From an uncultured bacterium (GTDB taxonomy: Bacteria; Verrucomicrobiota; Kiritimatiellia; RFP12; UBA1067), in contig CACYNF010000002.1 of the NCBI GenBank assembly GCA_902775595.1, forward strand, positions 3,390-67,389: a stretch of 64,000 nt of DNA, in the 5' to 3' direction. Positions 1 to 64,000 of the stretch are shown piece after piece (within the stretch, counting starts at the first letter, position 1; each line of letters opens with the position of its first letter). The notes under the pieces are model-generated. The model was not told the DNA's origin. It searched no databases and worked only from the letters and a program-made list of their open reading frames with translations. The position numbers were made by a program, and so were the translations under genes.

Positions 1-202
1 TCCTCGGCGGGAAGTTGATCCTCACCGGATCGGAGTTCTTCAGCTCGACGCGCGTGACGCTCCTGTCCTGAAGCCCGACGGCTCCATCGGTCACCACAGC
101 CTTGACGAGCGGATAGCCCGCCGAGCGAGAGCCGTCTCCGCCGCCTCCGCCGGAGCCGCCGCCTCCCGATCCGTTGCCGTTTACGAGATAGACGAGTTCC
201 AT
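1..202 (-). CDS. Gly-rich phage tail/fibre-associated protein, N-terminal part only (gene continues leftwards out of window)
   Basis: ATG at about 200-202 on minus strand; translation MELVYLVNGNGSGGGGSGGGG...RVELKNSDPVRINFPPR with no stop before window edge. Confidence 0.35.
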   Translation of the reverse strand, partial: MELVYLVNGNGSGGGGSGGGGGDGSRSAGYPLVKAVVTDGAVGLQDRSVTRVELKNSDPVRINFPPR

Positions 203-205
203 CCG

Positions 206-469
206 TCAGCCCTCCCTTTCGATTTCGATTGTCTCGTTGATCGGGACGTAGGTGAGGTCTTCCGCCTCCTCCCATCTCCCGTAGGCCCACATGACCCTGA
301 CGCACCCGTCGGGGTCCTTGTCGATCCTGTGTATCGGACGCTTTTCGCCGGTGCCGAAGCATGCGTATACGATGCCTCCGTCTTCCTTGACGAGGTACGC
401 CTCGAGCTTTCTTTTCTGGAAGTGCTCGCTCGTCGCCTCGAACCCGTAGCAGTCGATCTGAATTTTCAT
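206..469 (-). CDS. hypothetical phage protein (87 aa)
   Basis: Clean ORF with ATG at 467-469 and TGA at 206-208, protein-like composition; 3 nt from upstream gene. Confidence 0.5.
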   Translation of the reverse strand: MKIQIDCYGFEATSEHFQKRKLEAYLVKEDGGIVYACFGTGEKRPIHRIDKDPDGCVRVMWAYGRWEEAEDLTYVPINETIEIEREG

Positions 470-472
470 CGG

Positions 473-1441
473 TTATCCTTTCGTCACTGTCCTGACGTTC
501 TTGCGCGAGACCATGAAGAGGTTGTCGGCTGTCTCGGTAAACATGAACACGGCGGTCGTCCCGGCCTCTATCTCCGCGAACACGTCCTCGTCGTCGCTTT
601 CATAGCCGACGTCCGAGGGGAGCGTCCACTCGGTCGCGACGGTCATGCTGAGGCGCAGCATGAAGCTCCGCGCCTTGCCCGCCGTCTTCGGCGGCATCCT
701 GAAGTTCTGCGAAGTCGAAGGTCCGTAGAACGAGTACACGTTGACCGCCTTGTCGTAGAGCTGCGCCCCGGTGTGGTCGATGAACGGCGTCCTTATGTCG
801 AACGATGCCAGCCCCGCCGGGAGTCGCCCTGCCGGGATCGTGCCGTCCGCTCCCACGAGCTGCCAGTCTCGGAACTGGAGCGTCCCGTTCTCCGCGTTCT
901 GCCCCGTTCCGAGCTGCACCGTCGGTAGCGTAGTGCGCGCGGACGTCGAGCCCGCGACCGCACCCTTGCCGAGGGACGCCGCGCCGATTCCCCACGCCTG
1001 CGCCGCCTTGCCGACAGCGACCGCGCCAGAGTCGTTAGAGCCCGATCCCGTGCCGGAGCCCGCAGACGAGTTCCATCCTATCGCGACGCCGTTCGAGGTG
1101 ACGTTCGCGCCCTTGCCGAGTCCGATGGAGTACCCTTCGTCGCGCCACTTCCTGAACACGGGGTCGCTCTCCTCGTCGATTCCGCCGCCCGCCTCGATGC
1201 GCTCCTCGACGGCGCTCTTGAGGCGCGCAAGCGCGTCGGTGATGTTCCTGAAGGACGCGAAGTACGAGTTGCAGCACGGGCGCGCGCCCTCCTCCGGCGG
1301 CGTGCCGTCGTCGCCATCGTCCGGCGTCACCGCCTTCGCGAGCGCGTCGAGCGCCGCTACGATTCCGTCGAACGCCTCGAAGTACGAGTTGGGCTTGTGG
1401 GGCTCCACCCCTTCCCCGGTTTCGTCTCCGTTGAAAGCCAT
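473..1441 (-). CDS. phage tail fibre-like protein (322 aa)
   Basis: Non-R-rich ORF; G/S/T/N-rich central region typical of fibre proteins; position in distal tail module. Confidence 0.5.
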   Translation of the reverse strand: MAFNGDETGEGVEPHKPNSYFEAFDGIVAALDALAKAVTPDDGDDGTPPEEGARPCCNSYFASFRNITDALARLKSAVEERIEAGGGIDEESDPVFRKWRDEGYSIGLGKGANVTSNGVAIGWNSSAGSGTGSGSNDSGAVAVGKAAQAWGIGAASLGKGAVAGSTSARTTLPTVQLGTGQNAENGTLQFRDWQLVGADGTIPAGRLPAGLASFDIRTPFIDHTGAQLYDKAVNVYSFYGPSTSQNFRMPPKTAGKARSFMLRLSMTVATEWTLPSDVGYESDDEDVFAEIEAGTTAVFMFTETADNLFMVSRKNVRTVTKG

Positions 1442-1456
1442 GATGTGTTTCCTTTC

Positions 1457-2308
1457 CTATTCCCGGATTTTCGTTCCGCCCCAGTCCTCGTAGAAGAGGG
1501 CGCGGAGCGCGTCGCCCGTCCCCGCGACGACATCGTCGTGGTCGGTGACGTAACCCTCCTGTCCGTTCATCGTCTCCGGCATGAGGAGCAGGGGATCGTC
1601 CGTCCACGCGCCAGTCAGCCCCGCGCAGCCCTTGTAGCACATACGCCCGGACTCGACGTTCGCGCTCCACGCGGGGATCGCGCCTTCCGCGAGCGTGTTC
1701 TGGTAGCACTGGTCGCACTTCGTCATCGCCTTCGGCCAGGGCGGGAGCGCGCCTCCCATCCCCGTGCAGCCGTCGTACACTCCCGTGCAGTCCGTGAACG
1801 AGGGACCCCACTTCGGGAAGCCGCCCGTAAGTCCCTCGCAGTATTGGTAGCAGCAGAACGCGTCCTTCATCGAGCGCCCCCACTTCGGGACCGTCCCCCT
1901 CACGCCGCGCCAGCCGCAGTACGTTCCGTTCGCGGACTCGACGAAGTCGCCCCACTGCAGGGGGTAGACAAGAGGCCGCACCGTCGCGCGTATGCGCCGC
2001 GTCGCCGCGTCGATTGCGTAGGCGGTCGTGAAGCGGAACCACTTGAGCCGCCTGTCGAACCTGACGCGGTATCTCCCCCTGGCGTCCCAGTTGTGCGCGA
2101 GCAGGGTCTGCGTCTTCGGCCAGTCCTGTTTCGTCCCGTCGCCCCAGTCGACGCCTATCGCGTCGTTTCCGCCGAGCGGCGTGAAGCTGAACTGCACCTG
2201 GCAGTACACGCCGTCGGCGACGTGTTCGTCCGTGAACTCGATGTCGAAAACGGTATCCTCGTTGAGAGGCCCGCCGCCTGCGAACATCTGCGCGATTGCA
2301 GCAGTCAT
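1457..2308 (-). CDS. Cys/Trp-rich repeat protein (tail-associated), about 283 aa
   Basis: Start ATG overlaps stop of upstream gene (ATGA at 2305-2308); internal repeats of the form C..C..GLTG(G/A).PKWG. Confidence 0.5.
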   Translation of the reverse strand: MTAAIAQMFAGGGPLNEDTVFDIEFTDEHVADGVYCQVQFSFTPLGGNDAIGVDWGDGTKQDWPKTQTLLAHNWDARGRYRVRFDRRLKWFRFTTAYAIDAATRRIRATVRPLVYPLQWGDFVESANGTYCGWRGVRGTVPKWGRSMKDAFCCYQYCEGLTGGFPKWGPSFTDCTGVYDGCTGMGGALPPWPKAMTKCDQCYQNTLAEGAIPAWSANVESGRMCYKGCAGLTGAWTDDPLLLMPETMNGQEGYVTDHDDVVAGTGDALRALFYEDWGGTKIRE

Positions 2309-4788
2309 TGTCCGTCCTCCTTCTTTGCAAGTACAAGAAACACATAGCTCGTCGACGCCTTCTCCTCCCACTCGGCGACGAGCGTCATGCCGTTCGTCAC
2401 CTTGGTGTAGGGCGTCGCGAAGTCCCCGCCGCTCCCGATCCTCCAGCCGAGGAACCTGAAGCCGGGGCGCGACGGCTTCGGGAGGCTTCCGAGGTTGCTG
2501 CCCTCGTAGTACTCCCGCGTCGGCGTCCTGACCGTTCCGCCGTTCGGGTCGAACGTGACGGTGTGCTTCGGCGGAAGCGGAACCGGCGGCTCAGGGGGCT
2601 CCGGCGGTTCGGGAGGCTCCTCGCCGCCCGACCAGTGCGCGAAGAGCTCCGTCGGCGTGTCCGCGCCGACCGTCTCGACGCCCGTCACCGCGACGCCGCC
2701 TTCCTCCGCCGTGAACCAGCCGAGGAACTCGTGCCCCTCCCAGCTCGGCGTCGGGAGCGTCCCGATGGGCGAGCCGTAGAACACTGTCTTCAGGTAGTCG
2801 TTCGCCGAGGGGAGCGAGCCAGCGCCGGGGTTGAACGCGATGACGACGGACGGGATCAGCTCCCACGATGCGTAGAGCGTGTGGTTTCTGCCCGTCGCGA
2901 CGACGGTGTCGGATGTGACTCGCGTCCCCGCTCCGCCCGTCTCCGTGAACCATCCGAGGAAGTTTGCGCCCGAGCGCTCCGGAACTGGAAGCTCTCCGTA
3001 TGCCTCGCCGTACCACACCTCCTTCGTCGTCGGCGAGACCGTCCCGCTTCGCGCGTCGAACGTCACCGTGTAGGGCGTCTCCGTCCAGTGCGCGTACAGG
3101 GTCTCGTCCTCGGCGGTTGCCACGACCGTGTCGTTCGTGACGGGTTCGCCGCCATCGGCCTCGGTGAACCATCCGTCGAACCTGTAGCCGGGGCGCTCCG
3201 GCGTCGGAAGCCAGCCGTAGGTGTAGCCGTAGTAGGCGGTCGTCGTCTCGGTCGAGACCGTCCCGCCGTTCGGGTCGAGCGTCACGACGTGCGCCGCTGC
3301 GCGCCAGTGCGCGTAGAGCGTGTGGTCGGCAGTCGTGTTCACGGTCGAGTCCGCGTCCCGCCACGAGCCGCCCTCCGCCGCCGTGTACCACCCGTCGAAC
3401 GAATATCCGTACTTCGCCGGGGTCGGGAGCGTCCCGTACTTCGAGCCGTAGACGACGGTCTTGGAGGCGGTGTCGACCGAGCCTCCGTTCGGGTCGAACG
3501 AGACCGTGTACTCGTTGCCGCGCCAGTGCGCGTAGAGGCTGTGGCTCCAGGGCGTGGAGACGGGCGTCTCCGCCCTCACCTCGTCGCCGCCGCTCGACTG
3601 CGTGAACCACCCGGCAAACGTGTATCCCTCGCGCGTCGCCGTGGGGAGCGTCCCGTAGGGCTCGGCGAACGTCACCGTCCTCTCGGACTCCGAGACGCTG
3701 CCGCCGTTCCCGTAGAACCAGACCGTGAACTGCGCGTGCCGCCAGTGCGCGTAGAGCGTGTGTTCCTCCGCTCTTTCCACCAGGGTCTCGCGCGTCACCT
3801 CCGCGCCGCCCTCCCTCTCGGTGAACCAGCCTACGAGCTCGTAGCCGTCCCAGTAGCCGGACGGCAGCCACGAGTAGTTCGAGCCGAAGTACACGTAGTT
3901 GTAGTCGGCCTGCTGTCCGGAGCCGTTGAAGTCGAAGTTGACCTTCACCTGCGCCGTCGACCAGTGCGCGTAGAGCGTGTGGTCCTCGGCCCTGTTCATC
4001 GTCGACGTTTCGGTGCGGCGCGAGCCCCCGTCGGCCGCCGTGTACCATCCGTCGAACGCGTAGCCGTACCTCGTCGGCACGGGAAGCTCGCCGTACTTGT
4101 CGTAGTACCTGACCGTCTTCGACGCGACGGGGCAGGAGCCGCCGTTCGGGTCGAACGTGACCGTGTAGGGAAGCCCCTCCCAGTGCGCGTAGAGCGACTG
4201 GCTCGACGTGATCGCGACAATCGTATCGGGCGTCACCTCGTCGCCGTCCGTAGACTTGGTGAACCAGCCCTTGAACGTGTAGCCGTCGCGCGTCGCCGTC
4301 GCAAGCTCCCCGTAGGGCTCGCCGTAGGTGACGGTCTTGGATGTCGGCGTCGCGGTGCCGCCGTTCCCGTAGAAGTTGACCCTGTACGTCCTCGCGGTCA
4401 GCTTCGCGTAGACCATGTAGTAGGTGCCCGCTCCCGTCGTCCACTTCTTGGCGTTGCGCTGGATGTACGAGAACGAGATCGTGCTCGACGCTGTCATCCT
4501 GACCGTCGCGTCGTCCATGTGGACGGAGTCGGTCCGCGCCCTGTCGGCGGTGAACGTGTACCACCCGTCGAACGTGTAGCCCGCGACGGACGGCGCGGCG
4601 ATGTTCCCGGAGTCGCTGTCCTGCGCGGAGATCGCGCAGATGCCGTGCGAGGCGTCGTCGACGTAGCCGCCGATGTCCGACCTGTACGCCGCGAGGGTTA
4701 TCGTCTCGCTCGCGGGCGTGCTCGCCTTGCGCGTGACGGTGACGGACGCGGGAATCTGCGAGGCGAAGCCGACTGTCATCCAGGCCAT
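2305..4788 (-). CDS. tail adhesin / receptor-binding candidate with about 10 Listeria-Bacteroides (Flg_new-type) repeats
   Basis: Repeating unit YTVTFDPNGG...LP.P.R.GY.F.GWFT...GG..VT..T.V....HTLYAHW about 10 times; PPEPPEPPEPP linker; 827 aa. Confidence 0.75.
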   Translation of the reverse strand: MAWMTVGFASQIPASVTVTRKASTPASETITLAAYRSDIGGYVDDASHGICAISAQDSDSGNIAAPSVAGYTFDGWYTFTADRARTDSVHMDDATVRMTASSTISFSYIQRNAKKWTTGAGTYYMVYAKLTARTYRVNFYGNGGTATPTSKTVTYGEPYGELATATRDGYTFKGWFTKSTDGDEVTPDTIVAITSSQSLYAHWEGLPYTVTFDPNGGSCPVASKTVRYYDKYGELPVPTRYGYAFDGWYTAADGGSRRTETSTMNRAEDHTLYAHWSTAQVKVNFDFNGSGQQADYNYVYFGSNYSWLPSGYWDGYELVGWFTEREGGAEVTRETLVERAEEHTLYAHWRHAQFTVWFYGNGGSVSESERTVTFAEPYGTLPTATREGYTFAGWFTQSSGGDEVRAETPVSTPWSHSLYAHWRGNEYTVSFDPNGGSVDTASKTVVYGSKYGTLPTPAKYGYSFDGWYTAAEGGSWRDADSTVNTTADHTLYAHWRAAAHVVTLDPNGGTVSTETTTAYYGYTYGWLPTPERPGYRFDGWFTEADGGEPVTNDTVVATAEDETLYAHWTETPYTVTFDARSGTVSPTTKEVWYGEAYGELPVPERSGANFLGWFTETGGAGTRVTSDTVVATGRNHTLYASWELIPSVVIAFNPGAGSLPSANDYLKTVFYGSPIGTLPTPSWEGHEFLGWFTAEEGGVAVTGVETVGADTPTELFAHWSGGEEPPEPPEPPEPPVPLPPKHTVTFDPNGGTVRTPTREYYEGSNLGSLPKPSRPGFRFLGWRIGSGGDFATPYTKVTNGMTLVAEWEEKASTSYVFLVLAKKEDGQ

Positions 4789-4817
4789 GACTCCGCCTCC
4801 TTTCCGTCAGATGAAAC

Positions 4818-5347
4818 TCATTCGATCCTGAGAAGTTTTCCCGATACGTCGAACACGACTGTGCAGAACGGATCGTCCGTCGTCGCCTTGCTTCCGCGCG
4901 TCGTCCCGCAAGGCTGGTCGTGCTTGACGAGCGTCCTCACGCCGGGGAGGTTCGCGACCACCGTGCACACGCCCGTCGGATGCTCCTCGTCGTGCCCGTA
5001 GAAGTTGAAGTGGACGCGGAACCTCCGCTCGTCCGCAGCCGCGCTCCACGGCGTCATCCATAGCCTCGCCCACTCCGCGCCCTCGACCTGCGTGATGTCG
5101 CCGGAATACTCGATGTGGTATGCGCCCACGTCGTGCGCCCTCGCGGTCGAATAGGAGTAGCCGATCTTCTCGTCGGGGCACCCGAGCCAGTAGCCGCAGA
5201 TGTCGAGGTCGCGCCCGGCCGCGTCCCACGAGAACGTGACGAGCGTCTTGAAAACCGCCTCCGCCTTGTAGACGAGCGCGTCGCCGCCCGCCTTGTACGC
5301 GAGGGGCGCGGCGTTCGCCTTGTGGCACAGCTTCCCCAAGTCGCTCA
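4818..5347 (-). CDS. hypothetical phage tail protein (176 aa)
   Basis: Real start MSDLGKL is internal to track ORF 4818..5693; ATGA overlap with upstream gene stop; N-terminal track extension is R-rich off-frame-like. Confidence 0.55.
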
Positions 5348-6685
5348 TACCGTCTCCTCCACCGCCGTCGTGAACGTCTCCCAGTCGCCGACGACGCGCG
5401 TCTTGAGGAGCCCGTTCTCGTAGACCTTGACGGCCTTCCTCACCTGGAGCTGGTGCTCGTGGTAGCGGATCGCCGCTATCTCGACGTCGCTCCCTCCCTC
5501 CGCCGTGGAGTAGCCGCTCGTCACGAAGTCGCCCGGCTCCGCCCCGCCCTCGGCGGAGATCGTGATCGTGTTGCCCTCGCGCGTGATCGTCACGTTGTCG
5601 CCAGCCTCGAGGACGGTCGCGAGCTTGCCGCCGATCTTCAGGTACCTGAGCGCCTTCCTGTCGGCGGCGCGCACGACCACCTCGTCCTCGCACTCGGCGT
5701 CCTGCTCCGCGAGGTGGTCGGCGAGCGACGTCTCGTCTGCGTCCTTCGAGTCGAACCCGTAGACCTGCACCTTGTTCGTCCTCTCGTCGGACCCCTCGCT
5801 CTCCGCGTCCTTCTTCGCGAAGTCGACGGATATGTCGTCGACCTCGACGGACGCCGCGCCGCGCCCGATCTTCAGGAACTTGACCTTCTTCCTGTCGCCG
5901 GAGCGGACGATCACCTCGTCCTCCGGCTCGTCCTCATCGGGACCCGTCTTCGGCTCCTCGGCCTTCGAGAGCAGCTCGCCGAGCGTCTCCTCCTCGGCCT
6001 CCTTGGACGAGAAGCCCTTGATCTCCAGCTTCTCGGTCTTCGCGGCGTCCTCGTCCTCTTCCGTCTCGGGGTCGCGCAGGGCGAAGTCTATCGACTTTTC
6101 GTCCGCCCTCGGCTCGGAAGCTCCGAGTCTTATGAAGCACCACTTCTCGCCGGTGCCGTCCTCCTTCCAGACGATCCGCGCGTAGCCGACGTTCGTCGAG
6201 CGCATCGCGCCGGACGTGGAGCCGGGGACTGGCTCGGCGCACAAGTCCTCCTCGTGGACGATCTCGACCTTGGCGGGCGTGACGCCGAGCGCGAGCGCGC
6301 GCCCTATCTCGCCGTTCTCTATCGGCTCCACGGCGACGGCGAAGGGTCGGACTTCCTTCTCGGTCGCCTCCTCCTCATCGCCTTCGCCGCCACCCTCGTC
6401 GCCGCTGTCTGCGGGCACTCCGTCGAACGCGGGCGTCTCGCACTCGATATCCTCGGAGGCCGCGTCGTGCGGGATCACAGCGTCTGCGAGCACCACCGCG
6501 CCGAAGCGCGGGATAGTCTCGCCGCACTTGTTGCGGACGTAGACCATGTTGCCGCCGAAGCCCGACGGGACGGCCTGAGCGCCAACGAGCCTGCGAGCCC
6601 TCCTCGCGAAATCCGCCGCGTCGAGAAACGAGTTCCACGTCGCGGCCTTTATGCTCACGGCCTCGCCCTGGTGAACCTTCTCCAT
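5345..6685 (-). CDS. hypothetical tail/baseplate protein with acidic internal tandem repeats (446 aa)
   Basis: Internal start MEKVHQGEAVSIK (residue 211 of track ORF); two about 75-aa acidic repeats (..EVIVRSGDRKKVKFLKIG / ..EVVVRAADRKALRYLKIG). Confidence 0.5.
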   Translation of the reverse strand: MEKVHQGEAVSIKAATWNSFLDAADFARRARRLVGAQAVPSGFGGNMVYVRNKCGETIPRFGAVVLADAVIPHDAASEDIECETPAFDGVPADSGDEGGGEGDEEEATEKEVRPFAVAVEPIENGEIGRALALGVTPAKVEIVHEEDLCAEPVPGSTSGAMRSTNVGYARIVWKEDGTGEKWCFIRLGASEPRADEKSIDFALRDPETEEDEDAAKTEKLEIKGFSSKEAEEETLGELLSKAEEPKTGPDEDEPEDEVIVRSGDRKKVKFLKIGRGAASVEVDDISVDFAKKDAESEGSDERTNKVQVYGFDSKDADETSLADHLAEQDAECEDEVVVRAADRKALRYLKIGGKLATVLEAGDNVTITREGNTITISAEGGAEPGDFVTSGYSTAEGGSDVEIAAIRYHEHQLQVRKAVKVYENGLLKTRVVGDWETFTTAVEETV

Positions 6686-6696
6686 AAGACGCCTCC

Positions 6697-7527
6697 CTAT
6701 ATCCCCAGCGTTCCGAAGTCGCCGTCGGGGTAGACCTTCTCGACGTAGGCGGCGGCAGGCTTCTTGACGAGGCTCTTCCCGTTCGCGGCGACCGCCGTCT
6801 TGTAGCTTACCCAGATGTAGTCCCAGCCGCGCTTGTTCGCGATGGTGAGGTCGCCTATCTTGAGCTGCGCCTGGTTCGCGGAGACCGCAAAGCGGAACGT
6901 GATCTCCCAGTTCGCGGACGCCTTCTTCGAGCGCTTCGACCCGGCGGCCCCGAGGAAGAGAACCTCCCCTGCCGCGAAGCCACGGAACGCCGCCTTGTTG
7001 ATTGTCCCGGTGATTGCGGCGACCTTCTTCTTCCAGTCGTTGGTCACGACGGTGCCGGAGAGAGTGTGCGTCTCCTCGAAGTTGAAGACCGGCATCGTGA
7101 CGTCGACGCCCGCGACGTTGCCCTCGCCGTCGACGCCTATCGCGCCGCCGAAGTCGGGCGCGTCGTTCGGGGCCTTCGCGGACGTTCCGAGCGACTGGCT
7201 CAGGTGCATCGTCCCGCCGCCCGTGTCGAACGACGTCGAGAACGCGTCCTCCTCGTCTCCTCCCTCGTCGCCGCCGGAGGAGCCGGTGGACGCGTACTCC
7301 GCCTTGACCCTCCACGTCGTGGAGTTGACGCGCTCCTCGACCTCGACCGACTCGAACGACATGCCCGTCACGGTCTTCGCCTTCGCCTTCGTCCGGGCGG
7401 CAGCGAGAGCAGCGTCCTCGTCGGCCGCGTCGAAGACGAGGTAGTGTATCTCGATCTCGACTATCTCGCCCGAGGCGTTGACCTTCTCGGTCCGCTCGGA
7501 GTACGCCTCCTCGACCTTCGCCGCCAT
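6697..7527 (-). CDS. hypothetical tail protein immediately downstream of tape measure (distal-tail-protein position), 276 aa
   Basis: Clean ORF; position after tape measure gene. Confidence 0.5.
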   Translation of the reverse strand: MAAKVEEAYSERTEKVNASGEIVEIEIHYLVFDAADEDAALAAARTKAKAKTVTGMSFESVEVEERVNSTTWRVKAEYASTGSSGGDEGGDEEDAFSTSFDTGGGTMHLSQSLGTSAKAPNDAPDFGGAIGVDGEGNVAGVDVTMPVFNFEETHTLSGTVVTNDWKKKVAAITGTINKAAFRGFAAGEVLFLGAAGSKRSKKASANWEITFRFAVSANQAQLKIGDLTIANKRGWDYIWVSYKTAVAANGKSLVKKPAAAYVEKVYPDGDFGTLGI

Positions 7528-7537
7528 AGATGCCTCC

Positions 7538-10500
7538 CTACTGGAACGTCATGGTTCCGCCGCCGACTCCGTCCTTGAGGAGTTCGGCCGTCTTCTTTGT
7601 GTGCTTCGCGATCTCCTGCGTCGCGTTGAGCATCCTCTGCTCCAGCCTGTCGCCCCGGAGGCTCTGCGCGGCACGCGCGTAGAACGTGCCCTGGGGCTTC
7701 GTGATCGACGTCTGCTTTGCCGTCGCCTCCTGCGCCGAGCGGAGCTTCGACTCGTACTTGTCGACGAGTCCCTCCGCAAGCGAGTATGCGTCCTGCGCCT
7801 TCCTGATCCGCGCCTCCTCCTCGTCCGTGACGTCGCCGTCGGCCTGCGCGTCGTCGAGCGCCTTTCGGAACTCCGCCTTCGCTGACGCGGCCGCGACCTT
7901 CGACTGCGAGATGAGGTCGTTCAGCATCTTCATCCCCGCCGCCGCGTCGTCCTTCAAGGTCGCCTCCACCCTGCGGTCGGTCTCGCCCTCGGAGCGGCGG
8001 CGTTCGATGTCCTCCGCCGTGCGGTCGAAAGACTCCTGGAGGTCGGCGATCTCGCGGTCGAACTTCCGCTTCGCCTTCGCCTCCGCGACCTTGATGCGAC
8101 GCTCCGCCGTGGCGTCCGCCTCGGCGAGACGCCCTTCGAGGTCTGCGATCTTCTCAAGGTCCCTGTCCTTCTTCGACTTCTCGTAGGAGAGCATCGTCGA
8201 TATGAGCGCCTTGTACTCGTCGCGGAGCTCGCGGATGTCCGAGACCTCGTTCTCGAGTTCGCTGCGCGTCTCGCGGATGAGCCGCCTCTCGATGTCGGAC
8301 GCCTTCTTCGCCGCGCCGTCCGCTTCGTCGGCTGAAGCAGACCGCTCCGACCTTCCACCCTCGACCTTCTCCTCAAGCTTCTCGTGTTCCGACTTGCCTC
8401 CGGTGAGCGCGTCCTCGTCGCCGCCCATGATCGCCTCCATGCGCCTGTTCGCCTCTGCGATCTTCGCCATCTCCTCCCTGATTCGCTCGCCGTTGGCGTG
8501 GATGTCCTCCGCCGCCTTGTGCATCCTGAAGGTCACCGTGTTCCAGATGTTCACCCACGCGCCGGTGAGGGAGTCGCTCTCCTCCTCCAGCTCGCGGATG
8601 TTCTTCCGCGACTCGGCGATCTCGGCCTCGATCTGGTGGATCGCCTGCGTCTTCATCGCCTCGTTGAAGCGGCTCTGCGCGTCCGCCGCGAGCGAGATCG
8701 ACTTCGACGCTCGGTCGACCTCGATGCCGAGGTCGCCGTAGCGGCCCTTCAGCTGGTTCGCGAGCTTCTCCGCCTCCGCCATCTCCGCGTTGTTGAGGCT
8801 CTCCTTCTCCGCGAGCTGGGTGAGACGCTCCATGCGGAGCTGGTCGGTCGCCCGCAGCTGGTCGCCCTTCTCGCGGAGCTTCGACATCTCGTCCGACAGC
8901 TCCGCCGTGTGCTTCGTGGCCGACGCCATGTATGCGCAGAGGCCTCCCAGGGCGGCGACTATGCCGATCAAAATCCACGTTATCGGAATCGCGCAGAACG
9001 CCGTCGCCGCTGCGGACGCCGCGAGGTAGCCCGCAGCCACCACCTTCGTGGTCGCTGCCAACGCCACGTTCGCCGTAGCCGCGACGCCCGCCGTCAGCGC
9101 GGCCTTCGCGTGGCTTAGGGTAAGCGCCCGTCCGACCGCCGCGAACGCGACGTGCGCCGCCGTAGCCGCCTTCACGGCGATTCCTGCGATGGTTTCGGCG
9201 GCGGCATGCGCCTTTGCCGAGACCGTGGCCGCGATAGTGGCGGAGTTGAGGCCTTTCAGGGCGGCAGTGACCGCCGTGAAGCGACTCGCGATGGCGGATT
9301 TCGCGGCAGCGGCCGCCTCCGCGTTCCCCATGAGGACGAGTCCCGCCGCGATCTGCTTCGCGCGGCTGTCTATCGGGAGGTTCAGGGCGGCGAGAAGACG
9401 CGACGTCCCGACCATAGCGGGGATCGCGGCGTTCCTGTAGTCGGCGAACGCCCGCGCCATGAGCGAGAACGCCCCCTGTACGAGCACTCCCTTCCCGGCA
9501 AGCGCCGCCTGGACTCCTGCAAAGGCGGAGAACACGCCCGACAGAGCGCCGATTCCGGTCGAAAGCACACGGCTCACGGTGCCGACAGCGAGCAATGCCG
9601 CGCCCAATGCGGCAATCGAGCCAGCAGTCACCGCGATTGAGGTGACGAGTCCCCTATTCGCCTCGATCCACTTCGTGAAAGAGTTTATTACGGCGGTTAT
9701 CCGCTCGACCATCGGCTTGATGGTGGAGTTCAAGGCCTCGCCCGTCGCGTTCATCGCGCCCTCGACGGCAGACTGGAAGAGGCGGAACGAGCCGCCTACA
9801 CCAGCGTCCATAGCCTTAGCGGTCGCGTCGGCCTGTCCGCTCACGTCCTTGAGCTTCGCGAGGAACGCGTCCAGCTCCTTCACGTCCTTCGTGAGCGACA
9901 TCCCGGACATCATTCCGCGAACGTCGAACACGTCCTTCATGAAGGCAAGCCTCTCCGCCGTAGGAAGCGACTTCGTCGCGACCGCGATGTCGCGCATCAC
10001 GTCCGCTATCCTGCGGAGGTTGCCGCTCGAGTCCGTCGCCTCCACTCCGACCTCGCGGAGTATCTTCTGAATCTTGACGTCCGCGAACTGGACGTACGCC
10101 TTGCGGAGCGCCGTGCCCGCGAGGGAACCCTTGACGCCCATGTTCGCCATGACGCCCAACGCCGCGCAGAGTTCGTCGAGCGACTCCCCGGCGGCGGCCG
10201 CCTGCGGCCCCGCCATCTTGAGTCCCTCGAAGAGGTCGGTCAATGTCTGCGCCGAGCCGTTCGCGGTGGCGGTGAGGATGTCCGTCACCTGCGTCATCTT
10301 CGAGGCCTCCATCCCGAAGATGCGCATCGAGTTCGCCGCGATGTCGGCGGACTCCGCAAGTTCCGTTCCCGTCGCTCGGCTCAAGTTGAGAACAGAGGAG
10401 ATCGAGGCCTCGATCTCCGTCCGGTCGAATCCCATTCGACCCAGCGCGACCATCGCGTCAGCGACCTGCTGCGCGGTGAAGGACGTCTCCCGCCCCAGCC

Positions 10501-10801
10501 TCTGCGCCGTTTTCGTGAGGCTCTCGAACGCCTCGCCCGTGGAGCCCGTCACAGCCTGGACGAGCCGCATCCTGTCGTCGAACCCCGCGAACGACCGCTC
10601 CGCGAGGACGAAGGGAAGCGACATCGCCCCGCCGAGCGCGAGAAGCTCGCGGCCGACGGAGGAGCATGACTGCGAGAACGCACGGAGCTGCGACTGCGCC
10701 TCCCCGAGGCTCTTGCGGAGCTTCGACGAGTCAGCAGTCACCTCGACGAACGCGCGTCCCGCCTTGATGTTGTTCGCAGCCGCCATAGCGCCTCCCTTCA
10801 T
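7538..10801 (-). CDS. phage tail tape measure protein (1087 aa)
   Basis: Size, Ala/Gly-rich transmembrane-like central segment, long coiled-coil C-terminal half, N-terminal TP901-type TMP-core-like region; position after chaperone genes. Confidence 0.8.
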   Translation of the reverse strand: MKGGAMAAANNIKAGRAFVEVTADSSKLRKSLGEAQSQLRAFSQSCSSVGRELLALGGAMSLPFVLAERSFAGFDDRMRLVQAVTGSTGEAFESLTKTAQRLGRETSFTAQQVADAMVALGRMGFDRTEIEASISSVLNLSRATGTELAESADIAANSMRIFGMEASKMTQVTDILTATANGSAQTLTDLFEGLKMAGPQAAAAGESLDELCAALGVMANMGVKGSLAGTALRKAYVQFADVKIQKILREVGVEATDSSGNLRRIADVMRDIAVATKSLPTAERLAFMKDVFDVRGMMSGMSLTKDVKELDAFLAKLKDVSGQADATAKAMDAGVGGSFRLFQSAVEGAMNATGEALNSTIKPMVERITAVINSFTKWIEANRGLVTSIAVTAGSIAALGAALLAVGTVSRVLSTGIGALSGVFSAFAGVQAALAGKGVLVQGAFSLMARAFADYRNAAIPAMVGTSRLLAALNLPIDSRAKQIAAGLVLMGNAEAAAAAKSAIASRFTAVTAALKGLNSATIAATVSAKAHAAAETIAGIAVKAATAAHVAFAAVGRALTLSHAKAALTAGVAATANVALAATTKVVAAGYLAASAAATAFCAIPITWILIGIVAALGGLCAYMASATKHTAELSDEMSKLREKGDQLRATDQLRMERLTQLAEKESLNNAEMAEAEKLANQLKGRYGDLGIEVDRASKSISLAADAQSRFNEAMKTQAIHQIEAEIAESRKNIRELEEESDSLTGAWVNIWNTVTFRMHKAAEDIHANGERIREEMAKIAEANRRMEAIMGGDEDALTGGKSEHEKLEEKVEGGRSERSASADEADGAAKKASDIERRLIRETRSELENEVSDIRELRDEYKALISTMLSYEKSKKDRDLEKIADLEGRLAEADATAERRIKVAEAKAKRKFDREIADLQESFDRTAEDIERRRSEGETDRRVEATLKDDAAAGMKMLNDLISQSKVAAASAKAEFRKALDDAQADGDVTDEEEARIRKAQDAYSLAEGLVDKYESKLRSAQEATAKQTSITKPQGTFYARAAQSLRGDRLEQRMLNATQEIAKHTKKTAELLKDGVGGGTMTFQ

Positions 10802-10971
10802 TTCTCCTCTTCGAGGAACACGCGAGCCGCGTGTTCAAGCATCCCCAGCCGTTCCAGGCTTTCGTATTCCCTGGGGTGGTTGTCCCGCATCCACCCGGCG
10901 ACCTCGCGGATGTCCTCCGCGAGAATCCTGATGCGCTCCAGTGCGTACTCGGGGTTCACGATGTCGGGCAT
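10798..10971 (-). CDS. small hypothetical protein (57 aa) between chaperone and tape measure
   Basis: Start MPDIVNPEY internal to track ORF 10798..11241 (upstream part R-rich junk); stop overlaps TMP start (ATGA). Confidence 0.4.
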   Translation of the reverse strand: MPDIVNPEYALERIRILAEDIREVAGWMRDNHPREYESLERLGMLEHAARVFLEEEK

Positions 10972-11215
10972 TTCGCACCTCCCCTGCAGAACGCGGCCTT
11001 GAGCGCTTCCTTCATATCCTCGCCGCGCAGAACCACCTTCGGCGGCTCCGGCGTGAACGGGTTGAAGTCCGAGGGCTTGAGCGGCTTGCCCCTCTTCGGG
11101 TCTCGGTTCAGGTTCGCGAGAAGCGCCATCATCGACGACGCGATCCCCCACTCGAACTTCGCCCGTCCGTCGGCCATGAGCCCAAGCTCCCTCAAGGTGA
11201 GGGGGCCTGGGTCGA
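10956..11215 (-). CDS. -1 frame extension of tail assembly chaperone (gpT-like) or independent 74-aa ORF (start about 11176)
   Basis: Protein-like translation ...GPLTLRELGLMADGRAKFEWGIASSMMALLANLNRDPKRGKPLKPSDFNPFTPEPPKVVLRGEDMKEALKAAFCRGGAKCPTS in -1 frame overlapping 3' end of chaperone gene; run of five C on coding strand (about 11200-11204) just before chaperone stop. Confidence 0.35.
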
Positions 11216-11692
11216 CCCCTGCGATTCCGGCGAGCCGCCAAGCGGACTCAAGAGCGTCTTCATCCGCTCCTCGAACTCCGGGCTTTCGAGCGCCTCGGCG
11301 ACCGCCGCCGCGCTCTCCATCTCGTACTTCCTCGCGAGGCCGACCGCCTTCTTCAGGATGAGCCGCCTCGCCCCTGGGAAAAAATCGACGAGTTCGTCGA
11401 GAAACGCCCTCGTCGCCGTCTCGATGGAGTCGCCCGCGAGCGACGAGCCGAAGTCCTCGTCGGTCACCCCGTCCGCCTTCGCCTGCTGCTCGCAGAGGAC
11501 CCAGAGGATGTCGCAGAGGAGGATCGGGTCGTTCGCCACGCGGTCGATTGTGTCGGTCGCGACTGACCCGTCCTTGTTCGTCTGTATGACGTTCACGAGG
11601 TCGACCCCGAGGATGTCCCTCACCCGCTTCATCTGGCGGATGTTGAGCTCTATCTCCCAGGAGCGCCCCTTCGCGTCGGTAAATGCCTTCAT
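11192..11692 (-). CDS. tail assembly chaperone (gpG-like), 166 aa
   Basis: Position between major tail and tape measure; acidic C-terminus; overlapping -1 frame ORF downstream. Confidence 0.5.
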   Translation of the reverse strand: MKAFTDAKGRSWEIELNIRQMKRVRDILGVDLVNVIQTNKDGSVATDTIDRVANDPILLCDILWVLCEQQAKADGVTDEDFGSSLAGDSIETATRAFLDELVDFFPGARRLILKKAVGLARKYEMESAAAVAEALESPEFEERMKTLLSPLGGSPESQGSTQAPSP

Positions 11693-11710
11693 CGTCTTTT
11701 CCTCCCGCTA

Positions 11711-12142
11711 TCAGCCGCCGTTGCCTCCGCCGTCCTTCCACGTCGGCGCTCTTGTGACCAGAGTCGGCTTGCAGGTGACGCTGACCGTCAGCGCCTCCTC
11801 AAGGGGCTCGGAGCGCGAGAACGACGTCACGACGAAGTCCGCGTCGAGCCCGTTGCCGTCGCCGTCGGAGGCGAAGAGCGCAATCGCGGTGTTGTTAAAG
11901 TACGCGTCCTTGATCGCCTTGAACCCGGCGTCCGACGTGTCCCACACCATCTCGAACTCGAGGCTCGCCTCCTTCAGCGTCGCCGCCGTGATGCGCCAGC
12001 CCTCGGCCGCGCGCGTCGTGATGTCCGCCTCGCCCGTCTCCAGGTTGAGCGTCACGTCCTTGCAGTTCTTCATCTCCGAGGAGGCGGTCGATCCCGCCGC
12101 GCCGTGGAAGAGCTGCGCATCCAATCCAAGCTTGTATGCCAT
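11711..12142 (-). CDS. major tail protein (TP901-1/phi13-like), 143 aa
   Basis: Size and composition, position upstream of chaperone/TMP. Confidence 0.55.
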   Translation of the reverse strand: MAYKLGLDAQLFHGAAGSTASSEMKNCKDVTLNLETGEADITTRAAEGWRITAATLKEASLEFEMVWDTSDAGFKAIKDAYFNNTAIALFASDGDGNGLDADFVVTSFSRSEPLEEALTVSVTCKPTLVTRAPTWKDGGGNGG

Positions 12143-12166
12143 TTGGTTTTCTCCTTTGTGTGTAAG

Positions 12167-12547
12167 TCACTTGACCGCGTCGCGCCACAGCTTCGCGAGG
12201 CGGGGCGCGGACTCCTTCAGGGCGGGTCCCATCAGCGGACGCTTCGGATAGCGTTCGCGGCGGTACTTGCCGCCGAACTCGTGCGCCGAGGCGGACTCGC
12301 CGACGAAGTTGAATCCGGGTCCGACGAGGACGGACCTCTCTCCGTCGCTGGCGAAGAGGATCGCCCGCTTGATGAGGCCCCTTCGCGAGTGCGGTGGCTG
12401 ACCCGGCGTCGAGGGCTTCGGGCTCGTCACGACCTTCCTCTGCGCGACGCGGCGGACGTACGCCCCCGCGCGGCGGAGGATGTCGCGGCCCGCGCGGGCG
12501 ATCCTCGCGACGAGCCCGTCCTCGTCGAACTCTACCTCGCACTTCAT
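12167..12547 (-). CDS. head-tail connector / tail completion-type protein (126 aa)
   Basis: Internal start MKCEVEFDEDG; upstream part of track ORF is R-rich junk; ATGA-type overlap with upstream gene. Confidence 0.45.
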   Translation of the reverse strand: MKCEVEFDEDGLVARIARAGRDILRRAGAYVRRVAQRKVVTSPKPSTPGQPPHSRRGLIKRAILFASDGERSVLVGPGFNFVGESASAHEFGGKYRRERYPKRPLMGPALKESAPRLAKLWRDAVK

Positions 12548-12960
12548 CAGCCGCCCTCCGCGACGCGGTGCTCGTTCACCTCCTTGAAGAGGAGTTCGAT
12601 TACGCCCGTGAACTGCCGCCTCTCCCTCATGTGGTCGGGGGCGTACAGCGGCGCATGGTTCGCCTCGACGCACGTCGCCCCGCGCACGGTCGTGTGCAGG
12701 AAGTCGAGCGCGAGCGTCTGCGCGTAGCTCACGAGGTCGACGAGGTCGTCCTCGGTCGCCTTGCGGAGGACGCCCACGTGTATCGTGAGAAAGTCCTCCC
12801 TGAATCCCCGCGCCAGCATCTTGTGCTTTATGCCGACCGGGACGACGACGATGCGCGTCCGCTCCTTCACGTCCTTGAGGGAGTATTCGGGCGCGAGTTC
12901 CACGTCGGCCTCGCCGATCCTCTCGGCGACGCCGTGCGCGAGCGAGATGATGTCGACCAT
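12547..12960 (-). CDS. neck/head-tail joining protein (137 aa)
   Basis: Clean ORF in connector module. Confidence 0.5.
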   Translation of the reverse strand: MVDIISLAHGVAERIGEADVELAPEYSLKDVKERTRIVVVPVGIKHKMLARGFREDFLTIHVGVLRKATEDDLVDLVSYAQTLALDFLHTTVRGATCVEANHAPLYAPDHMRERRQFTGVIELLFKEVNEHRVAEGG

Positions 12961-12981
12961 GCCCCTCCTCCTTCCTCCGCG

Positions 12982-13248
12982 CTACTGCGCGATTCCCTTT
13001 ACCACCTCGAAGACGAGCGTCGCGACTGCGGAGAGGAGCGATATTATCGCCGCCCCCATCGCCGCGTGCAGCGTCTTCTGGAGCCCGCTCGCCGTGGAAC
13101 ACGGCGGCGTGTGGTGCGAGGAGTCCGTGAAGTGCATCTTCACCATCCCCTTGAGTTCCGCGATGTCCATGCGCGCACGCGTCACCCCTTCCCACAGCTC
13201 CGGAAAGCCCGGAGGCATCTCCATGTGCTGCTGTTCGTTGGCTGCCAT
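12982..13248 (-). CDS. small protein with C-terminal hydrophobic helix (88 aa)
   Basis: Internal start MAANEQQ 2 nt after upstream stop; C-terminal ...AAMGAAIISLLSAVATLVFEVV. Confidence 0.35.
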   Translation of the reverse strand: MAANEQQHMEMPPGFPELWEGVTRARMDIAELKGMVKMHFTDSSHHTPPCSTASGLQKTLHAAMGAAIISLLSAVATLVFEVVKGIAQ

Positions 13249-13250
13249 TG

Positions 13251-13592
13251 CTATCCTCCTGTGTGCTTGGCGTGAATCCTGTACGCAGTGTGGAACGCGT
13301 CGCTCCAGCGCCACGCGGGTTCCCCGTTTGGCGCAAGGACTTCGTATGTCGCCCCAAGGAACTCCACCTCGTCGCCGACCTGCGGCTCGAAGGGAAGCTG
13401 CTCCTTCGGGACGATGAAGTCACGCGTCTCGACGCGCGTCCAGATTCCGTCCGCGTCCGTCGAGCGGAACACCGTCCTTCCGACTACCGCCCTGACGGTG
13501 AGCGGCTCGCCTCCGAGACGTTTGTACACGACCTCGGAGGCGACGCTCTGCATCTGGATCGCGCGGAGGTGCCCTATTCCCGACTGGATCAT
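13251..13592 (-). CDS. head-tail adaptor-like protein (113 aa)
   Basis: Clean ORF, connector module position. Confidence 0.5.
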   Translation of the reverse strand: MIQSGIGHLRAIQMQSVASEVVYKRLGGEPLTVRAVVGRTVFRSTDADGIWTRVETRDFIVPKEQLPFEPQVGDEVEFLGATYEVLAPNGEPAWRWSDAFHTAYRIHAKHTGG

Positions 13593-13595
13593 CGG

Positions 13596-13937
13596 TTAGT
13601 TGATCCCCTGGCAGAGGCGCACAAGCACGGTCGGGTCTGCGGCGTTCGCGAAGGACACGGCGTGCCCGACCTTGACCGTACCTGACGTTCCGGCGGAGAC
13701 GGCCTTCCTGCTCGCCGAACTCCATCCCACCTCGGAGCCTACGCCAAAACCGACGTCCGTCGTCTTCGCCATCTCGTAGACGCCCGTGAGCGCGAGAGCG
13801 CCCAGCTCGCCCGCCTTGATGTCGAGCTTCGCCACGCCTACGAGCTTGTTGGAGAGTACGACCACGTCTCCCGCAGCGACGTCCGCCGTCGGCGTGTAGT
13901 CGACGGCGTCGCCCCTCTGAACATACCTTGCATCCAT
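13596..13937 (-). CDS. DUF2190-like capsid-associated protein (113 aa)
   Basis: MDARYVQRGDAVDYTPTADVAAGDVVVL..VGVA..DI.AGELGALA.TGVYE resembles the DUF2190 pattern; directly downstream of capsid gene. Confidence 0.55.
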   Translation of the reverse strand: MDARYVQRGDAVDYTPTADVAAGDVVVLSNKLVGVAKLDIKAGELGALALTGVYEMAKTTDVGFGVGSEVGWSSASRKAVSAGTSGTVKVGHAVSFANAADPTVLVRLCQGIN

Positions 13938-13971
13938 TGTGTGCAGTCCTTTCTCGATTGAAGTTTGAGGA

Positions 13972-13992
13972 AAAGCGGCCGGGGCCGCCCGG
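13972..13992 (-). terminator. candidate intrinsic terminator/attenuator after capsid gene
   Basis: Coding-strand GCGGCC-CC-GGCCGC hairpin followed by TTTTCC; a second GC hairpin plus U-rich stretch nearer the capsid stop. Confidence 0.3.
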
Positions 13993-14048
13993 AGCGGGAA
14001 AAGAAACAATAAAAGAAACCCGCCGCCGGACGGCCCCGCCCGCAGACT

Positions 14049-16112
14049 TTAGGCAGCCGCCCCGTTGGACTTGACCATGCCGCGATGGTCCTGTTCCCTG
14101 ATCCCCACATCGAAGTACACCCGGAACCAGATGCCGAGGACGTTGAAGTCGAGGTCCCCGCGCTCAACGGTCGGCGTGCGCTTGCCCTTGAGGTAGCCGA
14201 TCTCGAACGTGTCCACCGTCCCCGGCCTGCCGAAGAGGTACCACGCCGCGTCGCTCGCGCCGTCGTACTTCGCGTTCGAGAGGTACGGAGAGCTCACGAT
14301 CTGCAGGTTCTGCTCGGCGAGGACGTTCAGCGTCGGGCGGATCGTGTTCTCCGCGCCGCCGGACATCATGAGCGCAGCGCCGCGCGTGAGCTCGACCGCG
14401 AGGAACTTGAGCGCCGTCGGGACGAGCAGGATCGAGGGCTCCACGTTCACCGGCTGTCCGTCCGCGTCCGTCTGGTCGAGGAACACCTTGATCGCCTTCT
14501 TGAGGGAGTCGGCGGAAAGAGCCGACGTCGCGCCCGTGAGGAGGTTCCTGTGGTTCGTCGAGAAGAGCGGCTTCCCGTCCACCATCGTGGGGTTCGCCAT
14601 GAGGCGCTGGAAGAAGAGCTGGTCGACGAGGCGGGCCGCGCGGTTGCCCATCGCGGTCGGGACCTTTAGGAACGCGCCGAGGTCGTCGTTGATGATCATC
14701 TTGCGCGTCAGGCAGAACTTCTTGGCATACGTGTCGAGCTGGTTCACCGCCTTCTCCTCGCTGACGCCGCCGTCCTTGATCTCGCCGTCCGCGCCGACGG
14801 GCTTGAGGTCGCCGATGTCCGTCAAACGGAAACGCTGGTTCTCCTTGAAGTCGGAGAGGTCGGCGGACGTGCAGAGGCTCGTCGCGATGATCGGCTGCGC
14901 CCTGTACGCCTGCAGGAGCTTCTTCTGCGCGACGTTCGAGAGGATGCCGGGAAGCGACACCGTCGAGAACGCGGCCTTGATCGCGGAGTTGTCGAAGGTG
15001 CGGGGGACGTTCATCCCCTCGAGCCTCATGCACTCTGCGAGGACGCCCTGGAGCGGGATGTCGCAGTCCTTCATCGCGGCCTCGACGGTCTCCTCGCCCA
15101 TGTCCTTCGCGAGCGTGTCGCCGTCGATGCCCGCGCGGAGCGAGAGGGCCGCCTCGAGCGTCTTCTCGGTCATGCCGGACTTCTTCACGACGACTGCGGG
15201 GGCGGAGGTCGTGGGCTGCTTGGCGCGGTACGCCTTCAGCACCTCCTCGTTCACGCGGTTGCGGTCCCATCCTTCGGCGACCGCCTTCGCCTCGATGTCG
15301 GCGAACTCGCCGCCGCAAACGCCCTTGATCATGGCGACGCGCTCGCGCTCGGCCTTGATCGCCTCCGCCGCGATTGCCTTCGCGTCGGGCGCGGGCTCCT
15401 GGGAGGGCGTGGCCGCCGCGACGACGGTCTTGGGGGTTTCGGAAGGCTGCGCGGCGGGCGCGGACGCCGTCACGGGCTTGGGCGCTTCGGCGGGGGCCGC
15501 CGGAGCAGCTGCAGGGGCGGTGGGAGTCGTCGGCGCTGCGGGAGTTCCCGTTCCCTGTCCGCCGTTCCCCGTTCCCTTGATGGAAGGTTCCATAATGGAG
15601 TTTCCTTTCAGTTCGAGTTTGGCCGTGACTGTCATGTGCGTCGAGCGGTCCGCGCCCACGGCGACTACGCTGACCTCCCGCAAAGTTGACTTGGTGACGT
15701 GGTAGAACGGGGCTTCGTGCTCGGCTCCGTTCACCTTCCGCTTCCCCTCCTGGACAAGCTCGGCGGCATCGACCTCGGCTCCTATGGAGAGCTGCCAGTC
15801 CGCGCCCGCCTTCCCCTGCGCCACTATCGCCTCGGCGAGTTCGCCGCCCGCGACGATCTCCCCCGACATCACGAGATGCCCGTCCTCGGCCTTGGTGGCC
15901 ACGACCCCGATGCGGCCGAGCGTGTGGTTCTCGTGGTTCGCGAGAAGCGGCACGGACTCGGGGACCGTCATGCCGGAAAGGTCCACGACCACGGGGCGCG
16001 ACCATCCGAAGAGCCGCATCTTCCCGCCTCCGTAGGCGACGCCCGCCACCTTGTGCTTTCCGCCGCCGTCCTTCGCGGCGGTGATCTCGAGATATTCACT
16101 CGTCTTTCCCAT
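14049..16112 (-). CDS. prohead protease (HK97/S78-like) fused to major capsid protein (HK97 fold), 687 aa
   Basis: N-terminal LLANHE..LGRIG...EDGHL...LSIGAEV protease-family pattern; Ala/Pro-rich linker; C-terminal 400 aa capsid-like. Confidence 0.75.
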   Translation of the reverse strand: MGKTSEYLEITAAKDGGGKHKVAGVAYGGGKMRLFGWSRPVVVDLSGMTVPESVPLLANHENHTLGRIGVVATKAEDGHLVMSGEIVAGGELAEAIVAQGKAGADWQLSIGAEVDAAELVQEGKRKVNGAEHEAPFYHVTKSTLREVSVVAVGADRSTHMTVTAKLELKGNSIMEPSIKGTGNGGQGTGTPAAPTTPTAPAAAPAAPAEAPKPVTASAPAAQPSETPKTVVAAATPSQEPAPDAKAIAAEAIKAERERVAMIKGVCGGEFADIEAKAVAEGWDRNRVNEEVLKAYRAKQPTTSAPAVVVKKSGMTEKTLEAALSLRAGIDGDTLAKDMGEETVEAAMKDCDIPLQGVLAECMRLEGMNVPRTFDNSAIKAAFSTVSLPGILSNVAQKKLLQAYRAQPIIATSLCTSADLSDFKENQRFRLTDIGDLKPVGADGEIKDGGVSEEKAVNQLDTYAKKFCLTRKMIINDDLGAFLKVPTAMGNRAARLVDQLFFQRLMANPTMVDGKPLFSTNHRNLLTGATSALSADSLKKAIKVFLDQTDADGQPVNVEPSILLVPTALKFLAVELTRGAALMMSGGAENTIRPTLNVLAEQNLQIVSSPYLSNAKYDGASDAAWYLFGRPGTVDTFEIGYLKGKRTPTVERGDLDFNVLGIWFRVYFDVGIREQDHRGMVKSNGAAA

Positions 16113-17517
16113 CTTCTCCTCCTTCGTTTTCGTCTAGCGAATCCTTCTTTTCGTCGCCTATGCCGAGCTGCTCCTTGAGGGCCTTCTCCTTGGCGATCTG
16201 CCTAAGCTCGACCTCCCAGTCGCGTCCCTGCTTGGCGTACTCTATCGCGAGGTTCGTCGTGTGCGACTCGAGCCGCTTCTGCTGCGCGGCCGCCTCCTTC
16301 GCGGGGTCTACGTGCTCCTGCCCGTCCCAGAACCACACGTGGCGGCAGTCGCAGAGGTCGACGTCGGCCGCCGTAGCGAGCGCCCACTCGCGCATCCACG
16401 TTTCGAGTACACGGTCGAGGACAACGGCCTCCATGAAGGACTGGTCGACCTTGATCGCCTTGTAGTAGGTCTGGTGGTCGAGCCTGCCGCTCGCGTAGTT
16501 GTACCCCGACGAATTCCCCGCTGCGATGTTGTAGGGCACCGAAAGACACCTCGCGATCTCGTTCAGCACCTCGTGCTTGAACTCGGCGTATGTCGTGACG
16601 GGCTGCTTGGGGTCGACCTGCGACATCTTCCAGCCGCCCGGCATCGTGAGGAGCATGTTGCGCTCCAGCTGGATCGTGTCCATCGCCTCGACCGAGTCGG
16701 CCTCGCCGTTCGCGGGGGCGTCCGTGTAGAGGATGCCAGCAAAGTCGGCGGCCGCCTCCGCAGCGGAGACGACCGCGAGAGTGAACCGGCGGAGGTGCGC
16801 GAAGAGCGGCAGCGCCGCCGTGATCTCCGGGATTCCCCGGTGCTGCTCGGGGCGGTCCTGGCGGAACACGTGGATCATGTTCTCCGCCTTGACCGTGACG
16901 AACTCCATGTCGAAAGCATCCCTCCCGCCGGGGTGGTGCTTCAGCACCTTGTACGAGACGGGGTTTCCAAATTGGTCGAACGTGACGCCGTCCACGCAGT
17001 TCGGATCGACTGAAAGCTCTGTATCCGTAACCCGGTCGGCTTCGATGAGCTGCATGTCGAGCGTCACGTTCGATTTGAGCGCGGGGTTGCGGGCGAGCAG
17101 GACGAACGCCTCGCCGTCCTGGCAGCGGGCCATGCGAATGGTCCGCAGCTTGGCGGGGAGATGCGTCTTCTTCGCCCACACCCCGAAGTCGTGCTCTATT
17201 CTCCTGTTTGTCTCCTCGTCCTCGAGGAGCATCTGGAGTCTTGGTCCCGTTCCAATCGTGTCCTCCGCGAGGGTCTTCACGATCCCCCTCGCGTAGGAGT
17301 TGTTCTGCACTTCGTAGCGGGCGCGCGTGCGGAGTATCTTCCTCACGTTGGGGTCCGCCTCGGCGTCCGCCGAGAGGAACTCCGCCGCGCCCCAGTGCTT
17401 TGCGTTGTCCTTCGTCGTCTGCGCGGCGTCGAAGCGCGCGCGCATCCAGCTGGCAAGACGTCCGCCGAGGCTCCTCCGGTCCCCGCCGCCCTTCTTCCTC
17501 GATGGCCAAAGTCTCAT
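16096..17517 (-). CDS. portal protein (lambda-family type), 473 aa
   Basis: Size, position between gpW-like and capsid genes, acidic C-terminus. Confidence 0.7.
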   Translation of the reverse strand: MRLWPSRKKGGGDRRSLGGRLASWMRARFDAAQTTKDNAKHWGAAEFLSADAEADPNVRKILRTRARYEVQNNSYARGIVKTLAEDTIGTGPRLQMLLEDEETNRRIEHDFGVWAKKTHLPAKLRTIRMARCQDGEAFVLLARNPALKSNVTLDMQLIEADRVTDTELSVDPNCVDGVTFDQFGNPVSYKVLKHHPGGRDAFDMEFVTVKAENMIHVFRQDRPEQHRGIPEITAALPLFAHLRRFTLAVVSAAEAAADFAGILYTDAPANGEADSVEAMDTIQLERNMLLTMPGGWKMSQVDPKQPVTTYAEFKHEVLNEIARCLSVPYNIAAGNSSGYNYASGRLDHQTYYKAIKVDQSFMEAVVLDRVLETWMREWALATAADVDLCDCRHVWFWDGQEHVDPAKEAAAQQKRLESHTTNLAIEYAKQGRDWEVELRQIAKEKALKEQLGIGDEKKDSLDENEGGEDGKDE

Positions 17518-17726
17518 AGTATCGCCCCTCCCGCAGCCATCTTGTCTATCCTGATCGGAAGACGCCGCTTCTTCAACGCGTCCCTCGACGCATAGTAGTT
17601 GAGGAGCTTGATGGCGTCCGCCGCCGAGTGGTTCTCGACGACCTGTCCGTCAACCTCCACCTTCCTCGGCGAGAGGAGGAGGTTCTTTGCGATTTCCTCT
17701 ATCTCGGATTGTTCCATAGTCGTCAA
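17514..17726 (-). CDS. head-tail joining protein gpW-like (70 aa)
   Basis: 68-70 aa protein directly upstream of portal and downstream of GpA terminase block as in lambda (A-W-B order). Confidence 0.4.
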   Translation of the reverse strand: MTTMEQSEIEEIAKNLLLSPRKVEVDGQVVENHSAADAIKLLNYYASRDALKKRRLPIRIDKMAAGGAIL

Positions 17727-18741
17727 ACTCCTTTCCGCTTTCGACAGCGTCGATTCGCTCGCCGACCCAGCGCATCATGTTCACGCACATCGAGTTGCCG
17801 CACGCATGATGCCTGTGGCCGTCTGCGGCGTGCTCCTTGCCCTTCCACGGGATGTCCGTCCAGCCGGGCGGAAATCCCATGAGAGACTCGGACTCCACGG
17901 GGAGAAGTCGCCGCAGCTGCGCCGGGGTGCAAACGACGTTCACGTGGCTGGAGCGGAGCGTGTACATCGCCGCGCCCGCCTCGTCGTAACACTTCGTCTT
18001 GAGATTACCTGTCCGCCCCTCAAGGTTCATCATGTCGATGGGGAAGCACTCCGCTTCAGGACGCGCTCCAGCATCGGCGGCATCGCGTACCCGAGCCTCG
18101 CGGCACGGCGGAGCAGAGCCTCCGCATAGCTCGCCGCCAAGCAGTACCTCTGCGGCGCGGGTCCAGTCTCCACGAAATCCGACAAGGATGACACGACGCC
18201 TTCGCTGCGCGACCGCCCCCGGAAATGAGGGAACTCTGGTATATCTTGCGTCCAGCACCCGCCACGAAACGCCGAAGCTTCCGGGCGCATTGGCGACGAT
18301 TCCCGAATTCTTCCATCCTCCGTCGGGGACTTCGACGTCCCAGCCCGCGAGCCTGGAGAGGAAGGTTGCGAAGTCGCGCCCTCCATTGATGGAAAGCACG
18401 GCTGGGACGTTCTCCCATACGAGCCATCTCGCGTCCGTCCTTTCAGCCAGCCGGACAAACTCGATGGTGAGGCTTCCGCGAGGGTCGGCGATCCCGCCGC
18501 GCTTCCCGCCGGAAGAGAACGACTGGCATGGCGTCCCGCCGACAAGGAGGTCGATTGTTCCATCGTAGCCTCCCTTCTCAATCTTCGTGAAGTCGCCGAG
18601 GTTCGGAACCTCCGGCAGACGGTGCTTCAGGACTTCCGACGCGAACGGCTCGACCTCCGAGACGAACGCGCAGCGCCAGCCGAGGGGACGCCATGCGACC
18701 GTCGCGGCCTCGATCCCGCTGCACACGCTACCGTACCGCAT
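17650..18741 (-). CDS. DNA (cytosine-5)-methyltransferase (363 aa)
   Basis: Motif I YGSVCSGIEAA, motif IV GGTPCQSFSSGG, motif VI ENVPAVL; start MRYGSV internal to track ORF; 3' end overlaps gpW-like ORF by about 77 nt. Confidence 0.8.
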   Translation of the reverse strand: MRYGSVCSGIEAATVAWRPLGWRCAFVSEVEPFASEVLKHRLPEVPNLGDFTKIEKGGYDGTIDLLVGGTPCQSFSSGGKRGGIADPRGSLTIEFVRLAERTDARWLVWENVPAVLSINGGRDFATFLSRLAGWDVEVPDGGWKNSGIVANAPGSFGVSWRVLDARYTRVPSFPGAVAQRRRRVILVGFRGDWTRAAEVLLGGELCGGSAPPCREARVRDAADAGARPEAECFPIDMMNLEGRTGNLKTKCYDEAGAAMYTLRSSHVNVVCTPAQLRRLLPVESESLMGFPPGWTDIPWKGKEHAADGHRHHACGNSMCVNMMRWVGERIDAVESGKEFDDYGTIRDRGNRKEPPPLAEEGGG

Positions 18742-18831
18742 GGCGTCCCCTCCTTTCGCTCTGCCGGCAACCTGCCGATGGCGGCTGCGGTGAAAAACAA
18801 CAAAAGCCGCACCGCACGCACTCGTCAGGAC

Positions 18832-18895
18832 AAGGGCCGCGCCACCGCGCCCCACAATAATATATACAACTGCCGAAGCAAAATAGTGAGAATTA
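18832..18895. repeat. conserved about 60-bp intergenic element, copy 1 (second copy 35408-35465)
   Basis: cccacaataatatatacaac(t/c)gccgaagcaaaat(a/t)gtgagaatta(t/a)ttttca present at both sites in same orientation, about 93% identical. Confidence 0.6.
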
Positions 18896-18954
18896 TTTTT
18901 CACTTTTTTGCGTCGGAGTCCGAAAGAGCGAAACCCCTGGCGGCCGCGATGTCA

Positions 18955-21243
18955 TCATCTCCTCATCCGCCTTAGCTCCGAGAGCTTCACCTTCGGCTTC
19001 GCCGCCGTCCTCGGCCTGCCGTCCGCCATCGTCCCCGCGAGGACGCAGCCGGACATCGAAGCCGCGACCGCCGCTCCGACGACGCAGTCCCACCAGTGGT
19101 TGTCGTGCGCGTCCGGGCGCATCTTCCACTCGTCGACGCGACGCCCGCGGCCCTCGGTCTTGATGCGGTACTCGGCGGTCAGATGCTCCGCGAAGAGGAG
19201 GTGGTCGTCCGCACTCCGCCCCCAGAGCGTCAGCGCCCCACGGTCGCCGGTCGCGGTGAGAAGACGAGTCGCAACGAACGACTTCCAGAAGTTGGTGTCG
19301 TAGACGACGTGCCTCACCGCCCGTTTGCCGCGCACGTTCGGCATCCGCCAGTTCATCCCCACGCGGTCGCCGACCGCCTTCTTGTACTCGCCCATCGGCT
19401 TCGAGCTTGCGCCGATGTAGCGGCCGTGCGACGGCGTGAGGACGGACGCGAACTCCGACTCGCGGCAGAACTGGTACACGGTGTCGGTGGACTGCCCCCA
19501 GTTCGCGTCAACAAGGCAACGCTCGATCCTCATCGCCGCGCCGTCGTCGCGGAAGTATTCGCGTCCGAGGATCTCTCCCGTCAGCTTCTTGAGGCCTTCG
19601 GAAAGACACCCTTCGAGTCCGTGTCGTGGAAACTTCATCTGCAGCGTCACGTTCGCGTCGGCGAGCGTGAAGAAGCGCCGGTTCTGGTCGGGCCACTCGC
19701 CGTAGTCGATGACGCGTCCCGTGAAGTCGTCGTCCCACGCGACGACGCAGTAGAAGAGCATTGTCTTCTGGACGTCGATGAACGCCGTCAGGTGCGTCGC
19801 CGAGACGGGGACGCCGAGCCGCGAGTGTCCGTTTATGCGCGACGAGACTCCGTCGAGCGTCAGCTGCTCCTCGGTGCCCAGGTCCTCGGCGAGCGGCTCG
19901 TTCTGGTACTCGGCCCAGAACGCCGCCTCGTCGGTGAGCTTCAGGTTCATCGCGTGCTGCACGGCGGAGAGCTCGTCGTGGTTGAACCGGGCGGGCCACG
20001 CCACGACCGCGCCCTCGTCCATCTCCGCCCTGTGCCGGCGGTAGAACTCGGTCGCCTTAAGGAACGTCCCCTTCTCGCGCAGCTCGTCGGCGCGCAGGTC
20101 GGCGTACTTGTTCCAGAGCGTCTCGTTCTTGGGGAACCTGTACACCATGCGGCAGCGCTCCCCGTTCCACTCCGGGTGCTTCGAGCGGTCGAGCATCTGC
20201 TCGGCCATGTCGCCGGGGCGGATCACCGTGCAGGGCATCACGCCCGCGATCTTCCTGCCCGGCCCCGCGAGGCCGAGGACGTCGCCCGCGAGGACGCGGA
20301 CGCGCTTCCTCGTCTGCTCGGACGATCCCGCCGACTCGCTCGTCTGCGGGTCGTCGACGATGACGAACTCGGGGCGGATCGTGCGCCCGTCGGGGCGCTT
20401 GTACTTCATGCCGCGAATGCGCCCAGTTATGCCGGCGACGCGGACGATTGCGCCGCTGGACGCCGCGCCCGCGATTGTCGGAAGCACGATCTCGCTCGCC
20501 GTCCACACGATGCGCGTCCTCTCGCCCTTGTAGAGCTGGCCCGCGCAGCGGTTCGCGATCCCCTCGAGGCGGGCTATCGGATAGACCATCTCCGGGAAGT
20601 CCTCGGCGAGATGCTCGTTGACCTCAAGCTCGGTCTTGATGGAGTCGAGCATCTCGAGGGCCGCGCCCTCGCTCGCACCGATGATGACGATGAACTCGCG
20701 GTGTCCGTAGGCCATCGCCCAGATAGCGGCGGTCTCCGTGAGCGAGGACTTGCCCGAGCCGCGAGCCATCGCGAGAGCGAAGAGCCCGCCTTCGAGGACG
20801 GCCTTCTGCAGTTTCTCGATTGCGCGAAGGTGGTCGTCCGACCATTCGAGGTTGTACACTTCCGGGAAGTAGGTCTCGCAGAACTTCCTGAAGTCGAAGC
20901 GGCACGACTCCTTCCTCTCCGGGTCGACCACTGCGGGAAGCTCGCCGATGTCGCGCCCCGCGAGGGAGAGGTCGGCCTGCCGCTGCGCAGCCGCCTCGCG
21001 GTGCGCTTCGTATGCGTTCGGGTTCGCCTCCGCCGTCTGCGGGGGCGTGTTCCGTTTGTCTATGAGCCACGCGGCGTAGCGGTAGAAGCTGAGGCACCGC
21101 GAGTCCTCCGTCGAGGCGATGCGGTAGCCCGCCTCCGAGAAGTGGCGGTAGACCATCGCGGCGGTGATGACCGTACCAAGCTCCGTGGAGTTGAGGAACC
21201 GCACCATCTCCACGGGCTTCATCTTTTTAACGTTGACCGTCAT
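18955..21243 (-). CDS. terminase large subunit, GpA family (762 aa)
   Basis: Walker A LAMARGSGKSSLTE, GpA-like size and architecture. Confidence 0.85.
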   Translation of the reverse strand: MTVNVKKMKPVEMVRFLNSTELGTVITAAMVYRHFSEAGYRIASTEDSRCLSFYRYAAWLIDKRNTPPQTAEANPNAYEAHREAAAQRQADLSLAGRDIGELPAVVDPERKESCRFDFRKFCETYFPEVYNLEWSDDHLRAIEKLQKAVLEGGLFALAMARGSGKSSLTETAAIWAMAYGHREFIVIIGASEGAALEMLDSIKTELEVNEHLAEDFPEMVYPIARLEGIANRCAGQLYKGERTRIVWTASEIVLPTIAGAASSGAIVRVAGITGRIRGMKYKRPDGRTIRPEFVIVDDPQTSESAGSSEQTRKRVRVLAGDVLGLAGPGRKIAGVMPCTVIRPGDMAEQMLDRSKHPEWNGERCRMVYRFPKNETLWNKYADLRADELREKGTFLKATEFYRRHRAEMDEGAVVAWPARFNHDELSAVQHAMNLKLTDEAAFWAEYQNEPLAEDLGTEEQLTLDGVSSRINGHSRLGVPVSATHLTAFIDVQKTMLFYCVVAWDDDFTGRVIDYGEWPDQNRRFFTLADANVTLQMKFPRHGLEGCLSEGLKKLTGEILGREYFRDDGAAMRIERCLVDANWGQSTDTVYQFCRESEFASVLTPSHGRYIGASSKPMGEYKKAVGDRVGMNWRMPNVRGKRAVRHVVYDTNFWKSFVATRLLTATGDRGALTLWGRSADDHLLFAEHLTAEYRIKTEGRGRRVDEWKMRPDAHDNHWWDCVVGAAVAASMSGCVLAGTMADGRPRTAAKPKVKLSELRRMRR

Positions 21244-21427
21244 CGCCCATCTCCTTTGCGACCCACGCGATGTACTTCAGGATGTCGACCGTCCCGTCCG
21301 CGTTGACGGGAGCGCCGGCGGCGACGTCGGACTCGAGCCGCTCCAGCGTGAGCGTCCTCGACCCCGCCCTTCGCATGGCGGTCACGAAGTTCTCCTTCGA
21401 GATGTGTTCGCGGTTCTGTTCGGGCAT
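21227..21427 (-). CDS. small protein upstream of terminase (possible small terminase/DNA-binding), 66 aa
   Basis: Overlaps TerL start; position only. Confidence 0.3.
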   Translation of the reverse strand: MPEQNREHISKENFVTAMRRAGSRTLTLERLESDVAAGAPVNADGTVDILKYIAWVAKEMGDDGQR

Positions 21428-21562
21428 TTCTTGCCTCCTGGAAAAAATAGTTGAAATAGTCGCCGGTACCCCGTTGACTATTCCTGGAATAAGAGCGAAT
21501 ATGTGCGCCGTTCCGAGTTCATGGTGGACGAGGACTCAAGACAAGGAAAGGACACAGCACAT

Positions 21563-22081
21563 ATGAGCAGCAATGCAGGAATCCGCGCGGGCGACCGCGC
21601 GTTCGTGAAGGTGGGGCGCAACCTCGTCGAGGTTCGCGTGAACGGCAGGGCCGAGGGCGGATGGAACGTCACCTCCCGCACCGGCAAGGCCATGACGGCA
21701 AAGACGCTCCTGACCGCCGACGGCGAGACGCTCGCCGCGCACGAGGCGGAAACCGACGCCCCCGCGAAGGCCGCGCCCGCAAAGGCAAAGGCTGCAGGCG
21801 CGAAGGCCAAGGCCGCGCCCGCCGCCCCCTCGCCGAAGGCGGTGCCCCAGAAGGGACTCTCGCTCCTCAACGCGGCGGCCGCCGTGCTGGAGCGATCCGA
21901 CGCTCCGATGGCGGTCAAGGGGATGATCGAGGAGGCGAAGGCGCAGGGGCTCTGGACGCCGCGCGGCGGCAAGACGCCCGAGCAGACCCTCTACTCCGCG
22001 ATCATCCGCGAGATACGCGACAAGGGTTCCGAATCCCGCTTCCGCAAGGACGGGCGCGGGCTCTTCGCGTTCGCGAAGTAG
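21563..22081 (+). CDS. DNA-binding protein: N-terminal small domain + AKA-rich histone-H1-like tract + C-terminal HARE-HTH-like domain (172 aa)
   Basis: AKAAPAKAKAAGAKAKAAPAAP tract; C-terminal ...GKTPEQTLYSAIIREIRDKGSESRFRKDGRGLFAFAK; only plus-strand gene in phage; TTGACT-17-GAATAT promoter-like sequence upstream. Confidence 0.55.
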   Translation: MSSNAGIRAGDRAFVKVGRNLVEVRVNGRAEGGWNVTSRTGKAMTAKTLLTADGETLAAHEAETDAPAKAAPAKAKAAGAKAKAAPAAPSPKAVPQKGLSLLNAAAAVLERSDAPMAVKGMIEEAKAQGLWTPRGGKTPEQTLYSAIIREIRDKGSESRFRKDGRGLFAFAK

Positions 22082-22083
22082 CG

Positions 22084-23109
22084 TCAGGCCTCGTATCCGA
22101 ACAGCCCGTTCCTGCACATCTCTGCGTAGACGGGCCGATCGAGGCCGAGGCCCTCTATCACGCGGCTCGCCGGATTCGACTCCGTGTACGTCTCCACGAC
22201 GCGGTTCTCCCCGTCGAGGAGCGTCACGCGGATGTCGCGGCTTCCGATGCAGCACGATATCATGCACTGCATGGACGGAAGCCCGTACCTCTTCATCCCC
22301 TCCAGCGCCTTGCGGCGCGCATACACGTTGAGCGTGACGTCCGCCTTCGTCGGGTCCTTCCCCCACGGGCAGCCGCCGCCGATGCGACTGTTGCCGCCGT
22401 AGAAGTCCACGACGAGCTTCCTGCCCGTCGTTCCGCAGTCGGCGACGGAACCGTGCGCGACGTAGCGCCCGGTGCCGTTCACGACGACGGCGCATTCGCT
22501 TCCGACGATTGACTTAGCCGCCTCGACGACCGACTTCTCGTCGTCGCCGGGCGCAAGCGGAATCGCTACGACGCACTCGACGGGCTTTCCGTCTACGAGC
22601 GTCACCTGCGTCTTAACGTCCAGCCCGCCGCACACTCCCGCTATCGACTGCCCGAGCTTCCGGGCAAGCCAGTAGTCCTTGGGCATGTAGCCGTATTCCG
22701 GCTCGTCCACCGCGTAGCCGAACGCCAGCCCCTGGTCTCCCCAACTGTCGCGGTCGACTCCCTGGGAGATGTCGCCCGACTGACGGGAGATATGTGTTTC
22801 CACCTCGACCTCCTCGGAGCAGATCGCGTTCGAGTCGCCAAAACGCTCCTGGTACTCGTCGGTGTAGCCGATCTTGTCGATTGCCTCCCGCGCGAAGTCG
22901 GCGATGTCCTCCTCGCCGTATGGGGCGCTGGAGGTAATCTCGCCCGATATCGTGCAGTAGCGTTCCTTGAGCTGCACCTCCAGCGCGACCCTGGAGCGGC
23001 TGTCGGCCTCGATGTACTTGTCGAGGATGTACGAGGCGATGAAGTCGCACGCCCTGTCGGGATGCCCGACCGTGCAGTATTCCGATGTCTGGATTTTCAT
23101 TGGTTTCAT
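22084..23109 (-). CDS. metK: S-adenosylmethionine synthetase (MetK-like), 341 aa
   Basis: GHPD, GDQGLAFGYA, DCGTTGRKLVVDFYGG, GGGCPWGKDPTKAD align to MetK signature segments; internal start MKPMKIQ. Confidence 0.8.
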   Translation of the reverse strand: MKPMKIQTSEYCTVGHPDRACDFIASYILDKYIEADSRSRVALEVQLKERYCTISGEITSSAPYGEEDIADFAREAIDKIGYTDEYQERFGDSNAICSEEVEVETHISRQSGDISQGVDRDSWGDQGLAFGYAVDEPEYGYMPKDYWLARKLGQSIAGVCGGLDVKTQVTLVDGKPVECVVAIPLAPGDDEKSVVEAAKSIVGSECAVVVNGTGRYVAHGSVADCGTTGRKLVVDFYGGNSRIGGGCPWGKDPTKADVTLNVYARRKALEGMKRYGLPSMQCMISCCIGSRDIRVTLLDGENRVVETYTESNPASRVIEGLGLDRPVYAEMCRNGLFGYEA

Positions 23110-23399
23110 TGCTGGTTTTCTCCTTGTGTCGCGCCCCGGAAGGAGGCGGCTTTTGTCAGATTTTTCGATAGTAGTCCGCAGGATCGTGTGCGAGTGCACA
23201 CAGGATCCGACAGAGCCCGCAGTATAGTTGTCTCCGGAGCTCCGCCGCGTCCGGCGAATACGGCGCTATACGGCGGAATACCGCCGATTCTCGCCGCATA
23301 TCCCGCCTAATCCCGTGTGTTTCCATACTGGTCTACAGTCTCTGGACGACTATAGTTCACACGTAGACACGCGCTCTACACGCCACGGAAGCACACAAT

Positions 23400-24041
23400 T
23401 CAACTGTAGATTGTTTCGCAGATGGCCACGATATGGCGGCACAGCTCGGCGGGCAGTTTCGCCCGGACGGCCTTGCCTTTCAGTCCCTGCGTGCCAGTCC
23501 TCGACCCGCGAGGCGCGGCGTCGTGGCAGGGAGCGCCCCGCTTGCACGGCGGGCGGAACTGCGGATAGGGGTGGTTCGTGAAGATGTCCGTCGGCTTCTG
23601 CCGCCTCTCGCCGTACTGGCAGTACGTCACCGTGTGGCGGCTACCGCCGGTGTCCTTGAGGAGACCCAGTATGAACGGCATCTTCCGCAGCATCCCGACC
23701 GGGTTCTCGACGAACCACACCTTCGGCTTCAGCTGGCGGATGAGGTCGCATACATGGGCGTTGACCGCGTCGCACCTTGCGGCGTATTCCGTCTTCGGAT
23801 TCGTTCCGTCTCGGTGCCGCGAGATGCACATGACCGAGTACGTCGTGCAGTCGGGGCTTGCCCAGATGACGTCGGGATGTCCGAACCGAGCGACGATTTC
23901 GTCGGCGGTCAGCTTCCCTATGTCGGCGTTCCAGTCGGGCTTAAGCGCCTCGCTCCAGTCCACGGTAAGCGTCCTGTGCCCGCGCTTCCTGAACGCCGAC
24001 GACAGGACGCCCGTCCCGGAGAAGAGCTCAAGCACCCTCAT
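23400..24041 (-). CDS. short C5-cytosine methyltransferase-like protein (213 aa, no obvious target-recognition domain)
   Basis: LELFSGTG (motif I), ASPDCTTYS (PC motif), VWFVENPVGML (ENV motif). Confidence 0.55.
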   Translation of the reverse strand: MRVLELFSGTGVLSSAFRKRGHRTLTVDWSEALKPDWNADIGKLTADEIVARFGHPDVIWASPDCTTYSVMCISRHRDGTNPKTEYAARCDAVNAHVCDLIRQLKPKVWFVENPVGMLRKMPFILGLLKDTGGSRHTVTYCQYGERRQKPTDIFTNHPYPQFRPPCKRGAPCHDAAPRGSRTGTQGLKGKAVRAKLPAELCRHIVAICETIYS

Positions 24042-25287
24042 GTGTGCTTTCCTCCGCTTCGGGCGCCGTCGACGTGTCGGATGACGTCTCGCCGGACTTT
24101 GGCGTAAGCTTCTGCCAGTCGCAGCCCTCGCCGTGGACGAACTCCGCCCACCTGCGGCGGATCACGTCGCAGTACTTGGGGTCGAGTTCGACGCAGCGGC
24201 ACACGCGCCCCGTCCTCTCGCAGGCGATCAGGGTCGAGCCGCTGCCGCCGAACGTGTCGAGGACAACGTCGCCTCGCTTCGAGGAGTTGCCGATCAGGTA
24301 GCACAGCATGTCGACCGGCTTCATCGTCGGGTGGACGTCGTTCTTCTTCGGCTTGTCGTACTCCATGACCGTCGTCTGCGAGCGGTCGGAGTACCAGCTG
24401 TGCGCCTCCCCCTCCTTCCACCCGTAGAGGCACGGTTCATGTATCCAATGGTAGTCCTGACGTCCGAGGACGAGCGACTGCTTCTTCCAGATGAGGCACT
24501 GGCGGACGCGGAGCCCCACGTCGAAGCACGCGCCACGGAAGTTGTACCCTTCCGAGTCGGCGTGGAAGATGTAGAACGAGGCCCCCGGCTTCATGCGCTT
24601 CTCGGCGCAGCCGAACGCGGCGCGCAGAAACTCGCGGAACTTCGTGTCCTCCATCGAGTCGTTCTGGATCGACTGTCCGTCCGAGCCGTGGTAGTCCACG
24701 TTGTACGGAGGGTCCGTTAGCCAGAGGTCCGCCTCGCCGTCGCCGCACACTTTCGCGACGTCGTTTGGCTGGGTGGAGTCGCCGCAGACGAGGAGGTGGT
24801 TGCCGAGCCGGTACACCTCGCCCGGCGTCGAGACGGGGATCTCCGGCGTCTCGGGGACGGCGTCCGGCTCGGTCTCGCCGTGCGTACCCGCCTCGCCGCC
24901 GAGGAGGTCGTCCAGCTCGTCGTCGCCAAAAGCGAGCAGCGAAAGGTCGAACCCCGCCTCCTGCAAAGCGGACAGCTCGACCTTCAGCTTGTCCTCGTCC
25001 CACTCGGCGATCTCCGCGATCTTGTTGTCCGCGATCCTGAGCGCCTGCTCCTGCTCCGGCGTGAGGTCCGTCGCGATGATGCACGGCATCGTCTCCCAGC
25101 CGAGCTTCTTCACCGCGAGAAGCCGCGTGTGTCCCTCGATGATGACCTTGTCCTTGTTGAGGACGGCGGGGTTCCTGAAGCCGAGCTTCTCGATTATGTT
25201 CGCGAGCTGCTCGACCGCTCCCTCGTTGATCCTGGGGTTGTTCTCGTATGGAACGATCTCCGACACGGGGACGTTCACGATTTTCAT
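24028..25287 (-). CDS. ParB-like N-terminal domain fused to N6-adenine/N4-cytosine DNA methyltransferase (419 aa)
   Basis: N-terminal VPVSEIVPYENNPR ParB-type box; TDPPYN catalytic motif; C-terminal DTFGGSGST. Confidence 0.75.
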   Translation of the reverse strand: MKIVNVPVSEIVPYENNPRINEGAVEQLANIIEKLGFRNPAVLNKDKVIIEGHTRLLAVKKLGWETMPCIIATDLTPEQEQALRIADNKIAEIAEWDEDKLKVELSALQEAGFDLSLLAFGDDELDDLLGGEAGTHGETEPDAVPETPEIPVSTPGEVYRLGNHLLVCGDSTQPNDVAKVCGDGEADLWLTDPPYNVDYHGSDGQSIQNDSMEDTKFREFLRAAFGCAEKRMKPGASFYIFHADSEGYNFRGACFDVGLRVRQCLIWKKQSLVLGRQDYHWIHEPCLYGWKEGEAHSWYSDRSQTTVMEYDKPKKNDVHPTMKPVDMLCYLIGNSSKRGDVVLDTFGGSGSTLIACERTGRVCRCVELDPKYCDVIRRRWAEFVHGEGCDWQKLTPKSGETSSDTSTAPEAEESTHEGA

Positions 25288-25303
25288 CCTGCTCGTTTCC
25301 ATC

Positions 25304-27193
25304 TCAATTCTCCTCTGTGTGTTTCATGTCGTAGTTCTGGATTCGCTGGCATATCCAGCGGGCGCAGTTGACCGCCCATCCGTTTCCGAGCGCCTTGTAC
25401 CTCGGCGTGTCGGGGCAGTCCTCCGCGCTCTTCCCGCGATACGGGATCTTCGTGTATCCGTCCGGGAGTCCCTGGAGCCTTTCGCATTCGAGCGGCGTCA
25501 GCCGCCGGACGATGTAGTCAATGGCGACGGCGAGGAGGTTGTCGCCCATGTCGGAGCGGAGCGTCGACGCCAGCTCGGACATGAATCTGTGCAACGCCCC
25601 TTCGCGCCTCGCTATCCCCGGCTCGAAAGAGACCGCGCCGGGACCCTTGGCGACCACCGTCGGCGCGCACTCCTCCTCGACAGTGAAGCCGAACTGCGCG
25701 TTCCTCCCCTGGTTGAAGGACGCGCGGTCGAGCCCGATTGCCACGGCGTGCGGATCGGTCCCGTGCGCCGCGAGAATCGTAGGGGACGCGCCGCTCGTGT
25801 CGGTACCGGCCCCCGTCTTTCTCGCGCCCATGTCGAACACGCCGACGACCTCCTCGACGACCGCCGTTCCGCCCTGGTGCTTCACGGGTGCGGAATCGAC
25901 AGTCGTCAATGTAGGAGCGCACTCGACCTCGCGGCATCCGCTCTTCGGGTTCTTCGACTTCATCGCGTTCGACCCCATTGAGTCGATTGCGTATGCGACC
26001 GCGTGCTGGTCGCGCGCTGTCAGCGTATAGGACGCGCCTTTCTCCGAGACGCCGAACCCAGCGCCGCCCTTCCGGACGGGCTTGTCGGCGTTCGTCGGCT
26101 TGTTCTTGTCCATGTCGATTGCGACTACGGCGTCGGTCGGCACGACGACGAGCGGGTTGTTGTTCGCCGCCTGCGCGTTGTGGGTAGCGCCCATAGTCGG
26201 GGCGACATCGACCTGCACGGTCCTCGCGTCCGTCTGGTGGTTCTCGAAGCATACGGCGTTGTGGTAGCCGGGCGACGATCCGTTGACGAGCGCCCCGCTC
26301 ACCTCGGGGCTCGCAGTCTTGACGCCGCCCGGCTCGTAGGGGTCGAAGCCGGACGGCTGCATGACGAACACCCCCGACCTGTCGGCCTGCCCCGTGAGGC
26401 GCTTCGTCAGGTCGGTGGCGTTCAGCGTCGGCATCACGTCTCCGCCGTTTGCGTTCGTCGGAACCGCGCGATCTGCGCCAGCAGAGCCGCCTTGAGGCGG
26501 ACGGGTAAATCCTTGCCCCGTGATGCGGCGCGGCGCAGTATCCCCGCGCACGCCTTGAGGCTCAAACAGTATTTCCGCAGGTGCTCGCCAACCGTCTCCA
26601 GTATGTCCGACAGTCCGCATACCGACGAGCCAAACTCTCCTTCTGCGCTGCGGAACCGCTCTGGGCAGCCCGTCCACTCGCACGTACTGAGCGTCCAGAG
26701 TCCGGTAGGCAAGAGAATACCCGCATTCCCCAATCGAGCGGACGAAGTGCGCGAAGTCGCGCCCTCCGTTGCTGGTGAGAACTCCCGGCACGTTCTCCCA
26801 AAGTACCCATCGAGGTTGTAGCTCACGACAAAGTCGCGCAAAGTGGAAGGCAAGGGAGCTGCGGGTGCCGCTTCCCTCCGCCATGCCTTTCCTCTTCCCC
26901 GCGACCGACACGTCCTGGCACGGCGTGCCGCCGGCGAGGACGCCGAGACGCCCGGCAAGTTCAATGACATCTGTTCCATTCGTTATCCTCCATTTCTCGT
27001 CGCCGACCATCTCGGCTGTGATCTTCGTCATGTCCCCGAGGTTCGGAACCTCGGGGTATCTGTGCGCCAGAAGCGAACACGGGAACGGCTCGATCTCCGA
27101 AAAGAAGACGGGCCTCCATCCTCCGAGCGGCGTCACCGCCGCGCTCATGCACTCTATCCCGCTGCACACCGTCGCGTATGTAAGTTCCTTCAC
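25304..27193 (-). CDS. DNA (cytosine-5)-methyltransferase with large variable region (629 aa)
   Basis: ATVCSGIECMSAA, GGTPCQDVSVAG, WENVPGV, C-terminal ALGNGWAV; GTG start preceded by AAGGAG and overlapping upstream stop (GTGA). Confidence 0.8.
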   Translation of the reverse strand: MKELTYATVCSGIECMSAAVTPLGGWRPVFFSEIEPFPCSLLAHRYPEVPNLGDMTKITAEMVGDEKWRITNGTDVIELAGRLGVLAGGTPCQDVSVAGKRKGMAEGSGTRSSLAFHFARLCRELQPRWVLWENVPGVLTSNGGRDFAHFVRSIGECGYSLAYRTLDAQYVRVDGLPRAVPQRRRRVWLVGMRTVGHTGDGWRAPAEILFEPQGVRGDTAPRRITGQGFTRPPQGGSAGADRAVPTNANGGDVMPTLNATDLTKRLTGQADRSGVFVMQPSGFDPYEPGGVKTASPEVSGALVNGSSPGYHNAVCFENHQTDARTVQVDVAPTMGATHNAQAANNNPLVVVPTDAVVAIDMDKNKPTNADKPVRKGGAGFGVSEKGASYTLTARDQHAVAYAIDSMGSNAMKSKNPKSGCREVECAPTLTTVDSAPVKHQGGTAVVEEVVGVFDMGARKTGAGTDTSGASPTILAAHGTDPHAVAIGLDRASFNQGRNAQFGFTVEEECAPTVVAKGPGAVSFEPGIARREGALHRFMSELASTLRSDMGDNLLAVAIDYIVRRLTPLECERLQGLPDGYTKIPYRGKSAEDCPDTPRYKALGNGWAVNCARWICQRIQNYDMKHTEEN

Positions 27194-27807
27194 GATTTCT
27201 CCTTCCGTTTTTCCATGTACCGTTTCGCGGCGATCTTGCCTTCGAGGATTCCCATCCTCGGCCTCCGGCTGCGGCTTGGCCAGGGGATGTCCTTGTATGT
27301 CCCGCCCCGGCGTATCCAGTCGACCACTGCGTTCGACAGCCCCAGCATCCTGGCTATCCGGTAGGCGGCGAATCCGTCCCATAGAAGCTCCTTGACCTCT
27401 GCCGCGAGTTCGTCGCTTATCGTCCTCCTCGTCGGGTGCGGATGCCGTGCGTTCAGGACGATCTGCGCCCCCGTGATAAGTCCCGTCCTGTAGGCATGGC
27501 GGACGTTGTCGAGGTGCGACACCCATTCGAGGTTCGCGTAGTGGTTGTTGAGCTTGTTGCCGTCCTTGTGGTTCACCTCCACCTTGCCCACGCCAGTCGG
27601 CTTTTCGCAGAAGCACTCGGCTACGATGCGGTGGACCGCCTCTGGCCGTCCGTTTATGCCGACCCTGTAGTAGCCGCCGCAGCGGTGTCTGCCAAGATGC
27701 GGCTTCAGCAGCCTGTATCCTTCCCGGTTTTTGTAGTGCATGCAGAACACCATCCCGTCCTCCGTCACGAGGTAGCGACCGGCATAGATTTTCGCCCGTT
27801 TTCGCAT
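27190..27807 (-). CDS. HNH homing endonuclease (205 aa)
   Basis: NHKDGNKLNNHYANLEWVSHLDN HNH motif. Confidence 0.7.
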   Translation of the reverse strand: MRKRAKIYAGRYLVTEDGMVFCMHYKNREGYRLLKPHLGRHRCGGYYRVGINGRPEAVHRIVAECFCEKPTGVGKVEVNHKDGNKLNNHYANLEWVSHLDNVRHAYRTGLITGAQIVLNARHPHPTRRTISDELAAEVKELLWDGFAAYRIARMLGLSNAVVDWIRRGGTYKDIPWPSRSRRPRMGILEGKIAAKRYMEKRKEKS

Positions 27808-27995
27808 GGTTTTGCCTCCTGAAAAATTTTTGCGCGAAGAAAGAAAGTTAGGTTAGTAGGGGGGCTCCTTCCCGCGCCCTGCCTTTGAGAGGGCTTTAGG
27901 GAGGAACCGTGGCCCCGGCGGGACATATCGTCCCGGCCGCCCGAGGCGGGTCGACTTCCGCCGCCCAGGGGCTTGATTTTCCTCTCTTTTGGCCG

Positions 27996-28025
27996 TTGAC
28001 TTGTCGCGCTCCGCTATGGCATAAT
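27996..28025 (+). promoter_or_regulatory. sigma70-like promoter on plus strand firing into the iteron/origin region
   Basis: TTGACT (27996-28001), 18-nt spacer, CATAAT (28020-25). Confidence 0.35.
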
Positions 28026-28099
28026 GTGACGCGTCGGCCACGCCGGGGTATTTTGGGGTTCCTTTCCCCAAGGTTTTCGTCCCCCGTCGCGGCCGGCGC

Positions 28100-28415
28100 T
28101 TTCATTTCGCGGATTTGCCGTTTTGCCGATTTGCCGTTTTGCGGCCGCCGTATGCAGCGGCTCGGATCGGATTCCCGTTTTGCGGGTTTTTTACACAGGG
28201 TATATTTATATACCCTGTAAAAACGGCAAAACGGGGAATCCCGACCGCTGCCGGGACAGGCAGACGGACGGTTTTGCCGTTTTGCGGGGAGAGGCCGCAA
28301 ATCGGCAAAACGACGGATTTCTATCTCAACCCGCATTTTCCGCGATTTGCGGGCCGACCGCAGAACTCCGCGCGCTCGTTTTGCGGGCCGCCCCGCAAAA
28401 CGGCAAAACGATGAA
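28100..28415. repeat. iteron array with central AT-rich dyad: candidate origin of replication
   Basis: At least 8 copies of TTTGCCGTTTTGC-like motif in both orientations (28112-28143 tandem, 28174-86, 28219-35, 28271-89, 28295-316, 28343-56, 28377-410); perfect 11-bp inverted repeat ACAGGGTATAT-TT-ATATACCCTGT at 28195-28218 inside an about 73-bp imperfect dyad. Confidence 0.55.
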
Positions 28416-28416
28416 A

Positions 28417-30501
28417 TCATGATTCCTCCTTCTGCTCGCTCCGCGAGCCGCGAAACACAAGCTTCACCGGGCCGTCGCCGAAGGGCGAGCCCTCGCCCCT
28501 TCTGCACATGACGTAGCCGTTCGCAAGCGCCTCGTCGAACACGCATCTCGCCTTTGTCCGCGATAGGTCAAAGGTCTTCTGTATCTTCAGGACGAAGCTC
28601 GTCTTCGGCTCCGGCTTACCCTCGTCCACAAGATCCGCGACGCGGGTCGCAAGCTCGTCGATCTCAAGGACTGCATCCGCGCCGTGCTTCGGCATCTTCT
28701 GCTCCGCCTTGCCAGCCAAGTCCTCCGGGCTGCGGTTGTAGTCGGGCACCATGAGCGGAAACGCCTTCTGCAGCACAATCGGCTCCTGGCGCGGGAACGA
28801 GCGGACGACCGCCTCCAGTACGAGGTAGCCGTCGTCCTTGTGTTCGCGGAGGATGAGGTGCGTGTCGGCGGCGCGCGACTGCGAGCCCGCGCCAGCGCCC
28901 ACGTCCGTTATCGACTTCTGCGACTGGTTTCCCTTGGACGTGTGGTGGATGAGGACGAACGAACACCCCACCTGCTTGGCGAAGGTGTCGATCAGGTTGT
29001 AGATGCCCGCTATCGAGCCGTTGTCGTTCTCGTCCGTGTCCTTCGGGAGGGCGCGGTAGAACGCGTCAATGACGATCATCCTGTACCCCGCCTCCCTGAA
29101 CTTCGGAAGCCACGCGGCGAGGTCTGCTATCGACTTCCACTTGCCGCGCAAGTTCCACACGTCGATCATGTCGTCCACGTTGGGAAGCGATGGGTTGACC
29201 TTCCGCATCGCCTCGACGACGAGCGGGATGCGGTTCGCGGACGTCTCCTCGTGAAGCTCGTTGTCTATGAGAAGCACCTTCCCCGGTGCGCATGTGTGTC
29301 CGAACCAGTCAGTCCCGGAGGCGACGCAGATCGCAAGCTGCGTCACCAGCCACGACTTGCCGGTCTTCGGCGCGGCGATGATGTTCATCGTCTCGCCGAT
29401 CCTGAGGAAGCCGTCGATGAGGACGGGGCGCATCTCCGGGAATCGCCTCTTGAGCGTCCCCAGCGGGATAGGCCCCTCCTCCGGCTGCGGCGACACACAT
29501 TGACCGGGGGCCGATGTAGGCTTCAGGCTGAACGTCACGCCCAGGGTCGGCTCCTTCGCTCTGCCGTAGCCAAGTGTGTGCAAAGCCGAGGCCGCCGCAG
29601 TGAAGTCGCCGCCATGACGCAGCGTCGCGTAGACCGCGAACGGGCTGTACTTGACGTTCGGCTCGAAGGGAGCGGCGTTCGACGAAAACACATAGAACGA
29701 GCCGTCCTTGTATGTCGCGGACATTCCGTTCCTCGGGTCCTTGCCGGGACGCGTCCACTGCTCGTTGCCGTCGGCCTTGAGGCCGCAGAACTGCCAGCCA
29801 GCGTCGGCGAGGAGCGGATGGATGTCGCCACGGGCGTTGAAGTCGTCCCCCGGCGGCAGTTCCCAGGCGTCCTTGCCGCCCGTCGGGGCGAAATCCGCGC
29901 CACGTTGCCCCGTGTCGCCTCCGGCGGGGGCAGGCGGGCAGTTTGCCGCAGGAAGCTCGTCGAGCGAACGTGCGGCGTCCACGAGGGCTTGTCGCGCAAC
30001 GGCGGTGAGGACGGGCAGTTCGGCGAAGTCCCCCTGCTGGAGGACGTAGCCCTCCGTCGGGGCGCAGAGGAAAAGACCGCCCTCTCCCCGCGTTTCGATC
30101 AGCGTCTTCTGCTTCCCGTCGCGGATGCCGCGCGCCAGCTTCAGGTTGCCCTCCACCGGCTCCTCCGAGCGGTAGAACACATGGTAGCCGCCGGACGGCG
30201 TCTGCTCGATGACGAGCTTCGCGAGAAGCCCGGTGTCGACCTTCTCCATCCACGCGGCGAAAAGCTCTCCGTGCTGGTCGAAGTCCATGCACTCGAGGTT
30301 CCCGGAGACAGCCCCTGCAACCACACATATCGCGTCGTGCGGGTTCGAGAACCAGGCGCGTACCTCGACCTCAGTCGGAAGCCGCGACTGCCAGTTCTTC
30401 CACGACCCTATCGCGGGGTGCTTCCTCGCCTTCGTCGCGGGAAGGCACGAGAGGCCTGCCGCGAGATACGCCATCGCCGTCGCCACGGGTATTTGAGCCA
30501 T
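28417..30501 (-). CDS. bifunctional primase-polymerase (Prim-Pol N-terminal) fused to AAA_25/RepA-like helicase ATPase, C-terminal winged-helix-like (694 aa)
   Basis: N-terminal LAAGLSCLPATKARKHPAIGSWKNWQ Prim-Pol-like; Walker A APKTGKSW, VLLIDNE. Confidence 0.75.
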   Translation of the reverse strand: MAQIPVATAMAYLAAGLSCLPATKARKHPAIGSWKNWQSRLPTEVEVRAWFSNPHDAICVVAGAVSGNLECMDFDQHGELFAAWMEKVDTGLLAKLVIEQTPSGGYHVFYRSEEPVEGNLKLARGIRDGKQKTLIETRGEGGLFLCAPTEGYVLQQGDFAELPVLTAVARQALVDAARSLDELPAANCPPAPAGGDTGQRGADFAPTGGKDAWELPPGDDFNARGDIHPLLADAGWQFCGLKADGNEQWTRPGKDPRNGMSATYKDGSFYVFSSNAAPFEPNVKYSPFAVYATLRHGGDFTAAASALHTLGYGRAKEPTLGVTFSLKPTSAPGQCVSPQPEEGPIPLGTLKRRFPEMRPVLIDGFLRIGETMNIIAAPKTGKSWLVTQLAICVASGTDWFGHTCAPGKVLLIDNELHEETSANRIPLVVEAMRKVNPSLPNVDDMIDVWNLRGKWKSIADLAAWLPKFREAGYRMIVIDAFYRALPKDTDENDNGSIAGIYNLIDTFAKQVGCSFVLIHHTSKGNQSQKSITDVGAGAGSQSRAADTHLILREHKDDGYLVLEAVVRSFPRQEPIVLQKAFPLMVPDYNRSPEDLAGKAEQKMPKHGADAVLEIDELATRVADLVDEGKPEPKTSFVLKIQKTFDLSRTKARCVFDEALANGYVMCRRGEGSPFGDGPVKLVFRGSRSEQKEES

Positions 30502-30531
30502 GAGGCCTCCTTTCTTTTTTGTGTGGTTGCG

Positions 30532-30759
30532 TCAGCCGCTCGGCGAGCGGTAGCTGTTCAGCGCCTCGCTCCAGGCGTTATAGTGACCCGCGCCCATGCT
30601 GCGGGCGCAGAAGTACAGGGCCGCGAACAGCACGAGCGTGCCCGCCGCGAGGAGCGCGGCGTGCCGCGCAGCCCTGCACAGTTTCTCCCGCCAGCGGATC
30701 TGCCTGTCTACCCACGCCCAGTATTCGTCGTCAGAACGGAAGGTCGTCGAAGTCTTCAT
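30532..30759 (-). CDS. small membrane protein (about 75 aa)
   Basis: Hydrophobic segment LLAAGTLVLFAALYF; overlaps downstream helicase gene 3' end. Confidence 0.3.
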   Translation of the reverse strand: MKTSTTFRSDDEYWAWVDRQIRWREKLCRAARHAALLAAGTLVLFAALYFCARSMGAGHYNAWSEALNSYRSPSG

Positions 30760-32451
30760 ACGAATCCCCCTCTCCATGTGTGTTTTCGCCCGACTCCACC
30801 AGGGGGAAGTCCCCGAGTTCGCAGCCGGTTATCTCCGGGTACTTCTCGCCGGAGACGAAGCGGACGGTTATCTCCTTCACCTCGCGGAGCATCCCGGAGA
30901 AATCGCACTCGCACACCTCCTCCGCCGTGCGCGGCAGCGGGCAGTCGGGGTGCGCATGTTCCCGCCACCACTTCTCGAACTTCCGCCTTGCGTACCCCGT
31001 GTGTTCAGGGCACAGCCACTCGGAGTAGTGCGTGAGGTAGTCGACGTCGTACGTCACGCGCACCGTCTTCGGAGAGCCGGGCGGAGCGCCCCGCTTCTCC
31101 CAGACCTGGTAGATCGTGTGCATGACGGGGAACTTCTCCGTCGTCACCTCGCCGGACAGGATGCCGACCCGCGCGGCGGAGGCGTCGAGCGACTTCCTCT
31201 CGCCTCGCGGCCACTGGTAGCCGCACTCCGGGCAGAGCATGACCGGGAGGTTCACAATCGTCTGGCACTGCGGACACGCCTTCGCGAGCGGACCGCCCTC
31301 CCCCTTGCCGGGCTCCTTCACCTTGATCATGTCGATCGGACCGTGCCGCTCGATGTTCCTGCCGTAGTCGAGGACGAGGCACTCGGTCTTGCCAGTCTCG
31401 GGCGAAAGGCGGAATCCGCGCCCCACCATCTGCACCAGGAGCCCTGGGCTATTCGTCGGACGCAGAAGCGCAATCGTGTCCAGGCGCGGGATGTCCGTAC
31501 CCGTCGTGAGGACGGAGACGTTGCAGCAGTACTTGAGCGGCGGCTTCTCCGAGAAGAAGTCCTCCTTCACGGTCTCGCCGCGAAGACGTCTGATCGTCTC
31601 CTCGCGCTCGTCGGCCGGCGTGTCGCCCGTGACGATGGCGCACTCCTCGCCGGAGAGCTTCGTTATCGTCGACGCGACCTTCCTGCAGTGCGCCACGGAC
31701 GTGCAGAAGACGAGGCACGCCTGCCTCCCCTTCGTGAGCCTCACGATCTCGTCGCAGGCAGAGCTGACGAGCCTGTCCTCGCCCATGAGCTTCTCCACAT
31801 CCTCGGCGACGAACTCGCCCGCGCGGATGTGCAGGCCGTCCGTGTCGGGCGAGTGCTTCCCCGCCTTCGCGGTGATGTTCGAGATGTAGCCACGGTTGAT
31901 CAGCTCCTTGACGCCGATTTCGTAGCACACCTCGTTCAGGAGGTTCTCCGGCTTGCATATGAGCCCGCCCTGCGTCCTGTAGGGAGTCGCCGTCCAGCCT
32001 ATCAAGCGGACGCGGGGATTGACCCGCTTTGCCGCTTCGAGGAAGGTGCGGTAGCGACCCTCGCCGTCAGGCGGCACCATGTGCACCTCGTCGATCATGA
32101 CGAGGTCGAACGGCCTGAACGCCTCGATCTTGTTGTACACCGACTGGATTCCCGCGACGATGACCGGCGCGTCCGTCTCGCGGCTGTCGAGCCCGGCGGA
32201 GTACACGCCGACCTTCAGCTCGGGGCAGATGGAGCGGAGCTTCCCCGCGTTCTGCTCGACAAGCTCCTTTACGTGCGCGAGTATCATCACGCGCCCCTTC
32301 CAGAGCGTCACCGCGTCCTTCGCCACCTGCGCGATGCAGAGCGACTTGCCACCGGCGGTAGGAATGACCACGCAGGGGTTCGTCTCCTTCTCGCGGAGGT
32401 GCGCGTAGACGGAGTCAACCGCCTCCTGCTGGTAAGGGCGCAACGTGTACA
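30731..32451 (-). CDS. SF2 DEAD/DEAH-box helicase with C-terminal zinc-ribbon (573 aa)
   Basis: Motif I VIPTAGGKS, motif II MIDEVH, motif III GWTATP, CPQC...CPEC; internal start MYTLRPYQQEAV. Confidence 0.75.
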
Positions 32452-32777
32452 TGGACGAGGCCTCCTTCGATTGGGTCGAGCATCTCCATTTCGAGACGCC
32501 GGACGAGAGAGTCGTCCTCCAGGAGCCCCGCGTTGACGAGGGCGTCCTGGAGGGACTTGAGCAGATTGTCGAGATCCCGCCTCCGTCTGTCGGGCGGATA
32601 GCAGTCGAGCGCAAGGCGGACCTTCCCGGTGAACTTCGGATAAAGCCCCCCGAGTCGGCTCACGACCATGCGACGGTACTTTCGACCCTCGCGGCTGATG
32701 AGCACGCGGGGGCCGACGTGGCGGTAGTAGTTGTTGACCGACGGCGGCCAGGGGAGGTCGAACTCGGCGTCCCTCAC
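32415..32777 (-). CDS. rusA: RusA-family Holliday junction resolvase (about 120 aa)
   Basis: LPWPPSVNNYY..., RRDLDNLLKSLQDAL catalytic D-x-D-N; GTG start in GTGA overlap with upstream stop. Confidence 0.7.
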   Translation of the reverse strand: MRDAEFDLPWPPSVNNYYRHVGPRVLISREGRKYRRMVVSRLGGLYPKFTGKVRLALDCYPPDRRRRDLDNLLKSLQDALVNAGLLEDDSLVRRLEMEMLDPIEGGLVHVHVAPLPAGGG

Positions 32778-33223
32778 CTCGCCCACGGCGCGGCTCCCGA
32801 CGCCTGCGGCGGCTTCTGCGCGGGCTGCTGCGTCTGGGCGGCCTTCGCCTTGTACGCCTTTACGACGTTCTTCGTCGGGTCGTTCCTGTCGACGCCGACG
32901 GTGATGACGAGCGGGAGGTTGTGGAGCTGCACGGTGTCCTCGAGCTCTGTGACCCCGACCGCCTTGCAGAGGCTCGCAAGCTCCTCGCGCCCGATCTGCT
33001 GCGCCTTGGCGTTCTGGTTCTCGTAGTTGATCCACGCGAAGACCTTGCGCCCCTTGGCGGGACCGTCGGAGAGGATCTCGAACGTGAGGTTGATGCCCAT
33101 TCCGTTGCCGTTCTTGGTGGCCCTCGTCTCCGAGTCGGTCACGACCGCCTCGTAGGTGCCGGAGGGGATTGCGTCGCGGGAGGTCGTGTCGACCTCGGCC
33201 GCGTTGAACTTCAGCTGTGCCAT
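32774..33223 (-). CDS. DUF669-like phage protein (149 aa)
   Basis: MAQLKFNAAEV...GTYEAVVTDSE...GMGINLTFEIL pattern and position next to Sak4-like ATPase. Confidence 0.5.
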   Translation of the reverse strand: MAQLKFNAAEVDTTSRDAIPSGTYEAVVTDSETRATKNGNGMGINLTFEILSDGPAKGRKVFAWINYENQNAKAQQIGREELASLCKAVGVTELEDTVQLHNLPLVITVGVDRNDPTKNVVKAYKAKAAQTQQPAQKPPQASGAAPWAR

Positions 33224-33316
33224 AGTCTATGTGCCTTTCCTTTTTCGTTTGAGCATGAAAAAAGGGAACCAGCGCCACAAGGCGGGGGCTCCCCGTTTTC
33301 AAAGTTGCGTTTTGCG

Positions 33317-34066
33317 TTACTTCTTCGATCCAGCCTTCATGCCGTCCATGAAGGCCTGCCACGAGAGCGCCATCTCGCTCGGAAGCGAATAGCGGTTCTT
33401 CGCGTTGCAGGCGGGCGAGCCGTTCGTGCGGAGGATGCGCTCGCCGCCGTCCGCACCGACCGGCGCGGCCTTGCCGGTCGTGGAGTCCACGCGCATCCTG
33501 CGGGACGCGAACAGCACCGCGTCCGCCCACTCGCACACAAGCGAATTCGCGCTCTTGTGGAGTCGCGGCTGGTAGCGGTCGTATGCCGGATGCTCCGGGT
33601 CCTCGAACCGCTCGACCTTCGCGTGCGCGACAAGTATGACGGCCATTCGCTTCTTCGCGCGGATCTCGTTCAGGAGCTTCACGATCTCGCGCCAGTAGGT
33701 GAGCGCGTAGGTGTAACCCTTCCCGTAGCCGCCGTCGGCCTTCTCGATGGACTTCACGCCGTAGTCCGCGCAGACGCGGTCCCAGATGAGGCGCTCCAGC
33801 CAGTCGAGCGAGTCGACGCAGAGCGTCTGGAACTCGTGCTCGCCGTCGCGGATCGCCTTCAGCTGCTCGACGACCTCGGCGAACGAGGTGCAGAGCGGGA
33901 ACTTCGCGCAGTCGATCTCCGAGAGGCCGTCCTCGGTCTGCACGAAGATTGGCTTCGGCGCGGAAGCGGCAAACGTCGACTTGCCGACGCCCTCCGAGCC
34001 GTATATCATGATGCGGGGAGGCTGCTGCGCCTTTCCCGTCGTTATCGTTTCCAGCAGGTTACCCAT
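33317..34066 (-). CDS. Sak4-like RecA-fold ATPase (AAA_24 type), 249 aa
   Basis: IMIYGSEGVGKST Walker A; phage recombination module context. Confidence 0.7.
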   Translation of the reverse strand: MGNLLETITTGKAQQPPRIMIYGSEGVGKSTFAASAPKPIFVQTEDGLSEIDCAKFPLCTSFAEVVEQLKAIRDGEHEFQTLCVDSLDWLERLIWDRVCADYGVKSIEKADGGYGKGYTYALTYWREIVKLLNEIRAKKRMAVILVAHAKVERFEDPEHPAYDRYQPRLHKSANSLVCEWADAVLFASRRMRVDSTTGKAAPVGADGGERILRTNGSPACNAKNRYSLPSEMALSWQAFMDGMKAGSKK

Positions 34067-34081
34067 TTGGTTCTCCTTTCG

Positions 34082-34459
34082 TTACTTCAGTTCCCTCGCC
34101 CAGGAACGCCCTGGGGTTTCGCATGCCTTGCCGTGGGTGACGGTGATTCCGCCTTCGCCCCTGTGTTCGACCGTCCTGTGGGTCATGAACCTCAGCAGGC
34201 TCTCGCGGGTCACGCCGATTGCGCGGCAGCCGCCGCCGTAGACGCGGTCGAGGTATCCACGGTATATGTAGTGGCGCAGGGTACGCCGCTTGACCTTCAG
34301 GATTTCCATCGCGTCGCCGAACCTGACGTTGTGGACGATGTCGTCGTCCGATTCGGCCTTGCCGCGAAGTGCGGCTATCGCCCGCTCCAGCATGTCCTTC
34401 GTGACCTCGGGGTCCATCATGACCATGCTCCTGATCGCGTTTTCTGTTTCCGGCTTCAT
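34082..34459 (-). CDS. excisionase-family HTH (HTH_17-like) DNA-binding protein, copy A (125 aa)
   Basis: MEILKVKRRTLRHYIYRGYLDRVYGGGCRAIGV; near-identical paralogue at 59581-59967 on the opposite strand. Confidence 0.55.
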   Translation of the reverse strand: MKPETENAIRSMVMMDPEVTKDMLERAIAALRGKAESDDDIVHNVRFGDAMEILKVKRRTLRHYIYRGYLDRVYGGGCRAIGVTRESLLRFMTHRTVEHRGEGGITVTHGKACETPGRSWARELK

Positions 34460-34468
34460 GCGCTCTCC

Positions 34469-35290
34469 TCAAATATCGAGAATCCTCATGTCCTCGGTGC
34501 GCGTCGGCCATACGTTATCGCTGCGGCAGCTGCGGAGTTCCGCAATCGCGCGCTCGTTTTCGAGTGCGCAAGCCTGGAGGATGCCGTCGGTCAATTTCCA
34601 CACGCCGCAGCGCATCGGCTCGCGCTTCTCGATGGCGATCAAATAACAGTCCGCCTCAACAGCGCACTCGCTCGCGGTGCGCAAGACCTCGCGGTAGAAC
34701 GCCATCTGCTGCGGATAGCCGAACCGCCTCGCGTCGCCCTCGAAGTAGTCCAGGGTCTCGCAAGTCTTGAGGTCGCAGATGGTCGGGCGGCCGCCGTAGT
34801 CGGCGCGGAACCAGTCCATGCGGATCTGGCACGGTTCGCCGCAGTAGCGCGTGCGCACGGTCTGCTCGGCGATGCCGTCGTCGAGAAGCTCGCGGGCGAC
34901 GGGATGCGCCCAGACGCTTTCGCGGAGCTTCGACATGAACGCGAAGTCCGCCCCGCCCACGACTTCCTTTGACTGCGATGCGGCCCACTCCCTGTACGCC
35001 TTTGTGGTCTTCCCGAACGGCTCGCCCGTCTTGGGGTTGACGGGTCCGTCCGTGACGAGGAACTCCTCGTCGAACCTGGCGCGCCCCTCCAGGACGAGGA
35101 CATGCACCGCCCTTCCGACGGCGAGCGCGGTCGACTCGGTCGGCTCGATCTCCCCGTTGATCTTCTTGTGGTAGAGCCTCGGGGACTTCCTGAAGTCGCC
35201 GAGGAGGTGGCTCGACAGGATCTTTCCGTCCCGTGCCGCCTGGTGGTATTCGTCTGCGGGTACGTCCGCGAAGAACGACAGCTTGTTCAT
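34469..35290 (-). CDS. PD-(D/E)XK nuclease-family protein (phage exonuclease-like), 273 aa
   Basis: ICDLKTCETLDYF...GYPQQMAFY motifs; internal start MNKLSFF. Confidence 0.55.
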   Translation of the reverse strand: MNKLSFFADVPADEYHQAARDGKILSSHLLGDFRKSPRLYHKKINGEIEPTESTALAVGRAVHVLVLEGRARFDEEFLVTDGPVNPKTGEPFGKTTKAYREWAASQSKEVVGGADFAFMSKLRESVWAHPVARELLDDGIAEQTVRTRYCGEPCQIRMDWFRADYGGRPTICDLKTCETLDYFEGDARRFGYPQQMAFYREVLRTASECAVEADCYLIAIEKREPMRCGVWKLTDGILQACALENERAIAELRSCRSDNVWPTRTEDMRILDI

Positions 35291-35407
35291 TGGTGTTTCC
35301 TTTCTCTTGGGCGAAAACAGAAAACGGAGGCCGTGCCTTAATAATGGCGCAGCCTCCGTCCTCGTGTGCCGACTCCTTGCGGGGCCGATCCGCAAATGCG
35401 CGCCAGC

Positions 35408-35465
35408 CCCACAATAATATATACAACCGCCGAAGCAAAATTGTGAGAATTAATTTTCAAGAAAT
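35408..35465. repeat. conserved about 60-bp intergenic element, copy 2
   Basis: See copy 1 at 18832-18895. Confidence 0.6.
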
Positions 35466-36244
35466 TCTCCCTTCTGCCCGGCGGCCGGCTCGAAGCCGCA
35501 CTTCAGCGCGGCCTTCCTCACGCCCCTCATCGTGACGTTCATGATGTGGAAGCGGTCGACGTTGACGCCAAGCCGCCGCGACACCTCGCCGGCCACGTCC
35601 GCATACGACAGCCCGTCGAGCCGAAGGTCAAGCGCAAGAAGCTCCTCGTCGCCCAGCATGAGCTTCATCGTCTCCAAGTCCATGCGGAACCAGAGGTCCC
35701 TGAAGCACTTGCACCGGTCGCTGAACGGCTCTCCCTCGCAGTCCTTCGCGCCGTCCCCTCCTTCCTCGTCGCCCTCAAGCGGGCCGATCGGGACGGTGGG
35801 CACGTTCCTGCGCCTCCGCGCAACGTGCTTCTTTATGTTCTTGGCCACGTTGTCGACCGCGAAGCTGAGAAACCGCTCCACGCCCGCCTTGCGCCCCTTG
35901 GCGTTCCTGCGCTCGCCGTCGTAGAGCGGGAGAATGCGGCAGATGTGCGCGTTGATGATCTGCGTGTAGTCCTCGTATTCATGGCGCGCGATGACGCCGC
36001 CGACCACAAGCAGGTCGACCACCGCCGACACGCGCGCCCGCATCAGCTCGACCGCCCATTCGGGCGTCATCGGCGCGGGCTCGCACCTGGAACGCGTCCC
36101 CGCGCGCCTGCGCTTAAGGGGCGTCGCGACCACGCATCCGAAGTCCAGCTCGTCGTCCGACCGGCGGTCCACCTCCCCGCGCTCCCATGCGGGGCGGCTC
36201 AGCTCCGAATCGTCGTCGGGGTTGTAGCGATAGGAACGGCTCAT
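35450..36244 (-). CDS. sigma-70 family (ECF-like) RNA polymerase sigma factor (264 aa)
   Basis: Region-2-like DLLVVGGVIARHEYEDYTQIINAHICRIL; region-4 HTH LSYADVAGEVSRRLGVNVDRFHIM; GAGGAGGAG RBS before ATG. Confidence 0.65.
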   Translation of the reverse strand: MSRSYRYNPDDDSELSRPAWERGEVDRRSDDELDFGCVVATPLKRRRAGTRSRCEPAPMTPEWAVELMRARVSAVVDLLVVGGVIARHEYEDYTQIINAHICRILPLYDGERRNAKGRKAGVERFLSFAVDNVAKNIKKHVARRRRNVPTVPIGPLEGDEEGGDGAKDCEGEPFSDRCKCFRDLWFRMDLETMKLMLGDEELLALDLRLDGLSYADVAGEVSRRLGVNVDRFHIMNVTMRGVRKAALKCGFEPAAGQKGEFLEN

Positions 36245-36519
36245 GGCTCCGACTCCTCCTCTGCCGAGTCCCAGAGCCGCCTGCCGCGCAAGTCCATGCA
36301 CAGGGAATCGTATTTGGCGTCGTCGAACACGATCTCCTCGAAGGCATCGGCCCCGAACTCGCTCTCGCAGGGATCTGCGGCGAGGTCGAGTTCGGCGGGA
36401 CTAAGCTCGGACTCGACATACACTGCGGGAAAAAGCCTGGCCATCAAGTCGCAGTCCTCGCGGCGCATCTGGCCGCGCAGGACCCTGTCTTCCATGATCT
36501 GATCAGATTGCCTACCCAT
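36241..36519 (-). CDS. small acidic protein translationally coupled to sigma factor (92 aa)
   Basis: ATGA overlap with sigma start; acidic, Cys-containing. Confidence 0.4.
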   Translation of the reverse strand: MGRQSDQIMEDRVLRGQMRREDCDLMARLFPAVYVESELSPAELDLAADPCESEFGADAFEEIVFDDAKYDSLCMDLRGRRLWDSAEEESEP

Positions 36520-36727
36520 GATGCACCTCGTTGCCTGCCGGAATTTTCAGGAGCAGGATGCACCCGCCGTGTCGCCTGCCTCTTTTGCCGTGCCTGCGGC
36601 GGCGTTTCTTCCTTGGGAACATCGCGCGCTCCCACGCCGCGAGGCTGCGGTCCACCTCTTCGTAGAAGCGCCTTATCTTCGCTCTTGAGCCTGGGGTGAT
36701 CCCCACGATTGTATTTCTGTTCGCCAT
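36512..36727 (-). CDS. small basic protein (71 aa)
   Basis: Internal start MANRNTIVG; KKRRRRHGKRGRRHGG basic tail. Confidence 0.3.
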   Translation of the reverse strand: MANRNTIVGITPGSRAKIRRFYEEVDRSLAAWERAMFPRKKRRRRHGKRGRRHGGCILLLKIPAGNEVHHG

Positions 36728-36926
36728 TGTTGTTTTCCTTTCGCGCGCCCGGATGTCGGGCGTCACGATGTCAATTTTCGCGCCGCCTACACGCATGGCG
36801 AACCATGCTTTCTGCGGCATGGAGGCGCAACACGCGAAACACAACGGCGAATCTCGCGAACTGCGGCTAAAGTCGCCTACATGGAAAGTGTAGTTCGTGT
36901 AGTTTTCGCGGATTCAAATGCCAAAG

Positions 36927-36947
36927 ACCCGCCTGCGGAAAGTCCGC
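36927..36947 (-). terminator. candidate intrinsic terminator
   Basis: CTGCGGA-AAG-TCCGCAG hairpin followed on the minus strand by a moderately T-rich tract. Confidence 0.25.
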
Positions 36948-36982
36948 AGACGGGTCCAGAGCGCCTTTCTACGGCGCAGGGG

Positions 36983-37375
36983 CTACCTCGGCATTCCGCC
37001 GACGTAGTGCCCGATCTTTATGTGGTAGCAGTAGGCCGCGAGCGCCTGCCATGTCGGATAGCCGCCTGCGACGCTCCGGTACACGCTCTTCGCGGCGAAC
37101 CAGGGAGTCCTGTCGGGGCGTTCCGCAAGGTAGTCCCTCACGGCCAGCACCTGCCGCTGCCGCGCGGTGTTCAGCCTGTGCCACGGATACACCCTGTCCT
37201 CGCCGTGTATGTATGCGGCGGTCACAAGGCTTGTCTTCCGGTCGAGGCTGCCGAGAAGCCTGACGGCCTCGTCCAGCTTGCCGGCAATGCGCAGCGCGAT
37301 CTTTCCGATTTCAGCGAGCGAAGCCGCCTCACCCGCCTTCGGGATGTCGGCTCCGCCCTGTTTCCTTTTTTGCAT
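36983..37375 (-). CDS. hypothetical protein (130 aa)
   Basis: Protein-like ORF, first gene downstream of intergenic 37376-37539. Confidence 0.45.
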   Translation of the reverse strand: MQKRKQGGADIPKAGEAASLAEIGKIALRIAGKLDEAVRLLGSLDRKTSLVTAAYIHGEDRVYPWHRLNTARQRQVLAVRDYLAERPDRTPWFAAKSVYRSVAGGYPTWQALAAYCYHIKIGHYVGGMPR

Positions 37376-37539
37376 TTCCTGTTTCCTTCATAAGGGTTTC
37401 AAGTTGACGTGAAAACCAAAGACCGCATGACGCAATGAAGCCCGGATCTCTCCGGGCTCCAAACTTCATGCAGCTGAAGGTTGACAGGCGGGCCTCGCGG
37501 CCTCGGGATAAGACTGCCTAACAGACAACGACCATTGCG

Positions 37540-38010
37540 CTACTGGCCGAGCGGCGGCCACAGGCCGTTCTCGGATATCAACTCCAGCACGAAGTCGCAG
37601 TTCATCGTGCGGTGCGGCGCACTCGCCCGCTGGTGCTGCTCCTCAAGCTCCGCGTCCGTCCACGTCGGCACGTATACGCTGGCGTAGCGGATCATCCCGT
37701 CCCTGACGGCGGCGTATATGTTCGTAAGCGCGGGATGCGTAACGCCGTCCGTGATCCTCACGAGGCGCATTGCGGAATTCGAGACCGCCTCTCGTCCGGA
37801 GAACGACCTGTCGTACTCCCACATGATGTGCGCCGCGACGAGGTCGTTCGAGTTCACCGCAAACCTCTGCTGCGCCAGCTCGTAGACGTTCGTGAAGTTC
37901 CCGTTCCACCAGTCATTGGTGACCGAGTGGAAGTTGTCAGCTGTAGGCGCTGCGGTGGTTGTTATTGCCAATGCCGCGACAAAGGCGGCGATGATGCTCC
38001 CAATTTTCAT
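37540..38010 (-). CDS. secreted hypothetical protein (signal peptide), 156 aa
   Basis: MKIGSIIAAFVAALAITTTAAPTA signal-peptide-like N-terminus. Confidence 0.5.
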   Translation of the reverse strand: MKIGSIIAAFVAALAITTTAAPTADNFHSVTNDWWNGNFTNVYELAQQRFAVNSNDLVAAHIMWEYDRSFSGREAVSNSAMRLVRITDGVTHPALTNIYAAVRDGMIRYASVYVPTWTDAELEEQHQRASAPHRTMNCDFVLELISENGLWPPLGQ

Positions 38011-38029
38011 ATGTTGTTTCCTTTCTTCT

Positions 38030-40924
38030 TTATTGAATCAGCCCTTCCCAACGCCCACGGTTGATCATTTCCGGGGAGCGGAAGAAGTAGTTGTAGTCGA
38101 TTACCGCAAGAGGCGACACATCGACGTGGTTGTCGGTTGGGGTGGGGTTGGGCCAGAGATTCCTCGCCTTCTGCGGGAGCTGCGGCCACATCTGCCTCGC
38201 GACAAGGCTGCCCACGCTCTGTGCATTCCCACCTGCGGCAAGGCTCTGCCCCGCCGCCCAGCTCCAGTTGCCAGTGGCGTCGTTCGCGGTTCCGATGCGC
38301 TGCGCGGCCTCCTGATTCTCATGCGTCACGCCGAGTATTTCACATCCGTACCCGCACACGAAGTTCGAGAGCTTCGCCATAGGGACGGGGAAACCGTACC
38401 ATGTCGAGACCGCGCCAAGCCCGTTGGTGTCAACCACCTGGTTGTAGCGCCATACGGTCCGCCACAAGGCGTTGTCCACGCGCCCGCGATAGTCGCCGCA
38501 GCCTGCGATGACGAACCACTTGACCCCGAAGTAGGCGTCGTTTCGCTCCTTGAACGTGTACTTGTCGACAAGTCCGTTCATGATTGTCGCAACCTTCGCG
38601 AGATCGCCCTCAAACACCGCGTCGACAGTCGCGCCCGCGAGCGGAAGGACGATGTTCCCCTCCGTCCACGGACAGCCATCGCAGCGCCCCCTGAAACGAT
38701 ACACACCTCCCTGCACAGGATTCACGAACCATGCCTCGAGCCCGCCCTCGTGCAAGAGTGACCCGCTCATCTGCGGCTTCGCCTCCACGACCTCCCAGTC
38801 GCAGGGCAGAGACGATCCGTTCACGCCCGCCGGAGCGAGGACAAGGCTCATCTGCACCGAGAAGTTCGTGACCGAGAACCCGTCGTCGCCCAGGGCCGCC
38901 ACATTGCAGAACGGGACCACGAGATGCCTGTCCGGGGCGAGGCTGTTCGTAATCGAGAACGGACACAGCGTCTCGCCGTCGAACGGAGGCGGGTTCGCGC
39001 TCGTCCCAGCGTAGTCGCACGTCATCGCGAGATTCGTCACGCAGGCGACCGTGAGGCACGCCGTGTTCGTGTGCGACACGCCGTTGACCTCGCTCACAAG
39101 CCGGAACTCGACGTCGCCTATTCCGTCGCTCACGGCCACGCCCTGTATCTCCATCCAGCCGTTCCCCTGCGAGAGGATCGCTATCTTGTCCGCACCCGCC
39201 GTGCATTCAAGAGACATCGACGCCTCAGCGTTCGACGAGTCGGGCGGATCGTACACGCCGGCGACGATGTGGCTGTACCCGCCGCGCATGACGACGCTCG
39301 GAGCGGAGAGGGATACCCATGCCGACGTGTTCGTCTCGTTCACTCGCTGGCAGCCGCACTGCGCCTCCCAGTCGAAGGCCTTTGCATACCCTTCCCAAAG
39401 AGCCGTAACGTGCCACGTCTGCGAGTAGCCTGAGCAGTGGCAGGAGTCGCAGCAGTTCCACACATAGTTGCTGCCCGTGCATTCGACGGCGCAGCAGTTC
39501 CCCGTCACCGAGCCGATCACCACCCCAATGTCGGGATCGCTCATGACATGCCCACCGTTCTCGCCGCCCTGAAGGTCGATGTCAATCGGCCTCTCGACCT
39601 CGAAGTCGTCGCTCGGACCCATTCCGCCGCCAGCCCCCAGAAGCCGCAGTCCAGGCAGTGGTAGATTTGATGGCTGAACTGCGTTCAGCCTAACCACGGC
39701 CTCCGCATCGCTCGACCCAATGTCCTCCACAGGCCAGCTCGCCGTGACGTGATAACTCGCACCCATCAGGAGCGGCACCTCGCACACCTGCCCCTCGTTC
39801 GCGATCACAACGAGGTCGCCGAGGTTGCTCGCCCCGTCGCAGGCAACCGCAATCCGCGTCCTGTCGCGCATCGGCGTGAACGACAGCCAGTAGTAGGCGT
39901 TCGCGTTGGCGTTCGTGTTCCATACGATCTCGTAGCCGCCGTCGTTCGTCGGAACTGCCGTGAGGACGCCGCCGCAGTTGGCGTTGAGCCAGTTCATGCC
40001 GGTTCCATAGCAATCGCCGTCCGAGGCTGTCGGCCACCAGTCGATCAGGTTGTCGATTCCGTCGCCGTCCCAGTCGTGCGGGTCGATGCGCCGGAACACG
40101 CGAAAAAGGTTGTTGCTTCTCACTGTGAAGTCGCCGGTCTCGTTCAGGACGATCTGCGCGTTGACGGCGTTGTTCGTGTCGCCGCCCGCGAAGAACCGCT
40201 CCCACGTGACGGTTCGCGTCCCTTCGCCCGCGTGTGCCCACAGGCGGCTTTCCCCCTGCTGGGCGAGGACATCCCCAAGTCCTGCCGACGGAGCGAACAC
40301 GGGGCCGCACAGCGCGTCCTGGAGCCTTCCGTCCAAGAACCACCAGAAGACCGAGGTCGCCGCATTACTTGGCCCGTATGAAAACGTCCAACCAGTCGCC
40401 TCTCCGCCGATTGCATCGAGGTCGACAATGTGCTTTCCGAAGTCTGACCGGACACCGTGCTGGTGAAGCCGCCCGATGTACACGGCGTTCGACGGCATGG
40501 CAAAGGAATGCCCCGTTTCCATCGTCTCGTAGTCGAGCCTGTAGCCCCGCGCTATCTCCTCCGCCGTCACCGTCGCCTCGGGCTCCCCCTGCCCCGTGCG
40601 CAGCATTGCTGGCCGAGCTGCGCTCGGCCTCTCCACTATCCTCAGTCCAGATGGCTGCGAAAGGCTCGGCAACGCCCCAGCCATGCCCCCGCCCGGCGAT
40701 GGCGCGTTGGCGGGCGGCTCGTTCGTGCCGCCGCCGTTTCCAGGCTTCTGGGCCTCGACGGTAGCGACAACCGCCATAACCGCCAGCAGCGCCTGCGCCA
40801 TTCGCGGCAGCGCCTTCAGCTGCCACCATGCAGTCTTGAGCTGCTTCCGCAGGAGGGCTACGGCGAGCATCCCGTAGAAGAACAGCCCAGCGGCAACCGC
40901 GACTATATTCCAGTTTACTTCCAT
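38030..40924 (-). CDS. large membrane-anchored/surface protein, Cys-rich (964 aa)
   Basis: N-terminal TM helix; CC..EC.G..Y.WNCCDSCHC cluster; no phage family recognised. Confidence 0.5.
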   Translation of the reverse strand: MEVNWNIVAVAAGLFFYGMLAVALLRKQLKTAWWQLKALPRMAQALLAVMAVVATVEAQKPGNGGGTNEPPANAPSPGGGMAGALPSLSQPSGLRIVERPSAARPAMLRTGQGEPEATVTAEEIARGYRLDYETMETGHSFAMPSNAVYIGRLHQHGVRSDFGKHIVDLDAIGGEATGWTFSYGPSNAATSVFWWFLDGRLQDALCGPVFAPSAGLGDVLAQQGESRLWAHAGEGTRTVTWERFFAGGDTNNAVNAQIVLNETGDFTVRSNNLFRVFRRIDPHDWDGDGIDNLIDWWPTASDGDCYGTGMNWLNANCGGVLTAVPTNDGGYEIVWNTNANANAYYWLSFTPMRDRTRIAVACDGASNLGDLVVIANEGQVCEVPLLMGASYHVTASWPVEDIGSSDAEAVVRLNAVQPSNLPLPGLRLLGAGGGMGPSDDFEVERPIDIDLQGGENGGHVMSDPDIGVVIGSVTGNCCAVECTGSNYVWNCCDSCHCSGYSQTWHVTALWEGYAKAFDWEAQCGCQRVNETNTSAWVSLSAPSVVMRGGYSHIVAGVYDPPDSSNAEASMSLECTAGADKIAILSQGNGWMEIQGVAVSDGIGDVEFRLVSEVNGVSHTNTACLTVACVTNLAMTCDYAGTSANPPPFDGETLCPFSITNSLAPDRHLVVPFCNVAALGDDGFSVTNFSVQMSLVLAPAGVNGSSLPCDWEVVEAKPQMSGSLLHEGGLEAWFVNPVQGGVYRFRGRCDGCPWTEGNIVLPLAGATVDAVFEGDLAKVATIMNGLVDKYTFKERNDAYFGVKWFVIAGCGDYRGRVDNALWRTVWRYNQVVDTNGLGAVSTWYGFPVPMAKLSNFVCGYGCEILGVTHENQEAAQRIGTANDATGNWSWAAGQSLAAGGNAQSVGSLVARQMWPQLPQKARNLWPNPTPTDNHVDVSPLAVIDYNYFFRSPEMINRGRWEGLIQ

Positions 40925-40991
40925 AATGTGTTCCCTTTCAGATTTGATGGCCCAGAATTGATGGTCGAACTGCGTTCGACCTATCCCCAGC

Positions 40992-41474
40992 CTACCTGAT
41001 CCTTATCGAGAACCTCTTGTTCTCGACCACCTCGGTGATCGTCTCCCCGACCGCCCCCTCGCCCCGCTTCACGACCTTGGCGAGATTCCACGCCGGGTCG
41101 AAGTACCGGTGGTTGATCGCAACCGTGTCGCCCATCCCGGTGAACACTTGCCCCGTCCGGTGGTTCACGAGATACCGCTCCCCGCAGTCGCACCCGAAGA
41201 CGAATGCCGTCTCCTCGAAGGAGAGGTCGCCGTCCTCGTCGGCGTCGTGCCCGACGGCTACCAGCACTTCGCTCTCCGCGCTCGTGCCTTCAATTTCCAG
41301 CTTTAGGCTGAACACTTCAAGCCGCTCGGCGTCCACCCGCAGCAGTATGTTAGTCGTCACCTCGGTGTCGGGCAGCGCCCCGTCCGGGAGCTGCGGCAGA
41401 ACGATGGTTTTTGCCGCGCAAGCCGTCAGAAAGGCGCACGCGGCGAAGACCACTGCAATTGAACTCTTGATCAT
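40992..41474 (-). CDS. lipoprotein (161 aa)
   Basis: MIKSSIAVVFAACAFLTAC lipobox. Confidence 0.55.
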   Translation of the reverse strand: MIKSSIAVVFAACAFLTACAAKTIVLPQLPDGALPDTEVTTNILLRVDAERLEVFSLKLEIEGTSAESEVLVAVGHDADEDGDLSFEETAFVFGCDCGERYLVNHRTGQVFTGMGDTVAINHRYFDPAWNLAKVVKRGEGAVGETITEVVENKRFSIRIR

Positions 41475-41543
41475 AGATTTTCTCCAGTTTGTCCTTGTGT
41501 TGGCACAATGGAGCATAGTCTAATGATTTCGAGGACTTTTCAA

Positions 41544-41600
41544 CGTCACATGGCGTGACGCAAGTCATTTTGAGATGCCGATTCGTCACATTTAGTGACG
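41544..41600. promoter_or_regulatory. two CGTCAC-N5-GTGACG inverted-repeat operator candidates in divergent promoter region
   Basis: cgtcacatggcgtgacg (41544-60) and cgtcacatttagtgacg (41584-600). Confidence 0.3.
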
Positions 41601-41740
41601 ATCCCCTCTTTTTAACCTTGCGCGACTCTCTCGTGAGAATTCCATAAATGAAGATATACCCCCTCGTGCGGCAGTTTGCAAGGGCATATCAGACACTTGC
41701 AAATTACGGCATTTGCAGAAGAAATGATATAATACGCAAC

Positions 41741-42424
41741 ATGAGAAAAGCACTAATTGTTGAAGACGACCCTGACTCGGCCGAGGGCTTCAAGATCATC
41801 CTCACTCGCATGGGGTTTGAGTGTGTCGTCGACCCAATCGGAGACATGGCAATCAAGTACCTGTCGAGCGGAGAGTTCGACATCGCAATCATGGACATAG
41901 TCCTCAAGACCAGGATGACCGGCAGCGACATCATCCATGCGGCCAGAGAGCTTGGCGTCAAGACTCCCATCATCGGAGTAAGCGACAAGAGAGGACCAGC
42001 CGACCGCGCAAAAGACCTCCGCGCAGGAGCCACGGACCACATGGAGAAGCCGTGCCACCCTGCGGAACTTCGAGAGCGTGTCCTCAAGGCAGTGAACGGA
42101 CAGGACACGGACACCTATCTCGTCTCGGACGACATCATACTGGACGTAAAGACCCGCACAGCACGGCGCGGTGACAGGGTTCTGAAGCTCCGGCGGCTCA
42201 GCTTCGACCTGCTGACCGTCCTCATGCGCGCCAAGGGCGATTTTATCCCAAGCGCACGTCTGCGCGACACTCTCGGACTCATGCCGAAGTGCGAGGAAAC
42301 AGCCCCACTGGACAAGAACGGCTCGCTTCGTATGGCAATCCTCCGACTGCGCGAAGAACTTACCAGTAACGGCGAACGAGACCCCATCCACCACGAGAAG
42401 CCAAAAGGATATGCGCTATTTTAA
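41741..42424 (+). CDS. OmpR-family two-component response regulator (227 aa)
   Basis: Receiver ALIVEDDPD...DIAIMDIVL plus winged-helix C-terminus; internal start MRKALIV. Confidence 0.8.
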   Translation: MRKALIVEDDPDSAEGFKIILTRMGFECVVDPIGDMAIKYLSSGEFDIAIMDIVLKTRMTGSDIIHAARELGVKTPIIGVSDKRGPADRAKDLRAGATDHMEKPCHPAELRERVLKAVNGQDTDTYLVSDDIILDVKTRTARRGDRVLKLRRLSFDLLTVLMRAKGDFIPSARLRDTLGLMPKCEETAPLDKNGSLRMAILRLREELTSNGERDPIHHEKPKGYALF

Positions 42425-43466
42425 GACCCCGCTCGCCAGACGACTCTTCTGGATTGTATTCCTGTCCGTGAACGGCATGGCGTTCTTCGTCTGGCCTATA
42501 ATCGATATGATTTCCATGAGCGAGGCCACGGCCAAGGCCATCTCCAACGCTCGGGCCAATGCCACGTTCGAGGCAATCGACACACTTGTCGACCATGTTA
42601 AGCTCCTATCGCATCGCAGCTGGATTGCATTCGCCGTCAATTCAGTCGTTGGCACGACACTCGCGACGGCACTGGCATTTTTCGTTTGCCGTCCGATAGA
42701 CGGGATGCAAGAGAAAATCCGCGATCTAATCCACGACCTGCGCGGCCCCCTATCCGGAATCCTGAACGATGTCCGAATCGCCATCGACACGAAATGCAAT
42801 CTGATGGCGGCTCTCTTTTCGGTCAGGGCGAAGGCAGAATCCGTGCTGGCGACCTACGATCTCAATGCCGAGATCGTGCGGAACTACGCGGGGGTCGACA
42901 AGGGCGAAGTGTCTGACGTCGATCTCACGGAAATCGTCGAGGACTACGCGGAATTGTTCGGCGACGAGGCAGAGTCAAAAGGCGTCAAGTTCGTGGTTTC
43001 TCGGCCAACCGACGCCGTCATCGTCCGCGCCCACGAAGACAAGATGAAAAGGCTCGTCGCCAACCTCGTGGAAAACGCGGTGAAGTACACCGACAAGGGC
43101 AAGGTATGCGTCGCTCTTGCCGTAAAGAAATCAAAGTTCACGTTGACCGTCGCCGACACGGGCATCGGCATGACCAAAGACGAACAGAAGCTCATCTACA
43201 ATGAATACTATCGCACCACGCGAACCAGCGACAGGCCGGGCATCGGATGCGGACTTGCAATGATCGGCTCGATAGTAGAACTCTACAAAGGCACCATCGA
43301 CTGTGACTCCTCGCCAGGCAAGGGCACGACCTTCACCATCACCCTTCCGCTCGACCTCACTCCGCGCAAGCCGATCCTCCGCCGTGCCGTCGTCGGCTGC
43401 GGTCGCTGCGCTTCAAGCATATGCAAAAGAATACGGCGCGCCCTGGGGCGCGGGGAGCCAGCGTAG
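42411..43466 (+). CDS. sensor histidine kinase (351 aa)
   Basis: Two TM helices, H-box IHDLRGPLSGI, HATPase_c motifs (VADTGIGM, GIGCGLAM, GKGTTF). Confidence 0.8.
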   Translation: MRYFKTPLARRLFWIVFLSVNGMAFFVWPIIDMISMSEATAKAISNARANATFEAIDTLVDHVKLLSHRSWIAFAVNSVVGTTLATALAFFVCRPIDGMQEKIRDLIHDLRGPLSGILNDVRIAIDTKCNLMAALFSVRAKAESVLATYDLNAEIVRNYAGVDKGEVSDVDLTEIVEDYAELFGDEAESKGVKFVVSRPTDAVIVRAHEDKMKRLVANLVENAVKYTDKGKVCVALAVKKSKFTLTVADTGIGMTKDEQKLIYNEYYRTTRTSDRPGIGCGLAMIGSIVELYKGTIDCDSSPGKGTTFTITLPLDLTPRKPILRRAVVGCGRCASSICKRIRRALGRGEPA

Positions 43467-43496
43467 GCGAAGGTTCCGCGCACCCACATCACGTCA

Positions 43497-46400
43497 TCAC
43501 CACCAGTATCGGAAATCCTTGATGGAGAGGGAAAAGAACGCCGAGTTATCTTCGGAGAACTTTTCGTCGTATGTGACCGTGAACAGCCCGTTGGACGTCG
43601 TGTAGTTCGAGGTGTCTACCGGGAACTTGTCAGGATACTGGTACATATCGTAGCCGTATTCCTCCGCATGGGCATAGGGGGTGCCGAAATCCATATGGTG
43701 CTTTATGCCGAACATGAACCGCAGGGGCGGCTGGACGATCCGCGTTCCATCGGCGGGGACGATCTGACCGGTGACGGTGCGGGACGAGGGGTCTATTCCA
43801 ACCGCCTTCACCGCAGGGTACTTGAAGAACATCGTCACTTCCCTTCCGTCGTCTGGCTTTCTGTGATAAGGCGATATGCCGAGGTCGATGCACATCTTCG
43901 GCGCGTCGAGCGGCTCGCAGCCGGAATCGTCCTCCCAGGGATACATCGTGATGCACTCGGCAGTGCTCAATGCCTCAAAGCCCACGATGCCAGCAAGGTT
44001 ATCCAGTTCGTCGTCAGTGAGTTCGGCATTCCCAGCTCCAAATCGCTTCGGATAAATTTCTATGCCCGTGAGAGGATCTATCGTCGTGCTGCTGAACACG
44101 ACGTCGTCGATGCTCGCATTGCCGCCGAGGCCGAGAGCCGTGACCCCAGTCCTGTCCGACGCCTCGGGACGCGCCCTGAATACAGTCGATCCGTCCGCCT
44201 GGGAGCAGGCAAGGATGCCGTCGATGTAGATTCGATAGGCGAGGCCATGCGGCGAGCCGTCGTTCACCGCCTCGATCTCGACCGTCACCCAGTTGCCCAA
44301 GGGTGAAGCCAGCCCGCTTCCGCCCTCCTTCTCCGCAAGACGCACATCTCTGGACACCAGCCCGCCTACGGCATTGGCAATCCCGGCGTTGATCTGCCAG
44401 CAGCATGTACCATGCCCGTCGTCACAGTCGAAGTAGTACAGCGCGATCTTGTCGTCAATGTTGATCACGCACGCCGGCGTAAATATAAACTCAGGTCCGA
44501 TCGTGCCCGCTGACGGCGGCGCAGACGTTGGATACAGAGTAGGGTCACCCTCCGTCCATGCTCGGCTGCTGTTCTTCTTGAACGATGTCTTCAGCGTCTG
44601 CCACTTGCCGGGGACATAGCGGGGGCCAAGCCCGCCGTTCACCCTTTCGTTGACGGAGAACCACGCCCGCGCTCCATGCAGGCCACCGACCTTGACGCAC
44701 CTCCGGCCGGAATACCTGCCGTCGTCAATAGACGCCTCGAAATACAATCCCGTCACCATCAAGTGGCATGCCACCTCCGGCATGTTGGTGGCGTCCATCC
44801 ACTGCACACCGTTGTTGAAGTTGCACCGCCAGATCAGCCCCTCCACCGGATCGTCCGGCCCGTCGTCGACGCCCTCGAATCCACGGGCGACGAACGGCGC
44901 ACCCGCCGTTTCCGACATCTCGCTTGCGAGGACGGCGGGAACCCCGTCCCTGAGGCCAATCGCCATCCAGCCGTAGCGGGTGCGCCGCGTCGTGTCGTTC
45001 GCATCGGGCCACCACTTGAAAGCCATGAAGAACAGATCGCCGTTGTCATAGTCGCAGGTTGTCCGCCCTTCCGAGAACGTATCGTCGCCAATGTACGATC
45101 CGGGTGACGTCAGCGCAACATAGCCACACCCGCGGGAATGGTTTATCGAAACGTCCCAGCAGCTTTCCGTGTAGTTGAAGATGACGAAATCGAAGGCTGT
45201 GTCCCTGCGGTGCAGAATATGCGGAGTCCGTTCCGATGTCGCGTAGAAGGTGTTGGTTTCGCAGCCCGTAGCCGGGTCTACGAAGGGATCGGGCGGCACT
45301 ACTACTTCCGATCCGTTGACCAGAAGTTCGTTCTGCTCGTTGCAGATGGCGGATTCAAGTATTACAAGTTCCGCATTCTCGTCAAGGCCAAGGGAGATGT
45401 ATCCGTACCATGTATGGCTGTTCAGTACCATGTTCCGGTACCAGTTGCAGAACTCGAACACGAAGGGATAGGCGGTCGCGGACACCTCGTAGGCATGCGG
45501 CGGCATGTCGTTGTCGTCGACATAGTGCTCACCTTCCTTGGCGATCTTGACTCGCGGATCGTCAACGCCAGACCCGTGGAACACGACTTGCCAGTTGTTG
45601 GTCTCAAACCTGTCGACTGCATAGTCTATGCCTGTAAGCCCCGGCACGGTACAGGCAAGGTGCGGTATTCCCCCCGGTATAATCCTGAAGCAGTCCCGGT
45701 AGATGTAGATCCCCTCTCGCGGCTGCTCAGGCACAGGAGGATCAACGGGGTCCTCGGGAACTTCCGGCTCGTCGGGAGGCGGGTCGGCAAAGGCGTGTTC
45801 GGAAACTTCCACACCCTCCGGGATCGATATCGCCGACTTGTCGGACGTCCAACCGAAGGCATGGTCGCCGATGCGCTCTACCGTCGGAGGAACCTCGACT
45901 GGCTGGAGCGCGGCAGGCCACGCGACAAGCTCCGTGCCGGTGGCATCGTAGAGTACGCCGCCTATGGACTTGTACGCTTCATTGCCGTCCTCGACGAGAA
46001 TGGCCGTGAGGGTCGGGCACCCGACGAACGACGCGGGATCGACGTAGAGAATGTCCTGTCGAATCCTTGCCGTCGTGAGCGACGGGCAGTTGTGAAAGGC
46101 GTTGTCGAAGTCGGTGAATCCAGACGGGAGGTCTACGACTTCGAGCGACGGGCAGTTGTTGAAGGCGTAGTTTCCGAACGTCACCTCACCCTTCGGCAGC
46201 GTGACGGACTGAAGGTTGTCGCAGTTCAGGAATGCGGAAACGCCGATGTTCGTCACGCACTCGGGGATGGAAACCTCCGTCAAACTGTCGCAGTTGTAGC
46301 AAGTCATGGTGTCAAGGTTCCCCACATGCGCCGAGAACTTGACCGAGCGCATGGACTTGCATCCCCAGAACGTGTCACGCCCCATCGAGGTTACGGAATC

Positions 46401-46859
46401 CGGGATGCGTCCGACATCAAGCTTCTGGCAGTTAAAGAACACTGCATCGCCCAGGGTCGTCAGATTCGATGGCAAGGTGGCGGTCACGAGATTTGAACAC
46501 CCACGGCAGGCGTAAAACTCTATCGACTCGACGCTTTCCGGTATCTTCAGGGAAGTTATCTGGCCAAGCTCGAAGAACGCATAGCTCCCAATCGCCTTCA
46601 CCGTCAGCCCCCCGAGTGTGTCCGGAATTACTACATCGCCCGTTGTCCAGCCGACAGCCGTATTCAAGTGCCCGCCGTAGACTCTTGCCGCGCCGTTTGT
46701 CACGGTGTACTTCCAGGTGAGGTTCCCGACATCTTCCGAGAATATCTCGTCGGCGGCACGAGTCTCCGTGTCCACTGCGGCGAAAAGGAAGCACAGGACG
46801 GCGCGTAACCACACCCTCCTCATCTTCCATCCATCATGCCCTGTCGATGCGTATCTCAT
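43497..46859 (-). CDS. BspA-type leucine-rich-repeat surface protein (1120 aa)
   Basis: Signal-peptide-like N-terminus; repeated IP.SV..IG..AF..C..L.SV.. units. Confidence 0.7.
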   Translation of the reverse strand: MRYASTGHDGWKMRRVWLRAVLCFLFAAVDTETRAADEIFSEDVGNLTWKYTVTNGAARVYGGHLNTAVGWTTGDVVIPDTLGGLTVKAIGSYAFFELGQITSLKIPESVESIEFYACRGCSNLVTATLPSNLTTLGDAVFFNCQKLDVGRIPDSVTSMGRDTFWGCKSMRSVKFSAHVGNLDTMTCYNCDSLTEVSIPECVTNIGVSAFLNCDNLQSVTLPKGEVTFGNYAFNNCPSLEVVDLPSGFTDFDNAFHNCPSLTTARIRQDILYVDPASFVGCPTLTAILVEDGNEAYKSIGGVLYDATGTELVAWPAALQPVEVPPTVERIGDHAFGWTSDKSAISIPEGVEVSEHAFADPPPDEPEVPEDPVDPPVPEQPREGIYIYRDCFRIIPGGIPHLACTVPGLTGIDYAVDRFETNNWQVVFHGSGVDDPRVKIAKEGEHYVDDNDMPPHAYEVSATAYPFVFEFCNWYRNMVLNSHTWYGYISLGLDENAELVILESAICNEQNELLVNGSEVVVPPDPFVDPATGCETNTFYATSERTPHILHRRDTAFDFVIFNYTESCWDVSINHSRGCGYVALTSPGSYIGDDTFSEGRTTCDYDNGDLFFMAFKWWPDANDTTRRTRYGWMAIGLRDGVPAVLASEMSETAGAPFVARGFEGVDDGPDDPVEGLIWRCNFNNGVQWMDATNMPEVACHLMVTGLYFEASIDDGRYSGRRCVKVGGLHGARAWFSVNERVNGGLGPRYVPGKWQTLKTSFKKNSSRAWTEGDPTLYPTSAPPSAGTIGPEFIFTPACVINIDDKIALYYFDCDDGHGTCCWQINAGIANAVGGLVSRDVRLAEKEGGSGLASPLGNWVTVEIEAVNDGSPHGLAYRIYIDGILACSQADGSTVFRARPEASDRTGVTALGLGGNASIDDVVFSSTTIDPLTGIEIYPKRFGAGNAELTDDELDNLAGIVGFEALSTAECITMYPWEDDSGCEPLDAPKMCIDLGISPYHRKPDDGREVTMFFKYPAVKAVGIDPSSRTVTGQIVPADGTRIVQPPLRFMFGIKHHMDFGTPYAHAEEYGYDMYQYPDKFPVDTSNYTTSNGLFTVTYDEKFSEDNSAFFSLSIKDFRYWW

Positions 46860-47275
46860 CTCAAAAGCTCGTTGCGGAGCCGTATAACCTCATCGCGGAG
46901 CCTGTCGCGTTCCGCTTCGGCGGTCAGCCTCGCGTCGCGTTCCCGCTTCAACTTCGCCTCAAGATCGGCAGATTTGCGCTCCGCTGCGTCCTTCGCAACG
47001 CTCAAAGCCGCAGATTCGGCCCGTACAGCCTCCAGGTTCGCTTCCAGCGCGGCGTAGGCGTCGTTGCCCGCCTCCGCGTCGGGCGCGCCACAGCCGCCCT
47101 CAGCCCCCGCTCTTACCGATTCCCTTTCCCCTCTTCCCGTAAGGCCAAAGTAAGCAAGCGCATCGTCCCCACCAGCCGATGCCTCCTTCGGAATCGGCTT
47201 GACTTCCACCACGGGTTCGCTCTTCCTGAACATCCCCTTGGACAGCTGCGAGAAGTCTGTAAACGTTCGGCCCAT
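46856..47275 (-). CDS. coiled-coil protein (139 aa), coupled to ubiquitin-like gene
   Basis: ATGA overlaps both neighbours; C-terminal heptad-like ...EAKLKRERDARLTAEAERDRLRDEVIRLRNELL. Confidence 0.45.
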   Translation of the reverse strand: MGRTFTDFSQLSKGMFRKSEPVVEVKPIPKEASAGGDDALAYFGLTGRGERESVRAGAEGGCGAPDAEAGNDAYAALEANLEAVRAESAALSVAKDAAERKSADLEAKLKRERDARLTAEAERDRLRDEVIRLRNELLR

Positions 47276-47928
47276 TACTCGACCTCCTTATCGGGCAGTT
47301 CTTCCAGCGCGAACACTTTGTAGAACCAGGCGTTCCCATAGGAGGCCGGAAGGTACAGCGTGATGGAGACGCTTTGCGGTGCTGTGCTGGAAGCAGACGC
47401 GACGGCGTTTGTCGCCACGGCGAGGTGCAGGCCTATACAGGCATCAAAGGATTCAATTGAAGCAAGTCCCTCGACCGTCGGAGCCGTGGCAACGTGGATA
47501 GAGTTGTTGTAATCGGCAAGAAGCGTGTCCGCGTTTCCCTCCGAGAGTACGGTGTCTAAGGACAGCGCAACGCCGCCGTCAGCGTCTACCTCTATCCCCG
47601 CCAGTTCTACCGAGGCGAAACTCGTGGCCGGTTCGCCGTTCCCATACGTCAGGATGAGACGAAGTGTCGCCTCCTTCTGGATGTTGTAGTCCGCAAGTGT
47701 ATGTCCGTATTCAAGAACCTTTCCCGCGAAGATCAGCCTTTGCACGCTGGGCGGATATCCTTCCTTGTCCTGGATCTTCGCCTTGACGTTATCGATGGAG
47801 TCGCCTGGCTCGACCTCCAATGTGATGGTCTTGCCTGTCTGGGTCTTGACGAATATCTGCATGGCGAAAGCCTCCGCCCCCACAAAGGCGGCGGCAATCA
47901 TCACCAGAACTCTCGCAAGACGCATCAT
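47275..47928 (-). CDS. secreted eukaryotic-like ubiquitin homologue with about 120-aa C-terminal extension (217 aa)
   Basis: Signal peptide [22 protein letters not shown]; next 76 aa [76 protein letters not shown] align gap-free to ubiquitin (about 58/76 identical, all seven Lys conserved). Confidence 0.8.
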
Positions 47929-47934
47929 CCTTTA

Positions 47935-48072
47935 CAGCACCTCCACCATCCGCACCAGTTCGGCGCGGATGCGCTCCTCCTCGGCCTTGTCGCCGTGAGC
48001 GACGGCATACGCCAGCAAGCCCTCCAGCTTCTGGATTTCCTCCATATACCGCGCTCTCTGCTCCATGTTCAT
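47935..48072 (-). CDS. small ORF (about 46 aa), not in supplied track
   Basis: [46 protein letters not shown] read by eye. Confidence 0.25.
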
Positions 48073-48073
48073 A

Positions 48074-48409
48074 TTACGCCGCCAGCTCCGCCACGCGCTT
48101 CGATGCGTCGACCTTGACGAGGAACGTCACGTGGTATGGTGCGCGGGTGTTGGGTATCTTCTCGTCGAACCGTTCGACCGTCGCCGAGATTCCGAACTCC
48201 GTCTTGGCGAACGCGACTGCGCTATCGAGCGCAGCCTGTGCGTCCTCGCCTGTGACAGGCTCCTCGCCGAACTTCTCGATGTGCAGCGTCGTTCTCTCCG
48301 GCGGCATCATCGCCACTGCCACATACCACCCGTCCTTCTCGCAGGCGGCTTCCATCCTCTTTTCGATCTCGCGCTCAATCCGCGCCATGTTGTTAATATT
48401 ATCGGACAT
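48074..48409 (-). CDS. hypothetical protein (111 aa)
   Basis: Clean protein-like ORF; last high-GC gene before island. Confidence 0.45.
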   Translation of the reverse strand: MSDNINNMARIEREIEKRMEAACEKDGWYVAVAMMPPERTTLHIEKFGEEPVTGEDAQAALDSAVAFAKTEFGISATVERFDEKIPNTRAPYHVTFLVKVDASKRVAELAA

Positions 48410-48480
48410 GATTTCTCCTTTCAGGGCTTACCCAGCCTTCAAAACTCGTTTTAATTCCTTCCATAAACCACTACCAGCCT

Positions 48481-50625
48481 TTACAGCTCACCAATAAAGC
48501 CATTCTCTTGGCAACGACGCAAGATCTGCTGAAGTTGCTTACAAGCAAAGTCCTGCGGAATATGGTTACGAATGACAGATGTAAGAGCCATCTGCTCCCT
48601 CGGAAGCACGCCTATCTTTTTGTTTGAATATGCGAAGTTCTGAACCTCCATCCAGAAGGCAGGCCCCTTGCTTATAACTTTCTTTTGAAGTTCGACACCC
48701 GACAGCATCTTGCCGACAAGCTTCGCCTTTTTCTCTTCTCGTTGCTGTTGATCCTTGCTGATCATCAGGTCATTCAGAGCAGAAAGACCCGACAGGTCAA
48801 CATCAACGTGCGCCGGCATGGACTCCCAGAATGCCTTCTGCTTGCAACGCTGCGTGTAGTTCGTCACGCCAGACCTCTCATTGACGATTTCCTCGTAGAC
48901 CTGCTTACTGATCTTCTTGAAAACCTTCTGCAAAATCGGCGGCAGTTCCTGCATGCGCCAAATCTGATCAAGATTCAGAACCCTATCGGGGAATTGCTCA
49001 GCCAGCAAGCGATGAAGCATGGCAATCGAATAAGTCACGGTATTGGCGCGGAACGAACCCGTATACCAGTCTTGATTGCTTACAAGATCTTCAACTGCCT
49101 TAAACATTATGGCAAGCGCCACCGTGTCCTTGAAATACTGTATGTTGTAACGGGCTCTTTCATTTGGGCCTTTCTCCCAAATTTGAGAAACCTCCTGCGC
49201 AAACGACTGAAAGTTCGACTGTGCGCCCTTGCTCACCGAGTAGGGCCGTTCATCCCAGCTATAGCGATACTTGGCAAGATCAGTCTTGGTAATCTTTTGC
49301 TTTGGCGGGAACTCCCTCTTGAACGCCTCTTTCTGGGCACGCGAGAGCTTCATCTGCTTCTGCGTATACTGACCTCTAGCTCGCTCATAGAACCAATAGG
49401 TCCGCAACTGCGTAGAGGACACCGACGGCGCTGGTGTCATTTCGGAAATCTTCTCGATCTGAACATGGAACGGATGCGTGGAGAAGAAGTCGGCATCTGA
49501 CACTTTGTTCTGCTGGTTGGATGCGCGTGAAATCGTCCGAAGCAAATCCTGCTTGTCGTCGTCTATCATACCATCATGAGTGACGGTCAACTTCATTAAG
49601 ACGTTAATCTTCGACAAGTCGGCGCGATCGCAGAAGCGCGCGTTTGAAATGCTCGCCGTTGTTTGGCCTCCGTTTATGATCTGAAACTCTTCTGCATAGG
49701 CCAAGTTGCCTTCATCGTCAAAACGCACATTGGATGCCGTCACGGAGATGCCGTTGTTAAATGCAAAGAATTGCTCTGGAGTTCGCAGGATCGTCTCGCG
49801 GATGCGTTTGTTTACAGCGCCCTTTGTCGAAAGGAAGGAGCGGACGTTTCCTTCAAGCAATCGAGCCCCAAACTCATCATAAATATCTGCCAGCACAACA
49901 CCAGGGACTATGCCCATATAACTGGAATAGCGGAAGCGATTTGGAACGCACGACTCCCCGGCGGGAACACAATGGACAACACGGGGCTTGTATTGCGAAA
50001 AATCAATCTGCAATGTTCCTCGACCCTCGACAGCGGATGAAAGGTCGTAGATGGCTCGGATGTCGTAAACCAGCAATTCAACCGGCTTTGTCTCAATGTC
50101 CGGGAATTTCGTACGCTTTGCGTTGTCAGTAACAATACCATCAGTCAACAAGTAGACACGGAACTTGCGAATAGAGGACTCCGTTGCCCCCATGTGGGCG
50201 TTGATGATTTCAATGCAATCTAGATAATCCGTCGCTTCAGACGAGAATTCCTTGAGAGTGTTTCGGTCTCTGATAAAATTGAGGGCGGCCTCAACGTCTG
50301 GCCGAATGTCAGGAAGACCCATCTTGACGGGCTCTTCATCGCCATCAAACTTCGTCACAAAAAGATTGAGGAATCCATCGACGGCAGAAAAGGAATACCC
50401 ATTGATATGATAGCGCTTCCGATCTTTCGCCACCACGTGGTCAAAGAAGGCGGGGGTGTAATCATCGACCAGCTCGGCCTGTTCGAGCTCTTCCGTCACG
50501 CGATCAGCGAACGCCTCCTCACTCGTCTTTCCGTTGACAGCCAGCTCATTCTGGATGTCAATCAGGAGCGCCTCGCGATATTCAAGCGCATCCTGTTCCT
50601 GTTGTTTCTTTTCTGCAGCGGTCAT
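48481..50625 (-). CDS. AIPR-family abortive-infection protein (714 aa)
   Basis: Size; IINGGQTTASISNA-type motif; last gene of island operon; start in AAGGAGG context 2 nt after upstream stop. Confidence 0.5.
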   Translation of the reverse strand: MTAAEKKQQEQDALEYREALLIDIQNELAVNGKTSEEAFADRVTEELEQAELVDDYTPAFFDHVVAKDRKRYHINGYSFSAVDGFLNLFVTKFDGDEEPVKMGLPDIRPDVEAALNFIRDRNTLKEFSSEATDYLDCIEIINAHMGATESSIRKFRVYLLTDGIVTDNAKRTKFPDIETKPVELLVYDIRAIYDLSSAVEGRGTLQIDFSQYKPRVVHCVPAGESCVPNRFRYSSYMGIVPGVVLADIYDEFGARLLEGNVRSFLSTKGAVNKRIRETILRTPEQFFAFNNGISVTASNVRFDDEGNLAYAEEFQIINGGQTTASISNARFCDRADLSKINVLMKLTVTHDGMIDDDKQDLLRTISRASNQQNKVSDADFFSTHPFHVQIEKISEMTPAPSVSSTQLRTYWFYERARGQYTQKQMKLSRAQKEAFKREFPPKQKITKTDLAKYRYSWDERPYSVSKGAQSNFQSFAQEVSQIWEKGPNERARYNIQYFKDTVALAIMFKAVEDLVSNQDWYTGSFRANTVTYSIAMLHRLLAEQFPDRVLNLDQIWRMQELPPILQKVFKKISKQVYEEIVNERSGVTNYTQRCKQKAFWESMPAHVDVDLSGLSALNDLMISKDQQQREEKKAKLVGKMLSGVELQKKVISKGPAFWMEVQNFAYSNKKIGVLPREQMALTSVIRNHIPQDFACKQLQQILRRCQENGFIGEL

Positions 50626-50627
50626 GC

Positions 50628-51560
50628 TCAAGCCTCCTTGAATTCCTCTATGGCCGGAAGACTCAGCGAATACTGACAGGCCGTCACGGCGGACACAAGC
50701 GCTGACCTCCGAACACACGGGAACTCTGGTGTCACCTTGTAGATGTCCCGGCAACGCACCTGGAATCTCCGATTTTCATATTCTGGTTCGCCATCCACAT
50801 AGCGAGCAAGATACAGTTTGCTGTCAAGCATTGTCCTGGCCGCAACGCTTGTTGCCGCCCCACGAGCCTTTTCGACAATGTCTTTAAGTGAAAAAGCCTC
50901 TTCCTTGTTCTCTGACGCCCGGTCGATGTGATAAACAATCAAAGAGCCTGCAACTTCGGAATCAAGCTGTTCGATTGAGGATATGGTAATTGCCGTCGCA
51001 CTAACCTTGCAACTCTTGACCTCGGCCCAGTTTTCATAGAACTCAAAGTCTTTGTCCATCTTGAACGGACCCACCCAGGCATCAAGCGCATCTTCAAATC
51101 CTTTGGACTCTGCAAAATACAAAAGCGCAAGAAGTTCTGCCGCAAGACCTTGCTGCTCCTGCGTTGACATAATTCCAGGACGCGTTCCCTTGAGCAGATC
51201 CTGCCAAGCCGCGAATCGTGTCAGCAAGCTCAACAACGCCGAATCGCGAGAGTCTTTCCGTGTAGCCTCGAACAAGTCATAGCAAAGCGTATTGAATACG
51301 TCACGATGTTGCGGCGTGAGAAGCGAAAACGAAAGGCATGCCTTGTCTTTCTTTGTAAAGGAAAGGACAAGTATCTGCGCCGTAGATGGTATCTCCGCCG
51401 AGCTAAATGTTTTCCCGATGTCCTCAATCAAAAGCGTTGGACGCCCGGTATTGTCCAGCCCGAAATACACCGACAACGGGAGATCCGGGTCAACGATGAA
51501 ATAGCGCAGAGGAGCCTTCTCTACAGCCTTAATTCGATTGATAAATGAATTGAAGTCCAT
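50628..51560 (-). CDS. hypothetical protein, DUF4420-like position (310 aa)
   Basis: Between Z1226-like and AIPR genes; start 1 nt after upstream stop. Confidence 0.35.
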   Translation of the reverse strand: MDFNSFINRIKAVEKAPLRYFIVDPDLPLSVYFGLDNTGRPTLLIEDIGKTFSSAEIPSTAQILVLSFTKKDKACLSFSLLTPQHRDVFNTLCYDLFEATRKDSRDSALLSLLTRFAAWQDLLKGTRPGIMSTQEQQGLAAELLALLYFAESKGFEDALDAWVGPFKMDKDFEFYENWAEVKSCKVSATAITISSIEQLDSEVAGSLIVYHIDRASENKEEAFSLKDIVEKARGAATSVAARTMLDSKLYLARYVDGEPEYENRRFQVRCRDIYKVTPEFPCVRRSALVSAVTACQYSLSLPAIEEFKEA

Positions 51561-51561
51561 T

Positions 51562-54246
51562 TCAGTCCTCCTCCTCTGCATTTAAGTAATCCATCAACGA
51601 GCTCTCTTCATAGGCTCGTTTGGTAAAGAAATATTCCTGTTCAACCTGATCGTCTTTCGATCCGGGGAAACCAAAACTCAACGCGAAGAATGACTTCGTC
51701 TTGGGCATTTCAGACCCCTTACATGGTTCGCTCATCTCAACATACTGTACCACCAGCAACGGCCTACGCCCTGACGCCTTTGCCTTAACGAGGAATCTCT
51801 CGTCCGGCGGCTCGCGGTTTTCATACCCCCTGACCGACTGATAAGACTTAACCACCTGCCTTGCGTCTGCCGGAGTCAGAATGTACCGCATCGCACCTCC
51901 CGAGGTGACTTTCAGTTTAGTTCCGCTGATCATGACTTCCCGTGTGGAACTGACGACTGCAAGCATTCGTCTAGCTTTGCGGATATGCAGCGGCAACGGC
52001 GCATCTTCCGGTCCAGCATAAGCCGCTTCCCCAGCTTTGGCAACCGGGATTGCCACGTCCCAATTCGAACCAAGGTTAGAGATGTAATCGGCGATTTGGG
52101 GGACCATAAAGCCGAAACTCATCATCCCCGCCTTGAACTTGGCCAACATCTTCGTGATCTCTTCCGGCGGGACATTCCGCAAGAACCGCATGTTGTCCCA
52201 CACGATGTCTTTTTCAAGCAACCCTATGTTGTTTCTGATAAAAGAACAAACAGACTTGTCGTTTTCACTGGTCACGTCTGGATCGTTCTTGATGCGCGGC
52301 GTTTCAACAGCATGACCTGCCAAGACAATCGGGAAGCTGATACGGGTTGCCGTCCGCATTTTATTACGCGCAGTTGGCAACATTGCACCAGGCGACTTCC
52401 TGATCTTAAACGCAAAATCCTTCGGCGACCCGTCTTGCTCGACAATCTGGTGGAACATTTCAGACAAATCTTCGGAAATGTCGCTTGCATATCCGAAGTT
52501 GTCAACGGCGTTTTGAGGCATCCACACACGAACAAGACTTTGGTATATCCCGCGATATCCGCACCAGCGTCCCATCTGAAGTAGCGTGTCGCTCATCATG
52601 GTATTGCGACGGAAGTAGCTCACTACAAGGCCTTCCAGCGTCAAGCCTCGGGAAAGAGCATTTCCGCCAATTACAATGTAGCGTTTGTCTGTATCCGAAT
52701 AATCTAGTGCCTTAACTGTCTTGCCGCTATTAACGACAACGGTTTCAATGGTTTTGATCGAATCGAGCAATATGGTCTTGAGGAACTTGTTCCAGGTCAT
52801 TCCTTCACATGCGCGACTAAGACCATACTCATCCCAAATATCATGAAGCTGCTTCAGTTCGGGAATCCGCTCCGCCTTCTTTGGATCGCCGCAGTAATTC
52901 GACACTCGGGACACAATCCGTTTCACATAATCCTCTATGTGACTGAGCAAGCGATTCTGTATGGCTACAAAACGGCTAACGTGAATCATCATCGAGCGGT
53001 GTCCGATGTGATCGCCGGACTGTCCGATGACATCCATTACACCATTTACGAGCATGAAGTAGCCGATAGCAGTCTGCAACGACTTGGGCAAGTCCTCGCT
53101 TGGGTACTCATCTTTTTTATGCGTTGTCGGGAGCCACAGCTCAATGTCATCGATAATTTTAAGGTACGGTGCGCCAGGATCAAATAGTTTTGACGCCCCG
53201 AAGTAGTTTGATGGCGTGGTCAGCCGGTACACGAAGCTACGCGGGAACAGGTCATCCGCGACCACCTTGTCCTCGGAGTCAGGATCGATGAACACATTTG
53301 CAAATGGAGTCGCTGTTATCCCAACATATGAAGACCGCGTGAAGGACTTCAGAATCTTACGAATCAGCTCATTCGTGCGCGTGGGATTCGCCTCTTCAGA
53401 GAGCTTCTTCGTGTTGATGGAGGCATTGTCCGCCTCGTCGTCGATGAACAACAGGGGCCAAGGGAGCGTGACGTCACCCTGAGCCGACACGGTTTTAACA
53501 CCTTTCTGAAGCCACTTGTAAAGGTGCTGCAGGACGGATACGTTCTTCTTGACGACGCAAAGCACGGGAACATCGTCACGAAAGACGTGAACAGGGTTTT
53601 CCCCTTGCTGCTTTCTGAAGTCGTACGTTGCGCCCGTAAGTTTGACGACCTGCTTAAGGGGCAAGAGGTTTATGAATTCTTTTTCAAGACGACCTTGGGT
53701 TTGACGGCGGAGTTTTTCGATAATGCCTGCAGTAATGATAATCACCCGATAACCTGCATCTGCGGCCTTGTTGCACAGCGCGATGAAGTTGGCCGTCTTG
53801 CCAGACTGGATATCACCCATTACCAACCCGCGAATATTGAACTTGGGGCTCTTGGGATTCCCCAAGTGGTTCATAATGGCATCGGAACTCTTATCAAGTT
53901 CACGGATGACGTTCGGGCTCCATTGCTTTTGGCGAAGCTTTGCTAAGTAAGCAGTGAACCACTCATCATGATCCCCTTTAATTTTTGTAAACCAGTCCTT
54001 TGCTTGCGCATCATACTCCGCGCCATCCACAATGCACTCGTCCTCTGGCTTGTACACACCGACTAGTGCGATAAGCTTGCGAACAATCAAAGCAATCTCG
54101 TCGGCAGAAAGGCCCCCGAATCGAGAAGCCTCCTTTGCCACCGTCTCCTCGATCTGTTCCTCCGTTAGGTTCCCGGTCGCCTCGTCGTTGCTATAGACGA
54201 CGCACAACCATTCAAGAATCATTCGCCCCTGTTTAGACAGTACCAT
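51562..54246 (-). CDS. Z1226-like P-loop ATPase/helicase-like protein (894 aa)
   Basis: GLVMGDIQSGKTANFIALCN Walker A; LLFIDDEADNAS; start ATG with GAGGAGGAG RBS inside last codons of upstream gene. Confidence 0.55.
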   Translation of the reverse strand: MVLSKQGRMILEWLCVVYSNDEATGNLTEEQIEETVAKEASRFGGLSADEIALIVRKLIALVGVYKPEDECIVDGAEYDAQAKDWFTKIKGDHDEWFTAYLAKLRQKQWSPNVIRELDKSSDAIMNHLGNPKSPKFNIRGLVMGDIQSGKTANFIALCNKAADAGYRVIIITAGIIEKLRRQTQGRLEKEFINLLPLKQVVKLTGATYDFRKQQGENPVHVFRDDVPVLCVVKKNVSVLQHLYKWLQKGVKTVSAQGDVTLPWPLLFIDDEADNASINTKKLSEEANPTRTNELIRKILKSFTRSSYVGITATPFANVFIDPDSEDKVVADDLFPRSFVYRLTTPSNYFGASKLFDPGAPYLKIIDDIELWLPTTHKKDEYPSEDLPKSLQTAIGYFMLVNGVMDVIGQSGDHIGHRSMMIHVSRFVAIQNRLLSHIEDYVKRIVSRVSNYCGDPKKAERIPELKQLHDIWDEYGLSRACEGMTWNKFLKTILLDSIKTIETVVVNSGKTVKALDYSDTDKRYIVIGGNALSRGLTLEGLVVSYFRRNTMMSDTLLQMGRWCGYRGIYQSLVRVWMPQNAVDNFGYASDISEDLSEMFHQIVEQDGSPKDFAFKIRKSPGAMLPTARNKMRTATRISFPIVLAGHAVETPRIKNDPDVTSENDKSVCSFIRNNIGLLEKDIVWDNMRFLRNVPPEEITKMLAKFKAGMMSFGFMVPQIADYISNLGSNWDVAIPVAKAGEAAYAGPEDAPLPLHIRKARRMLAVVSSTREVMISGTKLKVTSGGAMRYILTPADARQVVKSYQSVRGYENREPPDERFLVKAKASGRRPLLVVQYVEMSEPCKGSEMPKTKSFFALSFGFPGSKDDQVEQEYFFTKRAYEESSLMDYLNAEEED

Positions 54247-55711
54247 TGAGAATCTCCTCCTCTTTTTCACGAAGTTTTGCCGCACGCAACACGAAAGGTT
54301 CGCTTTGAAGCATAGAGTGAAATGCTGTCTTTCGGGCATTGCCCGCCGGTATCATATTGACTAGGCCGGAAAGCATATCGACCATCTCGTCCATCGAGAG
54401 TGGCGCCTCATTTTCCATCTTCTGCTCACTACTTCTGCTGTAATAGATTACATCGACGGGAATCGTGCGCTCGAACAGGCGCAGCAGTTTCTCGGACACT
54501 CCCTGCGATTCCAGCGCTGCCTTGATAACGGGATGATTCCGATTCAGGCTCACCGCAGTCACGACACCGTCTTTCACGGTGGACTCCCAAACCTGTTGGT
54601 CTTCCGAACCAGCTTTCGCCTTTCTCCCGAACACTTCAACGCGGATGGCATTCCTGCTCTGCTTCACCACCGAGTCAACGTATGCGCGCAAATGAGTAAC
54701 TATCTCCTTTGGCGGAATCGCAATGGACTTCTTGACATCGAGCGACCACTTCATGTCGACGGAATTGGGGATGTCGACCTTAACGCGTGCAAGCTTAAAG
54801 AACTCCCCCTGTGCCTTGAGACCGAACCAATGCCCGTATGTGATCAAGCGCTTGTTGCGATAGATGTAAAATCCCTGCGTTCTACGAAGCCCTTTACCAG
54901 TGCCAAGTACATCGCGCATCTCCGGCGTCAGTTCCTTGTCATGGGGGAGAGTGAAGGCCTGCAGGGTGATTCTGCTCTTCCCGAAGCCAAGAGGCTGGGT
55001 TGCTTTGCATTGGTGGCCCTGCTTGCCATTCGCCACATACTGAAGAAACGGGTCCTTCGGCTTGAGAGCGTTTCCGTTAATACGGATCCTTATCTTATGG
55101 ATGCCGTCCTCTCCGTATATGTATCGATGGAAAACGAGCGCAAGATGCTCGCTCATCTTGCACATCTCGTCATCAAATGTCATTTCATCGTATGACCCGC
55201 CAAAGTCGATTGACTGCCATAGGACTACGGTTCCACTTTTCCTGTTCTTTAGTACCTCAACACCCGGCAAATTCTTCCATTCATCCTTTTCGAGTATAAG
55301 AAGCGGCCATACCACGTCTTTATGCTTCGCAATGTAATCAAGGTCCCACCTGCGCGCAGCAATTTCCCCATTCTTCTTTGAGATGACAGTCATGACACGA
55401 CATTGTGACATGGACGCAGTCTTCAATCCAAGTCCGTACCGACCGAGATCCTTTTCCGACCGTGCCTGCGCCGGATCGGCAGAGCCATATTGCATAGCGC
55501 TTGTCAATTCGTCAGCCGTCATGCCTTCACCATCGTCAATAATTGCTATGTAGGAATTGAGGGAATCCTCGAAGTCAACATCCACGATCTTCGCTTCAGC
55601 TGCAATCGAGTTGTCAACGAGGTCTGCCACTGCCGCTTCGAGCGAATAGCCAATGTGTCGAGTTGCCGATATGAGCGAATGGGCTTGCGGCGGTTGCTGA
55701 AGGACTTTCAT
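54233..55711 (-). CDS. GHKL-superfamily ATPase (HATPase_c_3/MutL-MORC-like), 492 aa
   Basis: AVADLVDNSIAAEA, IIDDGEGM, GRYGLGLKTAS Bergerat-fold motifs; ATGA overlap with upstream gene. Confidence 0.7.
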   Translation of the reverse strand: MKVLQQPPQAHSLISATRHIGYSLEAAVADLVDNSIAAEAKIVDVDFEDSLNSYIAIIDDGEGMTADELTSAMQYGSADPAQARSEKDLGRYGLGLKTASMSQCRVMTVISKKNGEIAARRWDLDYIAKHKDVVWPLLILEKDEWKNLPGVEVLKNRKSGTVVLWQSIDFGGSYDEMTFDDEMCKMSEHLALVFHRYIYGEDGIHKIRIRINGNALKPKDPFLQYVANGKQGHQCKATQPLGFGKSRITLQAFTLPHDKELTPEMRDVLGTGKGLRRTQGFYIYRNKRLITYGHWFGLKAQGEFFKLARVKVDIPNSVDMKWSLDVKKSIAIPPKEIVTHLRAYVDSVVKQSRNAIRVEVFGRKAKAGSEDQQVWESTVKDGVVTAVSLNRNHPVIKAALESQGVSEKLLRLFERTIPVDVIYYSRSSEQKMENEAPLSMDEMVDMLSGLVNMIPAGNARKTAFHSMLQSEPFVLRAAKLREKEEEILNGTV

Positions 55712-57267
55712 TTGAACAGCTCCTCGAAGTCTGTGACATTTATCCTGCGATCAACCGAGAACAGCTTGCGAAGATCTCCGTGGGTAAAATGTTTTGCAGG
55801 CTGCATCTTGCAAAGCGTGATCAGAGAGTTCGCCGTAATAGCAGACCCGTGTACACCACTTTCTTCAACAATGTCTGATATCTGATCCGAGATCTTGGGT
55901 ACAAAACCACCAGCGATATAAGAGAAGAACGCCAGCTGGTATTCGGATTTGCTGTAATGTGCCAGATTCCCAAGATAGTTCACGCACATCCGATTCCTGT
56001 GATCGTTCGTGATGCCGTACTGTTGATAGGCCTTGTTGTCAATAATGGCCTGATAGCCACTCTCGTCTGAAAGTAGGAGCACGTCGGGGGACTTTCCGAT
56101 CTTCCCGACATGTTCGGTCTTGAATCCGAAGACCGTTTCAAACAACTTACAAGTCGCTTTCTCAAAGGCAAGGCAGTCCTCCTGTCCGTTTATTGCCATC
56201 TGAGAATATGCCGAGTAGAACGCATCAAGAGCTCCCGCAGGATAGATCTTGTAGAGCACATCCTCCACGAATGTCTTCTCATAGCCGGTGGACTGAGACA
56301 CGGAATCGACAATGGCAGGGGTGATGAACTGAATGGGCTCAATTGCGGCAACCTTCAACAATTCCTGCTGAACCTTGAGCACTCCGATCTGATAGGCTGT
56401 CACATTTGTAGAGCCAGCCAAATTCCTAGTATCCTTCTGATGCCAGGGATCAAGACCGAACTGCCGTTGAAATTTCTCGTGATTCTCTGGTCCCTTAATC
56501 AGACCCGCATCATCTGCAAGTGCCTGGTTAACCGCGTCTACACAGTCCTGAGGTATCATCATTGAGCCAGAAGTCCGATAGATGAACTGGGTATATGCAA
56601 GCCAGTTCGCCATCGTGTTGGCGACGTCCTTCAACTTTGCCACCACGCTGTTCGACTTGCGGTTGCTTGCATAACGAGTCTCAAAGTCAGCAGGCAAACA
56701 GGCGTCGCCTTTTTCGCGAAACTCAAGAATACGCGCAACGACATGCTCATAACATGCGGCAGACTCGTTCTCGGCCTCTACAATAACAATCTTTGCAATC
56801 TCCTCTTCCGTCAGCATCTCAATGCGTGAATCGAGAAGCAACTTGAGCAGAAACCGAAACGGTCGAATCTTAAATCTCGGAGAAACCTCGACGTTTCTAC
56901 TCATTGAGAATGGCGACGGGAACTGGTACTTGAGCACCTGGCGCGTCAAAACATCGGTGGGCGACTTCCCATTGAGCAGAGCTTCGCCTGCCATAGTCGG
57001 CTTCAAGACTCGCTCGGCCCCGTAATAGAACACAAGGCCAAGGCTCTGCAACCATGCCAAATAGGTACGCCCGCCGCCACCGCCCTGATCCCATCGGTCC
57101 CCCTTGCGCTTCAGTCCTTTCTGCTCAAGTTCGTCTTCGAAGCTGAGATGAGAACCGTGGATGCCTTTCCATTGCTTATCAAGAAAATCGCACGTCACCA
57201 GACCGAGTATCTCCGGCACCGGCGAAAGAGCGCGCTTGGGACGAGTAACCCACCAATGATTGATCAT
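55708..57267 (-). CDS. candidate PD-(D/E)XK restriction endonuclease (519 aa)
   Basis: C-terminal KSPDVLLL...GYQAIIDNKAY fits PD-x(n)-(D/E)xK; immediately downstream of Dcm; GGAGGAGG RBS. Confidence 0.35.
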   Translation of the reverse strand: MINHWWVTRPKRALSPVPEILGLVTCDFLDKQWKGIHGSHLSFEDELEQKGLKRKGDRWDQGGGGGRTYLAWLQSLGLVFYYGAERVLKPTMAGEALLNGKSPTDVLTRQVLKYQFPSPFSMSRNVEVSPRFKIRPFRFLLKLLLDSRIEMLTEEEIAKIVIVEAENESAACYEHVVARILEFREKGDACLPADFETRYASNRKSNSVVAKLKDVANTMANWLAYTQFIYRTSGSMMIPQDCVDAVNQALADDAGLIKGPENHEKFQRQFGLDPWHQKDTRNLAGSTNVTAYQIGVLKVQQELLKVAAIEPIQFITPAIVDSVSQSTGYEKTFVEDVLYKIYPAGALDAFYSAYSQMAINGQEDCLAFEKATCKLFETVFGFKTEHVGKIGKSPDVLLLSDESGYQAIIDNKAYQQYGITNDHRNRMCVNYLGNLAHYSKSEYQLAFFSYIAGGFVPKISDQISDIVEESGVHGSAITANSLITLCKMQPAKHFTHGDLRKLFSVDRRINVTDFEELFK

Positions 57268-57279
57268 GGCCCCTCCTCC

Positions 57280-58986
57280 TTATTTCAAATCACCAGAGTC
57301 AGCAATGTTGCACTCGACATGCTCATACTCGATGCCGGCCAGCGTTCGCAACAGAGCCTCGAAAATGATACGTGCGCCTCGCGGCGGCACCGCCATACCG
57401 ATCTGCTTCCTTACGCTTTCCTTGCTTCCGGTAAAGAGAAACGCATCTGGAAATGTCTGAAGACGTGCGCGCTCGCGGTTCGTTAGTGCCCGAGGCTCAT
57501 GGTAATGGTAGATGTGCGTTCCGCCACCACCGGAACCTGTCACTGTATACGCGGGTTTGTCTGGATCAAGGCGCTTATAAATCTGACTAATTTTAGCGCC
57601 ACGGACGTGCAACTGCAAGTGTTCAGGAAGCTTAGCAGTGAAGGCATTTTGTCCCGGCAGAATATACTGAAGCCGCTCGACCACCCTTGGGCTTTGCGCT
57701 GTCAACTCGTTATTAGGAGAGTCTTGGGGAATCGGCGGCTCCTCAAGCGCGGCCCGAGATGAATTGTCTCTCGGCTGAAGAGCCGAAGGGCTCGGCGGGT
57801 AAAAAACATATGGCAGGTCGGCACGAATGCCGATGATGATTATCCTATGTCTGGTCTGCGGAACTCCATAGTCCTCAAATTTGTAAAGGTGAGGATAAAT
57901 TCTATAGCCTGCCTCTTTCATGCTCGCGAGAATCTTTTTGAACGCGGCTCCCTCGTTCGCGCTGGCCAAACCTCCTACATTTTCAGCCACAAACCACATG
58001 GGACGGAAACGGCGAAGGACAGCCACGCCATATTGATAAAGCGGGCCATACGAGCCGTCGATCCCCTTGTGTTCACCCACCACAGAGAAGTCATTGCAAG
58101 GGAATCCAAAGGCAAAACCATCTATCGGCGTAAGCCTTGGATCATCAAGCCTGAGCTTCCGTACATCATGGCAAACGACAGTTTCGGGATGGCTACTACA
58201 GATATTTTCTGCATAAGTGTTGCATGTATCCTGATCGTAGTCGTTCGACCACGCATGGGTAATCCTGAAATTAGGATTCTCGATCCTGGCGCTTATTGCA
58301 CCGCAAGCCAACCCTCCTGGACCGCAGAAAAACTCTCCTAATCTGAACGCAGACGCATTGAATGTCTGCGGGGAGGCATTTACGTTCTCTGGACGCGGAC
58401 GAACTGCTCCTTCTACATATTCGACGCCACCGACTGCCGGGAATGGGCGCGCTGGCATCATTGCCTGAAGAAAATCCGTCTGCACTGGGTCGAACGAATA
58501 TGCAGAATGCCATTTCTCGACAAAAGGACGGAGCTTCTCAAATATGTTTGGTATTGAGCGTCCACCGCATCCAGGCAAGGGACGATTATAAAAGTCTTTG
58601 TCTATCCGACCAGTAAATCTTGTTGAACACACAAAGACATCCGAAGTCGGATCAGAAAGAATCCTCTCGTGATTCACTTTTCGACCCAATGAGAATATAA
58701 CGTACACATCCCCATGTGTCGAATGAACGGTAGAATACCCGGTATCACGTAGCCATTTTCTATCTTTCACTCCTACAACTTTGGCGGTGTATGATATCGG
58801 CTCACCCTTGTTACCCCAGAGCACCACATGGGTAAAAAGGCTGTACTGCTCATAGTGATACCCTCTTGGAAGCGGCAGGTTGTAAAGCTTCCTGCGCTCG
58901 ATCCATTCAGCGTTTGATTCACGGAATGTCCCAACGAGAATGGTTGGGGCAAGGTCATCAACTGTAATTGTTTGTTTCATACTCAT
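57280..58986 (-). CDS. DNA (cytosine-5)-methyltransferase with about 190-aa uncharacterised N-terminal extension (568 aa)
   Basis: FFCGPGGLACG, GFPCNDFSVVG, ENV, QTRHRIIIIG, RLQTFPDAF, GMAVPP motifs. Confidence 0.85.
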   Translation of the reverse strand: MSMKQTITVDDLAPTILVGTFRESNAEWIERRKLYNLPLPRGYHYEQYSLFTHVVLWGNKGEPISYTAKVVGVKDRKWLRDTGYSTVHSTHGDVYVIFSLGRKVNHERILSDPTSDVFVCSTRFTGRIDKDFYNRPLPGCGGRSIPNIFEKLRPFVEKWHSAYSFDPVQTDFLQAMMPARPFPAVGGVEYVEGAVRPRPENVNASPQTFNASAFRLGEFFCGPGGLACGAISARIENPNFRITHAWSNDYDQDTCNTYAENICSSHPETVVCHDVRKLRLDDPRLTPIDGFAFGFPCNDFSVVGEHKGIDGSYGPLYQYGVAVLRRFRPMWFVAENVGGLASANEGAAFKKILASMKEAGYRIYPHLYKFEDYGVPQTRHRIIIIGIRADLPYVFYPPSPSALQPRDNSSRAALEEPPIPQDSPNNELTAQSPRVVERLQYILPGQNAFTAKLPEHLQLHVRGAKISQIYKRLDPDKPAYTVTGSGGGGTHIYHYHEPRALTNRERARLQTFPDAFLFTGSKESVRKQIGMAVPPRGARIIFEALLRTLAGIEYEHVECNIADSGDLK

Positions 58987-59000
58987 GATAGAAATCTCAC

Positions 59001-59231
59001 TTACGTGTCCTGTTTGGCAACCTCATCGTCATCTAAAACAACGTCCATTATGTCGCCGACATTGCATCCCATAGCAGCGCAAATGCGCAACAGGACTGAT
59101 GTTCTGACATTCTCGCCTTTCGATAACCGTGCTAATGTAGCAGTCGAGATGCCGGTTGCCTTTCGCAAGTCGGCTCTTGTCATGTCTCGGTCTATAAGCA
59201 ATTTCCAAAGTTTTTTATAGCAGAAAGCCAT
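59001..59231 (-). CDS. XRE-family HTH regulator (controller-protein-like), 76 aa
   Basis: MTRADLRKATGISTATLARLSKGENVRTSVLLRI HTH; 14 nt upstream of Dcm gene; AT-rich region upstream. Confidence 0.6.
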   Translation of the reverse strand: MAFCYKKLWKLLIDRDMTRADLRKATGISTATLARLSKGENVRTSVLLRICAAMGCNVGDIMDVVLDDDEVAKQDT

Positions 59232-59580
59232 GATTGTTCCTTTACCATTATTACAAGCATATTATACCAAATATTACGTTGAAATACAACGTGCTTTAAA
59301 TCAATGATTCATCTTTATAAATCTTTTGTTGACAATATGAAGTTGATTCGCTTCCATAGGATTGCTTTTCATTCTACTCCAAGAAGAAGCCAGTGATCAA
59401 CCTTTTCCACTCGGCGAGAATCGAAACCCCAAGCGGAGCATTACACCACTTCGCCTCCCTAACAGGGCACAGTTAGCAATGAAAATATATCAACATACCC
59501 CGTTGATATCCTGGAACATATACGGCATCATGTCACGCGACATGACAACAAAGGGACAATTCCCGGAAAGGTAGGACACA

Positions 59581-59967
59581 ATGAGGATAGAAACGGAAAC
59601 AGCGGTTCGGAGCATCGTCGGCTTCGACTCCGAAGTAACGAAGGAGATGGTCGAACGGGCCATAGACATCCTTCGCGGCAAGGCGAACGCGGACGGCGGC
59701 GAAATAACCGTCCACAACGTCAGGTTCAGCGACGCGATGGATATCCTGAAGGTCAAGCGGCGTACCCTGCGCCACTACATCTACCGTGGATACCTCGACC
59801 GCGTCTACGGCGGGGGCTGTCGCGCAATCGGCGTGACCCGCGAGAGTCTGCTGAGGTTCATGACCCACAGGACGGTCGAACACCGGGGCGGCGAGAGAAT
59901 CACCGTCACCCACGGCATGGCCAGCGAAGCCCCCGGACGTTTCTGGGCAAGGGAAATGGCGCAATGA
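59581..59967 (+). CDS. excisionase-family HTH DNA-binding protein, copy B (128 aa)
   Basis: Core about 180 nt at roughly 95-97% identity to reverse complement of 34150-34330; protein about 75% identical to copy A. Confidence 0.55.
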   Translation: MRIETETAVRSIVGFDSEVTKEMVERAIDILRGKANADGGEITVHNVRFSDAMDILKVKRRTLRHYIYRGYLDRVYGGGCRAIGVTRESLLRFMTHRTVEHRGGERITVTHGMASEAPGRFWAREMAQ

Positions 59968-59972
59968 ACAAT

Positions 59973-60329
59973 CTACTTCGCCAACTCCCGCTCAATCCAT
60001 GCCATGAGAAAGTCGACGATCCCCCGCTGTCGTTCGGCGGGGATCGGGGTGCCGCGAGCCACCTTCCACCACTTGGCGAGGCAGTCACGGCAGCAGCAGG
60101 CGCAGGCGTGCTGCGCCTTGAACACGGGATGCCCGCGCATCGGCGTCTGCTTCCCGTCGCTCGGCGGATTAGCCGGTGCGAGCCGCGTTCTGATGAACTC
60201 CTCGCAATGGGAGCGGATCGTCTCCATTCCCTTCTCTGCGATGTACTTCCGATCCGCTTCCGAAAGATGGAAGCGACTCCTGAACTTCGACTTCCCAAGC
60301 CGGGCGAATGCGGCATCGTAGTTCTTCAT
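59973..60329 (-). CDS. DUF4186-family protein (118 aa)
   Basis: GKQTPMRGHPVFKAQHACACCCRDCLAKWW conserved Cys cluster; ATGA-coupled to McrC-like gene. Confidence 0.5.
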   Translation of the reverse strand: MKNYDAAFARLGKSKFRSRFHLSEADRKYIAEKGMETIRSHCEEFIRTRLAPANPPSDGKQTPMRGHPVFKAQHACACCCRDCLAKWWKVARGTPIPAERQRGIVDFLMAWIERELAK

Positions 60330-62155
60330 TGCACACCATCGATTTTCTGCGCCTCGGCCAGCTGGCGGAAGTATGCGAGCGTACCAGAAGCGAAGTCGAG
60401 AAAAGCCTTCTTTGGGCGGAGCCCGACGCCGTTCGCCTCGGCGGACGCCTCCGCCCGCTCGCTCGGCAGCGCCACAAGCTCGCCGAAGACCTGCTCGACC
60501 GGCTCAACAGGGACGTTCGTGTCCCTGTAGGCGACTCCGGCGTTCGCCGAGAAGTACATCGCCTCGTCATCAAGCCAGAATGTGCGTCTGCGCGACCCGT
60601 CGCCAGGATAGACGAGCCACACCTGCCGCGCGACGCGCCGCCCGAAGCGTCCCTCGGTCGTGCGGATGCGGGCGTACTTGAGGACGCTCTCGCGCATCTC
60701 CTTCGTCGGACGGCGGGAATACTTGGCGTCCATAGCAAGCGCGTAGAGCGCCTGGCCTTTCGCGCCGCGCAGCTCGATGACGATGTCGGGGCTCCAGTTC
60801 CCGCCTCCGAAGTGGCACAGGCTTTCGCTCGGGAACTTCCAGGAGGCATCCTTCGGAAGAATCCACGGCTCGTAGCGGACGACGACCTCGCAGCCTTCGC
60901 AAAGCTTTGCGGCGAACGTCGTGTTCCGCGCGAAGTCGACGCCGAATGAGGCTCCCACGCTCCTGCCCAGAACCTCGTCCCAAGTCGTGACCTCAAGCCC
61001 GCACTCGGCGAACGCCGCGACGAGCTGGACGAGAACCCACTGCTCGTACATGCGGGAGTTCTTCTTCGCCCGGAAGGGAGAGCCGAATGTCCCTCCCCAG
61101 TGCGAGAGGTCGCGGAGGTAGCGGAGGACGATGTTGGCCGCTTCGAGGTAGTAGTCGTTCTCGGCGAACTGCGTCGACTCCGGCGCGAACACGGCCTCGC
61201 CCACGCCCGCCCAGAAGGCGCCTCCAAGCTCGCCGTCGAGCCAGCGCTGGATGTCCTCCGCCTCCGCGTCACGCTCCTTCAGGCGGCGGATGCGCGGCAC
61301 GTCCTCGGTCTCGTAGAGGCTGCGCTCCCCGGCGACGCTCGTCCTTGAGCGGTACTTGCCCTCGGCCTCCAGCCGCCTTACGTCGGCGGCCAGCCCGGCG
61401 CGGCAGCTGGCGAGGCGAACGCGCATCAGCCTGAGAAATGCCTTGAGGAGCCTGTGTTCCGGGATGTCTCGGGACTCGACGAGCCGCCCGACGGCGCACA
61501 GCCGGCTGTCGGCACCTTCCGCCGTCGGGTCGATACCCCGCTTCATCATCGCGGCGACGGCGCGCCGCGAACTGGCGCGTCCGGCGGGAACGGTTGTCTG
61601 TTGGACGGTCATCGCCGCTTTTGGCGAACGCTCGATCTCGGCGAGGATCGGCTTCAGGCGGCGGCACGCGCCCGAAACGGCGAGCAGCTCCTCCTCCAGC
61701 GTCCGCCACGCCCTGGCCGCCTCTCCACGCCCTGCGGAGGACTTGCCCCGCACGTCCGTGACGAGGGCCCGGCAGACGCTCTGGAGGTCGGACACCATGC
61801 CCTTGTAGTTCGCCCACCCGATCTTCGAGGGGACGACATAAAGAGAAGCCCTGAACACGGTCTCGTCCGCGCCGTCCCTCGTCTGGACGACGGAAAGCTC
61901 GGTCGCGCCCGACGCGCTCTCGAAGTATACGCCGCGCGCAAACTCCAGAGAGTTGGTGAACTCCCGAGACTCCAGCTTCAGCTCCTCGTCGCCGACGAAC
62001 ACCCTGTACTCGCCCGTGCGGTCGTACTCGTAGAGCGCAAGCGAATACCAGCGATCCTCGAATACGGGCGCGACCTCCGGCTCGCGCACGTTCCGCCACG
62101 AGCCCCACCACCTCGAATCGTCCGGGAGGTAGCAGTCTATGAGCTCAACCCTCAT
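60326..62155 (-). CDS. McrC-like PD-(D/E)XK nuclease subunit (609 aa)
   Basis: C-terminal SPDIVIELRGAKGQALYALAMDAKYS nuclease motif; directly downstream of McrB-like ATPase. Confidence 0.5.
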   Translation of the reverse strand: MRVELIDCYLPDDSRWWGSWRNVREPEVAPVFEDRWYSLALYEYDRTGEYRVFVGDEELKLESREFTNSLEFARGVYFESASGATELSVVQTRDGADETVFRASLYVVPSKIGWANYKGMVSDLQSVCRALVTDVRGKSSAGRGEAARAWRTLEEELLAVSGACRRLKPILAEIERSPKAAMTVQQTTVPAGRASSRRAVAAMMKRGIDPTAEGADSRLCAVGRLVESRDIPEHRLLKAFLRLMRVRLASCRAGLAADVRRLEAEGKYRSRTSVAGERSLYETEDVPRIRRLKERDAEAEDIQRWLDGELGGAFWAGVGEAVFAPESTQFAENDYYLEAANIVLRYLRDLSHWGGTFGSPFRAKKNSRMYEQWVLVQLVAAFAECGLEVTTWDEVLGRSVGASFGVDFARNTTFAAKLCEGCEVVVRYEPWILPKDASWKFPSESLCHFGGGNWSPDIVIELRGAKGQALYALAMDAKYSRRPTKEMRESVLKYARIRTTEGRFGRRVARQVWLVYPGDGSRRRTFWLDDEAMYFSANAGVAYRDTNVPVEPVEQVFGELVALPSERAEASAEANGVGLRPKKAFLDFASGTLAYFRQLAEAQKIDGVQ

Positions 62156-62161
62156 GGCGCG

Positions 62162-63973
62162 TCACGACTCGCTTTCGTATCCGAAGAAGTGCTCCTTCGC
62201 GCGCAGCCGCTCGATGGCCGAGCGCGAGGGGGAATAGGCGTCGTCCCTGAACGAGTCCACGATGTCCGCCACCGCGCCGAGCGCCTTCTTCTGCGCGACG
62301 CTCGTGATGGAGCGCACCTTGGAGATGACGCGCTGGGCGATCTGCTCGTCGAGGGCGATTGCCTCGGCCTTCGCGCCGAGGAGCGGCGCGGCGCTCGCGA
62401 TGTAGCGGGCCATGCCGGAGCGGACGCGCGGGCTCACGGCGACGCCGAGCGTCCGAAGCGGCTCCGCGAGCGCGGCGAGCGTCTTCTCCACGTTCGCCGA
62501 CAGCGCCGACGTCCTGCGCCAGGAGGCGAAAGTCCCGTAGGCCACGCCCGGACCCGCATCCGCCCCGCCGAGGCGCGTGTGCGCGGACGTGCGCGGCCCG
62601 TCGCCGAGGTAGACGAGGTTGGCGCGGTCGAGCAGCCTCGTCGAGAGGCGGCGAGTCGTCTCGTCGAAGTTGACGGTTCCGACGAACCTGACGGACGGCG
62701 CGAGCTTCACGCTCGAATGCTCCCTGAACACCGCGTCACCCGACACGGCGTCCTTCGAGAAGCAGGGCAGGACGCGCTTCTCCTCGGGCATCTCCATGAT
62801 CTGCATGAAGTCGCTGAAGTAGTGTTCGACCTGCGCGAGGTTCATCTCGTCGAGGCAGACGGGGTACAGGGCGGATGCACTGCCGTTCTTCGCGTAGTCC
62901 GCCTCCGCAAGCAGAAGCCGCTGGTAGAGTCCAGTCTCCGAAGGCGAGAACTCCGCCGTCACCGTGTTCACGTAGCCGAGTAGGTCGGCGCGCTCCATCC
63001 AGGACGGGCTCACGTGGACGATGTGCGTCCCCTCCCTCGGATATTCCGCCCCCGCACCCGCGAGGACGTCACCGTAGATGCGCGCAAGCGAGGACTTGCC
63101 GACGCCAGCCGGTCCTTCGAGGACGGTCAGACCCTCGCAGAGGACGCTCAGGTGGAAGCGCCGCAGGTCGTTCGCATCGTAGGAAAGCCCCGACTGGCGG
63201 GCGTAGTCTGCGAGCCTCGCGAGGAACGCCTCCTGCATCGCCGCGTTCTTGGCGGCGGGCGAGGGCGCGTAGATGTTCCTAGGCGGCTCGAACGGCTCTG
63301 GACGCGGGCCGCGCCTCCGCTCGACGGGCTCCTGGATCGCGGGGGCCGCCGGGCGCATGGATGCGACCATCTCCTTCAGAAACGGGAACATGGCCATGCA
63401 GTCCGAGGCGTTCTTCTCCGACCGCGCCTTGATCTCCTCAAGGGCGGCGTCTATGTGCTTCCTGCGCTCCTCCAGCGCAGCCGTGTCCTTCGCCTTGCGC
63501 TCCTCCCACGCCCGCCGTTCGTCGGCGAGTTCCCTGTTCGCCTTTTCGCGCATCTTGTCGAGCTGCGCCTTGACCCGCTGCTCGTCCTGTTTCTGCTGCT
63601 CCTTGCGGCGCTCGCGCTCGCGCTTGATCTGCTCGGCGAGGTCGGCGTTCTTTTTGTCGAGGTCTTCGCGCTCCTGCTTGAGGTCTTTGATGTCCTCCTC
63701 GATGGCCTCCTTGGAACCGGCGATCCAGTCCGCGATGGCGGCGTTCTTGGCCTTTGTGTAGCGGGCCTCGTCCATGAGGTCGCAGTTCAGCATCGCCGCG
63801 CCAAGTTCCTTGAACGCCAGCTCGGACTCCTCGTCGAGCTTCCGGACGCCGCTGGTGGCGGCCTTCAGCTCCTCGGCGAATCCCGACGCCTCGGAAGACT
63901 CCTCCAGCCGCTTCACCAGATCCTTCAGCTGCTGGCGCTCGTTCCTGCTGAACGACTTGACCGCTGCCATCAT
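62162..63973 (-). CDS. McrB-like AAA+ (AAA_5) GTPase/ATPase with about 250-aa coiled-coil N-terminal region (603 aa)
   Basis: Walker A LEGPAGVGKSSLARI; VCLDEMNLAQVEHYF (McrB DEINRAN-like); E/K/R-rich heptad N-terminus. Confidence 0.6.
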   Translation of the reverse strand: MMAAVKSFSRNERQQLKDLVKRLEESSEASGFAEELKAATSGVRKLDEESELAFKELGAAMLNCDLMDEARYTKAKNAAIADWIAGSKEAIEEDIKDLKQEREDLDKKNADLAEQIKRERERRKEQQKQDEQRVKAQLDKMREKANRELADERRAWEERKAKDTAALEERRKHIDAALEEIKARSEKNASDCMAMFPFLKEMVASMRPAAPAIQEPVERRRGPRPEPFEPPRNIYAPSPAAKNAAMQEAFLARLADYARQSGLSYDANDLRRFHLSVLCEGLTVLEGPAGVGKSSLARIYGDVLAGAGAEYPREGTHIVHVSPSWMERADLLGYVNTVTAEFSPSETGLYQRLLLAEADYAKNGSASALYPVCLDEMNLAQVEHYFSDFMQIMEMPEEKRVLPCFSKDAVSGDAVFREHSSVKLAPSVRFVGTVNFDETTRRLSTRLLDRANLVYLGDGPRTSAHTRLGGADAGPGVAYGTFASWRRTSALSANVEKTLAALAEPLRTLGVAVSPRVRSGMARYIASAAPLLGAKAEAIALDEQIAQRVISKVRSITSVAQKKALGAVADIVDSFRDDAYSPSRSAIERLRAKEHFFGYESES

Positions 63974-64000
63974 ACGGGAGAACTTCGCGGACAGCGGCTC

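Follow-up and report, generated by a model that had tools for sequence, protein, structure and literature searches.

A tailed phage or prophage carries a DNA-modification module at positions 17650-27807 of the window, by which we mean the whole 64,000-nucleotide stretch of DNA analysed here. Six genes of this module lie on the minus strand, encoding Dcm1, a MetK-like SAM synthetase, a mini C5 methylase, a ParB_N-DPPY methylase, Dcm2 and an HNH_3 endonuclease; their database matches are well beyond chance, and starts, overlaps and motifs were all verified (Table 1). The host of the phage is probably an uncultured, Kiritimatiellia-type bacterium. With a probability of about 0.6, we read the module as a device for pre-emptive self-methylation backed by phage SAM synthesis, into which the HNH gene has come as a mobile invader. 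The methylases would mark numerous sites on phage DNA, whether replicating or packaged; progeny DNA would thus arrive in the next cell pre-protected from restriction enzymes cutting unmodified sites, and the phage MetK would raise the SAM supply while several methylases draw on it simultaneously. What we observe in the module is the identity of its genes, the intactness of their catalytic motifs, their folds, purifying selection and a synteny kept over long times; methylation activity, target range, expression timing and effects on SAM levels or restriction are what we infer.

The module illustrates a known strategy well, since many phages of the gut and of streptococci are already on record as combining metK with methylase genes. 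Viral genomes in which metK and dcm co-occur have been published (Kieft et al., bioRxiv 10.1101/2021.01.05.425418), and the novelty of a phage metK beside methylases is thereby lost.

Table 1. Features of the DNA-modification module and its surroundings.
Feature	Position	Strand	Support
Small conserved ORF at the gpW position, 67 aa	17514..17717	-	sequence read
Dcm1, C5 cytosine methylase, 363 aa	17650..18741	-	PF00145 1.5e-34; TIGR00675 114 bits (cutoff 100.65)
Large terminase (gpA-type), context gene	18955..21243	-	PF20454 1e-24; phrog_38, phrog_15
66-aa ORF overlapping the TerL start, context gene	21227..21427	-	kept in all relatives
HARE-HTH DNA-binding protein	21563..22081	+	PF05066 4.9e-12
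MetK-like SAM synthetase (methionine adenosyltransferase), 341 aa	22084-23109	-	all three MetK Pfam domains
Conserved leader upstream of MetK, 290 nt	23110..23399	-	alignments; near-invariant blocks
Mini C5 cytosine methylase, 213 aa, no separate TRD	23400-24041	-	phrog_757 'DNA methyltransferase' 5.5e-36
ParB_N plus beta-class (DPPY ... FGGSG) amino-methylase	24028-25302	-	PF01555 (N6_N4_Mtase) 6.7e-25
Dcm2, C5 methylase, 629 aa	25304-27193	-	PF00145 2.6e-34; TIGR00675 126 bits
HNH_3 endonuclease with C-terminal HTH-like region	27190-27807	-	PF13392 1.2e-7; phrog_59 1.3e-38

A predicted phage SAM synthetase

The sequence-only reading had named the MetK-like protein a clear SAM synthetase homologue, and this is borne out by its Pfam domains, by a PDB match to E. 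coli MetK at 1e-36 and by the presence of all four motifs quoted (GHPD, GDQGLAFGYA, GRKLVVDFYGG and GGG..GKDPTK). Its ATG start is preceded by AAGGAG. A careful alignment, in which missing catalytic residues would have spoken against a functional enzyme, found every catalytic residue of E. coli MetK retained: the equivalents of H14, D16, E42, E55, Q98, D118 and K165, and of D238, R244, K245, K265, D266, K269 and D271, are kept in the window protein and in 28 family members. The AF2 model (pLDDT 84) adopts the MAT fold, with Foldseek TM-scores of about 0.8 to MetK/MAT2A, and is poor at residues 228-247, which contain part of the active site. The gene is under purifying selection (dN/dS 0.11-0.15). 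Taken from alignment and model, the phage protein would thus be an active methionine adenosyltransferase. It belongs to a clade of its own, of about 340 aa and mostly metagenomic sequences, some of them labelled Kiritimatiellia.

Phages already known to carry metK (those of Kieft et al., Ca. Heliusvirales, and Streptococcus Javan/phi1207.3-type prophages) resemble the window in having a shortened MetK, with conserved substrate-binding motifs, before the terminase and beside methylases. In Streptococcus phage Javan575, metK adjoins adenine and cytosine methylases, and K00789 (metK) and K00558 (dcm) occur in 58.9% and 67% of Ca. Heliusvirales genomes, respectively (PMC11283538). The window MetK, however, is only 31-40% identical to these proteins, falls into a separate clade and, unlike them, is locked in a conserved block with the ParB-methylase and the HARE-HTH gene. 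In related phage contigs, a syntenic core of ParB-methylase, MetK, opposite-strand HARE-HTH gene, TerL, C5 methylase and portal holds together from 98% to 57% MetK identity, with only 16-26 nt between MetK and the ParB-methylase in some relatives, while the remaining genes of the module (mini methylase, Dcm2, HNH) come and go as accessory genes. MetK, the mini methylase and the ParB-methylase have a GC3 of 0.86-0.91; this matches the phage backbone and thus marks them as long-resident.

Between MetK and the methylases lies a leader, two blocks of which are 83-90% and 71-88% identical among relatives, compared with about 60% elsewhere. It contains a hairpin (GGATCCTGTGT...ACACGATCC), has a fold z of -2.1 and found no match in Rfam. 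MetK, set apart by this leader, may be regulated separately from the methylases.

The notion that the phage secures its own methyl-donor supply fits the intact active site, the MAT fold, the purifying selection and an adjacency to methylases kept down to 57% identity. Its suggested purpose, a defense against host SAM depletion, did not hold up: our literature search found no host SAM-depleting defense and returned only phage-encoded SAM degradation by the T3 SAMase, a SAM lyase that destroys SAM and inhibits MetK (bioRxiv 10.1101/2023.02.27.530186). T3 likewise manipulates the host SAM pool against restriction and BREX, but in the opposite direction, as it destroys the SAM that the window phage would make.

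Four predicted methylases and an HNH gene

Three of the methylases (Dcm2, the ParB-methylase and the mini C5 methylase) follow replication genes and are joined by start/stop overlaps or a 1-nt gap; the fourth, Dcm1, sits within the packaging operon. The genes that were scanned at 17.5-28.4 kb yielded no recognizable restriction endonuclease, and the methylases are, to judge from gene content, orphans whose cognate restriction enzyme is absent from the cluster. As a concept only, these methylases can be likened to M.EcoGII, a non-specific adenine methylase encoded by a prophage (PMC5778455, PMC7544214); this beta-class orphan is thought to provide blanket protection from restriction, but its 349 aa are reported to hold no additional domains, whereas the window methylase is fused to ParB_N. 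The predicted architecture of the latter was confirmed by its ParB_N (4.9e-4) and N6_N4_Mtase domains and its DPPY motif. It matches phrog_498 at 1e-166, gives weak CcrM/YhdJ-type NCBIfam matches, has relatives in 367 phage records and a dN/dS of 0.09-0.15, and probably targets N6-adenine.

The 213-aa protein indeed has no separate TRD, but it is not simply truncated. PF00145 covers its N-terminal half only (23.9 bits; cutoff 22), and it also carries equivalents of motifs VIII, IX and X together with a conserved Cys3His (CCCH) cluster. Its AF2 model (pLDDT 95.7) finds its best fold matches in the catalytic domains of DNMT3A/3B, M.HaeIII and M.HhaI, with which it shares the C5-methylase Rossmann core and PC, ENV and QxRxR-type motifs. 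In contrast to these domains of 272-331 residues, to which identity is 11-20%, the family measures about 212 aa and replaces the TRD with about 30 residues containing the Cys3His cluster. The family is large (208 clusters at 50% identity, E<1e-30). Of 53 sequences, 52 have the catalytic Cys65, 52 have N113 and all have E112 and P114; F7 and G9 (FxG) are near-invariant. The window protein has Asp in place of Pro ahead of the catalytic Cys (SPDC), a tolerated variant, since 14 of the 53 members, diverse ones, share it. Inteins interrupt some members by the catalytic Cys (around residue 63/64) or near motif VIII (after about residue 148). Since its family is large and conserved and keeps the catalytic Cys, ENP and the CCCH cluster, the protein is probably catalytically active, which speaks against a decoy.

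Dcm2 starts, as had been proposed, with a GTG at 27193, within a GTGA overlap with the HNH stop and 5 nt downstream of AAGGAG. Its motifs I-VIII and IX-X flank a variable region of about 335 aa (residues 205-540) with about eight repeated "TL"-motif units and seven [APS]T[LIVM] motifs, in which relatives have gained or lost cassettes of 31-46 aa. These modular units and cassette differences make Dcm2 a candidate, probably multispecific, methylase. Trautner and colleagues reportedly described multispecific C5 methylases in the Bacillus phages SPR, phi3T, rho11s and H2. In SPR-type enzymes, motifs VIII and IX of a single catalytic core enclose a tandem series of short, exchangeable target-recognition modules, every one marked by a Thr-Leu type signature. 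The tandem Thr-Leu units of Dcm2 are placed alike, its own multispecificity being a prediction, but its variable region has no detectable sequence similarity to those four enzymes, and its approximately eight units (more in relatives) are more than are known for theirs. Relatives of this region are found in methylases of gut and Vibrio phages.

Dcm1, with a single TL motif and a dN/dS of 0.24-0.28, was rightly placed between TerL and the gpW-like ORF and portal, and all relatives have a C5 methylase at this position. Its 417-aa GTG reading frame is over-extended; the ATG at 18741, after AAGGAGG, yields 363 aa, as does the independent ENA gene call. For comparison, dN/dS is 0.06-0.08 for TerL and 0.12-0.18 for the portal.

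The HNH gene had been counted into the anti-restriction arsenal, and its patchy presence speaks against this. Present in some relatives and absent from others, it is likely a mobile homing endonuclease that invaded the cluster and not a functional partner.

Competing explanations

MetK could instead be an auxiliary metabolic or lysogenic-conversion gene serving host physiology (methionine/organosulfur flux, polyamines, AI-2, cell-surface phenotypes) and not the phage methylases. It would then lie near them only because cargo genes usually occupy the site ahead of the terminase. Kieft et al. (bioRxiv 10.1101/2021.01.05.425418) count viral metK among organosulfur auxiliary metabolic genes; aggregation and biofilm were diminished when metK was deleted from the S. 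agalactiae prophage 12/111phiA and were partly restored from a plasmid (PMC8223999); and over the 13 kb inspected in FP_Brigit, metK is present but no methylase is annotated. The separate 290-nt leader points the same way. We nevertheless regard this explanation as unlikely: MetK lies directly after the methylase genes in the same orientation, its adjacency to the ParB-methylase persists across the relatives, and the direction of the gene groups it with the replication/late region instead of a lysogeny module. Dam methylation at the P1 pac site exemplifies a phage-internal mark, and the methylases here might mainly serve packaging, replication timing or gene regulation, with the HARE-HTH protein reading the marks and anti-restriction being secondary. 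A C5 methylase fixed in the packaging operon and the conserved DNA-binding modules (the ParB-like domain and the HARE-HTH gene) beside the terminase genes would suit such a role, but four methylases, one with a modular, fast-changing target-recognition region, fit diversifying restriction pressure better, and an essential packaging signal would not be expected to come and go as Dcm2 and the mini methylase do. We find a mainly internal role rather improbable.

Very doubtful is a non-catalytic module, in which the MetK-like protein mimics, and thereby poisons or sequesters, host MetK, or the 213-aa protein acts as the methylase decoy or inhibitor once proposed. MetK does score 158.7 bits against the NCBIfam metK equivalog, below the cutoff of 309.4, and has deletions in its central and C-terminal domains; the 213-aa protein lacks a TRD, barely passes PF00145 and carries SPDC. 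Against this stand the conserved catalytic and substrate-binding residues of MetK, the near-invariant Cys, ENP and FxG of the mini methylase, inteins that target its catalytic motifs, the tolerance of SPDC, and low dN/dS in both genes (0.11-0.21 for the mini methylase). That HNH and Dcm2 form a restriction-modification or addiction pair stabilising a prophage we consider exceedingly improbable. Their GTGA overlap would couple translation, but three relatives that keep Dcm2 (L008, L013 and L014) gave no HNH match, a fourth (L010) gave a divergent partial match only, and the HNH_3/phrog_59 family is annotated as phage HNH endonucleases. Several considerations count against the preferred reading, self-methylation with phage-made SAM: extra SAM would also favor SAM-dependent host defenses (type I/III restriction, BREX), and a heavily methylated phage would become vulnerable to type IV enzymes; McrC-like genes are present in the window itself. 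The low metK equivalog score, the domain deletions, the poorly modeled stretch of the MetK active site and the separate leader weigh against it as well. MetK is moreover not required for such clusters, since many phages with multiple methylases, namely Javan117 and the Bcp1-type Bacillus phages, have no annotated metK nearby or gave no MetK match.

Neighboring genes

The HARE-HTH gene converges on MetK, with 2 nt between the two stops, and diverges from the terminase operon; its sequence evolves fast (48-96% identity among relatives), and its location is kept down to 57% MetK identity. The 66-aa ORF at the TerL start, which found no family match in Pfam or PHROG searches, is possibly a small terminase. 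The small ORF at the gpW position likewise found no match in Pfam or PHROG. We apply the name 'gpW' tentatively, going by where the ORF lies, how long it is and a weak match in hhalign to a lambda gpW sequence that may be approximate. The likelier start of this ORF is the ATG at 17717, with AAGGAG 10 nt upstream; the overlap between its 5' end and the 3' end of Dcm1 is then 68 nt, and the 77 nt previously given would apply only with a TTG start. The stop overlaps the portal ATG (ATGA), and 9 related loci keep the ORF, with 22 invariant residues.

Setting and conservation of the phage module

About 41 kb of the window, running on the minus strand, constitute the genome of a tailed phage, and the genes past about 41.6 kb are cellular or defence-related in appearance. 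All the genes from which the sequence-only reading had assembled a phage anti-restriction arsenal, the four methylases and the HNH gene included, are present between positions 17650 and 27807 (see the table). No integrase was found among the proteins scanned; the phage is likely integrated in the genome of its host. The names given to close homologues point toward Kiritimatiellia MAGs. Among metagenome contigs, one of 68 kb (ENA ERZ27280250) and several shorter ones match the window. A nucleotide search of positions 17000-28000 against deposited phages returned no match, meaning that a DNA-level relative is absent among them, and the identity of the large terminase subunit (TerL) to that of any deposited phage does not exceed 30% over about half its length. 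Both the phage lineage and its host phylum are without a representative among the deposited phages.

Coordinates of the phage module, its surroundings and neighbouring genes
Feature	Positions	Strand	Remark
Flg_new protein, 827 aa	2305-4788	-	distal end of tail region
Tape measure	7538-10801	-	
Capsid-domain gene	14049-16112	-	Phage_capsid_4
Portal		-	lambda-type, Phage_portal_2
Dcm1	17650-18741	-	C5 methylase, 363 aa
Terminase		-	gpA-type
HARE-HTH protein	21563-22081	+	Ala/Lys-rich linker
MetK	22084-23109	-	SAM synthetase-like, 341 aa
metK leader	23110-23399	-	290 nt
Mini methylase	23400-24041	-	C5 methylase, 213 aa
ParB-methylase	24028-25302	-	ParB_N plus amino-methylase
Dcm2	25304-27193	-	C5 methylase, 629 aa
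HNH	27190-27807	-	HNH_3 endonuclease
Repeat array	28100-28416		intergenic, Prim-Pol/HNH
Replication block		-	Prim-Pol/AAA_25, helicase, RusA, DUF669, AAA_24, PD-(D/E)XK protein
BspA-type LRR protein, 1120 aa	43497-46859		
Ubiquitin-like protein, 217 aa	47275-47928	-	
Low-GC island	48481-59231		Mza defence system
FokI-cleavage-domain protein	55708-57267		restriction-like; in low-GC island
C5 methylase, 568 aa	57280-58986		in low-GC island
Small HTH gene	59001-59231		in low-GC island
DUF2357 + PD-(D/E)XK_7 protein and 603-aa protein	60326-63973	-	first is McrC-like

Synteny was compared across eight contigs from IMG/VR and four more of metagenomic origin. Down to a MetK identity of 57%, all contigs of sufficient length keep the order ParB-methylase, MetK, HARE-HTH protein (on the opposite strand), a small ORF, TerL, C5 methylase and portal; the mini methylase and Dcm2 are absent from the more distant relatives. 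The GC3 values of MetK, the mini methylase and the ParB-methylase (0.86-0.91) are those of the phage backbone; Dcm1, at 0.72, and the catalytic N-terminal half of Dcm2, at 0.71, have lower values. The slot between the Prim-Pol and ParB-methylase genes, which holds HNH, Dcm2 and an iteron-like region in the window, appears to be a cargo hotspot. An AbiEi/AbiEii toxin-antitoxin pair occupies this slot in the related phage contig L019 (3129-4630).

Several further features of the phage DNA deserve mention. In the repeat array, the 8-mers GCAAAACG/GCAAATCG occur at least 12 times, in either orientation, around an AT-rich palindrome, ACAGGGTATATAAATATACCCTGT; the array may represent an origin of replication or a set of operators. 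A scan of positions 17000-28600 for sigma-70 promoters and terminators gave a signal no higher than expected from shuffled sequence. The HARE-HTH gene, whose stop codon lies 2 nt from that of metK and which is divergent from the terminase operon, keeps its position across the lineage, and its sequence evolves fast (48-96% identity); PADLOC returned no match for its product. The 827-aa protein contains nine Listeria-Bacteroides repeat (Flg_new) domains and is possibly a tail protein of the receptor-binding or adhesin-like kind. Within positions 1-41000, CTAG occurs once (about 34 expected), GGATCC once (about 8 expected), and GGCC and CCGG each at about 0.6 of expectation. Palindromes are thus avoided in the phage DNA despite its methylase load, as judged from figures that refer to the window alone.

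Four methylases and an HNH endonuclease

Dcm1 and Dcm2 are C5 methylases at the level of the profiles, each scoring 120 bits against PF00145 (E-value for Dcm1, 1.5e-34) and 114 and 126 bits, respectively, against TIGR00675 with its cutoff of 100.65. Motifs I (FxGxG-type), IV (PC), VI (ENV), VIII (QRR), IX and X follow each other in canonical order in both proteins, with GTPCQ, ENVP, QRRRR, RRLxPxExExLxGxP and GN visible in the sequences. A 417-aa ORF for Dcm1 was dismissed as an over-extension; the ATG at 18741, behind AAGGAGG, yields the 363-aa protein that an independent gene caller also predicts.

The end of dcm1 overlaps a small ORF that precedes the portal gene. The sequence-only reading had called this ORF gpW and put the overlap at about 77 nt; the overlap is real and recurs in relatives, but it measures 68 nt with the likeliest start codon (ATG 17717), and the gpW identity was confirmed neither by Pfam, PHROGs and the PDB nor by hhalign. 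The ORF, which in turn shares an ATGA overlap with the portal gene, is retained by nine relatives with 22 invariant residues and is, judged from this conservation, a real gene. Neither Pfam nor PHROG, even at E<=10, nor the PDB provided a gpW family match, and hhalign against lambda gpW gave a weak match over 21 columns (E=0.007, probability 5.5%). Its position between a gpA-type TerL and Phage_portal_2, its size and its conservation fit gpW; the name is hence a candidate designation that rests on position and the weak hhalign match.

The remaining methylase genes are tightly packed. As the sequence-only reading had noted, Dcm2 starts with a GTG codon (27193) that lies 5 nt downstream of AAGGAG in a GTGA overlap with the stop codon of HNH; a 1-nt gap separates Dcm2 from the ParB-methylase gene, which overlaps that of the mini methylase by 14 nt. 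The ParB-methylase scores 88.8 bits against PF01555 (cutoff 26.7), with DPPY N-terminal to an FGGSGST motif, and its ParB_N domain remains below the cutoff (20.5 versus 26.3 bits). It matches ParB-type PHROGs (to 2e-52) and phrog_498 (1e-166), and is predicted to be a beta-class N6/N4 amino-methylase with a ParB_N domain; such fusions occur in 367 deposited phage records.

HNH scores 31.7 bits against PF13392 (cutoff 24.8). It has no match in the close relatives L008, L013 and L014 and only a divergent, partial one in L010. Because its presence varies among syntenic relatives, we regard it as a mobile element, presumably a homing endonuclease. For the same reason, we rejected the idea that HNH and Dcm2 form a restriction-modification pair; between 17.5 and 28.4 kb no restriction nuclease was identified, the variably present HNH_3 protein being the sole nuclease.

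In Dcm2, motifs I-VIII (residues 1-200) and IX-X (residues 544-620) flank a middle region of 335 residues in which [APS]T[LIVM] motifs occur seven times, at distances of 32-77 aa. Inspection by eye resolves this variable region into about eight similar units; in each, a short hydrophobic strand leads through 15-25 variable residues to xPTL, and AV follows after a further 8-12 residues. Six related contigs encode orthologues of 699-750 aa. Set against the window protein, these show clean insertions of 31, 37 and 46 aa, of which the first two bear a 'TL' motif of their own (PTL or ETL). This architecture resembles that of the multispecific methylases of the Bacillus phages SPR, phi3T, rho11s and H2. 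Similarity between the variable region and characterised multispecific methylases was not detected, its relatives being methylases of gut and Vibrio phages. By analogy of architecture, Dcm2 would be multispecific. Cassettes that differ between such close relatives could aid the mapping of rules that connect target-recognition domains (TRDs) to their targets.

The mini methylase scores 23.9 bits against PF00145 (cutoff 22). It was described from the sequence as possessing motifs I, IV and VI and no TRD, which is borne out; in addition, it has motif VIII, and a C-terminal helix takes the place of motif X. Among the 1.84 billion cluster representatives searched, 208 related clusters reach E<1e-30, mostly of 200-235 aa, and the family ranges from Bacillus myophages to a haloarchaeal virus. 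Bcp1-type Bacillus phages encode relatives with 50-56% identity, for which the usual annotation is C-5 cytosine methylase or DNA methyltransferase, and the relative in Haloferax tailed virus 1 is 33% identical. Among 53 diverse members, F7, G9, P63, C65, E112-N113-P114, Y140, C141, Y143, K149, T151, C166, C172, H173 and P197 show little or no variation, and the core motifs I (F7/G9), IV (P63-x-C65), VI (E112-N113-P114) and VIII (Q142/K149/T151) are conserved. A separate TRD between motifs VIII and IX is absent; the roughly 30 residues found there (about 155-185) are predicted coil and contain C166, C172 and H173, which together with C141 make up a Cys3His set that looks like a putative metal site in place of the TRD.

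The suggestion that this protein might be a decoy or inhibitor is disfavoured by the data. Its model is very confident (pLDDT 95.7), with the catalytic domains of DNMT3A/3B, M.HaeIII and M.HhaI as top fold matches, and its dN/dS amounts to 0.11-0.21. Hint/LAGLIDADG inteins interrupt some family members next to the catalytic Cys (around residue 63/64) or close to motif VIII (following about residue 148); inteins tend toward conserved functional sites. Taken together, family conservation, model, intein positions and low dN/dS argue for an active enzyme rather than a decoy, with a specificity that is possibly low, and the protein is not a fragment. The intein observations come from relatives among P0244, P0245, P0246, P0263 and P0306; in one relative of this set (588 aa), weak, sub-threshold B12-binding and radical-SAM matches lie C-terminal to the mini-methylase region.

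The MetK-like SAM synthetase and its leader

MetK, whose ATG start lies behind AAGGAG downstream of the leader, possesses all three MAT domains, scoring 74.8 bits against PF00438, 50.7 bits against PF02773 and, for a partial match of the central domain, 29.9 bits against PF02772 (cutoff 29). Its full-length alignment to E. coli MetK shows 39% identity and preserves the equivalents of H14, D16, E42, E55, Q98, D118, K165, D238, R244, K245, K265, D266, K269 and D271, with Tyr at the position of F230; the E. coli reference for this comparison agrees with the PDB alignment. Across 28 members of its own clade (57-90% identity), the listed residues are invariant except R244, which is at least 90% conserved. 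Compared with E. coli MetK, the phage protein is without one loop and one segment of the central domain; its C-terminal domain is shorter by about 16 residues, and the C-terminal tail is missing. These missing parts account for its score of 158.7 bits against the NCBIfam metK equivalog TIGR01034, below the cutoff of 309.4, and for its placement in phrog_1569, labelled 'unknown function'. MetK is a member of a divergent, shortened clade. A scan of genome contigs, based on an alignment with canonical MetKs among its members, brought back host metK genes of the canonical type only (32-38% identity), and PADLOC returned no match for MetK.

An AlphaFold (AF2) model (pLDDT 84, poor at residues 228-247) can be superposed on MetK of bacteria and on human MAT2A (TM about 0.8), and dN/dS against three relatives is 0.11-0.15. 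The presence of a SAM synthetase homologue, proposed from its motifs, is thereby corroborated in domains and model, and all of its catalytic residues are kept. From sequence and model together, MetK is very probably an active methionine adenosyltransferase.

The combination of metK with methylases is already known from phages, and our case is another instance in its own phage lineage. MetK matches were obtained in 131 phage records, 90 of them streptococcal, and many are annotated as SAM synthetase; Helicobacter 'phage metK' matches were discarded as host metK genes adjoining a prophage. In Javan575, metK lies just upstream of adenine and cytosine methylases, before the terminase. Viral metK genes have been catalogued, with conserved motifs, purifying selection and expression, and the occurrence of metK and dcm on the same viral genomes has been described as 'connected' functions (Kieft et al., bioRxiv 10.1101/2021.01.05.425418). 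Among the Ca. Heliusvirales gut phages, K00789 is found in 58.9% and K00558 in 67% of the genomes (PMC11283538), and a prophage metK affects aggregation and biofilm in S. agalactiae (PMC8223999).

The metK leader is conserved among relatives, two blocks being 83-90% and 71-88% identical and the adjoining leader falling to about 60%. It includes a long-range stem of 12 bp as well as a hairpin, GGATCCTGTGT..ACACGATCC, and folds only modestly better than shuffled sequences (z = -2.1). No covariation was detected for the stems, which are invariant among the relatives compared. Rfam gave no match, neither for the whole window at gathering thresholds nor for 21200-23600 at E<=5, and a known RNA or riboswitch was rejected on this ground. 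Possibly, the leader is a regulatory RNA of an undescribed type.

Readings of the module and neighbouring defence genes

What the data show is which genes are present, that their motifs are intact, how the proteins fold, the selection on them and their synteny; enzyme activity, timing and benefit we infer, most economically along the following lines. The unit of HNH, Dcm2, ParB-methylase and mini methylase, and then MetK, would be transcribed once the replication genes are expressed, and Dcm1 would be produced alongside the packaging proteins. The phage DNA would thus become methylated at many cytosine and probably adenine sites prior to packaging, and should resist, in the next host, restriction enzymes that cut unmodified DNA. 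MetK would raise the supply of SAM while several methylases use it. Against this model speaks that phages with multiple methylases often do without metK, that MetK has a separate conserved leader, and that extra SAM would also aid SAM-dependent host defences. A more specific purpose proposed in the sequence-only reading, a phage SAM supply that counters SAM depletion by the host, found no support; our literature search yielded SAM destruction by phage-encoded enzymes only. What that reading observed is confirmed, and its interpretation holds in part.

A more far-reaching alternative, which we consider rather unlikely, would make the mini methylase a sequence-relaxed cytosine-5 enzyme. Together with a Dcm2 of eight modules, it would bring about near-global cytosine methylation of the 65% G+C genome, and the resulting SAM demand would explain why MetK is retained. 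Such an enzyme would correspond, for 5mC, to M.EcoGII, a non-specific adenine methylase for which an extra domain has not been described (PMC5778455, PMC7544214), and the mini methylase has a DNMT3-like fold.

Five genes with about 5.8 kb of coding capacity are devoted to DNA modification by a temperate-type phage of a little-studied phylum. The case leaves the understanding of phage anti-restriction unchanged. It does offer material for testing, namely a compact MetK, a C5 methylase of 213 aa, possibly among the smallest active ones, and a naturally modular multi-TRD methylase.

Beyond the phage genes, the low-GC island (about 50%, within surroundings of 60-66% GC) encodes MzaE/AIPR, MzaD/DUF4420, MzaC/Z1 and MzaB/HATPase_c_3, which PADLOC assigns to the Mza defence system. 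The McrC-like protein has as its neighbour a 603-aa protein that matches PDC-M26A in PADLOC. Together they may be a modification-dependent (type IV-like) system which, if true, would be relevant to the neighbouring, heavily methylating phage. The 217-aa protein that adjoins the LRR protein is hydrophobic and signal-peptide-like at its N-terminus, and contains a domain that by eye closely resembles eukaryotic ubiquitin (PF00240, 3.3e-25); it recalls the secreted ubiquitin homologue of Bacteroides fragilis.

Follow-up and report, generated by a model that had tools for sequence, protein, structure and literature searches.

The window analyzed here, a 64,000-nt stretch of DNA from an uncultured bacterium, contains two copies of a 54-nt AT-rich element, both oriented sense to minus-strand genes. 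Copy A (18849-18902; TGAAAAATAATTCTCACTATTTTGCTTCGGCAGTTGTATATATTATTGTGGGGC when read on the minus strand) falls within the 213 nt between the stop codon (18955) of a gpA-type large terminase gene (TerL; 18955-21243, minus strand) and the start (18741) of a gene for a C5 cytosine methyltransferase (Dcm; 17650-18741, minus strand), after which come a small ORF (17514-17726), labeled gpW in an earlier sequence-only reading of this DNA, and then the portal and structural genes. Copy B (35406-35459; TGAAAATTAATTCTCACAATTTTGCTTCGGCGGTTGTATATATTATTGTGGGGC on the minus strand) lies between a sigma-like gene (35450-36244, minus strand; 264 aa, MSRSYRYNPDD...) and the start (35290) of a DUF3799 PD-(D/E)XK nuclease gene (34469-35290, minus strand), which opens a recombination/replication block. 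This copy overlaps the stop codon of the sigma-like gene, covering its final three codons (GAA AAT TAA).

Set at an offset of 16557, the copies differ by three mismatches (18871 t/c, 18885 a/t, and 18896 t/a on the plus strand; 94% identity), and the DNA flanking them is unrelated on either side. Even with three mismatches allowed, the window has exactly two matches each to an 18-mer and a 24-mer taken from the element, and dinucleotide-shuffled controls (n = 100) gave zero matches to either, so that chance occurrence is not expected. Copies A and B were also the only sites in the window matched by a profile HMM built on the wider motif. The two-copy, same-orientation conserved element with unrelated flanks that the sequence-only reading had described is thus real and is placed, as that reading had it, between the TerL and Dcm genes and between the sigma and nuclease genes. 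Of the intervals it gave, the second (35408-35465) was essentially right and the first (18832-18895) starts ~17 nt and ends 7 nt too early.

When 12 TTCTCAC-type elements were aligned, two invariant blocks stood out, GAAAAtAA-TTCTCAC-TTTT and G(T/C)ATAT(A/G)TTA(G/T)TG-GGG, the downstream block being as strongly conserved as the upstream one. They are joined by a segment of ~14 bases that is fixed in length and variable in sequence, and the distance from TTCTCAC to xxATAT is a constant 18-19 nt across the 13 instances in our spacer table. The element therefore has the two conserved blocks and the fixed-length spacer of free sequence expected of a promoter, and all motif matches lie on the gene-sense strand. 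On the minus strand of the window, the upstream block, consisting of an A-rich stretch, TTCTCAC, and a T-tract, occupies 18880-18901 in copy A and 35437-35458 in copy B, with TTCTCAC at 18886-18892 and 35443-35449, respectively; we propose that it combines an UP-like sequence and a -35 box. The downstream block, GTATATATTATTGTGGGG in both copies (18850-18867 and 35407-35424, minus strand), would comprise the -10 (GTATAT/TGTATA), the discriminator, and a G-run. Transcription is predicted to start at ~18850-18855 in copy A and ~35407-35412 in copy B; the G-run lies 7-9 nt downstream of the proposed -10, a position that, compared with a start expected 6-9 nt past the -10, is only suggestive. A scan for TTGACA-N16-18-TATAAT, with a threshold of at least 9/12 consensus matches, found no housekeeping sigma-70 site at copy A or B. 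The sigma gene is not itself preceded by a copy of the element, in contrast to the arrangement of many ECF sigmas.

The call of 35450-36244 as a sigma-factor gene, made from the sequence alone, was borne out by fold, profile, and family comparisons. The AF2 model of its product has two helical domains (~56-146 and ~181-250) and a disordered acidic linker, and together with Foldseek it gives a sigma-2 plus sigma-4 layout without regions 1.1 and 3. Foldseek matches in the PDB are mostly sigma factors, including 41 of the top 43, with a best E of only 6e-3 (weak); the leading ones are ECF sigmas (M. tuberculosis SigE, E. coli sigmaE, SigK, and SigW), and isolated sigmaE region 2 matches the model with a TMt of 0.57-0.59. 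The protein itself falls below the thresholds of Pfam (including Sigma70_r2 and Sigma70_r4_2), PHROGs, and NCBIfam, matches no RinA or ArpU model in NCBIfam, and has no tblastn match in 50,697 phage records. Within its subfamily, 10 of the 15 members match the NCBIfam model TIGR02937 (sigma70-ECF; best 1.4e-6), and hhalign aligns the subfamily with syntenic relatives at 91.7% probability (E 7.7e-7, 167 columns), placing its invariant E..DY.Q motif on the D..Q motif of region 2. These relatives match Pfam Sigma70_r2 and Sigma70_r4_2, five of seven also match TIGR02989 (Rhodopirellula/Verrucomicrobium sigma family), and their profile matches sigma-H and ECF SigE in the PDB. Judging from the predicted fold, the profile comparison, and the NCBIfam matches in its subfamily, the product of 35450-36244 is a divergent ECF-type sigma factor.

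A search of related phages for more copies, which the sequence-only reading had suggested, found the element at both corresponding sites. The layout of sigma gene, element, and nuclease/replication genes is kept in dozens of related Kiritimatiellia phages, with the order of sigma gene, element, and DUF3799 nuclease recurring down to ~50% nuclease identity, and in these relatives the second element is found in the interval from TerL to Dcm. Exactly two sites, both on the same strand, were counted in each of three other large phage contigs. In some phages (L018, L019, and L179), tandem arrays of two to six promoters with differing boxes precede the same operon. The sequence of the -35 box and that of the sigma-4 recognition helix change together, since the helix DRFH(I/V)M(N/I)VTM pairs with TTCTCAC in 10/10 cases and LR(F/Y)HIM(E/G)(N/T)TM with TTCCCAC in 3/3 cases, although this represents few independent evolutionary events. 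Remoter sigmas pair with other boxes (TGTTAAAAC, TGTTCAAAA, GCGCAC, TTTCAC, and GTGAAC). The two sites are 94, 83, 87, and 85% identical within genomes, compared to mostly 72-79% between genomes with the same box type, where one related-phage pair reaches 85%. By this measure, the two sites of a genome evolve in concert, being closer to each other than to the same site elsewhere. Copy B coincides with a mosaic boundary, where identity between phages is 80-97% for the nuclease and AAA_24 but only 29-42% for the sigma just upstream.

At each copy, a GC-rich hairpin starts at the G-run, where the 5' end of the transcript is predicted: GGG.GCGC....GCGC.CCC at copy A (18834-18853, minus strand) and GGGGCUGG...CCGGCCCC at copy B (35381-35410, minus strand), the latter with akin hairpins in many relatives, not all. 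The leader of copy B (z = -4.7) also contains, between the element and the nuclease ribosome-binding site, a terminator-like hairpin (35313-35367, minus strand) with a 12-bp GC stem (GGAGGCUGCGCC/GGCACGGCCUCC) followed by GUUUUCUGUUUUC. This hairpin is present in L261, L262, and L267 and absent from L172, L268, and L269, and no terminator was found downstream in the copy A leader (z = +0.9). That a terminator-like hairpin of such strength separates copy B from its first gene fits poorly with a simple promoter.

Taken together, we consider it likely that both copies are cognate -35/-10 promoters of the prophage-encoded ECF-type sigma factor (35450-36244). Among the four options that the sequence-only reading had raised, a promoter for the phage sigma is favored by the ECF-type neighbor, the bipartite fixed-spacer anatomy, and the box/helix co-variation. 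The computed support consists of the repeat itself, the fold and family of the sigma, the gene order, the bipartite fixed spacing, the lack of any conserved RNA fold, the concerted evolution, and the co-variation, and from these we infer core polymerase binding, domain-to-block contacts, start site, and timing as follows. The sigma gene closes the gene block upstream, which is presumably expressed early. After its synthesis, the sigma factor would associate with the core RNA polymerase of the host, with the helix-turn-helix of its C-terminal sigma-4 domain reading the upstream block of the element (A-rich stretch, TTCTCAC, and T-tract) and its sigma-2 domain the downstream block (GTATAT...). 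Initiation would take place at the G-run or slightly before it, and the resulting RNAs would often open with a GC hairpin. Copy B would activate the genes that run from the nuclease through recombination and replication as far as the terminase, and copy A would start or restart transcription into Dcm, the portal, and the structural genes.

It is unlikely that the element is instead read by a host sigma, housekeeping or ECF, with the copies alike merely via recent duplication or gene conversion. The AT-rich island, the TATA-like hexamer, and the A-rich upstream stretch do resemble an UP element plus a -10; PVC bacteria have many ECF sigmas; five of the seven syntenic relatives match TIGR02989; and the spacer identity of the window copies, in a segment that varies among relatives, does look like recent conversion. 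However, the sigma-70 consensus scan was empty at both copies, and other intergenic regions of these phages contain, by eye, closer TTGACA/TATAAT likenesses, such as TTTACA-N17-TATACC in L171 and TGATATAAT in L259. A host sigma is also difficult to reconcile with an upstream box that changes along with the recognition helix of the phage sigma, and with a phage sigma gene that is always directly upstream of the element. We regard as improbable, too, that the host holoenzyme reads the -10 and that the upstream block is an operator, either for a separate phage activator or repressor or for the sigma-like protein acting as a RinA/ArpU/Ltr-style regulator. Although GAGAATTAATTTTC is a near-palindrome, other box types show neither a palindrome nor direct 7-nt repeats, and conservation of the downstream block equals that of the upstream one. 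Moreover, the protein has both sigma-2 and sigma-4, nearly all of its fold matches are sigma factors, and members of its subfamily match sigma70-ECF, with RinA/ArpU models unmatched. An operator for a separate DNA-binding protein accounts for less than the promoter reading.

The terminator-like hairpin, whose core stem lies ~45 nt past copy B, would suit an element that works as RNA in read-through transcripts, by nut/put-like antitermination or by processing, and lets polymerase past this terminator. Lambda nutL/nutR and HK022 putL/putR are likewise two phage-type-specific cis sites per genome that co-vary with the regulator, as the two sites do here, and a GCUUCGGC mini-hairpin occurs in both copies, its GC..GC changing to CC..GG in a close subgroup. 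This stem-loop, which the sequence-only reading had pointed out, is not conserved, however. The fold and covariation check that it had called for returned zero conserved pairs by RNAalifold among 12 homologous elements, single-sequence folds of the copies were no better than shuffles (z = -0.77 and -0.81), and Rfam gave no match to the element even at E up to 1. The GCTTCGGC motif, found in both copies, falls in the variable spacer and is missing from most relatives. Two conserved blocks with a variable center are the opposite of a stem-loop pattern, copy A has no downstream terminator, and several relatives have none at site B. The element thus lacks the covarying stem-loops of a structured cis-RNA, and a role as nut/put-like RNA or processing site, for which these analyses gave no support, is very unlikely. 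Least probable of all is that the element is mainly a recombination linker, i.e., a short conserved module-boundary sequence that helps related phages to trade gene blocks. The sharp boundary between divergent sigma (29-42%) and conserved nuclease (80-97%) at copy B speaks for a linker, but elements that are alike within a phage and differ between phages show the opposite of the pattern that a shared linker would require, and the fixed spacing, strand bias, and helix-box co-variation would be left unexplained.

As putative cognate promoters of a phage sigma, the two copies invite comparison with several known systems. In lambda Q-PR'(qut)-tR', the target promoter sits immediately downstream of the gene for its regulator and has a terminator after it; here, the regulator gene adjoins its putative target promoter in the same way, with a terminator-like hairpin after it at site B only. 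The sigma fold, the promoter anatomy, and the lack of conserved RNA structure set the present system apart from lambda Q/N. It resembles B. subtilis sigmaW/V/M/X (group 4 ECF; PMC5758882) in its sigma-2/sigma-4 layout and in a bipartite fixed-spacer promoter close to consensus. ECF promoters have an AAC core in the -35 followed by a T-tract, a CGTA-type -10 with a CGT core, and 14-17 bp spacers (PMC5758882). The T-tract right after the -35 is shared (tgaAACnTTTt in ECF promoters versus TTCTCACTTTT here), and the -10 of relatives is CGTATA, compared to GTATAT/TGTATA in the window. The window cores are CAC and TGTA/GTAT rather than AAC and CGT, and the distant relatives L187 and L209 carry GTGAAC. 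The exact -35 hexamer is uncertain because CAC replaces AAC and because the box appears to lie further from the -10, with a TTCTCAC to ATAT spacing of 20-21 nt exceeding the 14-17 bp quoted for ECF promoters. The window protein, moreover, is too divergent to pass curated sigma models and, unlike chromosomal ECF sigmas, is phage encoded, with no anti-sigma gene or autoregulatory copy seen.

Phage-encoded sigma-like proteins have precedents. The gp36 protein of phiEco32, a remote homologue of sigma, redirects the core polymerase of the host to middle/late phage promoters with AATGTA centered at -11.5 (PMC12276001), which share TGTA with the element (AATGTA versus TTGTATATA here). Unlike the present phage, phiEco32 is a lytic coliphage and requires the co-factor gp79 (PMC12276001); the element has an extra strongly conserved upstream block, and tblastn of the window sigma against the 50,697 phage records gave no homology to gp36. 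The Ltr late activators (RinA, ArpU, and LtrA-C) of temperate phages of Gram-positives are small and bind 7-nt direct repeats upstream of terS, and LtrA, like the protein here, resembles sigma region 4 (PMC3753634). The present system instead has a full sigma-2 plus sigma-4 protein and two targets, before the nuclease/replication and Dcm/portal blocks and not before terS. We rejected assignment to the RinA/ArpU/Ltr system, since the NCBIfam models are unmatched, the targets are not before terS, and the 7-nt direct repeats are absent.

More tentatively, and with considerable doubt, the sigma gene and its promoters might form an exchangeable specificity cassette, in which sigma types are swapped at the mosaic boundary and both promoters are re-matched by conversion. 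If so, the late/replication module could be plug-compatible with several sigma types or could be activated in trans by co-resident or superinfecting relatives. To our knowledge, the transcription signals of Kiritimatiellia, other PVC bacteria, and their phages are almost wholly uncharacterized. The locus most likely represents a phage sigma/promoter switch of an ordinary kind, found in this case among rumen bacteria of a group that has received little study. It offers a sigma-promoter pair with a readable code (helix NV for box T and helix EN or GT for box C), natural variants of which are available across rumen metagenomes and which could act as an orthogonal expression switch. Annotation of middle/late operons in these prophages would gain from it, and the locus provides a clean case of a regulator and two cis sites evolving in concert at a phage mosaic boundary.

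The AT-rich repeat that had been described from the sequence alone is real, with two direct copies of 54 nt that differ at 3 positions (copy A, 18849-18902; copy B, 35406-35459, both in minus-strand sense). Alignment with flanks showed that the surroundings on either side of the shared block are unrelated, as had been claimed; the first interval originally reported was displaced by ~17 nt, while the rest of the description was accurate. With up to 3 mismatches allowed, 18-, 22-, and 24-nt stretches of it are each present at exactly two sites in the window and at none in dinucleotide-shuffled sequence, and a motif profile of the element finds two places only in the window and, at every locus, the gene-sense strand only. 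With less than 35% GC in a window of 61.5% GC, the element belongs to a small number of such AT-rich islands. Exact 18-mers in five other viral contigs were discarded as chance AT-rich matches (GC 25-45%, with the rest of the element absent), and a blastn search of annotated phages with site A gave a match confined to the Dcm coding part.

Both copies lie in the part of the window that is prophage (1 to ~41.5 kb), where the genes are essentially all on the minus strand. Copy A occupies the 213-nt gap between the genes for a gpA-type large terminase (TerL; 18955-21243, minus strand) and a C5 methyltransferase (Dcm; 17650-18741, minus strand), the latter followed by a small ORF (17514-17726), termed gpW in the sequence-only reading, and by a lambda-type portal gene. 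Copy B covers the last three codons of ORF 35450-36244 and is followed by genes for a DUF3799 PD-(D/E)XK nuclease, an AAA_24 protein, a RusA fusion, a helicase, and a primase-polymerase. This replication block also holds a second C5 cytosine methyltransferase gene, within a 770-aa protein (25304-27616), and a near-perfect AT-rich palindrome at 28183-28231 (TTTTTTACACAGGGTATAT..ATATACCCTGTAAAAA). A search for tRNA and tmRNA genes found none. Since TerL relatives come chiefly from rumen Kiritimatiellia and Verrucomicrobiota metagenome-assembled genomes, the phage host is a PVC bacterium; one Kiritimatiellae contig has a 99% identical TerL and copy A.

A search of related phages for further copies was successful, revealing the same plan in different sequence. 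The nearest phage (92-94% identity) is uninformative because both of its copies are unchanged. In more distant relatives, where TerL, Dcm, the nuclease, and the AAA_24 protein share 80-97% amino acid identity, the intergenic sequence differs and the plan is alike: an A-rich stretch, a 6-7-nt box, a spacer of ~17-19 nt, (C/T)GTATA or GCATAT, 7-9 nt, and a G-run. Box variants include TTCTCAC, TTCCCAC, TGTTAAAAC, TGTTCAAAA, TGCACA, GCGCAC, and TTTCAC. Among the 13 instances of the window-type element, from 11 genomes, two blocks are invariant or nearly so, GAAAAtAA-TTCTCAC-TTTT and G(T/C)ATAT(A/G)TTA(G/T)TG-GGG. The ~14 nt between them (GCTTCGGC in the window) are free to vary, whereas the distance is constant at 18-19 nt in all 13. 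Judged from sequence comparison, conserved blocks at a fixed distance are the predicted footprint of a bipartite promoter. Some relatives carry tandem promoter-like units ahead of the Dcm or nuclease gene, with six in L018:2328-2801, two in L019:4922-5067, and three in L179:2240-2470; the boxes within these arrays differ (TGCACA, TTTTCGC, TGTTCA, TTCTCAC, and TTCCCAC).

ORF 35450-36244 had been called a sigma factor gene, and fold, subfamily, and profile evidence now bears this out, the type being ECF. Searched directly, its 264-aa product matches nothing in Pfam, PHROGs, or NCBIfam, and a profile search of PDB sequences with it reached only E ~1, to ECF SigH/E and a LuxR-type regulator. Its AlphaFold2 model has two confident helical domains separated by a disordered acidic linker. 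In Foldseek searches of the PDB, the majority of matches, 41 of the top 43 among them, are sigma factors, with ECF sigmas leading, and isolated sigmaE region 2 aligns to the model with a TMt of 0.57-0.59. The NCBIfam sigma70-ECF model is matched by 10 of the 15 aligned subfamily members (best E 1.4e-6). An iterated HMM connects the window protein with proteins at the same position in more distant phages, which match Pfam Sigma70_r2 and Sigma70_r4_2 above threshold as well as NCBIfam sigma70-ECF, and whose profile matches PDB sigma-H and ECF SigE; hhalign of the subfamily alignment against that of the distant phages gave 91.7% probability (E 7.7e-7, 167 columns). A tblastn search of the annotated phage collection with the window protein found no match. 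These several lines agree in predicting that the ORF encodes an ECF-type sigma factor.

Comparison of loci ties this putative sigma factor to the element. Scans of viral and metagenome contigs with sigma protein patterns gave few loci, and more were obtained by a nuclease scan and exact-protein look-ups. At all loci compared, the end of the sigma gene precedes the element by a few to ~100 nt. Since sigma identity between phages is 29-42% or lower while the adjoining downstream gene exceeds 80%, the element marks a mosaic boundary. The predicted sigma-4 recognition helix DRFH(I/V)M(N/I)VTM goes with a TTCTCAC box in 10 of 10 cases, and LR(F/Y)HIM(E/G)(N/T)TM with TTCCCAC in 3 of 3; remoter sigmas pair with other boxes, such as the canonical ECF-like GTGAAC-N15-GCATATGTA. 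The copies also evolve in concert: in four genomes, the post-sigma copy is 83-94% identical to the post-TerL copy of the same genome, and identity between genomes within a box type is mostly 72-79% (85% for one related phage pair). The L010/L172 pair of loci has both blocks in common and a different spacer. For a different element type, scanning by pattern gave exactly two sites per contig, both on one strand, in three large phage contigs.

The sequence-only reading had also entertained a nut/put-like antitermination RNA or a processing site, neither of which is supported. RNAalifold on a 12-sequence alignment predicted 0 base pairs, and the sense strand of both copies folds no better than shuffles (z -0.77 and -0.81). 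The proposed GCUUCGGC stem-loop falls in the variable spacer and is not conserved, being kept only by the closest subgroup, as TTCGG, and absent elsewhere. Rfam returned only noise, for the whole window at the gathering threshold and for both sites at E up to 1. The view that every copy of the element includes a 5' GC hairpin lost support: of 29 instances, 17 have one starting at the G-run, and the mean z is only -0.9. Many instances form a GC hairpin downstream of the G-run, as a tendency rather than a rule. A cos/pac site or transposon end does not account for two copies that lie in direct orientation where operons begin and that covary with sigma. Archaeal BRE/TATA, T7-like single-subunit polymerase, and Bacteroidetes -33/-7 promoters were dropped on spacing, host assignment, and the sigma evidence, and consensus scans for sigma-70 promoters and terminators found nothing at the element. 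Late activators of the Ltr group (RinA, ArpU, and LtrA-C) are small and act at terS; NCBIfam RinA and ArpU models match neither the window protein nor its subfamily.

The leaders downstream of the two copies have features of their own. That of site B folds very strongly (z -4.7), with a 5' hairpin and a 12-bp hairpin followed by UUUUCUGUUUUC; site A has no comparable folding. The 12-bp hairpin and its U-tract (35313-35367, minus strand), between the transcription start predicted for copy B and the ribosome-binding site of the nuclease gene, look like an intrinsic terminator immediately ahead of the latter. It is present in the relatives L261, L262, and L267 and absent in L172, L268, and L269; since several relatives are without it, it does not belong to the element proper. 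It may end an early transcript, attenuate partially, or allow regulated read-through. In the Dcm leader, a hairpin at 18770-18806 (minus strand) has a U-rich loop, CUUUUGUUGUUUUUC, that is kept in relatives while the stem is altered (ATGCGG/CCGCAT in L009, L020, and L030; GGCGG/CCGCC in L018), a pattern suggestive of a conserved RNA element in the 5'UTR, ahead of the ribosome-binding site of Dcm.

Other features of the window deserve mention. The region upstream of a lipoprotein-like gene (40992-41516) has a TTGAAA hexamer together with two inverted repeats of the form GTCAC-N5-GTGAC (41545-41600, minus strand) and looks like an operator-controlled housekeeping promoter heading the block that the sigma gene closes. 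A relative with 49% sigma identity (L259:1873-6203) shows what phages of this type carry at their lysogeny end, in the order integrase, divergent HTH_26 repressor, CTD10/MC7/DUF2326 genes, and sigma gene; its repressor-early intergenic region has a TGATATAAT motif, extended -10-like by eye. A 40-nt stem-loop repeat (GGCTGAAC-TGCG-TTCAGCC type) occurs at 39663-39702, 40602-40641, and 40954-40993, two of the three within a 964-aa ORF (38030-40924) of high GC3 that matches nothing in Pfam or PHROGs. An 827-aa ORF on the minus strand includes at least six tandem 219-nt (73-aa) repeats at 2305-4788 and probably encodes a tail fibre or surface protein built of repeat domains. A 260-nt inverted repeat (34078-34337 and 59709-59968, 90% identity) accompanies a small ORF (34059-34511, minus strand) and its paralogue (59581-59967, plus strand; weak HTH_17 match). 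Next to the paralogue lie a DUF2357/PDDEXK_7 gene and, at 59177-59373, a gap very rich in AT; this may be a second mobile element or a defence island.

Taken together, the best-supported explanation, and one we consider likely, is that the two copies are putative cognate promoters of the phage-encoded ECF-type sigma. In published ECF promoters, a T-tract follows the conserved -35 (tgaAACnTTTt), the -10 is CGTA or CGTC, and spacers measure 14-17 bp (PMC5758882). The element resembles them in its plan, its T-tract, and a -10 similar to CGTA; it differs in having CAC where they have AAC and in the distance from box to ATAT, which is somewhat longer. In phage phiEco32, a phage sigma, gp36, serves the middle and late promoters, which have AATGTA near -11.5 (PMC12276001); the strategy is the same and the -10 core similar, but there is no detectable homology to gp36. 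A phage-sigma switch is of a known kind, and what is new here is its setting in temperate phages of rumen Kiritimatiellia. Two features are more unusual and worth pursuing, namely that the two sites evolve strictly in concert at a mosaic boundary and that some relatives carry tandem promoter arrays whose boxes differ.

Follow-up and report, generated by a model that had tools for sequence, protein, structure and literature searches.

A probable replication origin and a putative exchangeable domain-repeat cassette in a prophage of Kiritimatiellae

Results

The prophage and its replication module

The window considered here, that is, the whole 64-kb stretch of DNA that was analysed, contains a siphovirus-like prophage at roughly 0.5-41 kb, with every gene on the − strand. 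The structural genes of the prophage, which encode a tape measure protein, a fused protease and major capsid protein, the portal and the terminase, are followed by several DNA methyltransferase genes. The replication and recombination module extends from 36 to 28 kb and encodes an exonuclease, a Sak4-like annealing protein, RusA, a DEAD-box helicase and a protein that combines Prim-Pol and AAA_25 domains. A scan of the 64-kb window for tRNA and tmRNA genes detected none. In agreement with an earlier note on this DNA, the gene for the Prim-Pol and AAA_25 protein, hereafter the initiator, lies at 28417-30501 and an HNH gene at 27190-27807, both on the − strand; the gap between them, 609 bp in length (27808-28416), holds most of the features discussed below:

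27190-27807, − strand: HNH homing-endonuclease gene (Pfam HNH_3, PHROG 59), inserted directly after the conserved block
27823-27960, − strand: highly conserved block (…CACGGTTCCTCCC…GGGCGCGGGAAGGAGC…ACTTTCTTTC…AGGAGG-ATG), found in 24 distinct relatives, upstream of the next operon and outside the origin
27996-28025, + strand: conserved sigma-70-type promoter, TTGACT-18-(TG)G-CATAAT, with 10 of 12 consensus matches and a TG extended −10, pointing against the flanking genes
28032-28108, + strand: candidate small RNA of ~77 nt, with a stem of 28031-28039 and 28091-28099 plus further pairs, a nested hairpin and a U-tract at 28100-28108
28112-28410, no strand assigned: repeat (iteron) array, 14 GWTTTGC copies in five clusters, the proposed replication origin on the grounds of clustering and conserved layout
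28112-28143, + strand: four tandem repeats with an 8-bp period, at the gene-distal end of the origin
28148-28254, no strand assigned: imperfect dyad of ~107 bp with base CCGGCAGCGG/CCGCTGC..CGG and one repeat per arm (28177-28183 on +, 28226-28232 on −)
28195-28218, no strand assigned: central perfect palindrome ACAGGGTATAT-TT-ATATACCCTGT, with an A/T-only core at 28201-28212 as the candidate unwinding site
28271-28312, no strand assigned: pair of double repeats in inverted orientation, 28271-28286 holding two on + and 28297-28312 two on −
28377-28410, no strand assigned: stop-codon-side repeat cluster, one + repeat (28378) facing two − repeats (28395, 28403)
28417-30501, − strand: replication initiator gene, 694 aa, with a Prim-Pol domain at the N-terminus, an RSF1010 RepA-type AAA_25 helicase and a predicted C-terminal winged-helix domain
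28420-28716, − strand: codons for the C-terminal domain (residues ~596-694), which form the left half of the putative exchangeable cassette and encode the proposed repeat-recognition module

The initiator protein matches the Pfam families Prim-Pol (PF09250, 7e-14) and AAA_25 (3e-30), and its PHROG annotation is DNA polymerase/primase. The only solved sequence relative of the helicase domain is RSF1010 RepA (1g8y; phmmer, E 9.4e-6, query residues 371-528). An annotated close relative of the locus was not found when 27190-30501 was compared with 50,697 phage records using blastn, the only match being one of 67 nt in HNH. Homologues of the initiator protein number 3749 at E up to 1e-20, and those records that carry names are genome bins of rumen Kiritimatiellae or Verrucomicrobia together with IMG/VR viral contigs. 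The DNA downstream of the homologous genes was gathered from viral, genome and metagenome collections and assemblies; these loci are designated by L numbers.

In relatives, the position of the HNH gene is taken by C5 methyltransferase or NUMOD4 genes, and the conserved block at 27823-27960 is kept in the 24 distinct relatives irrespective of the first downstream gene. The stem predicted in this block is invariant, so that covariation neither supports nor refutes an RNA structure there. The six or seven open reading frames that overlap the gap, which the earlier note had called probable artefacts, are regarded as such here: none matched any Pfam or PHROG family. In the relative L067, an automatic gene call of 286 aa runs across the origin and the RNA as well as the conserved block; a Pfam hit is not on record for it.

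An array of short repeats next to the initiator stop codon

The octamer CGWTTTGC occurs 13 times on the two strands of the 64-kb window, and 12 of the 13 copies are inside 28119-28410. The 7-mer core GWTTTGC is present in 14 copies in the gap, 9 on the + strand (starting at 28112, 28120, 28128, 28136, 28177, 28271, 28279, 28344 and 28378) and 5 on the − strand (28226, 28297, 28305, 28395 and 28403), well in keeping with the earlier count of at least eight iteron copies in both orientations. When at most one mismatch is allowed, GCCGTTTTGC has 11 matches in the window, 9 of them in the gap, compared to an average of 5.4 matches in shuffled 64-kb sequence. A second repeat cluster that could serve as an alternative origin was not found in the 64-kb window.

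The clusters differ in their arrangement. The tandem copies at 28112-28143, previously described as perfect, do consist of two 16-mers, but these are identical in 15 of 16 positions; equivalent tandem blocks are present in L063, L064, L065 and L119. At the other end of the array, the inverted copy that had been recognized at 28377-28410 was recovered and includes a perfect palindrome with 11-bp arms at 28377-28402. The nearest repeat is located 8 bp past the stop codon of the initiator gene in the window.

Between these clusters lies the dyad. The perfect 11-bp inverted repeat of the earlier note is found exactly at 28195-28218. The "73-bp AT-rich dyad" said to surround it is imperfect and carries a repeat in each arm, as claimed, but is ~107 bp long and AT-rich at its centre only: the A+T content is 74% over 28187-28224, whereas the entire dyad is 52% G+C, compared to ~65% for the genome. 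Among runs of A/T alone, that at 28201-28212 is the longest over the phage part of the window (1-41 kb). The predicted DNA fold of 28140-28262 has an energy of −40.7 kcal/mol (z = −7.6), which none of 200 shuffles equalled. A search of 27000-29000 against Rfam 15 at E up to 1 gave no match at the gathering score; the hits on the dyad were sub-threshold, generic microRNA-precursor hairpins (18-30 bits against gathering scores of 50-103 bits). A terminator-like site at 28174-28186 on the + strand was judged to be no terminator, being made up of the repeat in the dyad arm and the T-run of the AT-rich core.

The layout of the array is conserved across unrelated repeats

In the relatives with enough sequence, the repeat array begins 4-36 bp past the stop codon, and in type B, the type with the ATTAGTTTTG repeat, it overlaps the stop codon. 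Every one of these relatives has the same order of elements: past the stop codon come repeat doublets as an inverted pair, then a long dyad, both arms of which hold a repeat and whose centre is a palindrome, and last the tandem repeats. This layout recurs in at least 11 repeat types whose repeat sequences are unrelated, including the following:

CGWTTTGC: the window, L003, L028, L043, L044, L067
ATTAGTTTTG: L006, L013-L015 and others
CTGTTTTC: L001, L012, L030
CGGTMGGC: L002
GCGCGACCT: L005, L034
AGCTTTTCC: L063
GCTTTGC: L064, L117
CGWTTCGC: L065
CTGTTTTTACGG: L118
GGTAGGCGG: L032

The array remains at the stop codon even where extra genes part the origin from the small RNA. Four loci (L004, L005, L008 and L036) seemed to be free of repeats, an assignment that was rejected: each has a second AAA_25-like gene nearby into which the tblastn match had extended, and the normal putative origin follows the true stop codon of the initiator gene.

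At least 10 repeat types have dyads homologous to that of the window, ~107-122 nt in length. Their base, CCGGCAG(C/A)GG … CC(G/T)CTGCAT(A/T)CGG, is kept in most types, independently of the repeat type, and the change between GCAGCGG/CCGCTGC and GCAGAGG/CCTCTGC across types looks compensatory. Type B relatives have a G+C-rich central palindrome, with A/T confined to the flanks; hence, an AT-rich centre is not universal.

Repeat sequence and the C-terminal domain of the initiator

An AlphaFold2 model of residues ~589-694, built with an alignment of 21 sequences, has a mean pLDDT of 76 (~90 in the core) and the topology helix-strand-helix-helix-strand-wing-strand. Among the PDB matches listed by Foldseek for this tail, nearly all are winged-helix domains, mainly of DNA-binding regulators, including an operator-bound ROK repressor, CzrA/ArsR, SlyA/MarR, SarX and SSV1 F-93; the E-values, 0.02-0.2, are weak, which is common with domains this small, and the probabilities reach up to 1.0. 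A profile of the C-terminal domain searched against PDB sequences returned nothing significant, the one candidate being HU at E 0.06. The C-terminal tail is thus predicted to be a winged helix, and both the modelled topology and the structural matches favour the winged-helix-like C-terminus that the earlier note had proposed.

Over residues 361-600, the identity of relatives to the window protein is 85-100%, and it drops to 20-40% from residue 601 onwards; at the nucleotide level, identity falls at ~28701 and returns at ~28100. Across 45 distinct loci, two members of the same tail cluster have 61% of their repeated 8-mers in common, and two members of different clusters 0.9%. The most stringent test is a dissociation in both directions. 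Where the helicase body is 84-91% identical and the tail 24-38% identical to those of the window, there are 0 copies of CGWTTTGC and no repeats in common; where the body is 55-62% and the tail 41-51% identical (L119, L116, L064 and L117), the repeats have the TTTGC core, CGTTTTGC being the repeat of both L119 and L116. L119 has the repeat of the window, yet a different central palindrome, which implies that the palindrome is not what the tail reads.

As far as can be judged from these sequence comparisons, the repeat sequence varies with the final ~95 residues of the protein and not with its remainder, and the C-terminal domain and the repeats appear to form a single exchangeable specificity cassette. 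Covariation of adjoining DNA may partly reflect linkage; however, the dissociation of the body from the domain argues against linkage alone. In the mirror case, L067 is 93-100% (mostly 100%) identical to the window from ~28701 to ~27920, a segment that spans the origin and the RNA, against ~90% in the rest of the gene. This pattern points to a recent exchange of the cassette.

A conserved promoter and a candidate small RNA at the edge of the array

The near-consensus promoter, TTGACT-18-CATAAT, was correctly placed in the earlier note at 27996-28025 on the + strand, and additionally has a TG extended −10. It is kept in 15 distinct relatives and also in the distant L116; the hexamers and the TG are constant and the spacer is variable in sequence, a pattern that a real promoter would be expected to show. 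An exact-pattern scan of viral contigs for this promoter yielded 48 matching stretches, and among the promoter-pattern loci not previously collected, the RNA model confirmed just three new relatives (L081, L089 and L101).

The proposal that this promoter fires across the iterons needs correction: it appears to drive a discrete RNA of ~77 nt that has its own terminator, some read-through being possible. In relatives, the unit consists of an outer stem of 15-17 bp formed by the 5' and 3' ends, a conserved internal loop with GGUUUUCGU, and a U-tract; the nested hairpin was found in every member of the family. The fold has a predicted energy of −43 kcal/mol (z −5.5). In 19 distinct sequences, pairing along the 13-pair stem amounts to 99.2%, with 4 pairs changed on both sides, and the covariation score is 0.336, compared to 0.156 for shuffled alignments (none of 500 reach 0.336) and to at most 0.079 for slid controls. 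In the variant from L116, the outer stem is largely re-written. The RNA model has a single copy in the window, at 28026-28112 on the + strand, and Rfam 15 contains no family matching 28026-28112.

A gap of 3 bp separates the end of the terminator from the first repeat (the stem reaches 28099, the U-tract occupies 28100-28108, and the repeat starts at 28112), and these positions suggest that the promoter yields a discrete RNA whose end lies at the border of the origin. With a terminator ahead of the repeats, it is doubtful that transcription simply reads through into the origin. The U-tract of the window, UUUCAUUUC, is interrupted and weaker than in most relatives, so that partial read-through is possible and the 3' end of the RNA is uncertain. 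The small RNA module is absent in L006, L007 and L029 and lies ~900 bp or one gene away from the origin in L034, L005 and L116, and from these loci it would seem that the module can be separated from the origin. Candidate roles for the RNA are control of the origin or insulation of the replication operon and the next operon from read-through. Pairing of the GGUUUUCGU loop with the HNH start region (AUGCGAAAACGG) was considered and rejected as probably fortuitous, given that relatives do not conserve the HNH gene.

Discussion

The analysis described here indicates that the stretch after the primase-helicase gene is very probably the replication origin of the prophage. In a more specific form, which we consider likely on the strength of sequence comparison and of analogy with characterized elements, 28112-28416 is the origin, the tail of the initiator and the repeats make up an exchangeable cassette, and the promoter drives a separate RNA of ~77 nt. 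The suggestion of the earlier note that the iteron array is a candidate ori of the adjacent gene gains computational support from the recurrence of the architecture and from the manner in which the repeat tracks the C-terminal domain. The cumulative GC skew has no inflection at 28 kb, which says little on the origin because all genes are on one strand.

Under the proposed mechanism, the winged-helix tail of the Prim-Pol/RepA-like helicase would bind the 14 GWTTTGC repeats, which often occur as doublets with an 8-bp period. Several bound copies of the initiator could then lead to assembly of the helicase at the 107-bp dyad, where the DNA would open at the A/T core (28201-28212) or the dyad would be extruded as hairpins, and the first primers would be made by the Prim-Pol domain. 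The analysis establishes the anatomy of the locus, the conservation of this anatomy, the predicted fold of the tail and the covariation of repeat and tail; for each of the steps of binding, melting and priming, the proposal is inferred from Rep/PriRep of the Staphylococcus aureus pathogenicity islands (SaPIs), P4 alpha and pRN1 ORF904.

Other readings of the array have to be weighed against that of an origin. The array lies between two operons, beside a conserved promoter and a conserved upstream block, and sites that co-vary with a DNA-binding domain suit any cognate pair; the repeats might therefore be operators bound by the initiator tail or by another phage regulator, in autoregulation or in a switch between replication and the modification/late operon, with the origin elsewhere. 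However, the array is downstream of the initiator gene, away from the promoter of that gene, and remains at the stop codon when genes intervene before the next promoter. Moreover, clusters in two orientations around a long dyad with an A/T core have the look of experimentally defined origins (PMC9371898, PMC4234260) and not of operators, and the window holds no other repeat cluster to act as the origin. On balance, we consider the operator reading unlikely.

We attach considerably less weight to an action at the RNA level, in which the dyad and the hairpins would serve as a stabiliser or terminator in the 3'-UTR of the replication operon and the repeats would be by-products of keeping the hairpins. 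The strong predicted fold of the dyad, the possible compensatory change at its base across types and the sub-threshold generic hairpin hits in Rfam are compatible with such a role. Nevertheless, the terminator scan lists none on the − (gene) strand past the dyad, the only U-run being the + strand site at 28174-28186 (CCCGTTTTGCGGG followed by TTTTTT) inside the left arm; most of the repeats lie outside the dyad as tandem direct copies that a hairpin does not need; and the repeat sequence tracks a protein domain. This reading accordingly appears very improbable. Centromeres and pac sites are likewise arrays of short repeats, and a gene for a ParB_N-methyltransferase fusion lies 2.5 kb downstream of the array, which brings up a partition (centromere-like) or packaging site for that protein or for the terminase. 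Here, the downstream genes and the conserved block are common to relatives with different repeats, whereas the C-terminal domain of the initiator alone changes with the repeats; such ParB_N-methyltransferase fusions are annotated as methyltransferases (PHROG 498), and the terminase gene is 7 kb distant from the array. A partition or packaging function is, in our estimation, exceedingly unlikely.

Returning to the origin, a bolder extension, which we put forward as a tentative and rather doubtful possibility, is that the element represents a hybrid class. In such a class, the exchangeable tail would read the type-specific repeats, the type-independent cruciform scaffold of ~107-122 nt (CCGGCAG-GG…CTGCAT-CGG) in which these repeats sit would be read as a hairpin by the conserved Prim-Pol/RepA-like body for loading or priming, and the RNA would serve in replication control or insulation. 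If this is the case, nature has provided, in the relatives of this prophage, at least 11 domains matched to their repeats on near-identical helicase scaffolds.

An initiator gene beside its cognate repeat array is a textbook principle, and the design of the origin is already known from other mobile elements. A literature search found no described replicon for phages of Kiritimatiellae, a largely uncultured group of the rumen and gut, and the present analysis provides a concrete candidate origin and initiator for these phages. The relatives form a natural specificity series, in which alike bodies carry unrelated tails and repeats and divergent bodies with related tails share repeats. This series would be suited to studies of DNA recognition by a small winged helix and of the exchange of origin specificity among competing phages. 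In addition, the logic of self-loading would be SaPI-like, with a RepA-type helicase of RecA fold joined to a primase of the archaeo-eukaryotic type, and the RNA adjacent to the origin is a new RNA candidate with structural support.

Comparison with known systems

The exchange of a recognition domain along with its sites has a close parallel in lambdoid phages, where the domain of the O initiator and the ori repeats swap together as a specificity cassette, as proposed here. The lambda oop RNA, likewise, is ~77 nt long, directed against the replication genes, located next to the origin and ended by an intrinsic terminator, in which it is similar to the small RNA described above. However, oop overlaps cII whereas the small RNA of the prophage overlaps no gene, and no sequence similarity between lambda and the element is known. 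Unlike the repeats studied here, those of lambda are internal to the O gene and recognized by the N-terminal domain of O, a protein not known to have enzymatic activity.

The alpha protein of P4 has a TOPRIM (DnaG-type) primase and an SF3 helicase, and P4 needs two separated cis regions, ori and crr, in contrast to the one repeat cluster in the 64-kb window. To the extent that the summary in PMC4234260 describes it, P4 alpha resembles the present system in being a multifunctional primase-helicase with a C-terminal winged helix, predicted in our case, and in having short origin repeats in two orientations, to which the winged helix of P4 alpha binds.

The helicase of the initiator is homologous to the RepA hexameric helicase of RSF1010 (IncQ; 1g8y). 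The oriV of RSF1010, as outlined in PMC4234260, also combines repeats with hairpin-forming inverted repeats, which in that plasmid are the priming sites ssiA and ssiB; the same account gives RSF1010 separate proteins for recognition (RepC), helicase (RepA) and primase (RepB') and direct repeats of ~20 bp. In the prophage, by contrast, the helicase, a Prim-Pol primase and the putative recognition domain are fused in a single polypeptide, and the repeat units are of 8 bp, in both orientations.

The plasmid pRN1 has an essential stem-loop of ~100 nt downstream of orf904 (PMC4234260). ORF904 and its counterpart in Bordetella phage BIP-1 share with the initiator a Prim-Pol domain at the N-terminus and a C-terminal winged helix, the latter predicted in our case, and the location of the ~100-nt stem-loop just past the replication gene matches that of the 107-bp dyad at 28148-28254. 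The differences are that pRN1 and BIP-1 have an SF3 helicase and an origin described without such repeats (PMC4234260), whereas the helicase of the prophage is RepA-like and its 14 repeats dominate the putative origin and fill the arms of the dyad.

Among the systems considered, the SaPI Rep/PriRep origin is the nearest in design, joined here to a long stem-loop like that of pRN1. The Rep proteins of the SaPIs have a C-terminal winged-helix domain and repeats immediately downstream of rep around an AT-rich centre (PMC9371898), and PriRep5 of SaPI5 fuses a primase and a helicase (PMC9371898, with the work of Ubeda et al. cited there). As in PriRep5, the primase, the helicase and the C-terminal winged helix, which is a predicted one in the prophage, are contained in one polypeptide. 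The repeats of both systems are immediately downstream of the gene; those of SaPIs are of 5-6 nt in 6-12 copies and those of the prophage of 7-8 nt in 14 copies. In both, oppositely oriented repeats flank an AT-rich centre, here at 28177 (+) and 28226 (−) around 28201-28212, and the pairing of domain and repeat is element-specific, with many specificities per family, as suggested for the prophage by sequence covariation. The SaPI satellites differ from the present element, which is a tailed prophage of Kiritimatiellae with a conserved small RNA gene abutting the origin and with the centre-flanking repeats embedded in a dyad of ~107 bp that has a type-independent conserved base. The SaPI Rep helicases are AAA+ proteins of the SF3 or MCM-like (SF6) type, whereas the helicase of the prophage is an AAA_25 protein that has a RecA-like fold and belongs to the RSF1010 RepA type. 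Because this helicase is RepA-like and belongs to neither SF3 nor SF6, membership by descent fails for SaPI and for pRN1/BIP-1. By analogy, then, the origin would work like a SaPI origin, but with a motor domain that is not of SaPI descent.

Conserved block upstream of the next operon

The genes on the far side of the proposed replication origin, which form the next operon, are preceded by a block that shows very strong conservation.

27823-27960, minus strand: conserved block upstream of the next operon

Its layout includes, in this order, a GGGAC-N5-GTCCC hairpin, CACGGTTCCTCCC, GGGCGCGGGAAGGAGC, ACTTTCTTTC and AGGAGG-ATG, and it was found in 24 distinct relatives, irrespective of the downstream gene. 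A search of Rfam returned no match to the block. Because the predicted stem is invariant among the relatives, the block may be a promoter or activator region that is recognised by a protein or, alternatively, a structured leader.

Genes of the homing-endonuclease type have a hot spot just past the conserved block or the origin (the window and the relatives' loci L005, L008, L012, L063, L064, L065, L116 and L119).

27190-27807: HNH gene at the hot spot after the conserved block

An HNH gene occupies this position in the window and in L008, and NUMOD4-like genes are found there in relatives; in other relatives, a C5 methyltransferase gene directly follows at the same position. In some relatives, DEAD-box helicase and C5 methyltransferase genes near the origin carry intein-type domains.

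L065 1-2269 and 5438-7091; L118 1-1264: intein-type domains (Hom_end_hint, LAGLIDADG_3, Hint_2)

Variation around the origin among relatives

Certain relatives possess a second open reading frame (ORF) in the origin region.

L005 6422-7159: second ORF between the origin and the candidate small RNA; likewise in L004, L008 and L036

The product of this ORF contains a Walker-A-like GTGKS stretch and prolongs the primase-helicase match given by tblastn; the apparent 3-kb 'gene' of L005 and similar loci is this match carried on into the second ORF.

In the distant relative L116, the repeats kept after the stop codon amount to one inverted pair of CGTTTTGCC, and the small RNA with its promoter is retained about 400 bp beyond it.

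L116 3637-3680: single inverted pair of CGTTTTGCC repeats, with a gene immediately next

This pair may be what is left of an origin that has degenerated in a defective prophage.

Other features of the phage and its flank

Elsewhere in the phage, 38-bp stretches with at least 70% A+T occur only at 18856-18900, 35413-35457 and 37997-38042, and these may be promoters. At least the former two are intergenic, and both include A/T-only runs of 10-11 bp.

17650-18903, 23400-24041, 24028-25302, 25304-27616: the phage's four DNA methyltransferase genes
41648-46859: histidine kinase paired with a response regulator; BspA-type leucine-rich-repeat protein of 1120 aa

The genes at 41648-46859 are probably host genes adjoining the prophage end. 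The four methyltransferases, three of C5 types and one ParB_N-N6/N4 fusion, suggest heavy investment of the phage in restriction evasion.
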